A stretch of DNA of 64,000 nucleotides, from assembly GCF_964355755.1 (NCBI RefSeq), contig NC_092670.1, positions 19,020,795 through 19,084,794 of the forward strand, written 5' to 3'. The notes below the pieces were generated by a model. That model saw nothing but the letters and a program-made list of their open reading frames with translations. It was not told the origin of the DNA and made no database searches. Made by a program: the position numbers and the translations under genes. The stretch comes from Antedon mediterranea (lineage: Eukaryota; Animalia; Echinodermata). Of this stretch, positions 1 to 64,000 are shown piece after piece. Within the stretch, counting starts at the first letter, position 1. Each line of letters begins with the position of its first letter.

Positions 1-318
1 GTGACGTTTTCTCCCAATCCCTTCCCATCATGCGTAACACACTATATTTGCGAACTTTAAACGTTCAACTCCAAATTTTTTTGACCATCCCTTTACTTTA
101 TTATTATTAGTTTATACTACTAGGTTAATTATTGCAGTCTTTGCCTTGAGTAAAATTAAATCAACCGATTTATAATCAAGTAACGTCTGGGTTCATATCC
201 GCTCTGTAACTCTGACTTTAACCACAAAAAAAATTACTTTAGTAGTAATTATTACCAGTTTTTAATATGAGATCCGACAAACAATTGCGTTCATTATACA
301 CGGAGTGAGAGCATTGGG

Positions 319-1988
319 CTGTAACGCGAAATTTGGTCCGGGGCCAAAACTGGTCCGGTCGGATCGATTTTGGCGTTGAAACAGTCGCCAAAACTGGTCC
401 GGCCTTTAAAATCGCTTAGTTATCCATAAAAATGTCATAAGAAGCCTGGAAAAAGTCCAAATAATTGAAGTGAACTATGCTTAGAGTAAATATACTAAAT
501 ATTACCGTAAAATCGAAAAGAAATTATCGAAACGGAGAGATTAAAAATTTGCAAGAATAAATTGGCACTCGGTTCGGAATCTTCCATTTTCCATTGTAAA
601 ATTCGTAGGATAAAGTAATAGCCCCCCTCTTAGCATAGTAAAAAAGGACTTTTCATTCATTGTATTCATATATTTTGATTAAATAAGGTTTGATTATATA
701 TTCTCACATATTTCCTCATTTTATCGTTTTAAATTAATACATTTTCAGTATATTACCGGGCGGTTTAGAATTTGTTTTTAATAATATTATATAACTTTAA
801 CTTGCACTGAAGGGTTTAAAAAAGAGGGTTCAACATCAACGTTTTGCGATCGTATTTTAACGTACTACATCTGTTTTATAATGAAATGTCAGTAAAATTA
901 TAAAATGATCACCTATTTATTCTTCAAAGTGAGGAATTAAATTTCAGTTATTCTTTGTCTGCATACATATTACAAAATTTAGATTTCAGAAATACTCATG
1001 GTTTCAGCCGATACGATAGTAAATTAATTTGACACGAATTTAGACTAGCTAGCATGATATAAAAGAACACTTTTGTTGTTTTTTTAATTGATGAGGACTA
1101 ATTGGCCTGCCTTTCCGGCAAAAAAAGAAAAAGAAAAAAAATGTTTTCACTTATATTTATAAAAGAAAAAACAAACGGTTACATTAAACCAAAAACCCAT
1201 TGGCTGTTGGTACAGTTTTTGCAGGAAAACAAAATTGTTTTGATCCATTTTTGGTCAAAGTGAATAACTATTATGGAACATTATCATTTTTCAGGGGACA
1301 ATACATCAACAAATGTCCCTCCTAATACTTTAGGTTTCTTCAAAATTATTTCGCATTTAAAAATAGCTAGATTGTGTCGTTAATACTGTATATGATTAAG
1401 TTTAGCCAATACTACTCTGCGCCATTTATTTCGTGTAGAAAAGTACAGTAGGCCTATAATCATCCACATGATAATGCAAAATTACATTTTATAAACAGTA
1501 TACTTTGTGTAACTGCATAAAGTACTTAATATTTTGTATATCATTATACGATACAATAGTAATACGTCGCATTTATACAAACATTAATAGAAAAAAATAA
1601 ATTTACCATGTGTGCCGTTGTTTGGGTAGAGAGGCTATAAACCCAGGGGAGGCCGGAGCCTCCCTTTTCACCAAGACCGAACTGAACAATAGAATATCGC
1701 AAAATCCGATATACTGTAGAGTTCCTTTATATTAGTGTTTCGATAATTTCTTTTCGTTTGTACGGTAATATTCAGTATATTTACTTTAAGCATAGGCTAA
1801 GTTTACTTTAACTGTTTGCAGGCTTCTTAACATACAGTATTATAAAGAATAAATAAGCGATTTTAAAGGCTGGACCAGTTTTGGCCTAGCCGGACCTGTT
1901 TTAGCGGCTGTTTAGCGGCAAAATCGATCCGACCGAACTAGTTTTGGCGACCAAAATCGATCAGGCCGGACCAATTTTGGCGTGACAG
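319..1988. mobile_element. Non-autonomous DNA transposon with long (~250 bp) imperfect TIRs and subterminal (t)ggtccgg/ccggacc repeats
   Basis: Left end ctgtaacgcgaaatttggtccgg matches the reverse complement of the right end ccggaccaattttggcgtgacag. Inverted similarity continues inward (e.g. ctggtccggcctttaaaatcgctta and aatattaccgtaaaatcgaaaagaaattatcgaaac versus their reverse complements at ~1737-1880). No transposase ORF. A related left end occurs at ~28927. Confidence 0.75.
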
Positions 1989-2502
1989 GGCCCCATCCTA
2001 AAATGAAACATCCTATTGAGTGTACGTCATTGTCCCCCTGAAAAAATAATTTTAAATTTTGTTGTTGAATATGCAATTTTGATGTCACATAATACCTGTA
2101 GTTATTCACCTAGACCAACAATTGGTTCGAAAAAAATTATTTACCTGAGAAAACTGTAATTTACAGCCAAAAATAGTCAAATTCTCTGTCAGTGTCAAAC
2201 AATGAGTTTTTGGTTAAATTTAACTGTTTATTTTGTCTTTTTATAAGTGAAATCATTTTTTTTATATGGAAATGAATAACTTTATTAAAACTGCAAAATG
2301 GCCTATAAAGTATTCAAAGACAGATTTTATAAGTTTTTATGATGCCCCACACAGCTATGCAAAACGAGTAATAGTACTGTAGGATTGGTGCCAGCCACAT
2401 GTAGCACGTCATGAAAACAAAACATGAGAAACGATTTTATTTTCCGCGCTGGCTTTGGAATAGGTGTTCAGGAACGATAGTTCAGTTTTAGTAAATTTAT
2501 TC

Positions 2503-2677
2503 CAGGGAATAACTTTGCCAGAAGTGTAGCATAGCAAAAAGCTATACAAAACAACCTTATTGCTATACATTTCTGAAATTGTGTAGCAAAAAATACAATA
2601 TAAAACTATGTTTCTCAACTCAAAATTCTGTTTGATTAACATTGCTAAACAAATTTTTAAGTTGAAATTTTTCCCTG
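2503..2677. mobile_element. Short MITE (cagggaa...ttccctg termini), copy 1
   Basis: Closely similar to 10630-10804 (shared gtgtagcatagcaaaaagctatacaaaacaaccttattgcta core). Short TIR; flanks tattc/tattg are a degenerate 5-bp TSD. Confidence 0.7.
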
Positions 2678-3907
2678 TATTGTGCTTGTGTGTATGGTTA
2701 CAGTTCCTCTCATGGTTGCCAAGTGATAACATGCGTTCTGTGATGAAATAGCTGTACTCAATACAGTGTTACTGTTTATAACAATTTTAATGATATTTTT
2801 AGATCTTTTTTTATGGCTACAGTAATAAATGATATTACCATGGTAGCTGTAGGCTAATGAGATCCGGTTATTTATGGTTATTTTGTTACTTTAAATTACG
2901 GAATCAGATTTTTTTATACCATACAAACATACTTTAAAGTGTAAGCCTAAAACAAATTTGCATGTACAACTTTTTATTGTAGAAGAACTACATTCTACAG
3001 GCCGATTTCACTGTTTTTTGCCCTGAACACAAAACCACCATAAAATCGTAAATGACTAAAGATAATTTTTGATCAATTTTATTTCTTACAAAAAAAACAT
3101 TAATCATTCTCAAAGTTATTAACAAAAATAAGCGTAAAAATGGAGTATTTTGATAACCTTCACTATCAATTTATTGAACTTCAGTACAAAATTGTCTTAA
3201 TGATTTTTAAAAAAATACATTCATTGTTGACCTTCACCATGGTGAACAGTGTCAGTATGTGGATCAGCGACAGCGCATGAGTAAATAAATTTGTCTTTTG
3301 TAAATTTGTACCTACAGTAATGTAATAAACATATAGTGTTTCTTCATGGCGTAACCAAGTTAAGTGCTAATCATCTTGGAAGATTAATATTTGATTTTCA
3401 TTATTGCCATAGCAATAGACAATCAATAAATTCTGTATTTTAAATTACATCAATTATTCTCTCCTTCTCCAGTAATTAAGTAATGCTGTACCCATGTACA
3501 ACTACTGGACAACTTCAGACTATGGCAATTCTAAACAATGAAAACAGAATAGTCAAAGTTACTAATGAATGGTCAATATTAGTCAATATTATTAAGTTTA
3601 GTAGTTTTGCGTACAGTAAACTGTATTGACAATCATTACTAAATAGAATCGGGTTTTTTTTTGCAAATTAATTGATTGATACTGTACTTTCATAGTGTAA
3701 AAATCAACAGCACATCACTGTTTTTAATATCTTGTCTGTTTATGTCATGTGATTTTATGCTTTATGGTGCTTTACAGTTTGAATAGACTTTTGATTGTTT
3801 TACCATGGAACTTATTTTGTTGCTCCAAATAGTTTTACAAACATTTAACGAGCTGTAGATAATTCCAAAAAAACGTGTTGACATTTGAGGCCTACAGTAC
3901 CACACCA

Positions 3908-4255
3908 GCTTTTGTCTTGTTTATTTGTTTGTTTCATTTATTTATTTTCCACACATTGAACAAAAGGAACAGATATATGAACTATAAAAAAAAAAGAAAA
4001 AAAAGGGGGGAAAAAAAGAAGACAATGTGTGAAAGGATCGAGATCAAAATAAGTAAAAATTACTTTAAGCTTTGACCACCTGAACTGCTTTGGTCTTGTT
4101 CGTTTGTTTCATTTATTTATTTTCCACACATTGAACAAAAGGAACAGATATATGAACTATAAAAAAAAAAAGAAAAAAAAAAGGAAAAAAAGGAAGACAT
4201 GTGTGAAAGGAGATCAAAATAAGTAAAAATTACTTTAAGCATTGACCACCTGAAC
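3908..4255. repeat. Direct tandem duplication of a ~175-bp unit
   Basis: gctttt(g/t)gtcttgtt...tttccacacattgaacaaaaggaacagatatatgaactat(A)n...gaccacctgaac occurs twice in a row. Confidence 0.85.
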
Positions 4256-4435
4256 AGTCTTAAAACTTGTTCTGTGTTCACAAACTGCTTTCTTTGTAAA
4301 CTTATTTTTGTTTGTTTTGCTTTTTTAAAAATCCAGACACAAGTTTATGATTTGAATGTTGCCTCAATGTAAACAGTTCATGCTTGCTAGGCCTGCACTA
4401 CGCCACTGTACAGTAGATAACCTTACAGCCTTACC

Positions 4436-7400
4436 ATGTGGCCATATGGTGGGGGCGGAGGAGGGTATGATGGCAGGTAAGTTCGCAATGAACTACAGTA
4501 TACTGTCGTGCTAGTCACTGTATGTTGTTCTACAATCATTTTTCACAACTGTTATGCTATATGATTTGACTTCTTTGCTTGATAGCTCCTTCTCCTTTTT
4601 GTTCCTTTGCCTACTGTACAGTTTAACTTCAATTTTAAAAACTAATCTACTACTAAAGTGTGTATTGGTCCCGATGATCAAGCAAAGGTTTAAACATTCT
4701 AATAACTAGTAAACTTTGTATGTTTGTTAGCACGATAGCACAATTAATATCAATTTATCAATCAATCATTCTGAAAATATGTACATAGGTACAGAACATG
4801 CCTATTGAAATTCAAGAAAATCGGTTTATTATTTATTAATTTGTAAAATAAAAAAAAATAAAAAATTTGTATTCTGTTAAAGACCCCTTCCCTGCAATTT
4901 TGGACGTTTTTTGGAAAATAATACATATATATCACTTTAAAAACATTAAACCATGTAATTCCTTGTCTTAAATGTACGTTTTATGGTAAATTATGATAAA
5001 AAGTGAGAAACAATGCACTACCTAAGTAGCTCGCGGCGATCGACCTCTCGTGGACGGTCTTAGGCCTAGCCTAGCTAGGCTTAGTTTTGTAGGCCTAGCT
5101 GGTAAACATCGATAACGTACGAACATCGTACGCTAGCTATATACCTAGCCTGATGTTGTATAGTTGCTGCATTAATTGTCTTTCTATTTTTGCCAGACTC
5201 CGTTGATACAAATTGGGGAAAACCCGGTATTTTCGCTGAAAAGTTAGGAGTCTTCCATTTGTTTTGGCTTCACGATCGATCGAAAAGTGGGCGAATTACA
5301 GGTGAAAAACAAAAATATCAATCCGCGCGCAATGCATTTTGGGATTTATAGCGGGCCGCTATAATTATTAGAATCGATTTATTTTTCACATTTTTAACCG
5401 TTTAAAGACGAAAAAAGTTATCGCAATAGGACCATATAGTATTATTTTTACATTAAATATAGTTTGTGATCTTAAATTAAATTTAAAAAACGTAGGGAAT
5501 GGGGCTTTAATATAAACATGCACCCTATATGGCAATATAAACATGCACCCTATATGGCAATATAAACATGCACCCTATATGGCAATATAAACATGCACCC
5601 TATATGGCAATATAAACATGCACCCTATATGGCAATATAAACATGCACCCTATATGGCAATATAAACATGCACCCTATATGGCAATATAAACATGCACCC
5701 TATATGGCAATATAAACATGCACCCTATATGGCAATATAAACATGCACCCTATATGGCAATATAAACATGCACCCTATATGGCAATATAAACATGCACCC
5801 TATATGGCAATATAAACATGCACCCTATATGGCAATATAAACATGCACCCTATATGGCAATATAAACATGCACCCTATATGGCAATATTTTGTCAAGTAC
5901 TTCACTCAGTTTCTGAGTGCTTTCATAATTGTTTTTATATACAGACACTATTATTTTAATCCAACAAAGTCTTCTGAGACCATGCACATTAGCAATTCAG
6001 ACAAGTTAATTTCAAAATACCATGTACAGTACATTATCATCACCATCCAACAGTGAAATTCATGTAATAGGAAGTAAATGTATAATCAATAATGAAAGGC
6101 ACAATACTTTAATATGTTACAGTAGATTAATAATATCATGGAGAAGAAATATTAAAAGATGCTGTATATTATTATCATGTCAGTTGCCGTAGCTCACTTC
6201 ACCACTAGTACTGTAGTAATGGTTGTAGTAATTAGTACTACGTGCTGTATGGTTTACTGAACCTTTTTAATGCTCAGTACAATTTACAAACTCTTAAGTC
6301 TCCACAGTGGGTGTATCATTTACAGTCTAAGTTCATGGACCATTAAGTAGGTCGTTTGCATCAATATGTTTTTAACAAACATTGATACAATGTCATGTTC
6401 AGAATCTGTTTCAAAACTAACCATATATAATAATCTGTAATTATTCAGTACATTATATTAAAATCAATATTGAGTGGGAACCAAAAGAATTTGGCGTTCT
6501 ACTGTATGTCACGTTACGAAAGAAAATGATGACGGTGGTACGTTGGTACGTTCCCACATGAGGGCGTGGTTGCGGACTGGTCCATTATAATACAGGGGTG
6601 TTCTAGGAACTTTTCACTTTCGTATCTAAGCCCTCCCTCTGGAGAGCACGGGCTATTGTCGGTTTATACAGGTAAGCTAGCACTCATAGACTACTAACAC
6701 CACTACTGGTTTGTGTAATTTTTTTGCAAGTATGTATTGTATTGTAGTACTTACCGATAATTTGTTGTTCAACAATACTTTGATTATGCATTCAATGCAT
6801 AGACAGACCACAATAACAATTTGTAAAGTTTGTCACTTAATCCTGTTCCTATAATGTATAAGTCCATGACTTAATTAGATTTAAAAGCAAGTATTAAAAA
6901 AAAGAGGAGAAAAGAAGTAAACACTATACTGTAAATACTGTACTTGATAGTTAAATTCTTGCATCCACATCTTCATAACACCATTAAAAAACTTAAGCAA
7001 GAAGAAAAAAAAAGATAATAATAATAAAAAGAAAATATATTCGTCACTCCTATATGGAATGTTTTCTGGGAAACATTTTAATTTTAATTTAAAATAATTA
7101 TGCTATATATAGAATGATGTGTATCATAATAACAACTGTATCAATTAATTCTAATTTAAGCATATTGATATAAATTGTTGATTACAATGCCACTGTTATA
7201 TCTCTTTCTTTTTCATCAACATTGTGCTTATTCAGGCATTGAATTATTGAATCGAATCTTGCTCAAATATTTTCTTATTAGCTAGTGCATGAGCGGATAT
7301 CACTTTAAACAAAGGCTGTTGCGATGTAATAGGATGTTGCTAAGCAACATATCAACCAACAAACAATTACTGAGTTCAATTAAGATTGTAGTAGTAGGTG

Positions 7401-10400
7401 TACTCGTAGAACGATCACGTTTCTATCGAAAAAAATTTCAAACCGGTTAATTGATGCTATGAATATGAGGATAATAGATCAGAGTAATTTGCATTAACTT
7501 ATGTGGTAGGTATTTAACGTGAGAAATTATCTTAAAATTGCCGTATCAACTGGTTTTTATTTTTTAATGGCTGCTGTTCTAAACACAATGCGGTTGCTTA
7601 TTGATGATATCCACGACAACTAAGTGTCTTAATTGTCAGCTTAGTCAGTTAATAATGATCTTGCATACTAAAACTCTTTGTCGCTTTTTTTTTTACTGTA
7701 TTCATACAGCTAAATTTGAAATTGTAATTAGTTTAGTTTAGTGTAGCAAGCCTCTTCACAATAGATACAGTAATCGTGTATAAATGGAGATTTCATGAAT
7801 ACTCCCCACCTGCTTAATAACAGTATAATTTCATATTTGCTTTTGTTTAAGATTTTTATCTACGTATTTATTTGAAAACATACATTGATCATAAATTTAA
7901 CTTCTTTGTCACATTACTTCTATATATTTTACGACATACAGATATTATTCAATTATTGATATACTGTAGTAAGCATTGAAAACGGATACTTCTAAATTAA
8001 AATAGTACAGTAGTTATTGCTTTTAATACATATTTAAATCATAAAGCTTTGTTATTACAATACTATAACTTATTGATAAAATGTTAATACTAAAAGTACA
8101 ATATTCTCACTGAAATTGCAACATCATATTAAACAATTTCAGCTTACCTAAATTTGCTAATTTTCAGTGACTGAAATTTTAAGTACTACCTATTAGCACC
8201 ATGGTAACATCTTTACTGTCAGAACTTTAATTGATGCTTTTATTGGATAACAAATATTTGAGTTGTAATTAGGTATAATCAATTTTACATTTACTGTATT
8301 TGTTCCCAGAGTAATTAATTTAAACAATTTGTATAGGAAATATTATGAAATAACACTTAAACATTGGTTACAAAAATCTATTGATTAGTGCTGCAGAGGC
8401 GAATATTGTACGTTATAAACAATTGCAGGTAAGGTACAGACAAGGTGGACTTTCATTTGTAACAATTTAAAAGATTTTTGAATATAATATTTAATAAAAT
8501 TTATGTTTTTTTACTGTTTCTTTCAGGCAAAGCCAACTTCAAAACCGGTTTCAGCCACTTCCATCAATCCAACAAACTCACAACCAACAAGGTTTTGAAA
8601 CTGCACTCGTACCTGTTGGACCAACACACAAATCACAAATGTCACATCATATCACAAACGGCGGGCCAATGTTATTCAATGATGTCGGTGACCCAAAGAT
8701 CCGTCAGTTTGATAACAGGCTCAGCGTGGCTGAGCAATCAAATCGAGCTCTTCTCGAGGAGGTTGTTCGACTTCAAGGTAAGTAGGTTTGGTTTCTATCA
8801 ATTTGGAACCAGCTCAACAAAGTTTAATAGCTGACATAATATTGAACACTACAGCAATGAGTTATGTAAGTACAAGAGAGCATAATTAGGCATTTTGAAT
8901 GATTCGGAGGAAAAACTGTGATTTCAATGTACTGAACATACAAAGTTTTTGTGCAGAGTTTATCCGATCGGTTACAATACAACCAACCATTGATAATACT
9001 TTATTATGTCTAATGAATTTCTTGTTTTATAGGCGAACTTAAACAAGCTCACCGCAAAACAGAGGACATGCTAAGCATAGAACGACAGGCAAGACAGCAA
9101 CTGACGGAGAATCTAAGGGCTAGCAACGATCTAATTGGACAGTTAGGGGCAAGGTTAAAGAGAGCCGAGGAGAAGGTCGCTGATGAAAGGTCGGCAGTAG
9201 GAGCACTTGTAAATCATACTAAACAAGTCGAACAAGCTGTTTTAGGGAGTCAGCAAGAATTGATCGCAAAACGTGATCACCAGATGACTAAGTATGAACT
9301 AACATGCTATAATGTTATTATTTTTGTGGTAGTTGATATTAATAAACTTAAAAACTGTTAACTTTTAAAGTTGAAGCAACATAGCATTACTACTACAGTA
9401 GGGTACTCCTTTAAAATCTTAGTAGAAACAATAGTAGATTTAATTAATTATTTTTATAGATTTCTTGAACTTCAAAATGATGTAGATGAAGCTAATCGTA
9501 TGCGAGAGCAACTAGAACGTGCAATGGCTACAATGGTAGATGAGATACGCCAGTTAAAATCCAGAGTAGATTCACAAAGTATAGAATTTGGTAGCATTAT
9601 GCACGAAGTTAAAGATCGGGCAAAAAGATTAGACGATGAAAACCGCCAAGCTGTAAGTTTAAGCTTGTACAGTACCACTCTATTCTTTTTATAATGTGCT
9701 TACCTTAAGTGAAATTGGGAGGCACAGTGAAATAATGAGGCGAAAAACAATTAATCATAACTTAATGTTGTACTAATGTGTCATAATTAATGTCATTTGA
9801 ATGGCATTGGGCTATCTTCGGTTCCATACATTGTCTTTATTCTTACACCATGTGTTAGTATTTTTAATATGATCATTCACTTAAATGCACATGTGTTCAA
9901 GATGCACTGTAACATGGAATTATAGGATTATTAAAGATGACTGTATAACAGTAATAATTATACAGTACTGTAAATTTACTCATCCTTTATTATCCTCATT
10001 ATCATAATTGTTATTATTGTTTTTGTCAACAAATCCTTGATATCTTATTTTTATTCAAGTTGTTGATATCGTTTTATTTTCATTCTCATCATCAAGTCAT
10101 CACCTTTGCATAATCATAAGTACAACTTTTATATTCTTCATAATTCACTTTGCACAATTTGAATCCTCACTGTTAACTGTTTTTTTATTTTCTTATTTCT
10201 AATTTCCTGCACTATCATTAAAACAGAGGGTAAGTATTATAGTGTTTAAATTAATTATATTTATTACAATTATTTAAGAAATATGAATTGTACAAAAAAT
10301 TTGTTAATATCAAATACAAATATTTTTTATATGATATTATTAAGTATAATAAAAAAGAACCAACAACTGACGAAAAAGTGCAATTACTGAGAGACCAGTT

Positions 10401-13400
10401 CAGTATAGGGTAAGGGTAATATGCCATGACCTTCGTGTATATTTATGTACATTTTTGTCTTGTAAAGCTGTTATAACAAATTAGTGTTACCTTTTGTATT
10501 AAGTTGATCTGACATGACATGTGACAGTAAATGTGTAGTAGTAGTACTAATTTATTATATTTTCTTATCCATTAACAACTAGAAATTCATCTTTGTTTGG
10601 ACATTTGTGTTATTTGACAAATCACTATTCAGGGAACATTTTCGTCAGTGTAGCATAGCAAAAAGCTATACAAAACAACCTTATTGCTACACATTTCTAA
10701 AATTGTGTAGCAAAAAATATAATACAAAACTATGTCTCTCGACTTAAAAATCAGTTTGATTAGCAATATTGCTAAACAAAATTGTTAAATGAAATTTTTC
10801 CCTGCTATTCATATTCATATATGGAAGTACCAACAAAGTTTCCACTGGAGTTAACAATAGGGGTTTATATATATTTCCCCTCGTTGGTTTACCTCCTCAA
10901 ATGAGGGGTTCCACTTTATTAGTTATTATATAGACTTATCATACATGTGTGTTTGTGAAAGTATTTGCAATATATTTGCTAACTAACATATTCTTGCTAC
11001 TGTAATTAGATGGATAATCAGCGTAAATACCATGAGAGTCATCATTCTGTTGAGCAAGCGACCTCTGTATTGAGGTCACAATTGGATGCAAGGTATAACA
11101 AAAATGCCCTCAAACCACCCAACACTTTTTTTTATCATTTTTTCAATTCACTTTTTTCAAAATTGTAAATTTGGTACTTGAATTAAAGTTAAAATAATTA
11201 TGTTTCTTAACTTTAGTACTTAATACAATTGGGTCCAAATTCAGATATAAAGTGTGTCTATCCATACCTCAATTTTTTTTTCTTAAAGATGTACTGTATT
11301 GTCCCCCAAAAACATGAAAAATGAAGATTAATTAAATCAGACTTTGAATAATTTATTTTGTAGTTTTAATAAAGTTAATCAATTTAATAAAAAAGAAATG
11401 AAAAAAATCATGTTTTCACTTATAAAATGACGAAATAAATGGTAAAATTCAACCGAAATTCCATTGGCTGGTAACCAGTTTGACAATTTTTTGCTTTAAA
11501 TTACATTTTTTTTAGGTAAATACATTTTTTTTTTCAATCCAATTTTTTGTCAAAGTGGATAACTATTATGTTACATTAAAATGGAATAATAAAAAAAAAA
11601 TGTATGAATTGTTTTTTTCAGGGGGACAATACATCTTTAATTAACATTTTATTTTACAATATGTTTTTGCCAAAAACTACTTTGTTTGCTCTATGCTTTA
11701 CCAGTTATTGTGTTATTATTATAAATGTCTTAGCTTTGTACCAGTGACATTGTATATTCTTCTTGATTATGTAATAATATTTAGTCAAAAAGTGGAGTGT
11801 TATTTTAAACTTAGATTTTCCTTTATTTTTTATATAAATTATTTACAGTACTACATTGTTCCTATAAATTGAGTTAATATTAATTTTTAATTACAAAACC
11901 CACAGAATTGAAAAATTATTAACAATATAAATAAGTTTAATTTATCAATTTCCCAAATTAGTTGAATACATGTACGACCGTACAGTAGTACTGCTTGCAG
12001 CTACTTTGGAGTTTTCTCTGATGATTCCAACATAAAAATGCTCCATAGACAACTATTACAAGTTAAAACTTGTTTGATTTTCAATTCAAGATTGGGTGAA
12101 GTAAGAGATGTTTTGATGGACTTGAGAGGTAGAATATCAACAGAAGAAACCGAACGAAGGCAACAAGAACAACAAGTGTTTTTAAAGTAGGTTTGATTGA
12201 AGGCATCCTTAGAAATTAAAAGTTATTTGCATTTAAAAGTTATTTCCTACTTGGTGGTTTGGTGGTTATGATGCTTGGCGTCCTGGGTTCAAGTCGTGTC
12301 ATTTTTCAGTATTTTTTCTAATGACAAAAGACAAATTGACTGCGACTTTGTTTATGTAGAGCATTTTGTGTATACATTTGTCTTGTGAACGGGATTTAAG
12401 AAGAAGGATAGTGAATGAATTTTCTTATGGTTATTCTTGGAAATTTGCATAAATATATTTAATTTTTTTTTAAATTTACCCCAACTTTCTACCTTGCATC
12501 CAGAATGAATGACCTTCAATCGCAAGTACATGAACAAAATCGTAAACGTGAAGAAGGCATGCATGTTTTAGATGTCGTCCAGCGAGAACGGGAACATGCA
12601 TCTGACAACGAACGACTGAAAATGCAGAGTAAGATTGCAGAAATTGCTGAAGAGGTTAGCAAGAAAATTCTAGGCAAAGAGATTCGGCTACGTGAGGAAG
12701 CTCAACAAAAGTTTGGCAACATTGAAAAGGTATGTGATGTCATTATCATAGCCAGTTATATGTATGGTATTTAATTCAATTCACATTTATTCAGCAATAT
12801 AAATATTTACATTACAGGGATTTTACAGAGACAAGTAATTGTCTGTAGTCGTATTAAAAACCCTTTAGAAAAAAACAAATATTATCACAAAGGAAAAAAA
12901 TAAGCAAAACTATAAATACATATAATATAAAACTAATACATATGTGTGTACACTGACACACACCACGCACAATATATGCATATTTATGAGTGAAGCATTT
13001 TAAGTACTGTAATTCCAATGGGTGAGCGGCCGAGGGTTAAAACAGTGGAACCGTAATCACGTAGCCATAACATCGGCAGGGGTTCGAGGCTCACTCACTC
13101 CATGGTTCTGGTGGTAGAACGAGTCTTCTCGGATAAGGACTATAAACCGTAGGTCCAGTGTACACAACTTGCTCGTGTGCACTTTAAAGAACCTAGTACA
13201 TCTTTCGAGACGAGTAGGGGGTTACCCCGGTGTATTAGTACATCACAGCCACTGATCACCAACTGGGCCCTCTGGGAGATCAGTCTTTGACTGAAGAGGT
13301 CACCCAGTATAAAGATAAAACAATATCTAGGTCATTTCTACAGAGCTCATTCCATAGTTTCGGTCCAGGTATGCTGATAAAATATTACTTGCAGGAATTA

Positions 13401-16400
13401 CTTTCCCATCTTTTTTCCAATTTTTCATCATTGTCTACTTTCATTTTTAGTATCTAAATGCAGAACAATCAGCACGTATCGCCCATGAGCAAGCGATGCG
13501 GGAAGAGAATGAAAAACGATGGACAGCCCTGCAAAAGCTCACTGAAGGGGAAGTTCTAAATGTTCGAGAAAACCAAAAGGTAGGCTTAACTTTTTATTTC
13601 TTATAAGTTCTTAACTTATTACAAAAACTGTAAATCGCCCGATGAAATTAATTAATTTAAAATTTGTGAAGATAGGAAACCTGTGAGAATGAGGTAAAGC
13701 AACCCCAACAGAGATTTGAACCTGTCATTTCTGATCTTACCACATGTATAATAAAAGTTTCACTATTTACTTACTTGTTTTCACTTAAATTTAGAAGGTA
13801 TCACTTTAAACTCCATGCTCTAAATAACTGAGATACTAGGGAGGTTTCGCAATCTTACGAATACGATAACGAAAACCTATACGTCACGTATACGTTTTCG
13901 TAAGCCAGTAAAAATCTGTTTCGCATAGCAACGAAATATTGAGGGTGTCGTCCAAAATATGACTGCGATAAATTTGAGCGAAGCGCAGGTACGTGTTACT
14001 TGGTGGTTGGCTGCCTAGGCCTAGCGTAACATCAAAGCGAGTGAGGACTGCTATTTATCAAAATTGACCTGGCATTTTAGTAAATTACTTTAGTAAATTA
14101 CTTTCAATAAATCTATAATTATATTATAATCGCATATCATTCCTGACTCAAATGCAAAATGTGCAAAATAGATCAAAAACTATACTCGTTTTGTCATGAG
14201 GCAAAACTCTCCCTTAGCAGAAATGGTCCACAGGCCTGTCAAGAGTGTCAGCCCATAAAACACACAATTGTAATTTGATTATATTAACTGCCCATCAAAT
14301 ACAACCCAAGGGTACTATTAGGTCATTTACAACAAGGTCACCTGGACAGCTCATGAAAATTCGTACATGGTTTTCAGCAATTTCTGTAGTGAAGTGTCTG
14401 TCACACTCCAGCTGGCCTCTCATGTGTGTCAAGATAAACAATCGGAACTCCTAAATTGTTTAAAACAGACCAAGATTTATTACCCGGATTTTTTCCAAAA
14501 CCCGGGTGAAGTGGACTGATTCTGCTAAGGGAGAGAAAGGCCTAATGTAGTTACGAATATGACTGGTGATATTCGTCAACACGAATACGCTTTACAAATA
14601 TGAAATAGGGATCAGCTCAAAAGTTTCACAAATGTGTGACATATCCGTTTTCGTTATCGTATTCGTAAGGTTGCGAAACCTCCCTATTATAATTATATTA
14701 CCGATATAAAACTGTACTCAAAAGAGACCCCACACTTGCTAATAATGACCATATTAAGTTTCTGAAACTCTTATTGAGGGTTTTCGTTTTGCTGATTGTT
14801 TTGTAATTTTAATGTACTGGATCTCTCCATTTCTGGAGGCCTTTTTGAATTAATTGAATAATTATAGCAAAAGTATATTTGCATAAAAAATCATATAATT
14901 ACAGTTTAAAGATTTGAAAAAAAAAAATTAATGTTATTATCATTGAATGCTTAAGGCAGTAGTCTTTGGGGAACGTGTTTCCAATTTTATTGTGATTTTT
15001 ATTAGTTACAGTCTATTGTTGATTTATTTATTTTGATGCTAGGCAATTAAAATCACTCAATACTGTATGCATGATTGTTATGAAACCAAATGATGAAGAT
15101 GTCATTTGATGTGTTATGTGTAACTTATTTGTCCATGATAACAGATACCTGAAATCATATACCTGTTCTGTATTATGATCTTTAGTTTCCATTATAGTGT
15201 AATATTGTATTCTATTTTGTAATCATTGTATGTCTGCTTTTCAACATTTTAGTTTTTGGAGCATTTGCAACTTAAATGAGTAATAACCATTTTCTAAATA
15301 TTTTTTTGATATAAGAATCCAAATAATCATACAGAGAATATTATGGATAGATTAGAAAATTTGGAGGGAAAGTTGCTATCAAGGAGACAGTCAAATAGTG
15401 ACTTGGCTGAAGAACAGGCAAGATATAGAGTTTTGATAAATGACTGCTTTTTATAATATGTCGCCATGTGTTAGTGCCTTTTGATTTGCGAGGACCAATC
15501 AACCAATGACCAGTCTAGGTCAGGTCAATCTATGTGTCGTTGTCGGGAAACCATCAAACATGTGTCGAGTTAAGGAGCGAGGACACGTGTTTCAATATCA
15601 ACACATAGCAAGCGCACATTGAATAACAGTGACATAATTTGGTCTTTGCAAATCAAAACCTAATATACTAGTTTATTTTATTGTCATAACTAAATATTTG
15701 CATAAATATTGAAATTACTTTTTTTATTATTCAGATTATTCTTTTGTTGTCAAACAGTAGTTTGTTCAATTTGTAGAAGTTATGAGAAAAAAAGCTTGCT
15801 AAATAATTGCATTTTTACAGTGTAAAGTGTAACAAAATGTAGTTATTACAGAAATTACGACATAGCAAATATATTTATGTTTTGAATAATTAACTTATTT
15901 TTGGTCATAAAGCTCTTTGTACAATAGCATTTAGCACATGTCATGAATACAAATGGTATCTTCGAGCCAAAAAAGACTATTTATTAACATAAAATTTACT
16001 TTTCAAAATTAGATAAACAATATAGAAATCAAGATGTTTAAAATTCAGTAGTTGTAGTGCTTTTAATAATTTTATTGTTTTGTTGTGGTTATTTATCAGC
16101 ATTACAATCAAGAAAATAGTTTTTTTGGTAGAATGCTTTTGTTTTGAAGCTATTCGATTATTAGATTAAATTATTTGTAACCTTGAAATGCTTTACATTT
16201 ATAGTTTTAATTATGCTTTATATTTTTCAATCTAAAAAATATTAATAATGCAAAACCTGTATTGACAAAATGAGAGATAAATTTTACTTTGATTTTCCTA
16301 TAACTAAAGAAATATGCAACGAAATATTTGAAAACACGAGTAGCTGAAATGACTGATAAAGTTGAAAGTTTAGAAAGAACAGTAAAGAATCATGACAAGT

Positions 16401-19400
16401 ATCAAGTTGAACTTGAGGAAGAGGCAAGACATTTTTCTTTTGTTGATAATGCTTTTTTGTACAATCTGCTGCTATATTATACTTTAATGTAAATAATTAA
16501 GGAGTTTGATTTATTCTGTAGTGGCTAATTCATGTTATTATGATTAGGCTGTAATCCACAAATAATATTACTCATTCAGTAAAAGAAACTGGATTTAGTA
16601 ACACTAAATGAATCACTTCTAAAGGAGATGTTGTGTGTGCGTGTCAAACACCAAATGATCTTACAATTTTGTAGCAAACCTTTAGAAAAAAATATATTAT
16701 GATGATTTATAAAATTTTATTTTATGATATTTTTATTTTCTAAAAAAAAAGAAACATGTTACAAAGAATCTGAAAACGCGAGTTAATGAAATCTCAAACA
16801 GATTTGATAGCTTAGAGAGATCAGTGAAGAGTCGAGAAAGACAAATTACTGCTGAAGATGAGGCAAGATATATTTATATAGCTTATGCCAGTGAATTGAC
16901 GTTGCTTTCACGATATTTGCGTCGCCTAGTGTATATTTGTTTGTGTTTTGTATTTATAGCGTTTATTTATAACTGTAGATTGTGTATTGCATTTTGATAA
17001 CAATTCAACTCTCCCAAAGTTGAGTTTACTCATTTAGGCTTTAGTTATTTACGTTGGAAATTTTGTGGGTAGGAACCAACTTACCCTGGTAAATAACTAG
17101 ACCATTTAATGTACAATTATTTACCTTTGGGTTTTTTTCTCATGACAATTTACAACTCCACTCCCAAAGAAGAATAATAAGTCTTTGTCTATGTAGAGCA
17201 TGTGTATTTGTTTGTCTTATATGTTCTAGTGCAGTATTTGGAGAGCCATCTCGATAGTGCTTTGCAATCATGGCAATCCTCAGGGTGCTGCACCGCTGTA
17301 TTGTAATGTATTGTTGTGCCTGAAAATTGAATAAAATAAAAAATAAATAAAAAATAACAAAATCTGAGTCCATGTTTTTAGGGAGTTGACTGAAAATATT
17401 TTTTTGATGCCAAAGAATGACATTTTTGTGACAATATAATAATTGTATTATAAGATTTTTGTGTCCAGTACAGTAGCGTAATGGCTATGAGCACTTACTG
17501 GGTAAACCTAGAAACCCCTGAGCTTAGCCCAGAGGAAGAAAAAGGCATTAATAATAAAATATGTCAGAGTTGGAAGGCCAATTAGCATCCCTAAATCCAT
17601 GGACTTAGGCCTCTGTGTTACGTCACTGCTCCAGTAAAGAATATTATATAGCAGCCTTATATGCTAACAATGAAAGATGCATATATACTGTAGTATGATT
17701 TCAGCTTTTTTAGTTTATGAAAATGTTGCTTGATTTAGAGGTAGTTACCATTTTTAAAACAGATTAGAGGATGTTGAAAGAAAGATTAATGTGAAATGTG
17801 GGTTATTGAATGAAGAAATGTGTTAACAGTATGGCTTTGCTTGTTGTTATTGCTATATTTCAGTTGTTTAAGTTAGAATATGTAATTATATTTTAACATT
17901 TTATAGTTTAAATACATAAAATTATTGTTCTTTTTTCCTTAACTGAAATGCAGAAAGCGCGACGTTCTGTACAACGAAGAGAGTCAATATCAAGGAGGAC
18001 AGAAGAGGCAAGCATGTGGAGATTTTGCCTCCATAGCTTAAAGCAATACTGTTTATTGTGTATTTGTTTTCATGTGTGAATGTATACATTTTCTATAACC
18101 ATCAAGCACAGGCTTGGTGTCTGGAAGAAGTAATCAATAACAACTTGTTTGCAGGTTTTTTACTACTACTTAGCATATTTGATACTGTTCTACAGTACAT
18201 TAACTACATATGCATTCTTACATTATTTTTTTGACAAAGCTTATAATAAAAGTATAATTTTAGCCTTTAGATTTAATTACTGGTTCAAGATTTCAAACAT
18301 CATTGTCCTTTTGTTGCTACCAGCGCTTGAGTTTTAAAATGTTCTTAATGTATTAATTTGACAAAAACATTTTTTGTATTAACAATTTATAATATCATCT
18401 CCCAATTAAACAGTACTTGGTATAAGCTAATAAAATATGGACACTGACAGATATATTTTTCATGAAGCTACTGCAAGCATTGTCTATTTCATTGTTATAA
18501 GCTTCTGCTGCTTATTCCAAATATGCAAGTGACCTTAAGCTGGGTTGTAAAGTACCTCTATACTGGTTGATGTCTTGCTTCCTCAGAGTTGATTATTTAC
18601 ATTTTTTTTGTTTAATTGTTCATTTTAACAGCTTGATAGACACAAGAATGCAGGTGGTCTGTCAAAGGTTGGTGAGACAATGGAGAAATTGGAAAAGATG
18701 CAAGTGGAAACAAAGAAGCAGCTTGAACAAGTGATGAAGGCAGAAATAACATCAAGGTAATATCAAACATGGGGTCTTTGTACCAGTGTATGTCTAAAAG
18801 ATTAAATAGATAAAAATAATGAATGGTAAACTCCAAATCTATGTTCATACCAAGGAAATCTAACAACAGGACACTGAGCTCACCTTGCCAAGATAGAAAC
18901 TCGTAATAGTCCTTTGTGACAAATAACAACAGTACTGTGCTATGTACATACTCTCCTGTCGCAGCCACAGATAAACCCTTTGATCTCCGGAGCTCAGCAT
19001 CCTGTTGTTAGATTGCCTTGTTTATACCAAACAATGAAAGGCAGCTAACCATGGAATATCGTAATAGCAATGCCTTTTCCAAATAAATTCAATGATTTCT
19101 CCTTTCACATAAATTGTTAATGTCATTGATAATAGACAAAGCCAGGATAAACAGATAGAGAACAAGATTGAAGATGTGCAAGAAAAATTGGGTGTGGCTA
19201 TATCCACCTTGCAACAGGCAATTGGTGGAATCAATGAACAAGTAATAACTGCAACTTCTGAAGTGAGTATTCTAGCATTGGTTTGATAATCGAAATCAAA
19301 TGTTCATTGTTAAATATTCAGTTTTGTATATACCCAAGATGATTGTAGTCTTCATCAATTGTTCATTTTTCATCATTTAATAAAATAATTACAGTATCAA

Positions 19401-22389
19401 GACAAACTCAAGGTGATGATTGAAGAATATCAGGGATCTGAAACTAGAGGATCTGCAGACATGGATGCCAGAGTCACGGCTATCCAAGCTAAGCTAACTC
19501 AGCTAGATGAATCAATTGATTCAAAGATTTCACAGGTAAGCTATCTCAAATATACCAATGATTAATTCACTCAAAATAACCTGTAGGATTACCAAGATTG
19601 AAGCTATAGATCAAGAACCTATTCAACAGTATTTACAGGTTGTACATGTTACAATTGACTTGGCATATTCTTCAATCGCATTTATTCTCTTTTCAGGTCT
19701 TGGGTAAAGTCATGGATGCAGATTCTAAAGAGGTATGGTTGTAAAATATAATTACTGCAGTAACTCCATAATGTATTATCATGTTATATATTATTTAAAA
19801 GTGAGGTATAACAAAAAAGATAAAGAAACAAACTTTTTTTTTTACAGGAAACTAAAAAGGCATTAAGAACACAGCATGATTTGATCGAAGAAATAGAAGA
19901 CTGGCGATCTGGAGCTGAACGTAAACTAAAACAAATCAAAGAAAAAATGGATGACCTCTCACCAGAGGTAAGTTTAGAATTATGAACTTCTTTTTAGAAA
20001 GAGAGAGTACTGCAAATGCCTCTCTGCACAATTGTACTAAACAACATTATTCTTGAAACCATGGAGAAAGTATGAAACAAATCTCAAACAATGACCAACA
20101 TTCGAACAATGTCTACAATGTCTACAATGTCTACAATGTCTACAATGTCTACAATGTCTACAATGTCTACAATGTCTACAATGTCTATAGAAAAAGATGT
20201 TCTCTTTTATACAAAATGTTTTCTCTTTCTGACAGATTGAACAAATGAATAAAGCTAATGAATCTGTACAAGATGACATGAAAGAACTAGTGGAATCTGA
20301 ACAGAAAGAAAGGTAAACAACTACTTGACTTAACTTCAATTGGGATACATTCTTCTGACTTAAGCTCTGTCTACACTATCAAACGTTATGTGAATGTGAT
20401 GTGCATAAATGGACATGATAATATCATATCACTACCATATTTGGGCATATTACTACCATATCTGGGCATATCACTACCATATCTGGGCATATCACTACCA
20501 TAGGCACATCACACTTTGTTTTTCAAAACTAGTTTGATAGGGTAGACAGAGCTTTAGAGACCAGTTTCAGCTGTGGTCTCTAAATTTGAATTACTTTATT
20601 GAAAGACCAGGGCAACAGTATAAAAGTACCTTTACTTTCATAGCAGGATTGGAGTTGTTGAAATTTGTACTACCTTGCCTTGTACTGTACCTTACTTGAC
20701 ATTTAATTTTTCATTTAACATTAGAATTCGAGATGTTCAGATGGTGCGTGCTGATCTAGAAATGAAGTATAAGCAAATACAGACAGACATAGCAACTGCC
20801 AAGGCATCAGTCGTTGCATCAGGAGGAGGAGCAACAACGCCAATGCCAATCTCACAAAAAGAGAAAATGACTGCTGGTAAGGGTGGCGGTAAAGTAGACC
20901 AAGGAACGTTGGATAAGATGGGTTACCTAGAGACAGAGGTCAATAAGGTCAGTTACTAATGACGTAGAAAATAAGTTTTATAATGGTTTTTTTCCTCAGT
21001 TATGTATACAGTATTAGAAAATATTTTCGCATTTTTTTCCAACCAGCTATCATTTATACTGTTATTTAATGTTCGCTTTGATTTATAATTTCATACACCA
21101 ATGTTAATTTATACATTAATGATTACTTTGGTAACATTTTGTTATCAATCAACTAATGTACACTCTGTAAAGATAATCCTTTTTCATTTTACTATTTTTT
21201 TGTGCTCACATTACACAGTACCGTGGAAAGTTCCTTGAGGTTTGTAATTTTTGTGTATATAAATATTTGTATCAATTGTGATTATTATTTTACAAAACCA
21301 TCTCTTGAAAAAATTGATGTTAAAATAGAAAGAAGATGTTTCCATATTTGTACATCTAATTATTTTGTATATAATTTTTAGATGAAAGAAGAAATTGCAA
21401 AGGTAGATGGGACAGTTAACACTGTTAAGGTTCACTTGGGCCGTAAGATAGAACAAGAAGGAAAACAGGTATTTTGAAATTAGTACTTTGACTTCTTACT
21501 TCTAAATGAAAGTTTCAGTGTCTCTAAAGCTCTGTCTACACTATCAAACTAGTGCAATGTGCCGAAATATCACATTTGTCACATAAAGTTTGATAGTGTA
21601 GACAAAGCTTAATTTATGTCAGTAAAGTGAGTTGTATAAACATGGTTAATAGCTTCTTTCAAGATAAAACTGTTTATGGTATACCTTTACAAAAGTCACA
21701 CGCATATATGATACCAAGATGTGGTTGTTTGTCTTGGAAGAGAACACCCAACATTGTTAGAAGTGTTATGTTGGATTAAAGGCTATTTAATACTAATTCT
21801 GTCTAATGCTTTTATTTTCCATCAGCGAAAGGAAGAAACTCAAGATTTACAATACATACTAGAAGATGTGAAGAAAAAAGTTGAAAAGATGGAAAAAGAA
21901 GGTGCAAAATCAAAAAAGAAAGATGACGGAGACTCTGATAAAAAGAAAGATGATGGGAAGAAAGATAAAGATAAATCAAAAAGTGATGATGGTGAGGATA
22001 AAAAGAAAAAGAAAAAATCTGGAAAGGATGATAGTGAGAAGAAAGAGGGTGATGATGATGGAGGAGAGAAAAAGAAAAAGAAGAAGAGTAAAGATAAAGA
22101 AAAGGAAGGTGAGGGAGAGAAGGATGAAGACAAAAAGGATGGAGAAGATAGTGGAGAGAAAAAGAAGAAGAAGAAAGATAAAGACGGAGAAGGTAAAAAG
22201 GAGAAAAAGAAAAGCAAGGAAGATAAAGATAATGATGAAGGAAAGGAGAAAAAAGAAAAGAAAGAGAAGAAGGATAGAGAGAAAGATGGTGGTGAGAAAA
22301 AGAAAAAAGATAAGAAAAAGGATAAAGAGGATGGAGAAGGAGGAGGAGGAGAAGATGGTGTTTCTGAAGTGAATGCTGATCAGTCATAA
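4436..22389 (+). CDS. CCDC154: Coiled-coil domain-containing protein 154-like (~925 aa core) with a K/D/E-rich C-terminal tail
   Basis: Phase-consistent exons: 4436-4476 (MWPYGGGGGGYDG, first exon tentative), 8527-8777, 9033-9291, 9460-9652, 11010-11092, 12091-12186, 12504-12729, 13451-13579, 18632-18756, 19136-19262, 19395-19535, 19697-19732, 19848-19967, 20236-20312, 20725-20947, 21382-21468, 21826-22389. Total 2778 nt, open. QLDARLGEVRDVLMDLRGRISTEETERRQQEQ...KMQSKIAEIAEEVSKKILGKEIRL...RWTALQKL resembles, from memory, human CCDC154 (ALDKRLVEVREAL...RMQAQVTKLGEEVSLRFLKREAKL...RWEKLRGL). Confidence 0.8.
4881..5506. mobile_element. Non-autonomous DNA transposon with TTAA TSD (Kolobok/piggyBac-type target)
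   Basis: ttaa|agaccccttccctg ... tagggaatggggct|ttaa. AG...CT termini with TTAA fit Kolobok. No ORF. Confidence 0.7.
5511..5885. repeat. Minisatellite, 15 perfect copies of 25-bp tataaacatgcaccctatatggcaa
   Basis: Exact tandem copies with no spacers, abutting the right TSD of the preceding element. Confidence 0.97.
10227..10229 (+). CDS. Candidate 3-nt microexon (AGG, Arg) of the CCDC154-like gene
   Basis: Long U-rich tract, branch-like ttctaat, tgc motif, then aaacag|AGG|gtaagt. Lies in a phase-0 intron (9653-11009). Confidence 0.5.
10630..10804. mobile_element. Short MITE (cagggaa...ttccctg), copy 2, 5-bp TSD ctatt
   Basis: ctatt|cagggaa...ttccctg|ctatt; homologous to 2503-2677. Confidence 0.75.
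11287..11636. mobile_element. Kolobok-like MITE with TTAA TSD
   Basis: ttaa|agatgta(ctgta)ttgtcccc ... ggggacaatacatct|ttaa. Degenerate relatives at ~1100-1306, ~2030-2350, ~31590-31765 and ~42320-42540. Confidence 0.75.
13012..13325 (+). mobile_element. tRNA-derived SINE with Deu/Nin-type central domain
   Basis: 5' part has A-box-like sequence and B box ggttcgagg. It is followed by tcggataaggactataaaccgtaggtcc...gcactttaaagaacctag...ttcgagacgagtagggggttaccccggtg, which resembles the DeuSINE/AmnSINE conserved domain as I recall it. A-rich 3' end. Confidence 0.7.
13839..14684. mobile_element. MITE with ~38-bp TIRs flanked by TA; contains a nested element
   Basis: ta|gggaggtttcgcaatcttacgaatacgataacgaaaac ... 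gttttcgttatcgtattcgtaaggttgcgaaacctccc|ta. Confidence 0.85.
14207..14535. mobile_element. Nested MITE with 16-bp TIR ctctcccttagcagaa, flanked by aaa
   Basis: aaa|ctctcccttagcagaa ... ttctgctaagggagag|aaa inside 13839-14684. Confidence 0.75.
15316..15417 (+). CDS. Cassette exon A of CCDC154-like gene (NPNNHTENIMDRLENLEGKLLSRRQSNSDLAEEQ), GC donor
   Basis: ataag| 102 nt, phase 0-0, open |gcaag. Coiled-coil-like peptide. Confidence 0.6.
16310..16423 (+). CDS. Cassette exon B (KYATKYLKTRVAEMTDKVESLERTVKNHDKYQVELEEE), GC donor
   Basis: ctaaag| 114 nt, phase 0-0 |gcaag. Clear peptide paralogy to exon C. Confidence 0.7.
16752..16862 (+). CDS. Cassette exon C (KHVTKNLKTRVNEISNRFDSLERSVKSRERQITAEDE), GC donor
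   Basis: aaaag| 111 nt, phase 0-0 |gcaag. Shares LKTRV.E......SLER.VK with exon B. Confidence 0.7.
17954..18007 (+). CDS. Cassette exon D (KARRSVQRRESISRRTEE), GC donor
   Basis: tgcag| 54 nt, phase 0-0 |gcaag, after a pyrimidine tract. Confidence 0.55.
20106..20187. repeat. 9-bp microsatellite (acaatgtct)x9 in an intron
   Basis: Directly visible tandem array; it explains the spurious RHC-repeat ORF on the minus strand. Confidence 0.95.
20363..20553. mobile_element. Harbinger/Tourist-like MITE (TIR agctctgtctacactatcaaac), TTA TSD
   Basis: tta|agctctgtctacactatcaaac ... gtttgatagggtagacagagct|tta; internal catatcactaccatat repeats. Confidence 0.85.
21528..21609. mobile_element. Harbinger/Tourist-like MITE, internally deleted copy, TAA TSD
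   Basis: taa|agctctgtctacactatcaaact ... agtttgatagtgtagacaaagct|taa. Confidence 0.85.
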
Positions 22390-25300
22390 CACCAATTACT
22401 GATGATGATTTGACAAAACAATATGAATAAGCAATGTGTGATATGTTATGATGCAGAGGTTCAAAACCATCCAAGAGGTTGTTGCTGAGTGATGTGCCAT
22501 AAATCTGTGCAATAAGGCATTATACAATGCATGATGCAATATACACATATACTACTGCAGCGCATGATGGGAAATATGCAATATCCAATATATTTATATA
22601 TTATGCACTGACAGTATTAAAAGCAATGTAGAACACTATTAGTGCATGATGGATAATATTTTAATAATTAGGGGTGTAGTGCATGAATAGAACATAAAAA
22701 TGCATGATGGGTATATTTTAATTATGGTGTTGTGCTTGAATGGAACATATAAATGCATAATGGGATATTTTCAATTTGTTCACTCATAAATATGATGCAT
22801 CTAAGTGTGTAATTTATGTTAACTTTGCTATTTTATTTAAATGCACTGTTTGAAGTTGATCACACCTTCCATCAATCAATTTTCCTAATCATACCATAAT
22901 ATATTAACACCGTTACTAAAATTTAACAGTATTATATTACTGCACATATAATTATGGATTTTAAGTACAGTAAGTGATCAAATTACCTCAGTAAAATAAG
23001 CACAACACATAACCTTTTTTTTCCTACAGTTGTTGTACTTTTTACAGTTGTTTGTAAAATTTATTTATGCAGAAACAACACAATAGTCTTAATTTGATCA
23101 TTGTTATAACTTCCAAATAACAAAAGATCAGATTGAATTTATTTTTAACCTCTCGTAAATGGAAGTTTTTTGATCATTTACAATACTTAACAATGTTTGA
23201 AGTGTATTTTCACATGCATTATTTACACCAAGAATTTTATTTGATATAATATTGTATATAGTATATCTGTATATAAAGTTACACATTTTTTATCTTGAAA
23301 TTTCATAAAATACTTCCAACGGTTATTAAGAACGAGAATTTTATTTGCAATACAACTTAATGTTTCGTTTATTTAACCATATTTCAAGAGTGTGACACCA
23401 CCAATGTCAATAGAAAATTGACAATGTTTAAAGGTACCTGCATGGTATTGTTCATGACACCAATTTTATATTTGCAAAAAAAATGTCTTGGTTTAATGTT
23501 AATAATTCAACTTAAGGAGATAAAATATTTATTTGAACTATATTTTGTAAATTTATAATGCTGTGTAAGTAAAGTTTGGCTTGCAAAATCTTTTTTTATT
23601 GTTTATTCTTTAAGACTTGGTTAACTGAAATAACAATACTGTAAATGGTTGATGCAATTGTTTTAAATAAATTCAACCCTTTGACACTTTCTCAATATTA
23701 GTCAAACTGAAAGTCCTGGGAATTGAGCTCTGTAGCACCTGTTCAATCATTTATGGTTCCACACATTCACAACTTTTTTTAAGCTGAACTAAATTTTCTA
23801 TCTTAATTTGTATTTACTCAGTTTTAGGGGCAGGTGGCCCTGTTGCGTTTCTTGGACCTGCCTATAACTTTTCTTAACATTGCTGTGATTTGATGAGTAT
23901 TTTTCACTCTAAATAGAATAACACTAATATAACATTCAACTGACATGTTTAACTAATACCTTTAGCTTGGGTTTGCTACTTACCTTTTTTAAATTTAAAT
24001 TCATTTCATTCTTGCACACCTGCCCTGCACCTTGTAACACCTTAGCAATTATTTCCAGAGCATGGATCATATCACCTAACCACTCATACAGTATATGCAA
24101 ATTAGCACATTTAGAGATCAACCTGCATGGACCTTTCTGGCTGTACTTCTGCATGGTTTTACTTTCTGAACACCTATATATATCATGAATATTCATTTGA
24201 TCTGATAATTCTGCAATTCTGTATTCTTATTTACAGCCAAGGAGAAGTCTAACGATAAAGATGCGACTGGTGAAAAAGGCAAAGATGAAAAGTAATAAAA
24301 GAAATTGGTAATATTCTGGTAAATCTTTGCCAGGTCATATATGCAAGTTTTTAATATTAATTATTGAGTACATTTTGTATAGCAAGTTATAGGCATGTTT
24401 CAATTATTCAAGGCTGAGCAGAAAGTCTTTCACGCACATTTGATATTGATTGACTGTAACAGAATGGAGTCTGAGGGCAACTTGAATTAAACTTTGAGTA
24501 GAAAACTGAGCAAGACGACTAGTGGGGCACTGATTTTTTTGCAAGCCAGGAGTTTGTGTAGGACATCATTTTCAAAGGATGTTAACAGGCACAAGTATGA
24601 AATAATCCAGAGGAATATGTGCTTTGATTTGTTTATTTACATGCAGAAAGCTAATCTTACTCAATTTTAACAAACGGAGGGTAAATACCTTGTTACATTA
24701 AAAGTACCTTGGAATAGCTTCGAATTTCTTTTGACTACAACATTTTCAGAATTTCGTGGAAGTGATGGCAAGATAGAATGTCTGTGTAACCTTTTAAATT
24801 TATATTGTGCCCTTTTGCTTTAGTCTTTAATACTGTGTGTAGTTCGCTAAAAAAAAAGTCTAATAATAAGGCAATCTTAGTATTTATATTTTGGAAATTT
24901 GATATACTCCATCCATATATGCGTTTGCGCAAACGAGGCTTATTTTTATATGAATTGATTATGAAATTTAATGTACAATATATTAAATGTTTAAATGTAT
25001 TTAAGGTTTATTAATATATAAATATTTTTCTTGTATGATGTGCTGACAGGTTGCAAAAGATAGGACATTGGGTTGTGTCAGAACAATTTACACATTTTAG
25101 GAACCTCCTCCTCCCTAACAACTCATATTTTATTGTTTTTTTTCATGCAGATGTGCTAAACACTTCTAAAAAAGTGCTGGGATCTATTTTTAATTTGAGT
25201 GAAAAAAAAAACAATTTTCATAACTTTTTCAAGAAAAATTTGGCACACAAGTTAACAATGCAAAAAAATTTTACAGACACTACATCATCAACAGTTATTT

Positions 25301-25732
25301 TAAAAACACTTATTTCTTTTAAATCCTAAAGTTAATGTATTTCCAGAGACTTTTCTATAACTAGTTATTTTCATATAGGACCTTGAAAATACTGAGTCGA
25401 TTTCCATAACACTGGAATAACACAAGAACCCATACATAAACGTGAATAGAAAACATTTTATTTTTTTACCTAAATCCTTAATTGCTGTGTACGAGTACAG
25501 TTTGTCTCGAATTCTGGAATTTGTGAATGTATGTTTTGTAAAAATAATAATAAATTAACTGTTCATATTTACAGAATTATGTTTTTCATTTCTTTTGCAA
25601 TAAAATTTGACAAAATCATAATACATACATTATGACCTTTTACAAATATGTCGCATTTTATTATTAAAATCTATAATTTTAAAAAAATATTACTATACAT
25701 ATAAGCGACAAAAAGACTATGCAAATTAGTGA

Positions 25733-27101
25733 CTATGTATTTTCGTTTTCTTTGTTATCAAACATTGAGACCAATAAATCGCGCTGACCTCCACCATTTT
25801 GAAACAATCGCATCTTCAGCGACGGTTTTGCAGGAGTTGGTAGTGATTTCTCATTGTCTGGAACATTTAGATCGTTTATGTTTGAAGGTCCTTAAATAAA
25901 GAACAAGAATCAATTATTATACTGTAGTATTATTTTAGAAGGAAGAGGTTATTGTTTCATGAACCTGGTCACAGCAGACCTGGCAAGGGGAGGGTAAACA
26001 CACAAGAATATAAATCCATGATTACACCATTGCAATAGAAAATGAATTCTATTGTTAATGTTTTCTATTGTACTATTGTATAACTTTACCTGGAGTTGAT
26101 AGCTGTTTACTTTCTACTCCCTTGAGAAGAAATTCAGGTATATTTGCTGGGTTAAAATCACAATCCTTCTTATGCATTGCAAGCTTTTGAAGTTGCCCGA
26201 TAAAAGCACATCCCAACTTGCGAAATGGACATGCAACCATGTGGTCTCCTATAATATTGGTCAATATGAAATCATTATGAAGCTGTGCTACCTGGAGTGG
26301 CATTCTAAGGAAGAATATTAAGATTTCATTTAAATAAAAAAACATAATATGTTGGTGTAATGATGAGAGATTTACCATATCTGTAGTAGGCCTAGCTGGA
26401 AACTTTGATATAATTTTACTTTACCTATCTTCAGGGCAAGTTTTCTTATGTTTTAACCATGCTGTTATGCACTAGGAGTAAAATAATAAATTAAAATAAT
26501 AACTAAATAGTATTTGTTTAAAACAATCACAAAGTCACAATACAATAGAATGTGAACACCAATGATTTTATTTGATATGAAATCCCTTTAGTCTTTATAC
26601 CTTCTTGCAGTAACTATGACCACATGGAGCACGCTGCGGTTTGATGAATACCTCTTGGCAAATTGAACAAAACAGATGTCGACTTACGGCTTCAGGATTT
26701 AGAAAATATCTAATATATAAGTAATCATGAAATTATTATAAAATATAAATAAAATTAAACAGATTATCATTATTTTAAAATGAAATGACTACTCAGCAGT
26801 CAGGGGTAGGGCCTACGCCTACCTGGTCCTAGCTAGGCTATTTATTAGATTACCTAAATAAATTAGGACTAATAATAATTGGCTAGCTAGGGCCTGATCT
26901 GACCCTCACTCGGCTATCTATCTATCCTGTACTACTACTACTAGAGGCTCTAGCTAGCCTACATAGGGCCTAGCCTAGACCTATGCGTTAATAACCATAA
27001 ATAAATAAGGCCAGGGCTAGGCCTAGCTCAGCTAGGTACCTTTCTTCTTCATCCTCATGCTGGTGATCATCCTCACGCTTTCGTTTCCTCTGCTGAGGCA
27101 T
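25733..27101 (-). CDS. RING-HC + TRAF/SIAH-type zinc-finger E3 ubiquitin ligase (RNF151/RNF41/TRAF N-terminus-like, no MATH domain), 196 aa
   Basis: Exons (minus): 27101-27040, 26709-26601, 26471-26425, 26304-26090, 25890-25733; 591 nt, open. Translation MPQQRKRKREDD...FCSICQEVFIKPQRAPCGHSYCKKCITAWLKHKKTCPEDR...VACPFRKLGCAFIGQLQKLAMHKKDCDF. This gives a C3HC3D-type RING, a C-x5-C-x11-H-x3-C finger, and an N-terminal NLS-like RKRKR. Confidence 0.88.
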
Positions 27102-27954
27102 AGCCTTGCTGCTATTGCTAATGAGTTTGTTCCTCTCTAACTAGCTGGGCTAGGCCTTTATAGTAATTATGATCAAAGAATATATATATTCTTTGTTATG
27201 ATCAAGTGCAAATTTATTTTTTAAATTTTGGCGCCGCTGATTATAGAGGGCGGCATTCATACTCCTTCATATTCTAATTTTCACCTTGGATCGCTCGTAC
27301 GATGTACGCACGCGCGTCCGATCGTAAACTACTATCAGAGCTAGCAATCGGATGAAAGGACGAGGCCATTACAAAACAGGGAATAAAACACTCACAAAGC
27401 TATTCAAATTCAGCAACCCATTCATTGGAGAAGCGTAATATTTGTCCCCTAATGTTATAATGGTATGGTCTTAAAGATTCATATAGCTTGAAGAAGCAAC
27501 AGCGGTGATGCAACATGTGCTTAGGCCCTCTACTACTAGCCTAGGCTAGGCCTAATAATATTTATCTAAAGCCTACCTAGCTAGCCTATTCTAGGCCTAG
27601 GAGATGAACGAGGTCGGGCTGGGGACCCGAATACTTTTCAGGACTCCAAACGTAAAAAAAAGTAAGTAGCCTACTACTACTACTAGCCTAGCTACTGTAC
27701 TGAACTGTAAATCCAAACATTCAGGGCATAGGCCTAGCCAGGGCCGGGGCGGCTACCTACCACTCACTCTGGTGGTGGAGCAAGCAATTGTCAAAAACCC
27801 AGGTCCCAGACAGAGGATTTGGCAGGGGTTTTGGAGGATGAGATATGGATGGACAATGTATGTTTAATTCAATAATATTAATGATAATAGGCCTACCTAG
27901 GCCTATATTATTATTATTATTATTAAATAGGCCTAGCCTATGTAGGCTATGTTT

Positions 27955-28834
27955 GGCGCTAGTTCCGTTTCGCACCTGTTTTTATTTCGACTTCCTTTTG
28001 ACTCCAAATTGTTAAGCAACTTATTGTGAATACCACACCTTAAAATTGGGCCTCATAAGTACTTTTATGAAGAAGAATCACATAAAAAGTAACTAATAAA
28101 TCCTTAAATTGATGATTTTACAGACATGTTTCTCGCATACCGTTCGCGAATTTAGCATACTCGAAGTTCAATATTTTCGTTTCTATGGAGCGCCAAAAGA
28201 GCAACAACAATAGATGGTTAAAAACTCCGTGGAATGCATTTATTATTGAAATACACGTTTAATTTTAATATATTTTGTCAATAAAAATGCTGTAACATTT
28301 TACTGCTAATAATTTGCTGTTTTCAAATAGCAACCAACCCTAGACCTAAGACTAAGACTATAAGACTAAGAGGAATATTATTTATTTATTTATCTACAGT
28401 ACATGTAATATGATGATGAATTTGTCGATTTTCATTCCTAAAAGTTCCTGCAAAAACCATGTACAGTATCAACAGTAATATTTTTGTTGCATTGACATTG
28501 ACAAAATATGATAAAATTGAACGTAATTTTCACCAATAAATGCATTAAATATACACAATTTATTGAGTTTTTAGCCCTCTATTATGATTGCTCTTTTGGC
28601 GCTCCATAGAACAACAACATTGAACATGGGAGTATGCGAAATTCACGAACCGATATGTGCGAGAGAAACACACCTGTAAATTCATCAATTTAAAGGATTA
28701 ATTTTTTACTCTTTGTGTGATCTCCTTCGTAAAAATATTGTTGAGGCCTAATTCTAAGGTGTGGTACTCACGATAAGGTTACTTAACCAATTTTGAGTCG
28801 AAATAAACGACAGGTGCGAAACGGAACTGGCGCC
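27955..28834. mobile_element. Foldback-like MITE with ~270-bp TIRs and perfect 8-bp TSD (ctatgttt); GG termini (Merlin/MULE-like)
   Basis: ctatgttt|ggcgctagttccgtttcgcacctg ... caggtgcgaaacggaactggcgcc|ctatgttt. Inner inverted match tctatggagcgccaaaagagcaa / ttgctcttttggcgctccataga. Confidence 0.9.
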
Positions 28835-28926
28835 CTATGTTTTAGGTCAGAGTAATGGTAATAACCCTAGCTAATTAAGTACTCTAGGCCCTAGGCCTAT
28901 TATTAAATTAGTAGTAGGCCTTAGGC

Positions 28927-29085
28927 CTGTCACACCAAAATTGGTCCTGCAGACCAGTTTTGGTGATGCCAAAATCGGTCCAGGGGACTATTTATGATTT
29001 ATGGCTACCAAAACCTGTCCGGCCTGGATAAAATCGGTCCGGGCAGTAACTGTTTTTGGCAGCCAAATATGGTTCGGTCTTACAA
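28927..29085 (+). mobile_element. Left end of the transposon family seen at 319-1988
   Basis: ctgtcacaccaaaattggtcc followed by repeated aaaatcggtcc/ggtccgg motifs. Confidence 0.55.
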
Positions 29086-30042
29086 ATATATGGTGTGCGA
29101 AATTAGTCATAATGTATATCATTCAAAAAATCCCATGAATAGTCATTATATTGAAAATTACAAGGTTTTATTTGTTATTTATAAATCGCCATACGGTAAT
29201 TATAGAAGGCGCTTCCGTTTGCTAAAAGTACGGTAAAATTGCATCCTAAAACTCGTACCTAAATATAAAATTTGTTCCTAAATATAAAACTCGTTCCTAA
29301 ATATTAAAACTTTTTCCCAAATATTAAAAACCTAACCCTCTAAATAATCTCTCTTAAATTAAAAACTAAAAAAAAAAGACATTAAGCAGAGTATCGAACC
29401 TCCAACCCCTTAAGCCAGAGCCTCATCACATGCCCACTAGGCTACACAGCTGGCTTGCAGAAAACCAATGCAATAACCTATTTGATTAACATCCACCTTA
29501 CATAGCGCCCTCTATAATTACTGTACCTTTAGTTTTTAAAAGTATTGATACGGTACCGTATCTTTAGCCATAACGAGTATACATTAAGCCTATTTTTTAA
29601 TTATCATTATTAGCAACTCATCAATAATTGTTAGCCTTTTTCGTGTACCATTTTGTTCTTTTGTTTTAAAATCTTTGTTTCTCCATGATTTAAAAAAATG
29701 TTTAGTGCCCAGGTAGAGTAGAGGTGGTGGTGGTGTCAGTGCATGAAGATCAGGAATCAGCTGGATGGGTGGTGAAACAATTTCTGAAAAATGTTTTGCG
29801 CTAACATTAAATTGCCTGTTCTACTTATTTTAGTAATAACTGTAAGGCAGCCCTCATTGATTAGATTCATAACTTGAAATAAAATGATCAATATGCCTGT
29901 TTGCCTGTTCTTCAGTAAAAAAGAATGGTATTCAATCTTAAGCAAATGCTTAATAATCATTTAACTGTTAAACAGTCACTGGACTTTTATTTCTCGTTGA
30001 TACCTGATCAAAATAGTAAATAGTAAAGCTCTCATAAACTAA

Positions 30043-30333
30043 GGGCCTGTTCAGACCTACGGAGTTATGCTTTCGTATTGTACACGGCGTACAACTCCAT
30101 AGGTCTGAACCAGGAAAAGATTAGTGTAAGCCACCTCGTACGACACATACTCTTTCGTTCGTTACGACAGCTCAAGGTACAAGATTAGTGAACGCCGCTT
30201 ACGATACCAAAGTTATGCATTAAAGTTTTTGACCTCTAACCAATCAAAATTACTCCTTTTCTGTTACAACGCTAATTATAATATGACACTGCTTGCGATA
30301 CGAAAGCATAACTCCATAGATCTGAACATACTC
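30043..30333. mobile_element. Harbinger-like MITE, TAA TSD
   Basis: taa|gggcctgttcagacctacggagttatgctttcgtat ... atacgaaagcataactccatagatctgaacatactc|taa. Confidence 0.75.
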
Positions 30334-30577
30334 TAAAACATTCAAATCCCGGATGTGAAACAACTGTTTGTTTAATTTGCCTCCATCCACCTCATCAGAT
30401 TACTCAAGTGCTGTGTGGTAAAATTCCTTGAAAATTTGTTTTATTAACCACATTTCATGCTTTCTTCTCCATGTTTGTAGTTACTAAGCAGAGCAGAACA
30501 AGTTTCTATTTATCCATTCACACACTACACCCTGCCACCTGAGTGGCCTGAATTAAATACTGAGCTTGGTACTAAAA

Positions 30578-30589
30578 GGGGAAATCCCC
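30578..30589. promoter_or_regulatory. Consensus NF-kB (kappaB) site GGGGAAATCCCC between the RING and CARD-CC genes
   Basis: Matches GGGRNWYYCC; G/C-rich motif in very AT-rich context. Function untested. Confidence 0.35.
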
Positions 30590-32270
30590 TAAACCCTCAA
30601 CCAACAAATCTTAGAAATAACACTTTTGATGTTTCCTTATTTTACAATGATTGGGTTGTTTGATTTCATTTTAACTGTATTAGTATTTGCTATACATACA
30701 ATAGTTATGTTTTTTTTAAAAATATGCTTCAATGATAATAACATCTGTTATATTTGATCTGAAATGAGTCATTCACACTCAGGAGGATTAAAGTCAATCT
30801 AGCTTAATTGTCTATAGATTACACTTACACCGTATATGTACAGTGTATGAATACATAGTATTAATATTGGTTTTGTTTTACTTTGTCGTTACCGGTATAG
30901 CGAATGTTCATAGATCCAGACAGAATGGTATGAATTATGAAAGGTCATAAAAATGTACATGTTTAACAAATATTCATACTCTTACACCATGGAGGTAACC
31001 ATCATGCTTCAACACAGTAAATAGTAAGAAAAATTCAAATTTAACCCATCAGAATTTTTCTAGCCCCAGCCTTTCAACCATTTCCTCCTCAATTACTCAT
31101 ATCCCTCACCCGCCCCATACTTTTTATAAACTGGGGGAGTACTAAACATATATTAATAATCTGTCAAAAGTATGTGGTGGCGGCGTTGGAAGCTGGATCC
31201 ACCCCTACTCCCATTTAAAATCCTTGATTGGTATGACACTGTATTTAGTCTGACTGAAATTGTACACCTTTGTTAATGACCACTTAATATCTAGGTACAA
31301 AGTATAAAAGTGCATGTACTTAAAACAAGGAGTTGTACTCCCTGCTTGAACTATAATCAATCAAGTGGTTTAGATAACATTTATTCTTTTGACACTTTTT
31401 TCAATACTGATAATAATATTAATTCCACGTGTATAAATATTGTATTACTGATTAGTGTCAAAAGAAATCTGCTAGTTAATCTGATTTGTCAGACACTTTG
31501 GTTAAAGATGTATTGTTCCACCAAAATCATGGAAAAATAAATATTTTACACTTAATATTAAAGTTGTTGACTTCCATATAAACAAAAATTAGCAAAAAGA
31601 ATGATTTCACTTATAAATAAAAGGACAAAAAACTGTTAATTTTTGCTTTAAATTACAATTTGTTCAGGTTAATTATTTTTTCAGCCATATTTTGTGTGTA
31701 TTAATTATGTGCTATATAATGGCATATATTCAACACCAAATTTTTTTTAGGAGGAAAATACATCATAATATAAATAAATAACATTTTTATGCATGACCTT
31801 GGTTAATAATTCCTGTAACTGTAGTACCAACGGAGGACATTTTGGCAAAATTCTGGACTAAAAGGGCTGCGCTTTCAGGCCTAAACAAATTGATTTGTCT
31901 ATATAAATAGTCCAATGTAACACCTTCAAGAAGAATAGAAATAACAATCTTATAATTAATTAACTAACAATATTGTAAAAAAAAAAAAATAAATTATAGA
32001 CGCATAAACTAGATAAAGTGTTGTTTTTTTTTTGTAAATATGAACTGCTTAACCCAGTGTGTGCTTTAAAATGTAATAAAGGCCAACAGGAAATATCAAC
32101 AGTGTATTATTGTTTTGTCAGCTTTAACCCGGACACACTGTACTATGTCAAGTACCATGTTCAGTAAAACTTTAAAGCTGCATTGATCTCCCAAGCAGCA
32201 GCAACATTGGACTATTATTGCTAATATTAGCTTATATTTAGGATTTGTTTGTAAATGTGTTTCTTTCTAA

Positions 32271-35200
32271 ATGATGAGATTCATCAGGCAACGAAGAGAT
32301 AGAACTTTGAGTTCAGGTAAGAGCTCAGCTTAATACACACATCTAATCCCACTCCACCTTTTGATTAAATAATCCTGGGATTTCTAGAATATTAGTCTGA
32401 AATATTCAGGATTACCCACTGTTCAGACGGTTCTTAATTTATTTTCTTTATTTAAATTTTAGGGCTGGATGCAACCAACCTTTACTATAACACTCCTAAG
32501 TGGTTCGATATTGTTTGCTTTTTAATATTCAATGCATTCATTTTAGTGTGCTTTTTAAAATAGAATCTGTAAAAAAAATATTGATTGGCAGCACTCATGC
32601 ATGGTAGTATAGAGAAAATGTTGTTTTGTTTTGACCTGTTTTAGAAACCTGTTTAATAATATGATATTTAGTTTTATAGAGTATGTTTAAATACTTCCTC
32701 CTAGAACTACGTGAACCATGAAATAAACAATAGGATACTCTTTTTGATATTTGCCCCATCTTTGATTAGCCTACGTTTCATTGCATTGTTGAATACTTAT
32801 AGTTAGTGGGTAGTGAACATAATCTACAGGTGATGTAATGTTTATTGGTGGATAGTTGTCCACCCTTTCACAACTTTGTGCGTTCAACTCACTTTTAGTA
32901 GACAACGGCAGAGCGTAGTGTAGAAATATTCAGAGTTTTTTTTCTTCAAATTGAAAAACTGTTTGCTAACTCCGTCTCATCTAGATTAATAGAAAAAACC
33001 ATAGAGATGTCAATACTTGATCAGTCTGCTGGTAAATCTATTATTGTAACTACCAAGAAGTAAAGCAGTATCATATTTTTCAACACTGTTTGACAGCAAA
33101 ATCGAGATTTTCAGAAAAATTTAATTCTTGTTGAAATAGAGTAGGAGTCAAGATTGTAACAAAACCATTTATTCATTCAATAAGTACGAATATAACAGGA
33201 AACTTTACACTGATCTGTTTCTAGGAAATGACTTTGGTTTCAAATTCTCGGAAAGCAAAGCTAAAATTACTATATTTACTACCACCAACTGAAGCATCTC
33301 TGCTTGTCTGGTCACCACACATTGCAAAAGTTTAAAAATGAGTAGCCTAGATTCTAGTACGTTTTTGCTCATTCTATAGATTTTTGGTAGTTTCTTTACT
33401 CAAACTTCTGGAATAATATATTAGTTTAACTGCCATAAGATATTAATTACTATTAAATATTGACTACCATAAGATATTACTATTAAATATGTATATACTG
33501 TAGTTACTCACTAGTAGATGTTTTAATCTAGTTTACTTTCATTTGATGTTTTTCAGATAACGAAATGAAGGAAAGCGTAGAAGACGCAGAATACGAAGAT
33601 TACAGAGTATTGTTAGAAGACAATCGGGAAAGTCTTGTGAAAGACATTAATGTTTCAGATTTCTTTTTTACACTTCGCAGTGAAAGTATTTTTGACATGA
33701 ATGATGAGCAAAGCATTACACAGAATTTGCGACTGTCAACTGACAAAGAAAAAGCAGGTACCGTATGTGTATGAAACATTTAAATATAATTAGTTTTTAG
33801 TAAGACTTATCCATCATAAAGCTGAATGAAAACTTAAATGTTGTTTTTTGTTATTTTTTTTTTATTGCTTCTGTCCTGGCGCCATTAAATATCCTAATTA
33901 TAGTCCAAAATAGTTTGAAAAAATTATCGTCTCTTATTTTCAAATCCTAGAACACTGTACATGTTAAAGTAATTTTAATGATCAGATTACATCTAAAAAC
34001 TTCCTAGACTTAGACTAACTATTATAAACAAAATGAAACTTCCTATTTCTACAACCTTCGAATGTTCATCTTCAATTTTCCATCTATTGTAAAATGAAAC
34101 ACATCATCTTAAATTATCTGGAAGAGGATATAGGATATTGTTTTCCTTAAATTAAACAGGGTTAGAAAAAGAAAAACAAATGGATTAATTGGGAAAATTT
34201 TCTTTTAAAATTTGTGTCACATTGTAGAATATTATTATGTTATAATATATGCATTTAATTGATGATTTCTTGTAACCTGACCATTTTTATTTGTAAAAAA
34301 GAAGTACAGATTTAATATTATTCCAAAACAATTAACAGGGTCTTTTAATTCGTCCTGTCATACACCTGGATATTGTTACACTTTAATTATTTTTTTCCAT
34401 TCGTACAAATTATCCAATTTTTCAACATAAACGTGTTGTTTGTACACAAATTTAGGTTATCCAAAACAAATACAATTTATAGCATTTAATACCATTTTGT
34501 TTTTTTTCCCGATGTATAATTGTTATTAAAATCCAAAATAAAATAAAAAATTAGAAAAAACAACAGTGGAATCATTTTAGCATTCTTAATTTGTTTATAT
34601 TCATATTTCATTTTTTTAAATTAATAATAAATTTAATGTGGGAAAATCAACAGTTGGCTAGACATCAATTGATTTAAAATAAATAAGCAAAAAGTACATC
34701 AATCAAAAAAGTATTACAGTAAATTGCAGTTATACATTGCTGTAACTTTGTTATTGTTTTATTTTTGCCAAATAGATTCAATTTAAAAAAAAGGAACAAA
34801 AATGTAAACATGTTTTTTTGTCTGAAAAAGTTCCCAAACAAAGTGTCAGAAGAATTGTCAACACCGTAAAAAGTTTTTTTTTTGCATGTAATATTGTTTA
34901 CGAGTGAAATTTGTCAGCAAAGTCTCTTGATATTCCTCCACAGTTTACAAGAAGGAAAATGTTTAGTCTCCCAAGGCGTTAGATTAATAATAGCTTGTAA
35001 GGTCCGTAGTTGTTTACTTTACTATGTACTTTGTTTATTAGCTTTTATCCCTCTTTAAACTTTCACTTTAGGGGGTATCGACACTGCCAAGTTGAGTTTT
35101 ACAAAGTGAAACTCTCTCCGTTAATTATAAAACGAAAATCTTTAAAAGACTAATCGTGCAATCAAGAAAGTAGGCAATTTATTAGTATGTATAATTCATT

Positions 35201-38200
35201 TTAATATATTCAATATTGAAATTGATTAATTTTGCAGTAAAATTAGTTGTTATGATATCTTTAAAAGACTAATCGTGCAATCAAGAAAGTAGGCAATTTA
35301 TTAATATGTGTAATTCATTTAAATATATTCAATACTGAAATTGATTAATTTGGCAGTAAAATTAGTCGTTATGAAATTGACCATTTTGACAATTATTGTA
35401 ACTTTGCAGGGAGACAAATATTTAGTTTTTCTACCTCTGTATTTTTGTTGCCAAAGGCTGGGGATACCAACTACAGTATTCTGAAAAAGACCCCTTTGTA
35501 TTGTTGTAGTAATAAAATTCAATACAAAGGTATTTTTTTCCTTCTTTTTTTACTTTTAAAAAATGTTCTGCCCTTGTGTTATTATTTGGTTTTCTCCCCT
35601 TCCATCTTGTAATATTTACAATGTTTGTCAGTTTTAAAGTTGGTATTGTGTAAATAGTTTTATTACTTACGGGAACTGCCAATATTCTAAAAAAAGAAGA
35701 ATATTTGAAAATATTAATAAACTGCACAGTTTAAACTGTATTAAGGAAGTCTATATTGAAAAAGGGTTTGATCCGGTTTCTGCTTCATTACAATCCCAAC
35801 AAGAAAACAATACATTTACAAGATGAATCATTGAAACGAAAATATTAATAATAATAAATAAGACTATTTTGATAGATTCCTATCTTATAAGGAAGTTCAG
35901 TTTGAAATAATTTTACTTATCCTGTTTAAAAAATATACCGTACTGACGCGGGTATAAGCCCACCCCCCTCGAACATGAAATCACGTCAAGTTTGGGGCTT
36001 ATACCCGAGGATCCAAAAATGCAGATCGTCAAAAACAGCACATGTACACTGTGTATTCCACCATGCGAGCGAGCGCCCTCACATGTACGACGTTGCCTCT
36101 AAATACACGAGGTGTAGAGTGTCGGAAAATTAAGTTTATAGTTCGTGTAATTTATCGTAAAATATCTTATTTTAAACATCAATTTAACAAGAATTTATCA
36201 AGCAGAAAAGCAAGTATACAATGTTCGTTAAATAGAAATGTACCAAAGAAATTTAATAAGTTTGTTTATGGCAGCCGATACCAAATAGTGGTTTTCCGTT
36301 TTGGCGACTTGTAGCGTCGTGTGTGAAGCGATCTTCGACCGCGATGGAGTGTAAACAAAACAGGACCGCTAGGCCTCATATGGCCTAGCGTATATTAGCC
36401 TAGCTTGGTTATGATCAAAGGTAGGTGTATTCGGTGTATGGACGTCGCCAAATACAAAATAATGTATTACGACACACACTGTAGATCTTCGAATTAATGA
36501 GTGGGCTTATACCCGAGTGCCTCATTTTTCATGAAAATTAGTCAAAAGTTGGGGGTGGGCTTATACCCGAGTATGGGCTTATACCCGCGTCAGTACGGTA
36601 GTTATATATTGATTTATCAAAGAAAACATCTCAAAATTAGAAAACTAAAATTGTTATTTCTGTGATTTTCTGGGTCTTTTCAATATAACGTTGTTTATAA
36701 ACCTAAACCAGGATGCAAAGTACCATTTGATTATAAATCTAAAAATACACAATAAATGGTTACATACATGGTCAAAGTGAATAACTATTATGACCTTAAA
36801 ATGCCATATTCAACAAAAGGAGTTAATGTTCAAATTATTTTTCAGGGAGACTTTAAGGAAGTTAATAAACTGTCTGTATATGAAATTTCTCCTATTTATT
36901 TTACCATGTTCTTGGCAACAAAACATGTTTGCACTTCCATTACTCCTCAATGAATCAATTATATCAAGGAAGTTTTTTTGATAAAAAGAAAATGTCTAAA
37001 AATAAGACATTTACAGTCTAAATTAATGATGATTGATTTACAATATGCTGTTTCAATATTAAAACTGATTTCCATTTAGTTGATAAAACATTGTAGTGGA
37101 TATTTAATGGGGTGTAAACGGATAATAAAACCATAAAGCTAACCCACAGATACCCATTTCATTACACTCCTCAGCAATCTATTTCGGAAGAATTTATTTT
37201 GAGGAGGACTTCATTTAGGGTCTGTTTCCCACATGGTGCCGAAGAAATCCATTTTCATTAATTCAAAATAGATTTTAGAATATAATTTGTTTTTATTGCC
37301 CACATTTCAGCTAAATGCAAAATACTGTTTGAATCTGTATTCAAACATTCAAGATGCTTGAAAGGTCAACGGCCAGAATTAAAGTTGCACTGCGATAACC
37401 TGAAATTATGTTATACTGTAGGCTTCTTTTTATATGGACTTCTTTGAAAAACCTTATATGGACTTCCTTGTGATGTGGGCCTTTTTAAGACCCTTGGGTG
37501 GACGACTTCCTTAGATTTACTTAAATCCTGCACTGAGCTTGTTTTTCAGTAATAAGTAAATGCTATATTATAATATGATTAGGATAAAGTGTAAAACCTC
37601 CGGATATGTATTTATGAATATAATATTCGTACATCCCACTACTGTACTACTTGAGAATGAGTTTGCACTTTTATCTACTACTTAGTTTTATGACCTTCAA
37701 CAGTTATTTTTATCATTTAATGTATTTTCAATTTCAATTTAAATACTTTATGGAAAAAAGATAAACAAAATTAGAGGACTTGCTGTATTCTAAAAAGGTA
37801 CTTAATCAATTCATTTTAAGAGAACTTCAGTTACGTATTCAAACTTGAGTTTGTCGGCAATTTCCTTTCTCCTGTTAAAGTCCATCCTACAACATAGACT
37901 TTTTAAGCAGACCAGAAGGTAGACAAACAAATCATTCACATTTATGAAAACAAAAATAGCATCAGTCATGATAGAATCATGATACCAGTTTTAAAATAAC
38001 TCTCAAATTATCAAACCTTTACAGAAAGTTTCCGATATTTTTGTTTCGTTTTTATGTTGGCTATTTACTTGTCTCACGTTAAACGTGAAGGATTACTCGA
38101 TTTCCTCAAACAATGTTTACCATTCAGTCAAAACTATTTACGATTAGATGTTGACTTACGCTGAAATGTCCGGGGAGTTTCGAAACACTAATGAAGTCTA

Positions 38201-41200
38201 ATTGGACATAATAAGAGATTCCTTCCTTTAGGTAAAGACTAAATATCCATATTACTCGCAACAACAATCATCATTTAAGTTTCAGACATTCAATGTACAC
38301 CTTGTGGTCTAGTTTAGTTGAGAATTGTTCAATGTATTAAATTAGATTTCAATAAGATTCAACACTGTAAAACCTGGATTTTTTAGTTTTTGCCTTGGAT
38401 TTTGGAGAACATTGGATTGTAAGTTTATTGTACATTAGTTTGTGTTTAAAAATATATATTTACGTGTTTACTTTTATTTTCTGTATATACTATAGTTAGT
38501 ACAGTTAGTGTTGGGGAAGATTAATTTTTTTTTTTATTCTAGACTCATTGGTTCAAATCACTTTGTAATACTAGAGCTACAAAAGTCCATTACTTTTGTA
38601 TTTTGAGTATGTTTTCTGAAATTTCTTTAAATGCCCTAAATATAAATAATAAAGAATCACACTAATAATTGCATCACCCATCAGAAATATATCAATCTAT
38701 TTTAATTTTGTTTTTAAGGTGCATTTTTGGATAAACTAGCAACCAAAGGAAAAATGGGGTTTAAAGTGTTCCTTGGGATCCTTGAGACAAGGTATCCTGA
38801 ACTCTATAAACAATTGTCTGGAAAAGAACCAGTTTCCCGAGGTAAGTTCTTAGCCATTAGTCTCCCATGAAACCACTGTGTTTAATTAAACCAAACCATG
38901 GTAGACTCAACCATTGTATTTTACCTAAAACTTGGTAGGCATACTTGAGCCCAAATCACAACTCTGTTAGAATAATAAGGAAATCATATAGATAAGTGTG
39001 ATTCAAATGGCTTCCGCAAAAAAAAAGTTGTCTTCCTTCTTTCTATTGTATGTACTTTGTAATCATACAATATGATTGGTATATATTCAATCCAGAAATC
39101 TTTGGTGGTGGCAGTAAATGTTACCGTAAATCTTCTAATTGTAACCATGGGTTATTATTCTTTGATTGTTTTTTAGGGTGGGTTACTAATAGAAGTGGGG
39201 TTACAATTTAGAGTAGGTTACTACTTTCCGGGCAGCAACTTATAGCAAAATAATAAAACCGTACGAATGAACAAATTTGGTTGAACTTTATAAACTCAAA
39301 AACACTCCATCCTCCCCCACTCCCGAGATCAACATGCATTATCTCCTTATTTTCAAAATACGGCCAGTTTTCATAATGAAAAGAAAAATATAAAATAAAC
39401 AAATTTCTCAGTCTTGTCACAGTTTTTACTAGATTCAAACTACAGCTTATGCTAACTGTATGCTTTTGTCGTTGTCATTTCAATCATGCCTATTTTAAGG
39501 AATAAATCAAATGTTGATTTTAGTGTCGTTTTGTTAATAGTGTTTGTGATTCTAATAGTAACCCCTATGGTTACTATTAAGTAACCCCTATGGTTACTAT
39601 TAGAGTAGTGGGTTATTATTATAGATTGATTTATAAGGTGGGTTACTATTAGAAGGTGGTTACTACTATTACAGTATTAGAGTGTGGGTTATTATTATAG
39701 ATTGACCCATCCGTTAACAGTAACCCCTATGGTTACTATTAAGTAACCCCTATGGTTACTATTAGAGTAGTGGGTTATTATTAGAGATTGATTTATAAGG
39801 TGGGTTACTATTAGAAGAGGGGTTACTATTAGAGTGTGGGTCATTACTATTAGAAGATTTACGGTAATTAACTAATCTGTAATGTAGATGTGTTCATTAC
39901 GTACTAGTTGCACACCTAAGATACTTAACGGAAAAGTTGTCAAAATTCCAAATGATAACCTGTACTGTACATTCTTATAAATCAGTTGATGTAACAGCTT
40001 CCAATTGCTTCTATTCTACTGCCCCTTATTTCATTAAATCTGAAATTTAGATGTTACAGAAGTAATTGGGAGTAACTTGATTTTGGTTTGTATGCGGGTG
40101 CAGATCACCCTAATAATATTAGGTTTCTTCTTTGTTGGTGTCATTTTATTTTTGTTTTTTATTTGTAAATTATTGGATATGAATCAATTTGTTTTTTGTA
40201 CCTGGTGATGCCAGACTCAAAACAAAACTGAAATACATAGATTAGTTGGTACAGTTTATAGAGAGGGAATTTAAATAATAGCTGTAAAACATTTCAGTCA
40301 ATTGTCATTCCATAGAAAAGTGGCAGATTGTGTTCTTCTAATTATCTTAATATTGAACATAACATCAACACAAACAGAACATGCCAACAGTTGTGTTCAC
40401 ATTTGAAGATCCCATGCACATGTTCCGCAGAAAATAAGGACATAGGTTTCCAAATGAGCAGTTTACTCTTCGTTTAAGTTCTGTCTACACTATCAAACAG
40501 TTTGATGTGCCCCAATATGGTAGTGATATGCCCAAATAGGGTAAAGATATGACATCATCATGTCCATATATGGGCACATAAAATGTTTTTGTCACATAAA
40601 GTGTGATAGTGTAGACAGAGCTTTATTCAAAAACCTGTTTACATTGGCCAAATGGAAAGCTTCAGTTATTGACACCTTTGCCATAATTTAACGGTAAATT
40701 TCATCTCTTTTTCAATGTCAACAGTTGTAGCAGTCCGTTCCATCCCCACTTAAAAATGTTCAGTTTAATAAATGTTCTTTACAAATAACTGACAGTTTCC
40801 TTTTAAAAATGATAGTAACAAAGTGTTGCTATTTTTGGCTACACTCAATACAAAATATTTAATAATTCGTATGCAGAATTACAGGTTGTATTTGTGCTTT
40901 TGATTACTAAACCTGATTGTTTGCAAAGTAATGTACTTTTGTGTATGAAATGTATTAGAAGCTAAATAAGTTATTATGGCCTCATTTGTTAACATCCTTG
41001 GTTATTGGAACTGTGTGGGCTGCAGCCATTTCGATTTCCTTTTCCTTATTATGGTACCAGATAAAGCTTTTAAATGCTAGGAATTAGTTTTTTAAAGATC
41101 ATACAGTGTATTGTCCTTTCAAAATGAGTCTTTTGTGAAAAGGATAATCTTGATCTGTATATTTAATAGAAGGCTTTCTTTTTGTTGAAATAAAGTTTGC

Positions 41201-44200
41201 GGTAGTAGTACACCACAGTATAGTTCTGAAAAGGACTGTTGGGGTTCTTAAATCAGTTCAACTTTATTCTCACCCACTCAAATGTATAAAAAAAAAACTT
41301 TAAGCAAAGGAATCTAATCCATTTCTATTTACTTGGCAATGATACTTCATTTTAAAAACTGTAATACAATTTTATATATATTTTTATGTTTATGTTAATG
41401 ACATTTAACCAGTTATTTGCTCATAGCAGAAATGAGCGAACCCTGCTATATTCCTTGTTGCTTTATCAGTATTTGTAGAATTTCACCTAGAAATTCCATA
41501 TCATTGCGTCAATTGTTTACATTATGAGTTTGCAGATTTGTTTAGAACATGAAGATATCTCGAAGGTTCCAGAAAATCTTTTATAAACCTTCAAATCCAG
41601 GGTTGCCTTAGGGTTTTAATTTAATGATCTCCACTGTAGCTTATTTCTTTTTAATTGTATTCGTTTGGTTGGCTGATTTCCAAAAGATGGAGGAAATATG
41701 GTAACAAAATATGAAACGGATAACAATTTCGGGAATTTTTATAAACATCTGATTTTTGTAAAAATATGAATATATATTTAGTTCAGGTCACATTGATTTT
41801 AGGTTGCACTATAAAGATGCTAATATTACATATATTAAGATATGATGGTATTCTTTGTAAAAGTGTTTTATTTTGTGTAAAAGCCCATATAAAATTATTC
41901 ATCATGAATATGTATTTTTTTTTAAATATCAAATGTTAGTGTCACTGTCACTATAAATGAAAAAAAAATTAATAGTTAAATAATATTTGTTTCTTTCTAG
42001 GACCTGAGGGGAAGCCATTAGTGGGAGAAACATGTAGACAACATCAGGATTTAATAAAGAATTTAGCGTTTGAAAGCGCAAAGATGGCAAGCAAAGTTGA
42101 AAGCTATAAAAATGAGAATGAGAACTTAATACGCAAGGTCAACGAACTTCAGCGATATAACGACATCCTGAAGATGAAACATAATAAGAACATGATCAAA
42201 TTACAGCGTTTTGATGAGTTGCAACAAGCAATAGCTATGGTTGGTGCAATACAAATTGTCAGTTAAAAAGATATGAAAATAATTGTTTAACATTTTTGTT
42301 GAATATTGTTGACATTAATCACAGTTATTCAATATGACCAAATATTGGATTGGAAAAAAATTTTCTCCCTGACTAATTTATCACAAAAAATAGTCAAATT
42401 AACTAGAAGTTAATTCGTTTATTTTGTCTTTTTATAAGTGAAAACATAATTTTTTTTCTACAGAAGTGATTAAAACTGCAATATGGCCTATTAAAAGTCT
42501 TTTTCTACGAATCTTCATTTTTTATGTCTTTGGGGGACATTGGCAACCAGTCGAAAAGCGCATAATTTTTAAAATACTACTCTTAACCTATAAAGCTCTC
42601 TCGTTCAAATCCCCTTCATATCTCTCTGACCTTCTTCCTCTTCACATACCTTCCCGTCGCCTTCGCTTGTCTTCAAAAAATCTCCTTTCCATTCCGACTT
42701 TTACGCCCGTATTCTTAAACCGGACTTTAGTCGTAGTTCGAAGTTCGACTTGGAAAAGTCGTAGTTCGAGCTATTACTTCAAATTCGATTCAAAAACGAA
42801 GTAGTCGAAGTTTGCAGTTCGACTTAATGAAGTCGAGCTTTTAGTCGAGTTTCACACGTCTGGGTACTAAAGGCTATACATTGGCCAATGACAAGAGAGT
42901 ATTTGTGGAGCAGACGAAATTTTGCGCATTGATATCACTTTCCATTTTCTTACAAAACTTTTTACGCATCAGGACTATACACAAGAAAAATAATTTTAAT
43001 CGTTAATTATTAGAACAAGATCAGTATTAATTTAACAGTGAAGTACTTTTGGTTAACAACAAACAAAATCTACAAAATATATTTAGGAACCATGGCGGTA
43101 CGGTAACTTTTATATTTTCTAGGCCCCCAACAAAGTATGATCGTGACGAACCACGCACTTCATAGCGTGACAAGAAAGCGCTAGGCCCCCTAAACCTTCC
43201 ATCGCGTGGTGAATTGCCGCATCTCCCATTGTCGCTATGGCGTGACGTAGCTCAAGTCGGACTTGCGCGAAGAAAATAATGTAATTTGTATACAGTTGTA
43301 AATAAAGATGATTTTCATTATTATAATTTATACCAATGTATATTTAATTAAGCTAATATAAATATAGATATTTCATTCTTCAATATCTGGCCAATATAAC
43401 AACTCAATGGCTGTTACGTTTTTTATAAACATCGTTTAAAAACCATTTAGTCGACCATTTAGTCTGCCCCCTCCAGGACTAAAAAAATCGATCAAAATCC
43501 GTCTCGATTTAGTCGAGGTTGGCCTGATTTAGTCGGTGATTTAGTTGAAGTTCGGTTTATGAATTAAAATGACGTCATTTTTTTAGTTTTAGCTCGAACT
43601 ACGACTAAAGTCCGGTTTAAGAATACGGGCGTTAGCACTAAAACATATGGCTTAAGCACCTTCACTTCTGCTGCCTCTCGCTTATGGAATGACCTACCCG
43701 CCTCTATCAGATCATGTTCGTCTACTATCGCCTTTAAATCTGCCTTGAAAACTCATCTTTTTCTTCAGATTGAGCTCTCTCATACGCCTTTGATCACTTA
43801 CTGCTGGAATTGGCACGTTATAAATTTATACGACTGTATTATTATTATTATTATTATTACATCTTGATGTCCAGTGAATATTTACTACTGCCATCTGGTA
43901 TATAACACAAAATTGTGAGCATTTTAGGGTTTTCTGCTTTATTTTAATCCTAATAATTCTCATTTTCATTCTATTGTGTTATTATTTTTATTCACTTTTT
44001 TCTGATTCATTTAATAGAGTCAACATGAATTGAATGACTTAACGACACAGCAAAGAAACATTCTGGCAAAATCTCTCCAATTGCAACAAGAAAAAGAAGC
44101 CATACAGCGCCGTCTAAGAAGTGTAAGATAAAACACATTTTCTGCAAGGACCAACAATTAGGATTGCCCGTAGACAAGACAATTATAAACCGCAACTATG

Positions 44201-47200
44201 TTTTTTATTAATTATTATTTGATGTATTTTTATTATGTGTGGAAAATATTTATTGAATATTGAATAAACGAATTGAATTGAATATAGTTTAGTATATTTT
44301 AGTAAGGAATTTATTTATGTGATGACAAAATGTATTAAGCAAATTGACTTTTAATTTGTTTTAGAGCAATGTGGAGATCACAGATTTGAAACGTCAACTT
44401 GAAGGGTATAAAGAACACCAGAAAATCCAAAAGGAAATTATCAAGTCATCAAGGAACTCGAAAGTGTTAACACGTAGCCCATCCATCGACTTAACACGGT
44501 CAATGGAAATGGAGATTGAGAGACTACGTCGGGAACTGGCAGCGTACACAGATTCCAAGGTAAAACTATCAAACTTTATGTGACAACAAAATGTGATGTG
44601 CCCATATATGGACATGTTGATGTCATATCACTACCATATTTGGGCATATTACTACTATATTTGGGCACATCACACTTTTTTTGTCAAAATAGTTTGATAG
44701 TGTAGACAGAGCTTTAAGAAAACAATTTTGTATGTTTAATAATGGTTTATTTAATAAACTCTGAATGTATCATATATTATTGTGCTTTTAATTTTGACAG
44801 GGTGTTGATGTAGAGGTTGCAATTTTACGAGACGACCTACGAGACAAAACTGCAGAATGTGAACATCTTGCAGAAGAATGGCAACACACACAGAAAGAGT
44901 TAAACACTGCAGAAGAAGAAAGAATAACGGTAAGTAAGCTGCACTCTCCCTCCTCAACAAACAAACAATAGTAATTTTAAAACCGAAATCCCCCTTTAAA
45001 GTGATTGAATAGCAAACAATCAACTTTTAGAATTCTTTTTACCTCATTTAACTTATCATTATAGCATCCTGATCTATATATATATATATATTTAAATATT
45101 TTTATTTAAAAAAAATTTGTATATTTAAGATATGTATTTTACATATTATTTACAGGCAATGAGTGACCTGGAAGATGTTCGATTCACTTGTCAAAATTTT
45201 GAACGAGAAGCAATACGATACAAACAACTTCATGAACTAAATATTAAACATTCCGACAGAACAGAAGAAGACTTAAAGAAGGTAATATATTTTATCCTAC
45301 TAACAATCAATAAATATGTTAATGTGGTAGTTTTAATACATTTTATTAAATGGTGATGTGATGTTTGTATGAATGGACATTTCAGACAAGTACATAATAG
45401 CAAAATAGAATACTTCTATTATTCCATCATTAACATTAATGAAATATGAAACTAGATTTAATTCGTCACCATGACGAATTATAGGTTATATGCATTGATT
45501 TAAATAAAGATATATTGATTTTTAAAAGATATATTGTTTGATTGATTTTGTCAGAATCTTTAATTATTTATAATGTATAATGGCCATAAGAAATTTATGT
45601 AACTAGATGAAATTGATCTGATAATTGATGAATAAAATAGTGCTAAGGAAAGAATAAATAAATAAAGAAAATATATGCATGATAATGCATATAACCTAAA
45701 TAATTACAGTTTTTCATTCACTCATCACTGTTTTGCTCAAACACAAATATAGAACGTTTCTTATTATCATTAGGTATGCTTTATAGATTCTGTTTTTCTT
45801 GTAGGTGAGAGAAGATCGAAACTCATTGGAAACACACATCGATTCACTTTTGCGAGAACAGAGGGATTTGTTGTACAAAGTGCAAGAACTTCACAACAAG
45901 AATATGACCCTTGTACATGAAAAAAGTGTTTTAACAAAAGCTATAAATTGTGGCACGGCAAAAAGAAAAAAGGTAAATTATAATATATAGTTAATTCTTA
46001 CAAAATAAGCGTAATGTTCAAATGTTCAAAAAAAGTTTCACAATTGAGTAAAAATGCAAATTTTAATACAATAAATTTTTACAAAACTGGACACCCATAA
46101 AAGAATGAGACTACATGAAAATGTTTATGCTTTTTAATACGGGAAATTTGTTTAAGTTTGTGATGTCTGAATTCCAGTTTTAAGACAATATGTTCTTTAT
46201 ATAGGCTTACATACAAATTTGTTATTCAACCATGTCCATAAATTTTATATCTTTTTCTATGTTATTTATCTTGTAGGGTGTAAGTCCAGATCTTGGTTAT
46301 GCAGGTGGCTCGGTAAATATTTTGCTTATTACTAAATTGATAACTAAATAGAAAAGGCAATTTGACAACTTTATTACTTGTCCTAATCCTATTTAGTTAA
46401 ATCCTAAATTCCTGAATCTTGTAGTCAAAAACATCTGTGCTACTGTTTGACCGGTGCTTCAGTACTATACTCGTATACCTCTTTTGACTTACATCCCCTT
46501 CCCATAGAGATATTATAGTTCACTACAATATCTCTATGCTCTCCCTCAGGTTATGTACTATATATAAATAGCTATAATATTTTTTTCAGCAGTCAGGATC
46601 TTCAAAAGGAGGATCACCTCGTAATTCCATGGATGACAAGTCAACAGCCGAATCCACAGGAACCGTCTGCTCCAATCCAAAACTGCATCTCAACATTGGA
46701 CATACTGCTACAGACAGTGAACCGAGTTCATTCCGTAAGCGTTCTGATGCCATAGGCGCCTGCTCCCCAATTGCACGCTCACCTTTACGTTCCGGAAATA
46801 TTTACGCCACATTACAGCGGAAAACCATATGTAGTGATATTGATGAATCGGTCTCTATGCCGGACTCTTCATGTAGTAGTATTGAGTCCTTAAGTGACAA
46901 AGACTCAGACGTACCTTCAACTGTACCAGCTCGCCGTCCTCACATCCGTTCTAATCGAGGAGCAGACAACCTGTCAATGGATGTTAACCCAGGCTCAACT
47001 AGAAATAGATTCACGTTGACATGGTAAGATTTTTATACCTGAATGATGCTTTCCTCCACACTTCCCCTTTCTCACTGCTCTCTCCCCTTTCTCTGCTCTT
47101 CCCCCCTTTCTCTTTTTTTCTGAATGATGTTTGTGAAGGTAATGTAGCTTTGACTAAGTTTGTGTCTCTTCTTTTCCTCCACACTTCCCCCTTTCTCCGG

Positions 47201-48226
47201 TCTCTACTTTCTCCACACTTTCTCCCTTTTTCACCTCTCACTCCGCTTTCTTTGCTCTCTCCCCTTTCTCGCTGCTCTCTCCCCTTTCTCGCTGCTCTCT
47301 CCCCTTTCTCTGCTCTTTCCCCCTTTCTCTTTTTTTTCTGAATGATGCTTGTGAAGGTAATGTAGCTTTCAATAAGTTTGTATCTCTTCTTTTCCTCCAC
47401 ACTTCCCCCTTTCTCTGGTCTCTACTTTTTCCACTCTTTCTCCCCTTTTCACCTCTCACTCCGCTTTCTCTGCTCTTTCCCCCTTTCTCATCGCCCTCTC
47501 CCCTTTCTCTGCTCTTTCCCCCTTTCTCTTTTTTCTGAATGATGCTTGTGAGGGTAATGTAGCTTTCACTAAGTTTGTGTCTCTTCCTTTCCGCCACACT
47601 TCCCCCTTTCTTCAGTCTCTCCTTTATCCACTCTCTCTCCCTTTTTCACTGCTCTCTCTCCCCTCTCCACTAGTCTCTCTCCCTTTCTCATCATCTTTTA
47701 TGTTGCCTAAATAAACTTTAGCAGATAACATAACAGATAAATTAAGTAAGTCTACATTTTAATATTCTTATTCTTAGCTTTGGTGGAAAATCTTTTGATA
47801 TCAGAGAAGAGAACAAGAAAGAAATTATTGATGAAGATGAAGAGGAAGATCCATATGGTTAGTATATAATATTTATTGAGTAATAGTACACCCCCTCCAC
47901 TTTGTTACATATTGTGAAACAACACCACATTTCTGAGGAGGAGAATACTAAACAATAATAATTCACTGACATAACAATTTATTTGACAGTGGCAACTCGC
48001 AAGATTGCAAATCAATGTCAGTACTTATATTACTATAACCTAAATTAAAATTTACGTTAAATTAGCATGTTCGTCAATATTTGTATATACTGTATAATTT
48101 TAAAAACTTGATTTTCTAGATTATCCTGAGGTATATAAAAGGCGTTCTATGTCTCTCACCGACCTTAACCTCTTATCATCCGCCAACTACGATTTTGTTG
48201 ACATCTCAAAACCGAAAAACAAATAA
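32271..48226 (+). CDS. CARD9: CARD9/CARMA (CARD11-type) CARD-coiled-coil adaptor without PDZ-SH3-GUK, ~662 aa
   Basis: Exons 32271-32316 (tentative; alternative ATG 33565), 33557-33757, 38719-38841, 42001-42239 (or -42257), 44018-44122, 44365-44559, 44801-44929, 45156-45281, 45805-45972, 46277-46312, 46590-47023, 47778-47857, 48120-48226; 1989 nt, open. The CARD reads LLEDNRESLVKDINVSDFFFTLRSESIFDMNDEQ...[40 protein letters not shown], matching the CARD9/CARD11 signature G.LLDIL.TKG..GY..FLESLE..YPELYK.VTGKEP. A long coiled coil and a Ser-rich linker follow. The symbol indicates family, not proven orthology. Confidence 0.88.
35938..36598. mobile_element. Tc1/mariner (pogo/Tigger-like) MITE, TA TSD
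   Basis: ta|ccgtactgacgcgggtataagccca ... tgggcttatacccgcgtcagtacgg|ta; internal gggcttatacccg repeats. Confidence 0.9.
39124..39864. mobile_element. Tc1/mariner (pogo-like) MITE, TA TSD, with gggttactattag subterminal repeats and an internal duplication
   Basis: ta|ccgtaaatcttctaattgta ... actattagaagatttacgg|ta; ~39557-39713 is repeated at ~39720-39850. Confidence 0.8.
40477..40622. mobile_element. Harbinger/Tourist-like MITE (same family as 20363), TTA TSD
   Basis: tta|agttctgtctacactatcaaac ... gtgtgatagtgtagacagagct|tta. Confidence 0.85.
42538..43858 (+). mobile_element. 5'-truncated L2/CR1-group LINE (ORF2 C-terminus and (ATT)n tail), interrupted by a MITE
   Basis: HWQPVEKRIIFKILLLTYKAL...PSYLSDLL...RRLR..SKNLLSIPTF joins in frame, after removing 42704-43634, to STKTYG..TF..AASRLWNDLPASIRSCSSTIAFKSALKTHLF. 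This is the typical L2/Crack/Daphne ORF2 end. The element finishes with tattattatt. Confidence 0.85.
42704..43631. mobile_element. Harbinger-like MITE with perfect ~38-bp TIR, TTA TSD, inserted in the LINE
   Basis: tta|cgcccgtattcttaaaccggactttagtcgtagttcga ... tcgaactacgactaaagtccggtttaagaatacgggcg|tta. Confidence 0.9.
44565..44713. mobile_element. Harbinger/Tourist-like MITE, left end truncated next to a splice donor
   Basis: actatcaaactttatgtgac...gtttgatagtgtagacagagct|tta begins about 5 nt after the donor at 44560. Confidence 0.75.
47038..47690. repeat. Pyrimidine-rich complex tandem repeat (~200-bp unit, about 3 copies) in CARD-CC intron
   Basis: tgaatgatgcttgtgaaggtaatgtagcttt...cttccccctttct recurs at ~47121, ~47339 and ~47536. 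Confidence 0.85.
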
Positions 48227-49002
48227 AAAATGCATCTCTACAGGCAGAAATTTGTAAATGAAATGCACTATCAATTCTGGGTTTGAGGGTAATGATGAAT
48301 TATAAATAATAATATAGCTTGACATGTAACGAAAATAAAACAAACAAAAAATGCATTTGAAAACAAATGAACGAAGTGTACAACACCCTAAAAATATTGT
48401 TTATGAGTGACTATATAGTACATGTTGCCAAATTTAGGATAATTAACGTGAATACAAATTCTGAATGAAGAATGCAAGGTATCTGACTGGCATATAAAAA
48501 GCCATTATATATGATCTGGATCCGTAAATAAGATACTGTTATTTCCTCATTCTGATCCTATGTGCATGAATGCACATGTTATTATATAAAGACTTGGTAC
48601 CATTTTCAAAAAGAGCAGGGGTCATCCTCTTGTATGGAGATGATCATCTGGTGTGACGCTAATCATCTGGGGTGGAGATTATGACGAGCACTGGACTATG
48701 GCTGAATGGGTCATTTAAAACCGAAAGCTCTCTCTAGTTTGATAGTATAGACAGAGCTTAATACAAATTCCATGGCTGAGGACCATTGTATACATTTTAC
48801 ATTTTTATTGGTGAATTTTAGATAATCTTAATATACACATTTGCCTCCCTTGCCACCTGCCTTCCTGATTTTGCATGGATGTGTGTTTATCATTTTTATT
48901 TAAGTTTTTAAAAAGTAGTGTAAAACAGTCAAAATAAAACATTTTACGACTAATGTATACTGTAGTTTAAGTGGGTAATGTAGATCATAATGACATACAT
49001 AA

Positions 49003-49138
49003 AGCTCTGTCTACACTATCAAACTTTATGTGACAAAGAAATGTGATGTGCCCATTATTGTCATGAGGATGTCACACCACTACCATATTTAGGCAAGTAA
49101 CACTTGTTTTGTCAAACTAGTTTGATAGTGTAGACAGT
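49003..49138. mobile_element. Harbinger/Tourist-like MITE (same family as 20363)
   Basis: taa|agctctgtctacactatcaaac ... gtttgatagtgtagacag. A ~40-bp flank (tagtttaagtg..taatgtaga.cat.atgacat.cataa) is repeated on both sides. Confidence 0.8.
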
Positions 49139-50811
49139 TACAGTAGTTTAAGTGATTAATGTAGACCATTATGACATGCATAACACATGTTGTGTTTAGT
49201 TTAAATTTGAAGACTTTTGCATTCCTCAGTTTTTAAAAAGCTTGTTGCTTGTTATATCTTTCAGCATTATTATTAATAAGCTGTAGTGTTTCTATTATTA
49301 TATATGTATCATATATGTATATATTTTAAGGGAAGTTTAAATTCAAATGGTACAGGCTAGTAATTAGAGTGTTAGTGTGGAAAGGTGCGAAAGTTCTTTA
49401 CAAACAATTAGAAGGTTTTATTGCATTAAAAGTTTACTGGTCATTTTGTGTAGGTTTTCTTCTTTCATTCCCAAAACCTAAAAAGCTTATAATACAGTAA
49501 TATATAATTTTATAATTAATGATAAATCATGTTAAATAATATTGTACATTAAGTTTATTAAATTAAAAAGTTTAACCAATTTCATGTTCGCCATGTTGTG
49601 TTCATGACAATAAAGATTTATCTTATCTTATCTTAAACTGTTGCCTTTAGATACACAGGGCCTACATAAGCTAAACAACTTTTATAGGAAATATTAATGT
49701 AAATAACTAATATAATTTACAGCTAGTATAAATCCTTAGATGCTGAAGGTAATTTATTGTATGTACAAAGGCAGGATCCTGGTTATCAGATTCATTAAAA
49801 AAAATGACTTTGTGAAAGTAAGAATCGAGTACTGTATAATTAAAATGTATCTGAAATTGTTGGCCTATACTTTATAAAGAGATTAACATAATATAGCTAC
49901 AGTGATAAATATAACACTATGTAATGACTACATGGACATCTGTATTCCTGCAGATGAATCATCCTAAATACCCTACCTTGTGTGATTACAACTGTCCTAA
50001 TTTTGATGTTATTGTCTTGATTTTAGGTCACATCATGTCCTGCCCAAAAACCCTGAATGTTCCACTTTTTAAAGATTTTAATGATAAAAAGCTTTAACTG
50101 TAAAAAAATGTAATTTCCAGAATTTCACTGGGGTGTTTCTGTGATGAAAAAAAAGAAATTTTTATACATTGTATTTTATTTTATTATAAAGTGCATCATA
50201 TTGAAATATATTTTTACAGTATAATTTTTATCAATAAATATATCGAATTAGTATTGTTTTGTGTGATCTTTATTGGTGCATGTGCAAATACAATAGCGGT
50301 ATACTATCAGCAATTCCCAATTGGATCTTTTTGGTGACATTGTGTTGTCAATTCTATGCACAAGGACCCAAACAAATTTGTCTGAAATTACAGTTTTCAA
50401 GGAATAAAAACATAATATAGCTGTCATAACATAAACACAAACAGAGAATAAAGGAAGCACACAATTAAGAAATAAATAATTAGTACTGTAGTATGAACTA
50501 CTTTGGTGATGTAGTAATTTTGGCGGATTTTGCCTTCCATACTCTTGAAATGTCGGGATTTTCCAGAAAGAGAACACCGCGAACAATTTTGTTTCGACAC
50601 AGGCTATTGTCTGTTAATATTTTATCCGTTTTATTGATCATTAAAGCATACAGATGATAAGCTTGAGCAGATAATATGTAAGTAGTATTCACTGAATCGA
50701 AAGAAATAGCTTACAGTAAGAATAGATTAGACCATATTATATTAACTAAACTAGGCCTATAACCAGCCAGCCAAGCTAGAGCCTAGGCTAGCAAGTGACG
50801 GTCTTGACAAT

Positions 50812-51206
50812 TGAGTGACAGACGATCGGCTTTTTTTAAGACTATCGGGTACAAACCCGTGCTGACCTTCTGGCCGCGCCCAACTCTGTGGACGTTCGGG
50901 CTCAACGCCTAAGACAATCGGGTCAATATAATTAGACGATCGGGCCCACTATAAAAATAAAGGAAAGAAGATTGGGTACACCAAAACGAATGAATTTATT
51001 TATTTATAATTGTTCACCATAAAATAAATTAAGGGTGTTCTTTCCACGAGTTTGTGATACAATAGGCTATGTACATTCCGATACTCATTTATTCCAACTT
51101 TGTGGACGTTCGGACCCAACGATGATCGGGCCAAACGTATAAGACGATCGGGCACATAAAAAAATGGGCCCGATCGTCTCTATGATGGCCACGATCGTCT
51201 GTTCAC
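50812..51206. mobile_element. Probable MITE upstream of STING-A, with (a)gacgatcggg subterminal repeats
   Basis: gtgacagacgatcg ... cgatcgtctgttcac inverted ends; repeated gacgatcgggc and tgtggacgttcgg motifs. Confidence 0.55.
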
Positions 51207-51486
51207 CACTGTCTCTACTCTTTCTACCTAGCCTACCTCCGCACACTAGCTGGTTTACCTCCCATATGTGGTGGTGGAAAATTGAGAGATAGCACATTGC
51301 TGGCTCTAAGGTTTTGGCAAAAATATTAATAGGCGTCCATTTTACCGCCCATATACTTGACATTGTAGACATACACAGTATTAAAGATCACTCATATTTC
51401 AAATAGGTGTCGCTACAAGTAATTGTCCTGACGATATTTTACTTGTTGTTTCAGATATAATCGAATAGAGATCAAAGAATTGCGAA

Positions 51487-53987
51487 ATGCCTGGGTAAGT
51501 CTCAATTTGGAAATTATGCAAATCGTTCAAGCCAAAACATCTAATTAAAATATAAAATATTTAAACAGAGGGTAGGCCTAATATTTTAAAGGTTAACAAC
51601 TCTCGTTTTTTTTTAAACAATCACCCATAAAGTATACTAAAACAACAGTCTCAATTAAAAAAAACTACACATAATGAATATTTATAATAGTATTTAACAT
51701 GGTAACTCTATCTTTTTAATCAATTTTTTTTTTATAGAAATTCATCGTCAACAAACTACGGCTTTGGAGAAGTATCAAGAAAAAGAGGAGAATGGAAAAA
51801 ATATGCAGCATGTGTTTTTGTTGGTTTATTTGTTGGTCTATTGGGGTGGATGGCACCAGTTGTTCCACTGCAAAGAATTAAACAAATATCTGTGAATGGG
51901 ACAAAGCTTGACCAACCCGATTTGTACTTCCTTAATATCTACCACTTGGTATTTTTTCTGCCTATAGTGTTTTACAGCGCCATCATTGTGAAATGGCTCC
52001 AGTGCTTTTTTGTGATGGTAGAAGAATTAAAACACATAAAAACTCGTCATAAGAACTCATTTCGCACATTAGTTGAGAACTGCTACCAAGTTTTCTGGAC
52101 ATTAAAATCGTGGGTAGGACTTGGGATTTCATTGCTTATTGTGCATTGGATGAGAAGTATGGATAAAGAACTATTTGATAACCATTTTGTAATGTACTGG
52201 CCGATTGTGGTAACATCCGTTGGTATTAACTTAATTACCAACTACATACTGGGTTTTGAGGTTTGTATCAAACTAAATGAAAGTATACAGCTAATTTACA
52301 GACGACAATGTCCAAATTTATGGGAATCTGTTTAATTGCTTATGCAGATTTGGAAAATATCTAGTTTTGGGATAGTTTCTGATTTTCCAAGTATTCACTG
52401 CTTTAATTGATATAGTATTAACCTGACAGAATGTCTATTAAACACCATTCTAGGCTAACTAACATTTTTGTGCCCAGTGGACTAGTTCTCATCAAGCTTA
52501 TTTAACAGTAATCTTTATTATTCAGCGACATTTATAGTAATGCACTTGTTATTTTAAACTTTGCAGACTCTATCAGTTGTTGAACTGAGTGAAATCCATG
52601 AATCTAGCAATGTCTATGTCGCACAGGGCCTAGCATGGAGTTACTTCACTGGCTATCTCAAAATTATTCTGAAAGGTTTGTAATTTAGTGCATTTTTAAG
52701 ATTCATTACTTTTACAAAATTAACTTCAAACTTTATTTTTTGCATTTAGAAACTTTTTTTTTTTAAACAGAATTGGTTAAAGTAGAGTAGGGGTTACCCT
52801 GGTGTATTGGTTAGTTTCAATGTGTCCTGAAAAAACGAATGAGCGATGTTTATTGGAAGCGGTATGATGACTATTGTGTAGATTGTCCCAGTTACGCTAC
52901 ACATTTACAAAACAGGCTTTTTCTTTTTTTTTTTGCAGATCTTCAAGGAACTATTAAGAAAGATGAAAAAAAGTGGAAAAAAGAATATGAAGATGGAAAC
53001 TTGCAAAGCAAATTTTATGCTATTATTCCTCTCAACTGTAAAATTCCTTCCAAACTTGGAGAGAGTGAAAAACACAGAGGAATTACTTTTGAGGGCAAGC
53101 TGCCTACTTTGTTTGTCGATCGTGCAGGTGTAAAAGACAGACCTTACGTTAATTCAGTTTACAAAATTGACAATGAAAAAGGCGAAGTAAGTATAAATAG
53201 ATAATTTATTGTTGTTCTATCAATCTTTACAACAAGAGAGTGACTAAATCTACTAAACATTGTCTCTTGTTTGCTGCAGGAATGTAAAAAAAAAAAGATG
53301 TTATCTGTCAATGCTTTTTTAATGTAAAAATGTCTTCTTCTTTTAGTATCACTATGCCATTTGTGAATATGTGACCATCATTGATACACTGTTCCAGATG
53401 CCTTCATGTACTGATTTTGACCCACAAAACCGTGAAGAACAGTGCCGCTTGCTTGTCAGGAAACTTAGGGAATTGATTGAAAGTGATGATGAATGTCGAG
53501 AAAAATGCGTAATTGTGATGTTTTCAGGTAATCTTTTTTTTACTATTGTGTCATTTCCAATAGAATATATTTGGTGAAATTTGTGACATGTCAGTTAACA
53601 ATGGTTTGACATCCCTTTGTTCAGATAAAGGACTTGACCTGTGACAAGCTCTGTGTTGGCCATTTATGTACAATTCTAAACTTAATTGTAAATGATGCAA
53701 AACTGATTCATTTACTTTGTCTAAAGCTCTGTCTACACTTGATGTGGAAAAAAATGTGATGTGGCCATATATGGACATGGTGATGTTATATCACTAATTT
53801 AAGCGTATCACTACCATATTTGGGCACATCACACTTTTTTTGTCAAACTAGTTTGATAGTGTAGACAGAGCTTAATAATCATGTTAATAATGTTATTGCT
53901 TTTCTTTCAGGGGAAGATGAAGGCCCTCTATTAAGAGATGTTCTTCTTGACAGAATAAAAGAAAACCGGTTACAGATCAATGGCTAG
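51487..53987 (+). CDS. STING1: STING paralogue A (stimulator of interferon genes), 381 aa, no C-terminal tail
   Basis: Exons 51487-51494, 51738-52260, 52567-52675, 52939-53186, 53347-53527, 53911-53987; 1146 nt, open. Motifs: VSRKRG, four TM segments, [81 protein letters not shown]. Confidence 0.95.
53725..53872. mobile_element. Harbinger/Tourist-like MITE in the last intron of STING-A, TAA TSD
   Basis: taa|agctctgtctacact ... gtttgatagtgtagacagagct|taa; absent from the equivalent introns of STING-B and STING-C. Confidence 0.85.
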
Positions 53988-56456
53988 AAGCGAATGTCTA
54001 AGTGTGTTATGATGTGTCATGGTTTTTTAAGAGGCTGTGGAGATTTTTAATATTAAAATGTTTTTATGTATATTTTTGTTTGGCATCCTGACTATACGAG
54101 TTTGTTTTTGTCTACAATTGAATTAGATTCATTTTGTTGTGGTATTTTTTTAATTTAAATTTAAATTCTTAAACTTTGACATCTCACTATGTAAAAAGTG
54201 CAAGTGAAGGATTGTATGTATTATGTTGACTTTAACCAGGGTATTTTTATTTTATCTATTTTATTTAATCAAGATCAACAGTGGCACAAATTTATATTAT
54301 TTTCAAATAAAATGTATATATTAGTGTCTTTTATCATTTTTTACAAATAACAAATAGATGAACTTCCATTAACCCTATTCTATAACAATACAAGTATATA
54401 CAGTAGTTAAAATTCTGCAACAATGGTGGGCATTTCTTTTCCTTTTTCATTTATTTTTCATTCATCAAGACTCAACAGATTGACACTATACAATATTATG
54501 TAAATATTTTTCCATAAATATAATATTCATAAATAATGAATATACAATAGAAAGGACTTACATTATTATAAGATAAGATGAAATATACCAAAATCTATAT
54601 GTAAAGTAAACTGTTTAGTTTAAAATGTATTACGATATAACATACATCATATTTTTGATACTTAATACTATTCATATAAAGTAGTTAATTAGAATAGGTA
54701 AAAATATTCATGATTTTCTGCAATTTCTGTTAATTATTTAAGTTGTTGTGTTTCATGTCTATAATGTCAATATTTGCTAAAATGTATTTTGGTGCAGAAT
54801 GAAGTATTGATAAAAGGTAATTCAAGATAAATGATTTATTTAATTGAAATTCATGAATTGGACTTTAGAAAGCACAACAAATAAAACATACTTTTCAGCA
54901 TCCGTCGTATCATTGATTGTACTGTAGTACTATTAATATACCGTAAAATATTTATGGAGGTGAACAAATTTTAATTGTCGATAACAAGTAACAACATAAA
55001 TGTTAGAAACACATATACGAACAGTAATAAACGCCGAATATATATTTTAAAAGTTGGATATATTAATAAGAAGCCACACAAATAATGATAAAGAATGGGT
55101 TTTTTTTAAACCGTTTGAAAAATGGTAAAACTGACGAGTGTATTGAAAATGACTCCAATGTTATGCGTCGTCGGGGGAAATAAACATTTAAAACCGTAAT
55201 AGTAACGGCTTTTCATCTATATATAAATTTACGTAAGGGCAAAATTCGGTAAATCTCGGTTTATTTCTAGAATTTCTACTCGATGGTATATAAAGTTGGT
55301 TCATACTTTCGGTACTGATTTTAACCATCTGATGTAACCCTGTTTACTAATTAAATTGAGTTAGGTAATTAGTTATTGACGATTAAAACGAATTTAGGTT
55401 CAACGATTTGCCCCAAATAGGGGTGTTGTCCGATCGTGGTATACACTGTCTAATGGATGTCCATCTTGAAAAATACCCGCCACAAAAATACGAGGAGGCT
55501 TCGCATTTTCCTATCTCCTCCTACGATAATTGTTTTTAATAGCTGAAAACTGGTTGAACAGCTAGAGTACAGCATCATAATGTTGAAGACGGGCCGATTT
55601 TCTTAAAAAAATACTATTTTGATAGATTTAATATACGATTATACAAATGTATTGATTTGCGATGAATGGAACATTCCAATCTCTGTTTCACAAGTGTCTA
55701 TTCCCTCAGGCGTCGTAAAGGCAAGTACAGTACTGTATACTCGAAATTCGATCCATTTTTGTTTTCAATCTGTGCTGCAGAGGTTGGATATAATTTTTTT
55801 TTTAAACGGATAATGAGCTAGCGTTTTCACTCGCCGTATATTATGTACAAATCTTTATTATTGCAGTTAAACCACCCACATCATCACCTTTCCCTCACTG
55901 GCATGAGTAGCGTTGTAAAACCAGTAGAGAATAGGCCGCGCCTACGGTACATAACATGCCCTAAACGCAGAACAACTTTGGTGGGTAGGGTAGGAACCAA
56001 CTTAAGTATAAATTGGCTCTAAGAAACAATTGAAACCATTAGGCCTACTAATTAAGTTGAGTTAGATAATTTAATATTATGTTTTACTGTGTTTAGTGGT
56101 ATATTATTTGTAAAACATGAAAGCAATTAATATTTCGTTACTAAATGGATAAAGAATATATTTTAACATTGTTCCTCTTTGCACCCATCCTCTTCCCCAT
56201 CCCTCAACCCTAATATTACATACAAAACACAAATTAAGTTTGTTTAAATTTGACTTAAACAATTGGTCTTATTTGTGACAAGTTTCTCTTTCGGAAGTAA
56301 TAGGGTGCTAATTTTAGTTGAGTACATAAATCACAGTGTCTATTTATTCGTTCCTGTACACGACATGTATTATTGTCCTGCGGTACGTACATTTGAAATC
56401 GCCAGTTTTTTAACGCTGAAATTATTATGTATTCGAGAACCATCTGTGAGCACGAC

Positions 56457-56493
56457 CTAGATGGTACGCGAGCGAAGCGAGCGTACCATCTAG
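56457..56493 (+). other. Perfect 13-bp-stem hairpin ending in CTAG|T; probable Helitron 3' terminus
   Basis: ctagatggtacgc-gagcgaagcga-gcgtaccatctag|t. The GCGAAGC mini-hairpin plus terminal CTAG before T fits Helitron ends. 5' end not located. Confidence 0.5.
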
Positions 56494-56703
56494 TATTATT
56501 AATTTTTCTAAATCTTCATATGTGTTCGCATTATGTAACACAACGACAACATATTGTTCATTTAAATTTAGATACAAACATTTGTTGATCATTTGCATAT
56601 GAACGAGACGAGATGTGCCAAGGGTCGTTGTCAACAATGGCCTCATAACGGTCGTCATAAATTTATAATTGTAACCAGTAGTATTGAGTCTACAATTTTT
56701 ACA

Positions 56704-58556
56704 ATGGCGGGGTAAGTTTTCCCTGTTTTCTGTTACTAAAGATAATTTAAACTGTAAATTACGATTCCATAATATATTTTGTATTGTAGGTGTGATCACT
56801 GCATTGCAAACAACACACCGGGAACAACTCACATACTTATGTGGTGCCGAAAAAACGAGGTGAAAGGACACGATATACGGCCAACTTGTTTTGTTTTCTA
56901 TTCGGTATTTATAGTTTTTATTTGATCGCAACTACAGTTCAACTTGAAAAGATGGAAGAAAGAAGCTTTTGCAACTGGACACTAACGGCTGGCGAAGAAG
57001 AGTTATGTCTTGTCCGTGAATACAACCATGTATTCTCTCTGCCTGTCCTATTTTTCAGTGCCATCATCTCAAAAATTGTTATGTGCTTGTTCGTGTTGGC
57101 CGAGGAATACAAGCACAAGCAAAGTCGCCACAATAATTCAAACCGCCAGTTGCTTAAAAATTGCTTCCAGGTATTTCTGACAATGAATTTTTTAGTGGGA
57201 TTTTGCATTTTACTGGTTTCCCTATATTGGATAAGGAGTAAAGATATATATCTTTTTACCAATCACTGGTCACTCAACTGGCCAAACATCATAACGTCGG
57301 TCGGTGTCACAGTCATTACGAACTACGCATTTGGTTTCAAGGTTTGTACAGTTTTTTAGTAGGGCCTATATGATATTCTTAACATAAATAGGCTAATTTT
57401 GGACTTTTATGAAGCTGTTCTTAACTAGTTAACCAGTTGACCCACAACAATGAGCCATTTTTGTAGTTGTTTTTATTTTTTTTTATTTTCTATAGTCACT
57501 ATCAGTTGTTGAAAACAGTGAAATCCATGAATCTAGCAATATCAATGTTGCACAGGGTCTAGCATGGAGTTATTTTACCGGGTATCTAAAAATCATTCTG
57601 AAAGGTTTGTGAATTAGCTTTTTTGCCTTAAAAATCAAAAAATAAACAATAACAAATCTTCAAAAATAATTTTTAAAAAAATACTTTATTTAACACTGTG
57701 CATATACTAGTCTTCTTTCACATCGTCTGTTCTCTGAATTATATTACTAATATATAAAGTCATTCATTCTTTTACATTAAGCTGTATGAATATATCATTT
57801 TATCTCAGATCTTAAAGGAACTATAGAAAAAGATGAAATATGGAAACGTGAATTAAATCAGGGAAACCTGCAGTGCAAATTTTATGCTATTATACCTCGG
57901 AACTGTAGCATTCCTTCCAAACTTGGAGACAGCGACAAACACAGAGGAATTACAATTGTCAGTGATTTACCGGTTGTTGAAGAACCTCGTGCTGGTGTTA
58001 CCAGGAGGTACATTAATTTAGTCTACAAAATTGAAAATGAAGAAGGAGTTGTAAGTAAAATCTGTACTGTAGTGCTAGTTCATATATAATAAATGGATAG
58101 CTAAGAAGTGGTTACTTTTTACAAAATATTTCAATATAGAGCCTTTTCTTTCAGTCGCACTATGCCATTTGTGAATATGTGACCATCATTGATACACTGT
58201 TCCAGATGTCTTTGTATACTGAATTTAATGCACAGAAACGTGATGATCAGTGCCGTTTGCTCGTCAGAAAACTTACGGAACTAATTGATAGCAACGAAGA
58301 TTGTCGAAATAAATGCGTCATTGTGCCTTTTTCAGGTAAACACAAAATAGTGTCTAAACCAATCATGTTTGCCCTGAAATTGTATGCGTGACTTTGTTTT
58401 ATTTAAGAACATACAATCTTGATCTGAAATGGATTAATTTACTTTGCCTAACAAATTTGTTTAATTTATTGGTTTTTTTCAGGTGCAGATGATGGCCCTC
58501 TGTTAAGAGATGTCCTTCTTGATAAAATCAAAGAAAATCGGGTACAAATTAATTAG
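56704..58556 (+). CDS. STING1: STING paralogue B, with an apparent 1-nt frameshift at the start of exon 2 (possible pseudogene, variant allele or assembly error)
   Basis: Exons 56704-56711, 56790-57341, 57496-57604, 57809-58050, 58155-58335, 58483-58556; total 1166 nt, not a multiple of 3. Otherwise intact: [62 protein letters not shown]. Confidence 0.9.
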
Positions 58557-59936
58557 TGGCTAAAAGTTGACTGAAAATGTATTATGATTACTGTAGCAGT
58601 GCCAGAGTAATCCTCGCCACAAGTGCCCATGATCTGACCATATATTTTGTCTACTTTTGATTTGATTTTGGTGGGGAGTTTTTTTTAGTTTCAATTTTTA
58701 TTTGCAATTCTTAGAATTCAAAATAATTTCAGTATCATATAGGCCTATATTTTTATGAAAAAACCGTAAAAATAAATGAACTAAATACAATTTTTTATAA
58801 CAATATTAGTACAGTATACAGGTTTTAACTTTAAACAAGGTATTTTTATTATTTTTGTTTTGTATCAAGGCTGAATAGTAAGTAACCAATTTCTGAATTA
58901 AGTGTGATGGGTTAGGGTTTTATTCAAATTTTGTTTGCATTTCTTAGAATTAAAAATAATTTCAGTATCATATATATTATTATGAAAATACTAATAAATG
59001 AACTTTTCTATAATAATATAAGGACAGTATACAGGTCTTAACTTTGAACAGGGTATTTTTATTTATTTTTTATTTTTTTATCAAGGCTGAATAGTGTTTT
59101 CCTTTTATGCATTTTATATATATAGATACTTGAAAAGTACTGATTAAAGGTTAATCAAATTAACAGTTAGTATAGTTAAATGCACATTTTATAATAAAAT
59201 GTTTAGTTAGTAATTCTGCGTCATTTATCATTATAGTATTATTGATATACAGAATAAATGAAAACAAATATTAATCATTTGGTGTTCATGTCTATAATGT
59301 AAATATTTGCCAAATAATAATAATAATAATAATCATCATATTTTGTGCAGAATGATTGTTGATAAAAAGGAATACAAAGTAAATGATTTTTTAAAATACG
59401 AACAGTAATATCCTAGAGTGTTAAAAAGAGTCATTATTTGAATCACCAACCATGAAAGCCCCGGTATTTTAATGGATTTCGGGTTCGATTTACACATATA
59501 ATTGAACATATAAAGAGCCACATATGACATGAAAGAACCTCACAACAAGTGTTAAAAAGAGCTGTATAAAATGGGCCGATTATTAATGACAATGCGCGCG
59601 CCGATCGAAATAATGTATTAAATGCGCGTGTCACATTACTCATTTTTCTAAAGCTTTTGTTCTCATGAAACATAACGATATTATATTCTTATGGAAAATC
59701 CAATTTAGATAATTTTAGATACTAGTTTGCATATAATGAACGATACTGTAGGCCATTGTCAACATTATACTCGATCCTGTTAAACCGGCATAACGCCAAT
59801 TGCAATTCGTCAAGAAAAGGGTCAGTATCGTTTCAAAGTTCAATCCTCGTTTCTCTCATAACATTTATTAATATCTTGTTATTTTTTTTCTCATTTTTAT
59901 ATACAGTATTATTGTGTATCCAGTGTATGTACAACA

Positions 59937-62784
59937 ATGGCTAGGTAAGGTTCCTCATAATTATTCTATGCTGATAAAAATATTATGATGTAAGCCTCTT
60001 ACAATAGTGGGGCTGATATTAAGTGGAGTGGTATTGATATTAAGTGGAAAGAGCTGATAACGTCAGCTCCATGATCTATGCTATAGTAAATATAATTTTA
60101 ATTGTTTCACCATTCCAATGGTTATTCACCAAACCCCAATATTACGGTACCAATTACGGCATTATTTATCAATAGGAATTCTTATTCTTCTGGGTGTCGA
60201 GAGATACCAAAAAGGCGAGGCAAGGCCAATGAAATTGCAGCAATTATTGTTGGTATATTATGTATGATTTATTTGTGTGTGGTGTGGATGATTATCAAAG
60301 TGGAAACGCTAGGCGAAGGTGACATATTCTTTCAATGTATGTATAACTCTCTATCTGCTCTGCCAGTGATGTTGGTCTGTACCATCATTACAAAATGGTT
60401 TTTTTGCTCTTTTGTGCTGATCGAAGAACAGAATCACACGAAAAGTCGTTACGATGGTAACAGTTGGCTGCTATTTAAGAACTGTTTCCAGGTATTTTTG
60501 ACAAGAAATTTCGTCTTAGGAGTAGTATTCTCCATTGTTATTGTGATTTTGGTGATAAGTAGCGGTACAGATAGTTTTTACAAGTTCTTCGTCACCAGCT
60601 GTCTGAATTCCATAACAGCAATCGGTGTTTCAATCATTACAAACTACATTTTCGATTTTAAGGTTGGTACGTATAGGCTGTAGTATAATATAAATAAAGT
60701 TTGATACCAATTAAAATATATTTGTTGATTAATTTTATTTATAAATATCACAGACACTATCAGTTGTTGAGCTCAGTGAACTTGATGAATCTAGTAATAC
60801 CAATGTTGCAAAGGGCCTAGCATGGAGTTACTTTACTGGATATCTGAAAATCATTTTAAACGGTATTTATCAACCATTATAAAGTAGTATTTTTGCTAAT
60901 TAATTTTAATTTCTTAGTCTTTGACTAATCTTTAATTGCTTAGTCTTTGACTAATCTTTAATTTCTTAGTCTTCGACTACTCTTTAATTTCTTAGTTGTT
61001 GACTAATCTTTAATTGCTTAGTCTTTGACTACTCCTTAATTTCTTAGTCTTTGACTAATCTTTAATTGCTTAGTTTTTGACTAATCTTTAATTTCTTAGT
61101 CTTTGACTAATCTTTAATTTCTTAGTCTTTGACTAACCTTTAATTTCTTATAGTCATTGACTAATCTTTAATTTCTTAGTCTTTTTTGACTAATCTTTAA
61201 TTTCTTAGTCTTTGACTAATCTTTAATTTCTTAGTTTTTGACTAATCTTTGATTGTTTAGTCTTTGACTAATCTTTGATTTCTTAGTTTTTGACTAATCT
61301 TTGATTGTTTAGTCTTTGACTAATCTTTAATATCTTAGTCTTTGAATAATCTTTAATTTCTTAGTCTTTGACTAATCTTTGATTGTTTAGTCTTTGACTA
61401 ATCTTTGATTTCTTAGTGTTTGACTAATCTTTGATTGTTTAGTCTTTGACTAATCTTTAATTTCTTAGTCTTTTTTGACTAATCTTTAATTGCTTAGTCT
61501 TTGACTAATCTTTAATTTCTTAGTTTTTGACTAATCTTTAATATCTTAGTCTTTGAATAATCTTTAATTTCTTAGTCTTTGACTAATCTTTGATTGTTTA
61601 GTCTTTGACTAATCTTTGATTTCTTAGTCTTTGACTAATCTTTGATTGTTTAGTCTTTGACTAATCTTTGATTTTTTAGTGTTTGACTAATCTTTGATTG
61701 TTTAGTCTTTGACTAATCTTTGATTTCTTAGTTTTTGACTAATTCTTAATTTCACTTAAAAATGTACTGTTTTTAGTATTAGTATTATTTAGTATTATTC
61801 TTATTTTATATCTTTGCAAATCATGGGAATAACACACATCAATCATTTTGTATCATTGATTGGTTGTAAGGTTCGTGTTTCACAAGAAAAAGTTATAGTA
61901 ATACAAAACAATTCTTTTCCATCAGATCTTAAACAAACGGTCGAGAACGATGTAAGATGGAAACAAAAATTGGAAAACAAAACATTAAAATGTGTATTCT
62001 ATGCTATTGTACCTCTGAACTGTAAAGTTCCTGCTGATTTGATTGAATATAAGGAAGGTATTACGCGTGTGGGTGAGTTGCAACCTGTGTCAAAAAATCG
62101 TGCTGGTATGAAAAGGGAGTACACTATTCCAGTATACAAAATTGAAAAAAAAAACAACGAAGTGAGTATAGACTTTAAGAAGTGCATGTGCGCAGCTTCT
62201 ACTAAAGACATTAAAATAAATATTTGACTGGTATTTGCATATACAATATTTAGTCATAGTCTTTAAATCAGTCCATTAAGTAAGTGTGACTATAAGAAAT
62301 CTTATTTTTTAGCCACCATTCTTTGTTATTTGTGGGTATGTGACCATCATCGATACGCTGTTTGAGATGACTAACTTTATTAAATTTGAAGAAAAGAAAC
62401 GTGAAGAGCAATGTCTACTGTTCATAAGGACACTTCAGGAATTAATTGACGACAATTGCGAAGAAAAGTGCGAGATTGTGACTTTGTCAGGTAAGCCTTG
62501 AGTACCAAAGATGGAGAAGGGTAGTAACACTATATTTTGTCTGCCTAGATTGCGTAACGTAGGCCTTCTCTACACCTACACACAAAAAACCTCCTATATG
62601 TTGAGCTATTTGACACATAAAGAATTAACCGGTAATATTAAGTTCAACAGGCTTTTGAAATCTTGGCTAATCAATGTCATTTTTAGGTGACGACTCTCTG
62701 ATAGATGCTCTTTATAAAAAAAGAGAGAAAGAGAACAAGAACGAGGGCGGAGAAACTCGACTGTCAATGAGTACTGATGTATAA
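59937..62784 (+). CDS. STING1: STING paralogue C, 371 aa, divergent pocket and short C-terminal extension
   Basis: Exons 59937-59944, 60176-60662, 60754-60862, 61926-62161, 62313-62490, 62687-62784; 1116 nt, open. Motifs: [64 protein letters not shown]. Ends ...[22 protein letters not shown]. Confidence 0.93.
60905..61755. repeat. Minisatellite, roughly 32 copies of a 26-bp unit tttaatttcttagtctttgactaatc, in STING-C intron 3
   Basis: Head-to-tail degenerate copies; each unit contains the palindrome ttagtc-ttt-gactaa. Confidence 0.95.
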
Positions 62785-64000
62785 CATATAAGGTTTTCAC
62801 CAAGGCATCGATACACTGTACTGCCGTTCACTTCGGGAATATTTAGATATCATCATAGGAAAAATGTCACTATACAAAGATTGGTAACACGGCCACTATG
62901 GATATTAGTATACTAGGCCATAAAGCGAAATAATGAATTGATTTTTCTTCTTTGAAATGAATATACGTATAGCTAGTGAACCATAATAGTTGCACTAATG
63001 GAATAAATAGGCCTTTAACAAGTTGGTTGATCCTATAATAATAATTATTTGTTTATTTCTGGTGTATTATGTACGGTAATTTTGGCTGCATTGTATTATT
63101 TCAACCTTTAGTTGCTTTAGTTATAAGAAACGTTCTATTAGTCTGAAGTTTTAGTGTGTGTGAGTCAGATTTTCATTTTTGAATAAATTAAATATGGCCA
63201 GGGGGCCGCCGGGGCTTTTAGAGCATTTATTAAATAAATTCAATATCAAAAACAATTACTATAATAGTAGAACTAAGCCGAATTTAATAGTATCAAAACC
63301 AAAAACAAACTACATAAAACGTAGCTTATATAAAGGTACCAAGATATTTTAGTGACCAAATAAAATATTTCGTTTATACATCTTTTGTCATAATTATTAT
63401 ATAGTACTCTTGATGCACAGTATTTTTTTGAATTTTAACAAATTATATTTGTTGATAAAAAAAAGAGAAAATGTTAAAAAAACAAATACGAACAGTAATA
63501 ATTATATTATAATAGTTTACATAAACGCTGAATATATCAAGTTAGATATTAATAAGGAGCGACATAATATATTAATAATAATTACTTTTAAGGCCGTCTG
63601 AGTATACAACAACATTTATTCAATATTCAATATTTTACAAAGTTTATGGGTTGAGATACACAGAAGCCAAAGTGGCTTGTCTTTGTAGTCCTAAGCATAA
63701 ACATAAAACATATTATACGGACGCATTACATTAACAAAAAATGACATTTTGAGACAGAAAAAGAAAAAAAAAACACACACAACTATATAATGACCGAGAA
63801 TGTGATGCGCTTAACTTTAATTAATGTATGGGAAAAACCAGTGTAATTATTTTTAGATACTATTGTTTGTATATAATTTGCATAAAAACCTATTGTTACA
63901 ATTATATTCGCTTCAATTTGTATATGGTATATGTTTTGATGAAGAGGAGATATGCATTGTCCGTAAATACAACCATCTATTTTCTCTGCCAATCGTGTGT

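What the first reader, a model, noticed from the sequence alone, without database searches (positions are those of the whole stretch)
25733..62784. Linked innate-immune cluster: TRAF-like RING E3, CARD9/CARMA-like adaptor and three STING receptors
Seen: five consecutive genes encode a RING+TRAF-type Zn-finger ligase (head-to-head with the CARD gene), a CARD-coiled-coil protein and three tandem STINGs, with no unrelated gene detected between them. Established: CARD9/CARD11 nucleate BCL10-MALT1 and use TRAF6-type RING ligases to activate NF-kB, and many invertebrate STINGs lack the vertebrate TBK1/IRF3 tail and are thought to signal mainly to NF-kB or autophagy. In humans these genes are unlinked. 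Inference: this could be a co-regulated cyclic-dinucleotide to CARD-CC to ubiquitin to NF-kB module, in which the CARD-CC protein supplies the scaffold that tail-less STING lacks.
Basis: partly seen in the sequence, partly recalled or inferred. Interest (0 to 1): 0.85.

Follow-up and report, generated by a model that had tools for sequence, protein, structure and literature searches.

The report
Feather-star STING array beside CARD scaffold
A feather-star genome carries a row of duplicated STING immune-sensor genes that likely differ in the signal molecules they bind, next to a CARD scaffold gene and a small predicted ubiquitin-ligase gene; the genes are real, but their being neighbours is likely coincidence rather than a shared pathway.

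Summary
All five genes are real, in the stated order. My exon models equal Antedon mediterranea RefSeq proteins letter for letter. Spliced contigs confirm all RING introns and place the CARD gene's first exon about 0.5 kb from the RING start, head-to-head.

Corrections: the RING protein (196 aa) is not a TRAF. It has one zinc finger and no MATH domain, and its best solved match is LNX1. The STING array is larger than three: a fourth fragment starts at the window end, and RefSeq lists eight STING genes in one accession run.

The STING-to-CARD-CC-to-NF-kB module is unsupported. Amphioxus orthologs look unlinked by an accession proxy (one outgroup). Invertebrate paracaspases failed to induce NF-kB in human cells (PMC5978004). 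Tail-less fly STING uses FADD (PMC13144350), and crinoid STINGs keep a basic residue at that site.

Best reading: a crinoid STING expansion with diverged ligand pockets, a known kind, beside functionally unrelated neighbours. Echinoderm synteny was not testable.

The parts
25733..27101 (-). Small RING E3 candidate, 196 aa: basic N-terminus, C3HC3D RING, one zinc finger, short conserved C-terminal motif; LNX/RNF151/NRDP1-like module, no MATH. Exons 27040-27101, 26601-26709, 26425-26471, 26090-26304, 25733-25890
   Evidence: identical to P0002; 4 of 4 introns joined in X9, 2 of 4 plus the 25889-26089 joint in X5
27147..27603 (.). Short interval between the divergent RING and CARD transcripts; likely bidirectional promoter
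   Evidence: RING contig reaches 27146; CARD first exon donor at 27661; 502 nt between the start codons; higher GC, 0.42 in 27001-28000
27604..48226 (+). CARD-coiled-coil gene (CARD9/CARMA family), 7 RefSeq isoforms of 550-666 aa with alternative first exons (27604-27661, 32271-32316, others); CARD about 34-117, coiled coil about 140-430, Ser-rich tail, no PDZ/SH3/GuK
51487..53987 (+). STING-A, 381 aa, canonical dinucleotide pocket, no C-terminal tail
   Evidence: X5 contig covers exactly exon 2 with 0 differences
56704..58556 (+). STING-B. The expected exon-2 acceptor reads GG, not AG, at 56820-56821; RefSeq starts at the ATG at 56952 (331 aa, without the first hydrophobic segment); one-residue gap in the lid
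59937..62784 (+). STING-C, 371 aa, divergent pocket (Gly at human E260, Ile-Pro at N242-S243, one-residue lid gap) and a short basic tail
   Evidence: X5 contig covers the last exon and 3' flank with 0 differences
63923..64000 (+).
   Evidence: 52% over 25 aa to P0144, E 4.9e-5 within the window; a stop lies upstream in that frame

Best explanation
The region holds a tandem array of STING genes (three whole copies and the start of a fourth in this window, likely eight in all) whose products likely bind different cyclic dinucleotides and likely signal without a tail, and the array sits, probably by chance, beside a CARD-coiled-coil gene and a small RING gene that likely share a promoter with each other. 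Steps: (1) inferred: cGAS-like enzymes make cyclic dinucleotides on infection. (2) Shown in sequence: A, B and C keep the core pocket residues, while C-type copies change E260, N242 and S243; predicted: different ligand preferences, as measured for coral STING paralogs. (3) Inferred: bound STING oligomerises and recruits a death-domain adaptor (FADD/caspase-8 with IKK) on the oligomer surface, as in Drosophila, and may also drive autophagy (recalled). (4) Inferred: the CARD-CC works separately in a Syk/PKC to BCL10-paracaspase pathway. (5) Inferred: the RING protein is a conserved, possibly nuclear E3 of the LNX/RNF151/NRDP1 module type with no special tie to STING.
For: Tandem duplication: A, B and C share intron positions and phases, with pairwise dN/dS 0.27-0.59 (6 of 6 comparisons below 1). 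Eight RefSeq STING genes lie on one 41,379,608-nt sequence with accessions XP_071962897 to XP_071963006, in one run with CARD and RING; identities 41-97%. Two Anneissia STINGs share one 337,817-nt scaffold. Pocket: R232, R238 and Y240 equivalents in 10 of 10 crinoid rows; E260 is Gly in 2 of 10 (numbering from the alignment). Expansions of 3-10 STINGs with distinct ligand preferences are published (PMC9980059 section 8); Anneissia has 47 cGLRs and 3 STINGs (its supplement 5). FADD route: fly STING R240, E183 and D184 are needed for signalling (PMC13144350 section 11). By eye against the fly sequence, R240 matches K289, invariant in 10 of 10 crinoid rows, where human and Nematostella have Glu; E183 matches Glu in A and B. 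Unlinked in amphioxus by proxy: RING ortholog XP_035683074/XP_078606484 (longest contig 25,575,982) against CARD-CC XP_035694610 (22,407,120) and XP_078610193 (23,080,657); STING EukProt P016027/P016041 against RING P014665. RING look-alike clusters include arthropods and flatworms, and the protein is 62-64% identical to amphioxus orthologs against about 20% for the CARD-CC.
Against: The synteny test is a proxy (contig lengths and accession distance) in one outgroup. It assumes numbering follows genome order, and STING was never compared directly with CARD-CC outside Antedon. No echinoderm or hemichordate neighbourhood was seen; a lineage-specific cluster could still be functional. CARD9, CARD11 and BCL10 were reported in mouse STING complexes (PMC7914255). 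RING and CARD start 502 nt apart, which favours co-regulation of those two. The FADD-site match is by eye and partial: D184 is not matched, and STING-C lacks the Glu. The paracaspase assays were done in human cells and no echinoderm protein was tested. The positions of five of the eight STING genes are inferred from accessions, not seen.
Confidence: 0.72

Rival explanations
1. First reader's module: activated tail-less STING oligomers would nucleate the neighbouring CARD-CC, which would seed BCL10-paracaspase filaments, with the RING ligase adding ubiquitin chains for IKK; linkage would be kept for co-regulation.
For: All five genes are adjacent and have spliced or exon-bounded contigs in one run, X5. 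The CARD keeps the arginine of the BCL10 face (R56, invariant in 36 of 36 rows; its role as CARD9 R35 is recalled). No TBK1 or TRAF6 motif in the STING tails. Mouse CBM proteins were seen in STING complexes (PMC7914255).
Against: The RING lacks MATH and further fingers and is nearer LNX1 (2.2e-16) than TRAF6 (1.7e-7). No TRAF6 motif in the CARD-CC. Invertebrate paracaspases lacked NF-kB scaffold activity. Fly STING needs no CARD-CC. Amphioxus genes look unlinked.
Confidence: 0.1
2. Shared regulation without a shared pathway: the STING array would sit in an infection-responsive chromatin domain with the CARD-CC gene, so the genes are co-induced but act in parallel arms, and only RING and CARD are mechanistically paired (for example the RING would ubiquitinate the CARD-CC or BCL10).
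For: Divergent starts 502 nt apart with RNA-like support; only 3260 nt between CARD and STING-A.
Against: RING and CARD-CC appear on different amphioxus sequences. The CARD gene has other first exons 5-6 kb away. Short divergent promoters commonly join unrelated genes (recalled). No expression levels are available from contigs.
Confidence: 0.18

Closest known systems
Multi-copy invertebrate STING repertoires (Stylophora pistillata 7, Crassostrea virginica, Mytilus 5-9, Anneissia japonica 3; PMC9980059 section 8 and supplement 5; PMC12424679 supplement 2)
   Same: Membrane domain plus dinucleotide-binding domain, several paralogs with pocket changes, no vertebrate tail.
   Different: Eight RefSeq genes appear to lie in one tandem block in Antedon; ligands untested; copy B has a defective first acceptor in this haplotype.
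CARD-CC family (CARD9, CARD10/11/14; invertebrate CARD-CC of PMC5978004)
   Same: N-terminal CARD matching CARD11 and CARD9 structures (E 2e-11 to 3e-7, 7 of 7 PDB hits), long coiled coil, Ser-rich linker; nearest Atlas clusters are CARD9 (0.96).
   Different: No PDZ/SH3/GuK, unlike the hemichordate and amphioxus homologs scanned; only 20-30% identical to any non-crinoid protein; BCL10 binding untested.
LNX1/2, RNF151, RNF41/NRDP1 and TRAF6 RING-zinc-finger modules
   Same: C3HC3D RING followed by a zinc finger; Atlas structure TM 0.51-0.56 to RNF151, NRDP1, LNX2 and a TRAF cluster.
   Different: Stand-alone 196-aa protein with no PDZ, USP8-binding, coiled-coil or MATH domain. It belongs to a small conserved invertebrate family that sources name inconsistently (PDZRN3-like, LNX-like, RNF151-like, RNF41).
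Drosophila STING-FADD-DREDD-Relish pathway (PMC13144350)
   Same: Tail-less STING; basic residue at the R240 position and Glu at the E183 position in A and B (by eye).
   Different: No FADD or caspase gene in the window; D184 not matched; recruitment outside insects is untested, as the paper itself says.

Membership tests
STING (TMEM173) | Membrane domain fused to a STING ligand-binding domain | tested here: met
   Pfam STING_LBD and STING_TM for A and C whole and for the exons of B; PDB phmmer 7e-34 to human STING. B's RefSeq model lacks the first hydrophobic segment.
STING (TMEM173) | Dinucleotide-contact residues S162, Y163, Y167, R232, R238, Y240, T263, T267 | tested here: met
   Present in A, B and C; E260 is Gly in C.
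STING (TMEM173) | Binding of a cyclic dinucleotide and oligomerisation | not testable with these tools
   Needs a binding assay.
Vertebrate-type STING | 40-50 residue tail with pLxIS, TBK1 motif or fish PxExxD motif | tested here: not met
   No PxExx-acidic/aromatic motif in 10 of 10 tails; the loose PxPLR pattern hit only the last helix; one weak pLxIS-like string in C only (motif definitions from PMC13144350).
CARD-CC (CARD9/CARMA) | N-terminal CARD of the CARD9/11 type followed by a long coiled coil | tested here: met
   the coiled coil rests on a crude heptad and charge scan and on homology over residues 25-430.
CARMA (CARD10/11/14) | C-terminal PDZ-SH3-GuK | tested here: not met
   None at E up to 0.05.
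CARD-CC (CARD9/CARMA) | Nucleates BCL10-paracaspase | not testable with these tools
   R56 is invariant; no Antedon BCL10 sequence was fetched.
TRAF (TRAF6-type) | RING plus adjacent zinc finger | tested here: met
   Ligands C35, C38, C50, H52, C55, C58, C69 and an Asp, then C98, C105, H117, C121; TRAF6 hits at 1.7e-7.
TRAF (TRAF6-type) | Further zinc fingers, coiled coil and C-terminal MATH/TRAF-C receptor-binding domain (definition recalled) | tested here: not met
   The protein ends at 196 aa with a stop supported by spliced contigs; 0 of 12 Pfam families is MATH or zf-TRAF; amphioxus orthologs are 174-203 aa.
Conserved functional gene cluster | Neighbourhood kept in related lineages | tested here: inconclusive
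   Apparently absent in amphioxus by proxy; no echinoderm or hemichordate genome could be read.
Conserved functional gene cluster | Co-induction and physical or genetic interaction | not testable with these tools
   Only contigs were available, which give no expression levels.

The most novel reading that the evidence does not exclude
Crinoids have assembled an operon-like immune locus in which an array of about eight tail-less STINGs with diversified ligand pockets signals through the adjacent MAGUK-less CARD-CC and its promoter-sharing RING ligase: a direct STING-to-BCL10/paracaspase route that replaces the vertebrate tail and would reveal the sought ancestral input of the CBM complex.
Probability: 0.1. 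Interest if true: 0.8.

Novelty: new member of a known kind. Interest (0 to 1): 0.3.

Why it matters
How tail-less STINGs reach NF-kB outside insects, and what the invertebrate CARD-CC/BCL10/paracaspase complex does, are both stated as open (PMC13144350 section 14; PMC5978004 abstract). A true STING-CARD-CC module would answer both, but the evidence here does not favour it. What remains useful is modest: a natural panel of about eight linked STING paralogs with pocket substitutions for ligand-specificity work in a deuterostome, and a testable prediction that crinoid STINGs use the FADD-type surface.

Tried and rejected
No whole genome was held, so direct synteny searches were impossible. The metagenome scan with the RING alignment gave 1 weak locus from 157 pattern matches (35% identity, 1.8 kb), of no use. 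Exon-based homolog searches found only close records (1 of 39, 3 of 9 and 10 of 1684 candidates) and no Anneissia CARD-CC or RING, which is weak evidence of absence. Complex prediction of the STING-A ligand domain (2 copies) with CARD-CC residues 20-445 gave no verdict (score 0.00, alignments not used, controls not folded). The quick tree of 48 of 78 CARD hits left the Antedon protein on a long, unresolved branch, so no CARD9-versus-CARMA orthology is claimed. A search of papers for neighbouring accession numbers found 0. The Culbertson and Levin supplement was read only to place 32 of 98, all CD-NTase rows. No run was on record as RNA; X5 and X9 are read as RNA-like only because contigs skip introns. 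Searches for a published STING-CARD-CC cluster listed none, but the library lacks most subscription papers. Earlier scan notes held nothing on this locus. Rejected: 'TRAF6-like ligase' (no MATH); 'PLLR' as a TBK1 motif (it lies in the last helix of the ligand domain); a PDZ link through STING-C's C-terminal end (not kept in its nearest paralog P0145, and the Antedon CARD-CC has no PDZ).
Full report
Source and gene models. The window is AT-rich animal DNA. I built exon models from the sequence. Single exons used as queries returned RefSeq proteins of the feather star Antedon mediterranea. My models for RING, CARD, STING-A and STING-C were identical to P0002, P0001, P0005 and P0006, and the STING-B model from 56952 to P0144. 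No whole genome was held.

Transcript support. Nine runs hold the region, none on record as RNA; I laid 4 of them, then 2. Contigs of X5 (same organism code) and X9 (a relative) skip the RING introns at CT..AC ends: 4 of 4 in X9 and 3 of 4 in X5. An X5 contig joins 27661 to 33557 (GT..AG), which is the first exon of RefSeq isoform X1. X5 contigs also cover exactly CARD exon 46590-47023 and STING-A exon 2, and parts of B and C. Contigs give no expression levels.

The RING gene is not a TRAF. It encodes 196 aa: a basic N-terminus, a RING ending in Asp and one zinc finger. None of 12 Pfam families at E up to 0.05 is MATH or zf-TRAF. The best solved matches are LNX1 (2.2e-16) and LNX2 (3.7e-11), ahead of TRAF6 (1.7e-7). 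Amphioxus orthologs have the same size and 62-64% identity. Atlas look-alike clusters are led by molluscs, arthropods, flatworms and cnidarians, and its model resembles RNF151, NRDP1, LNX2 and a TRAF cluster about equally (TM 0.51-0.56). Without MATH it cannot dock on receptors as TRAFs do (established knowledge, recalled).

The CARD gene is a CARD-CC member. All 7 PDB hits are CARD11 or CARD9, and the nearest Atlas clusters are CARD9. The profile search gave 78 hits; I looked up 18 and 11 carried names: hemichordate, amphioxus, echinoderm and mollusc proteins, mostly named CARD9/11/14-like. R56 is invariant in 36 of 36 aligned rows. There is no PDZ, SH3 or GuK and no TRAF6 motif.

The STING array. 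A, B and C share intron positions and show dN/dS 0.27-0.59 in 6 of 6 comparisons. A fourth membrane-exon fragment begins at 63923. RefSeq has eight Antedon STING genes on the same 41.4-Mb sequence, with accessions running 071962897-963006 between and around those of CARD (836-885) and RING (996). I infer one block; five of the eight were not seen in place. Core pocket residues are kept, while C and its paralog P0145 have Gly at E260 and Ile-Pro at N242-S243, and B and C have a one-residue lid gap. None has a vertebrate tail. In B the acceptor at the position used by A and C reads GG, and contigs of other samples begin to match only at 56843, so this haplotype may carry a damaged 5' end. Such expansions are known: 88% of animals have one STING, some have 3-10, and coral paralogs differ in ligand preference (PMC9980059, passages and section 8). 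Anneissia has 3 STINGs and 47 cGLRs (supplement 5 rows).

Is the linkage meaningful? The only outgroup I could test was amphioxus, by proxy. The RING ortholog record lies on two contigs, the longer 25,575,982 nt; the CARD-CC records lie on 22,407,120 and 23,080,657 nt, and accession gaps are 11,536 and 3,709. Amphioxus STING EukProt numbers P016027 and P016041 (PMC12424679, supplement rows only) are about 1,360 from the RING's P014665. This suggests no ancient three-gene cluster, if numbering follows genome order. It says nothing on other echinoderms, and STING and CARD-CC were not compared directly.

Is the proposed pathway needed or plausible? In PMC5978004 (passages and section 7) lamprey, hemichordate and cnidarian paracaspases did not induce NF-kB in human cells, the conserved TRAF6 site is limited to jawed vertebrates, and CARD-CC co-occurs with Syk. 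In PMC13144350 (abstract, sections 11 and 14) tail-less fly STING recruits FADD on its oligomer through R240, E183 and D184, residues said to be kept only in invertebrates. Reading the fly sequence by eye, R240 corresponds to K289, invariant in 10 of 10 crinoid rows; E183 corresponds to E223 in A and a Glu in B but Val in C, and D184 is not matched.

Verdict. The most likely history is a crinoid tandem expansion of STING beside an unrelated CARD-CC/RING divergent pair (0.72). Shared regulation without a shared pathway (0.18) and a true module (0.10) are not excluded, because echinoderm synteny, expression and binding could not be tested. My paper searches listed no report of this neighbourhood. 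The supplements of PMC5978004 and PMC13144350, which I did not open, may list echinoderm CARD-CC proteins and the alignment of the FADD site.

Noticed in passing
P0001, P0045, P0047, P0077, P0123 versus P0028, P0042, P0049, P0030: 0 of 5 echinoderm CARD-CC proteins scanned have PDZ or GuK, while 3 of 3 hemichordate ones have PDZ and 1 of 1 amphioxus has GuK above Pfam cut-offs. This suggests the CARMA-type MAGUK fusion predates jawed vertebrates and echinoderms lost it, against the statement in PMC5978004 that the fusion happened in jawed vertebrates.
   Followed up: partly
window 8463-22386 (+): Multi-exon coiled-coil gene with a CCDC154 Pfam hit (3.6e-6, below the cut-off) and a Lys/Asp/Glu-rich last exon; tail-to-tail with the RING gene, 3346 nt away. 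A non-immune neighbour. Human CCDC154 and RNF151 both lie on 16p13.3 (recalled, untested).
   Followed up: partly
window 56704-56951: STING-B has a first exon like those of A and C and an open frame with a hydrophobic segment upstream of the RefSeq start, but no AG acceptor at the homologous place; contigs from X5, X6 and X8 match only from 56843.
   Followed up: partly
window 62750-62784: STING-C ends in a short tail with a weak pLxIS-like string and a class I PDZ-ligand-like end (motif class recalled); neither is kept in its nearest paralog P0145.
   Followed up: partly
P0008 versus P0144: A 155-aa RefSeq STING is 97% identical to STING-B's C-terminal half, pointing to a very recent duplication or conversion elsewhere in the array; P0009 stops early in the ligand domain.
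   Followed up: no
window 60901-61753, 47063-47690, 35138-35374: Intronic tandem repeats: 26-nt unit x32.5 in STING-C, 218-nt unit x3 and 119-nt unit x2 in the CARD gene.
   Followed up: no
window about 44565-44716, 49000-49140, 53740-53875, 55200-56750, 27900-28900: Very high-copy interspersed repeats, by contig depth; a contig of the related organism joins 55215 to 56843 over only about 535 nt, so the 1.6-kb repeat-rich stretch before STING-B may be a recent insertion.
   Followed up: no
window 51752-52094 versus 26089-26709: Contigs of the related organism differ by 16-26 of 343 letters in the STING-A membrane exon but by 6 of 216 and 0 of 109 in RING exons; paralog mis-mapping was not excluded.
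   Followed up: no

What the first reader, a model, noticed from the sequence alone, without database searches (positions are those of the whole stretch)
51487..62784. Three tandem STING paralogues with diversified cyclic-dinucleotide lids
Seen, using human numbering R232-AGIKD-R238-V-Y240-S-N242-S243: A = RAGVKDRPYVNS (canonical length), B = RAGVT-RRYINL and C = [12 protein letters not shown] and C are one residue shorter between the two arginines. C also changes E260 to G. All three keep S162/Y163/Y167/T263 but have I at P264. Established: a one-residue-shorter lid in Drosophila STING is linked to 3'2'-cGAMP preference, and invertebrate STING paralogues can discriminate between cGLR-made dinucleotides. 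Inference: the array is a panel of receptors for different second messengers, or includes decoy or heterodimer partners. The dimer-interface motif [15 protein letters not shown] is identical in all three, so heterodimers are plausible.
Basis: partly seen in the sequence, partly recalled or inferred. Interest (0 to 1): 0.85.

Follow-up and report, generated by a model that had tools for sequence, protein, structure and literature searches.

The report
Feather-star STING array with two lid lengths
A feather star carries a tandem array of STING immune-receptor genes in which some copies keep the standard ligand-binding lid and others have a lid one residue shorter, likely tuning them to different cyclic-nucleotide alarm signals, as already shown for coral STING copies.

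Summary
Confirmed, with corrections. The window (crinoid Antedon mediterranea) holds three six-exon STING genes, and a fourth fragment starts at its end. The protein collection holds eight Antedon STING loci. The lid motifs, E260G in C and the shared helix are as reported. Five of the eight have the short lid, which occurs in only 3 of 123 single-domain non-crinoid STINGs, and its carriers are not one clade (AU p=0.03). The lid is near-invariant within a class (22-23/23, even across genera; 22/22 for C and its sister) but only 8-10/22 identical between classes. C is spliced in the one RNA run laid, as are B-type transcripts. Corrections: (1) in Drosophila the deletion explains loss of 2'3' readout, while 3'2' preference involves S162N, absent here. 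(2) B lacks a usable exon 1-2 join in this sequence, and its L243 is not seen in any laid contig. (3) I264 is crinoid-wide. Best reading: a diversified receptor panel (0.55); no ligand was tested. The concept is published for coral; what is new is a natural series that separates lid length from pocket-floor changes.

The parts
51487..53987 (+). STING copy A, canonical lid; exons 51487-51494, 51738-52260, 52567-52675, 52939-53186, 53347-53527, 53911-53987
   Evidence: identical to XP_071962897.1; Pfam; an RNA-run contig matches exon 2 with 0 differences and runs on at both ends
53088..53156 (+). A lid tract (beta-strand lid; R232 to R238 six apart)
52627..52671 (+). A dimer/pocket helix [15 protein letters not shown] (S162, Y163, Y167)
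56704..58556 (+). STING copy B, short lid; putative exon 1 56704-56711 has no good in-frame join; exon 2 ends 57341, then 57496-57604, 57809-58050, 58155-58335, 58483-58556; annotated start Met 56952
   Evidence: B-type splice joints at introns 2-5
57955..58020 (+). B lid tract, one residue short; 9/22 identical to A against 135/174 in the rest of the ligand-binding domain
57556..57600 (+). B dimer/pocket helix
59937..62784 (+). STING copy C, short lid with N242I, S243P and E260G; exons 59937-59944, 60176-60662, 60754-60862, 61926-62161, 62313-62490, 62687-62784
   Evidence: identical to XP_071962929.1; spliced joints at introns 1 and 5; model pLDDT 83.8
62066..62131 (+). C lid tract, one residue short; 22/22 identical to sister locus XP_071962940
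62334..62336 (+). Gly codon at the position of human E260 in C
60814..60858 (+). C dimer/pocket helix
63923..64000 (+). Fragment of a fourth STING-like copy (exon-2-like), running off the window end; intactness unknown
   Evidence: tblastn with B E 6e-5, and 86% DNA identity over 50 nt to B 56994-57043; no annotated protein found

Best explanation
This is a tandem array of STING receptor genes in which the ligand-covering lid comes in a canonical form (A) and in one-residue-shorter forms (B, C), and the short-lid copies likely recognise a different or broader set of cyclic dinucleotides than A. A keeps every known contact (S162, Y163, Y167, R232, R238, Y240, N242, S243, E260, T263) and is predicted to prefer 2'3'-linked signals such as 2'3'-cGAMP. 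In B and C the deletion is predicted, by analogy with Drosophila STING, to pull the R232 equivalent off the 2'-5' phosphate while R238 and Y240 still clamp the ligand, which would relax linkage selectivity. C also loses E260, which reads the guanine N2, so it is predicted to be indifferent to guanine or to favour G-less messengers such as cUA or c-di-AMP. Shown: gene structures, residues, class-wise lid conservation, splicing. Inferred: two origins (or transfer by gene conversion) of the short lid, every ligand assignment, and an expanded cGLR set in Antedon.
For: Lid tract identity is 22-23/23 among A, loci 908 and 961 and Anneissia 646, against 66-76% in the rest of the domain for the pairs tested; it is 22/22 between C and its sister against 73%; between classes it is 8-10/22 (binomial p about 1e-3 within class, 2e-4 for A vs B). 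Among 102 non-crinoid pairs at 50% or more identity the lid is not unusually conserved (0.56 vs 0.59). The short lid is in 5 of 8 Antedon loci but 3 of 123 non-crinoid single-domain STINGs; G260 is in 0 of 102 canonical-length single-domain ones. Short-lid backbones are not one clade (AU p 0.033). R232, R238 and Y240 equivalents are kept, and the C model forms the lid hairpin at pLDDT about 95. Whole-gene dN/dS is 0.36-0.58, and 0.62-1.19 in the lid. Spliced transcripts are seen. Precedent: coral STING paralogues differ in ligand, and Anneissia has 47 cGLRs (PMC9980059).
Against: The residues shown to switch linkage preference in coral and fly (S162 and T263 positions) are unchanged in A, B and C. 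E260Q and E260D destabilise human STING (PMC13499098), so E260G may simply impair C. B is defective at its 5' end in this sequence, and two more short-lid loci are annotated as truncated (299 and 155 aa), as expected for gene birth-and-death. The C/sister lid identity may be gene conversion: only one, synonymous, difference is listed in that tract in the sister-like contig. The A vs C and B vs C lid divergence is not exceptional (p 0.05 and 0.08; 16 of 102 background pairs are as low). Lid dN/dS rests on 22 codons. The Antedon cGLR count was not obtained.
Confidence: 0.55

Rival explanations
1. The short-lid copies are decaying or ligand-blind products of gene birth-and-death; at most they act as decoys or dampers of the canonical receptor.
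For: B has no usable exon 1-2 join and is annotated without its first membrane helix. Two short-lid loci are annotated truncated. C carries E260G and S243P and its sister adds T263A. E260 changes destabilise human STING. dN/dS is higher for pairs with C.
Against: C has an intact 371-codon frame and is spliced, and an 884-nt RNA-run contig matches its last two exons and 3' end with 0 differences. Both lid arginines and Y240 are kept in all 5 short-lid loci. C and its sister share a 22/22 lid at 69-73% identity elsewhere. The RNA run shows a B-type contig with the normal GFGE codons where the window's B differs.
Confidence: 0.2
2. Short-lid copies work mainly as heterodimer partners of canonical copies, building an asymmetric pocket (one long lid, one short lid) suited to asymmetric messengers.
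For: The dimer helix is identical. Elsewhere the short lid is strongly enriched in proteins with several STING domains in one chain: 15 of 46 such domains against 3 of 123 single ones (Fisher p 4e-8, not corrected for relatedness). 6 of 22 such proteins pair a canonical with a short lid, and one scallop protein alternates 14,13,14,13.
Against: The helix is conserved family-wide. The membrane domains, which also form the dimer, are only about 32-42% identical among A, B and C. Most short lids in multi-domain proteins have lost the R232 equivalent (2 of 15 keep both arginines), unlike here. Co-expression in one cell is unknown.
Confidence: 0.12
3. All copies respond to the same messenger; the exposed lid has diversified to escape pathogen antagonists or to alter activation thresholds, with gene conversion shuffling lid segments between copies.
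For: Pocket-floor residues are unchanged. Much of the divergence lies in the strand before R232. Histories are mosaic: A-B dS is 1.46 in the membrane exon but 0.52 in the ligand-binding domain, and an RNA contig matches B's flanks up to 57953 but not its lid.
Against: The deletion and E260G hit documented ligand contacts. An arms race would not predict a canonical lid frozen across two genera.
Confidence: 0.13

Closest known systems
Stylophora pistillata STING paralogues (Sp-STING1/2/3/5; PDB 8EFM, 8EFN; PMC9980059)
   Same: Several TM-plus-ligand-domain STINGs in one invertebrate genome (7 there, at least 8 loci here), from a group with many cGLRs; paralogue-specific ligand preference was shown there.
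   Different: The coral switch uses pocket-floor changes (S162N, T263S). Here those positions are kept in A, B and C, and the changes are in lid length, N242/S243 and E260.
Drosophila STING (3'2'-cGAMP and 2'3'-c-di-GMP receptor; PMC8410604, bioRxiv 2023.05.08.539652)
   Same: One-residue lid deletion, giving five-residue spacing between the two lid arginines (R229, R234), as in C.
   Different: The fly has N159 at S162 and keeps E257 (E260). Antedon B and C keep S162, and C has G260. The fly gene is single-copy; here short and canonical lids sit side by side.
Human and Nematostella STING
   Same: Same fold (C model Z 23.2, rmsd 1.5 A over 171 residues to 5CFQ). A keeps all listed ligand contacts.
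   Different: I at P264. The Antedon proteins end 15-30 residues after the ligand-binding domain, with no long vertebrate-type tail.
Anneissia japonica STING trio (XP_033100636, 646, 648)
   Same: Crinoid paralogues recorded on a 338-kb contig; 646 has A's lid at 22/23.
   Different: All three have canonical lid length and group apart from the Antedon copies (98/96, 85/85), so the short lids appear specific to the Antedon line among the sequences seen.

Membership tests
Metazoan STING (TMEM173) | STING ligand-binding domain (PF15009) and fold | tested here: met
   A 136 bits, C 114 bits, B exon 4 31 bits against a cut-off of 27; structural matches
Metazoan STING (TMEM173) | N-terminal four-helix membrane domain | tested here: inconclusive
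   A passes PF23417; C and B exon 2 score below cut-off. Four helices in the C model. B's annotated form lacks the first helix
Metazoan STING (TMEM173) | Universal contacts Y167, R238, Y240 | tested here: met
   Present in A, B and C; the register in B is ambiguous by one residue
Metazoan STING (TMEM173) | Binds cyclic dinucleotides and signals | not testable with these tools
   needs biochemistry
Diptera-type 3'2'-cGAMP-selective STING | One-residue lid deletion | tested here: met
   C unambiguous, B met in length; fly spacing from PMC8410604
Diptera-type 3'2'-cGAMP-selective STING | Asn at the S162 position | tested here: not met
   Ser in every Antedon copy that covers the site
Diptera-type 3'2'-cGAMP-selective STING | Glu at 260 and an acidic partner (fly E267) for the displaced arginine | tested here: inconclusive
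   B has E260 but Q at human 270; C has G260 and E at 270. Equating fly E267 with human 270 is my inference from numbering; no fly alignment was obtained
Sp-STING3-type 3'3'-selective STING | S162N and T263S | tested here: not met
   S and T in A, B and C; the C sister has A263; criteria from PMC9980059 section 9
Multi-STING cGLR signalling network (coral/oyster type) | Three or more STING genes | tested here: met
   3 in the window, 8 annotated loci
Multi-STING cGLR signalling network (coral/oyster type) | More than 20 cGLR genes in the genome | not testable with these tools
   No genome is held; the related Anneissia has 47
Multi-STING cGLR signalling network (coral/oyster type) | Paralogues differ in ligand preference | not testable with these tools
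   needs binding assays

The most novel reading that the evidence does not exclude
Antedon evolved the fly-like lid deletion twice within one array, and the C class (short lid plus E260G, fixed in two loci) is a STING specialised for a guanine-free or still undescribed cGLR messenger, possibly acting through mixed long-lid/short-lid dimers that mimic the asymmetric pockets of mollusc tandem-domain STINGs.
Probability: 0.2. Interest if true: 0.8.

Novelty: new variant of a known kind. Interest (0 to 1): 0.5.

Why it matters
Ligand switching in animal STING has so far been pinned on pocket-floor residues, and in flies the lid deletion and S162N come together. This array holds the deletion without S162N, with and without E260G, next to a canonical control on a closely related backbone (B is 78% identical to A outside the lid). 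The separate contribution of lid length to messenger selectivity is therefore directly testable with three small recombinant domains. If the classes differ, it extends multi-messenger cGLR-STING networks to deuterostomes and may point to new animal second messengers.

Tried and rejected
No whole genome is held, so positions of the other five loci and the cGLR count were not obtained; the same-chromosome placement rests on an equal 'longest contig' length (41,379,608). No listed run is on record as RNA; X1 is treated as RNA because it shows GT..AG joints at predicted introns. X1 gave no cover over B exon 1 or 56777-56842, and contig depth was not used to rank genes. DNA runs X2, X4 and X5 are one sample and may not be independent of the window. 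The idea that B took its lid from C is rejected as stated: in the lid, B-C and A-C informative sites are equal (11 each, against 7 A-B). A TBK1-like motif in C's tail is rejected: the tail is a frameshift relative to the sister locus. A search for a fly STING alignment found nothing, and fly STING is not among the top 50 structural rows for C, which is uninformative. The fourth fragment has no annotated protein (weak evidence). A heterodimer prediction was not run, since paralogues of a solved homodimer tend to pass by likeness. Earlier scan findings: none. Literature searches found no paper on crinoid or Antedon STING; the library lacks most subscription journals. PMC10917227, PMC9343627 and bioRxiv 2025.09.04.674280 passages added nothing on lid deletions.
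Full report
Observation. Exon modelling gave three + strand, six-exon genes with matching intron phases. The spliced A and C proteins are identical to XP_071962897.1 and XP_071962929.1 of the crinoid Antedon mediterranea. XP_071962972.1 is an exact 331-residue substring of B. Pairwise identity is 60% for A-B and 45% for A-C and B-C. Pfam, PDB sequence and fold searches all give STING. Alignments to human chains confirm the numbering: A has R232 and R238 six apart as in human, B and C are one residue shorter, C has G at 260, and all keep S162, Y163, Y167 and T263 with I at 264.

Corrections. The gap in B can sit on either side of its first lid-end arginine (searches align it differently). B's putative first exon (56704-56711) has no in-frame acceptor with a normal pyrimidine tract at the paralogous site. 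Of eight AG candidates two keep the frame, and both drop part of the N-terminus. The annotation starts B at Met 56952, without the first membrane helix. L243 of B reads as Ser in the laid contigs of all four runs, which may reflect another allele or B's near-twin XP_071963006 (five differences in 155 residues). I or V at 264 is shared with Anneissia.

The array is larger. A fourth exon-2-like fragment starts near 63923. The protein collection holds eight Antedon STING loci, counting named isoforms once, all with the same longest-contig length. Three have the canonical lid (A, 908, 961) and five the short lid (B, its twin, C, its sister 940, and 983). Loci 983 and the B twin are annotated truncated. 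Anneissia has three, all canonical in length, and they group apart from the Antedon copies.

Expression. Run X1 is only guessed to be RNA, but it shows GT..AG joints at B introns 2-5 and C introns 1 and 5. An 884-nt contig matches C's last two exons and 3' end without differences, and a 753-nt contig matches A exon 2 exactly and runs on at both ends. B-type contigs carry differences, two of which match the twin, so they prove a B-type transcript rather than this exact copy. One begins with the normal GFGE codons where the window's B diverges. This is one run, as contigs, so levels and tissues are unknown.

How unusual. I aligned the ligand-binding domains of all 157 proteins then held, mostly the best 150 of 697 hits, plus B. 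Of 123 non-crinoid single-domain proteins, 102 have the canonical 14-residue R232-Y245 segment and 3 have 13; the rest are shorter or fragmentary. Of 46 domains in 22 multi-domain proteins, 15 have 13. None of the 102 has G260. The sample is biased to crinoid-like sequences and did not show the fly type.

Pattern of change. The 23-residue lid tract is 22-23/23 identical among A, 908, 961 and Anneissia 646, against 66-76% in the rest of the domain for the pairs tested. It is 22/22 between C and its sister, against 73%. Between classes it is 8-10/22. Background pairs show no special lid conservation. The drop is strong for A vs B (9/22 against 135/174, p 2e-4) and weak for pairs with C (p 0.05, 0.08). 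With lid columns removed, B groups with canonical-lid 908 and 961, and a single short-lid clade is rejected at p-AU 0.033 (the B twin was left out as too short). The deletion therefore arose twice or moved by conversion. Counting-method dN/dS is 0.36, 0.53 and 0.58 over whole genes and 0.62, 1.09 and 1.19 in the lid (21-22 codons, not tested). Unequal dS between domains suggests conversion. The C model keeps a confident lid hairpin with a shorter second strand (compare A).

Mechanism. In fly STING a one-residue lid deletion moves the R232 equivalent out of the pocket and explains weaker 2'3'-cGAMP binding. N159 at the S162 position contacts 3'2'-cGAMP, and E257 (E260) reads guanine N2 (PMC8410604 passages; bioRxiv 2023.05.08.539652 passages). 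In coral, S162 and T263 positions set linkage preference (PMC9980059 passages and section 9). I therefore infer that A prefers 2'3'-linked signals, that B loses R232 linkage readout but keeps guanine readout, and that C loses both. A specific 3'2'-cGAMP preference is not predicted. Against function, E260Q and E260D destabilise human STING (PMC13499098 passages), and several short-lid loci look damaged. A supply of varied messengers is plausible: Anneissia, the only echinoderm row in Table S5 of PMC9980059, has 47 cGLRs and 3 STINGs. Supplement 7 of that paper was too large to read; its alignments could bear on how common short lids are.

Heterodimers. The shared helix is weak evidence because it is conserved family-wide and the membrane domains have diverged. 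The enrichment of short lids in tandem-domain STINGs, including two scallop proteins, is a lead for asymmetric pockets, uncorrected for relatedness.

Verdict. Real, and these are bona fide STING paralogues. Multi-STING panels and the lid deletion are both known, separately. Their combination in one deuterostome array, with the deletion uncoupled from S162N, was not found in seven searches of the held library. New variant of a known kind; interest 0.5.

Noticed in passing
proteins P0016, P0039, P0057, P0075, P0112, P0143: Proteins with several STING ligand-binding domains in one chain often pair a canonical with a one-residue-short lid; a scallop protein (Ylistrum, 1422 aa) alternates 14,13,14,13. 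These may be built-in asymmetric dimers.
   Followed up: partly
proteins P0086, P0099, P0102, P0104, P0110, P0116, P0123, P0126, P0132, P0134, P0151, P0155, P0156: A group of full-length STING homologues whose lid segment is 7-11 residues and lacks the lid arginines, apparently lidless. Organisms were not looked up.
   Followed up: no
window 33547-48226 (+): Upstream gene with a weak CARD match (E 0.002, below cut-off) followed by coiled-coil-like exons at 41976, 45129 and 45805; possibly a CARD9/CARMA-like scaffold beside the STING array (my recall, untested; PDB search gave nothing).
   Followed up: partly
window 62687-62784: C's C-terminal tail is a frameshift of its sister's tail: another frame of this exon reads like the end of XP_071962940. 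The RNA run matches C's version exactly.
   Followed up: yes
window 60901-61753: 26-bp satellite, 32.5 copies, inside C intron 3.
   Followed up: no
window 53724-53873 and 55137-56500: High-copy repeats: a short inverted-repeat element in A intron 5 and several elements between A and B, at very high depth in DNA runs.
   Followed up: no
window 54925-55030 vs 63402-63501: Intergenic DNA upstream of B and upstream of the fourth fragment is 75% alike, suggesting duplication of a B-like unit.
   Followed up: partly
window 8463-22389 (+) and 26073-26420 (-): A coiled-coil gene with a weak CCDC154 match and a long Lys/Asp/Glu-rich exon (21712-22389), and an exon with a weak Sina-type zinc finger match.
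   Followed up: no
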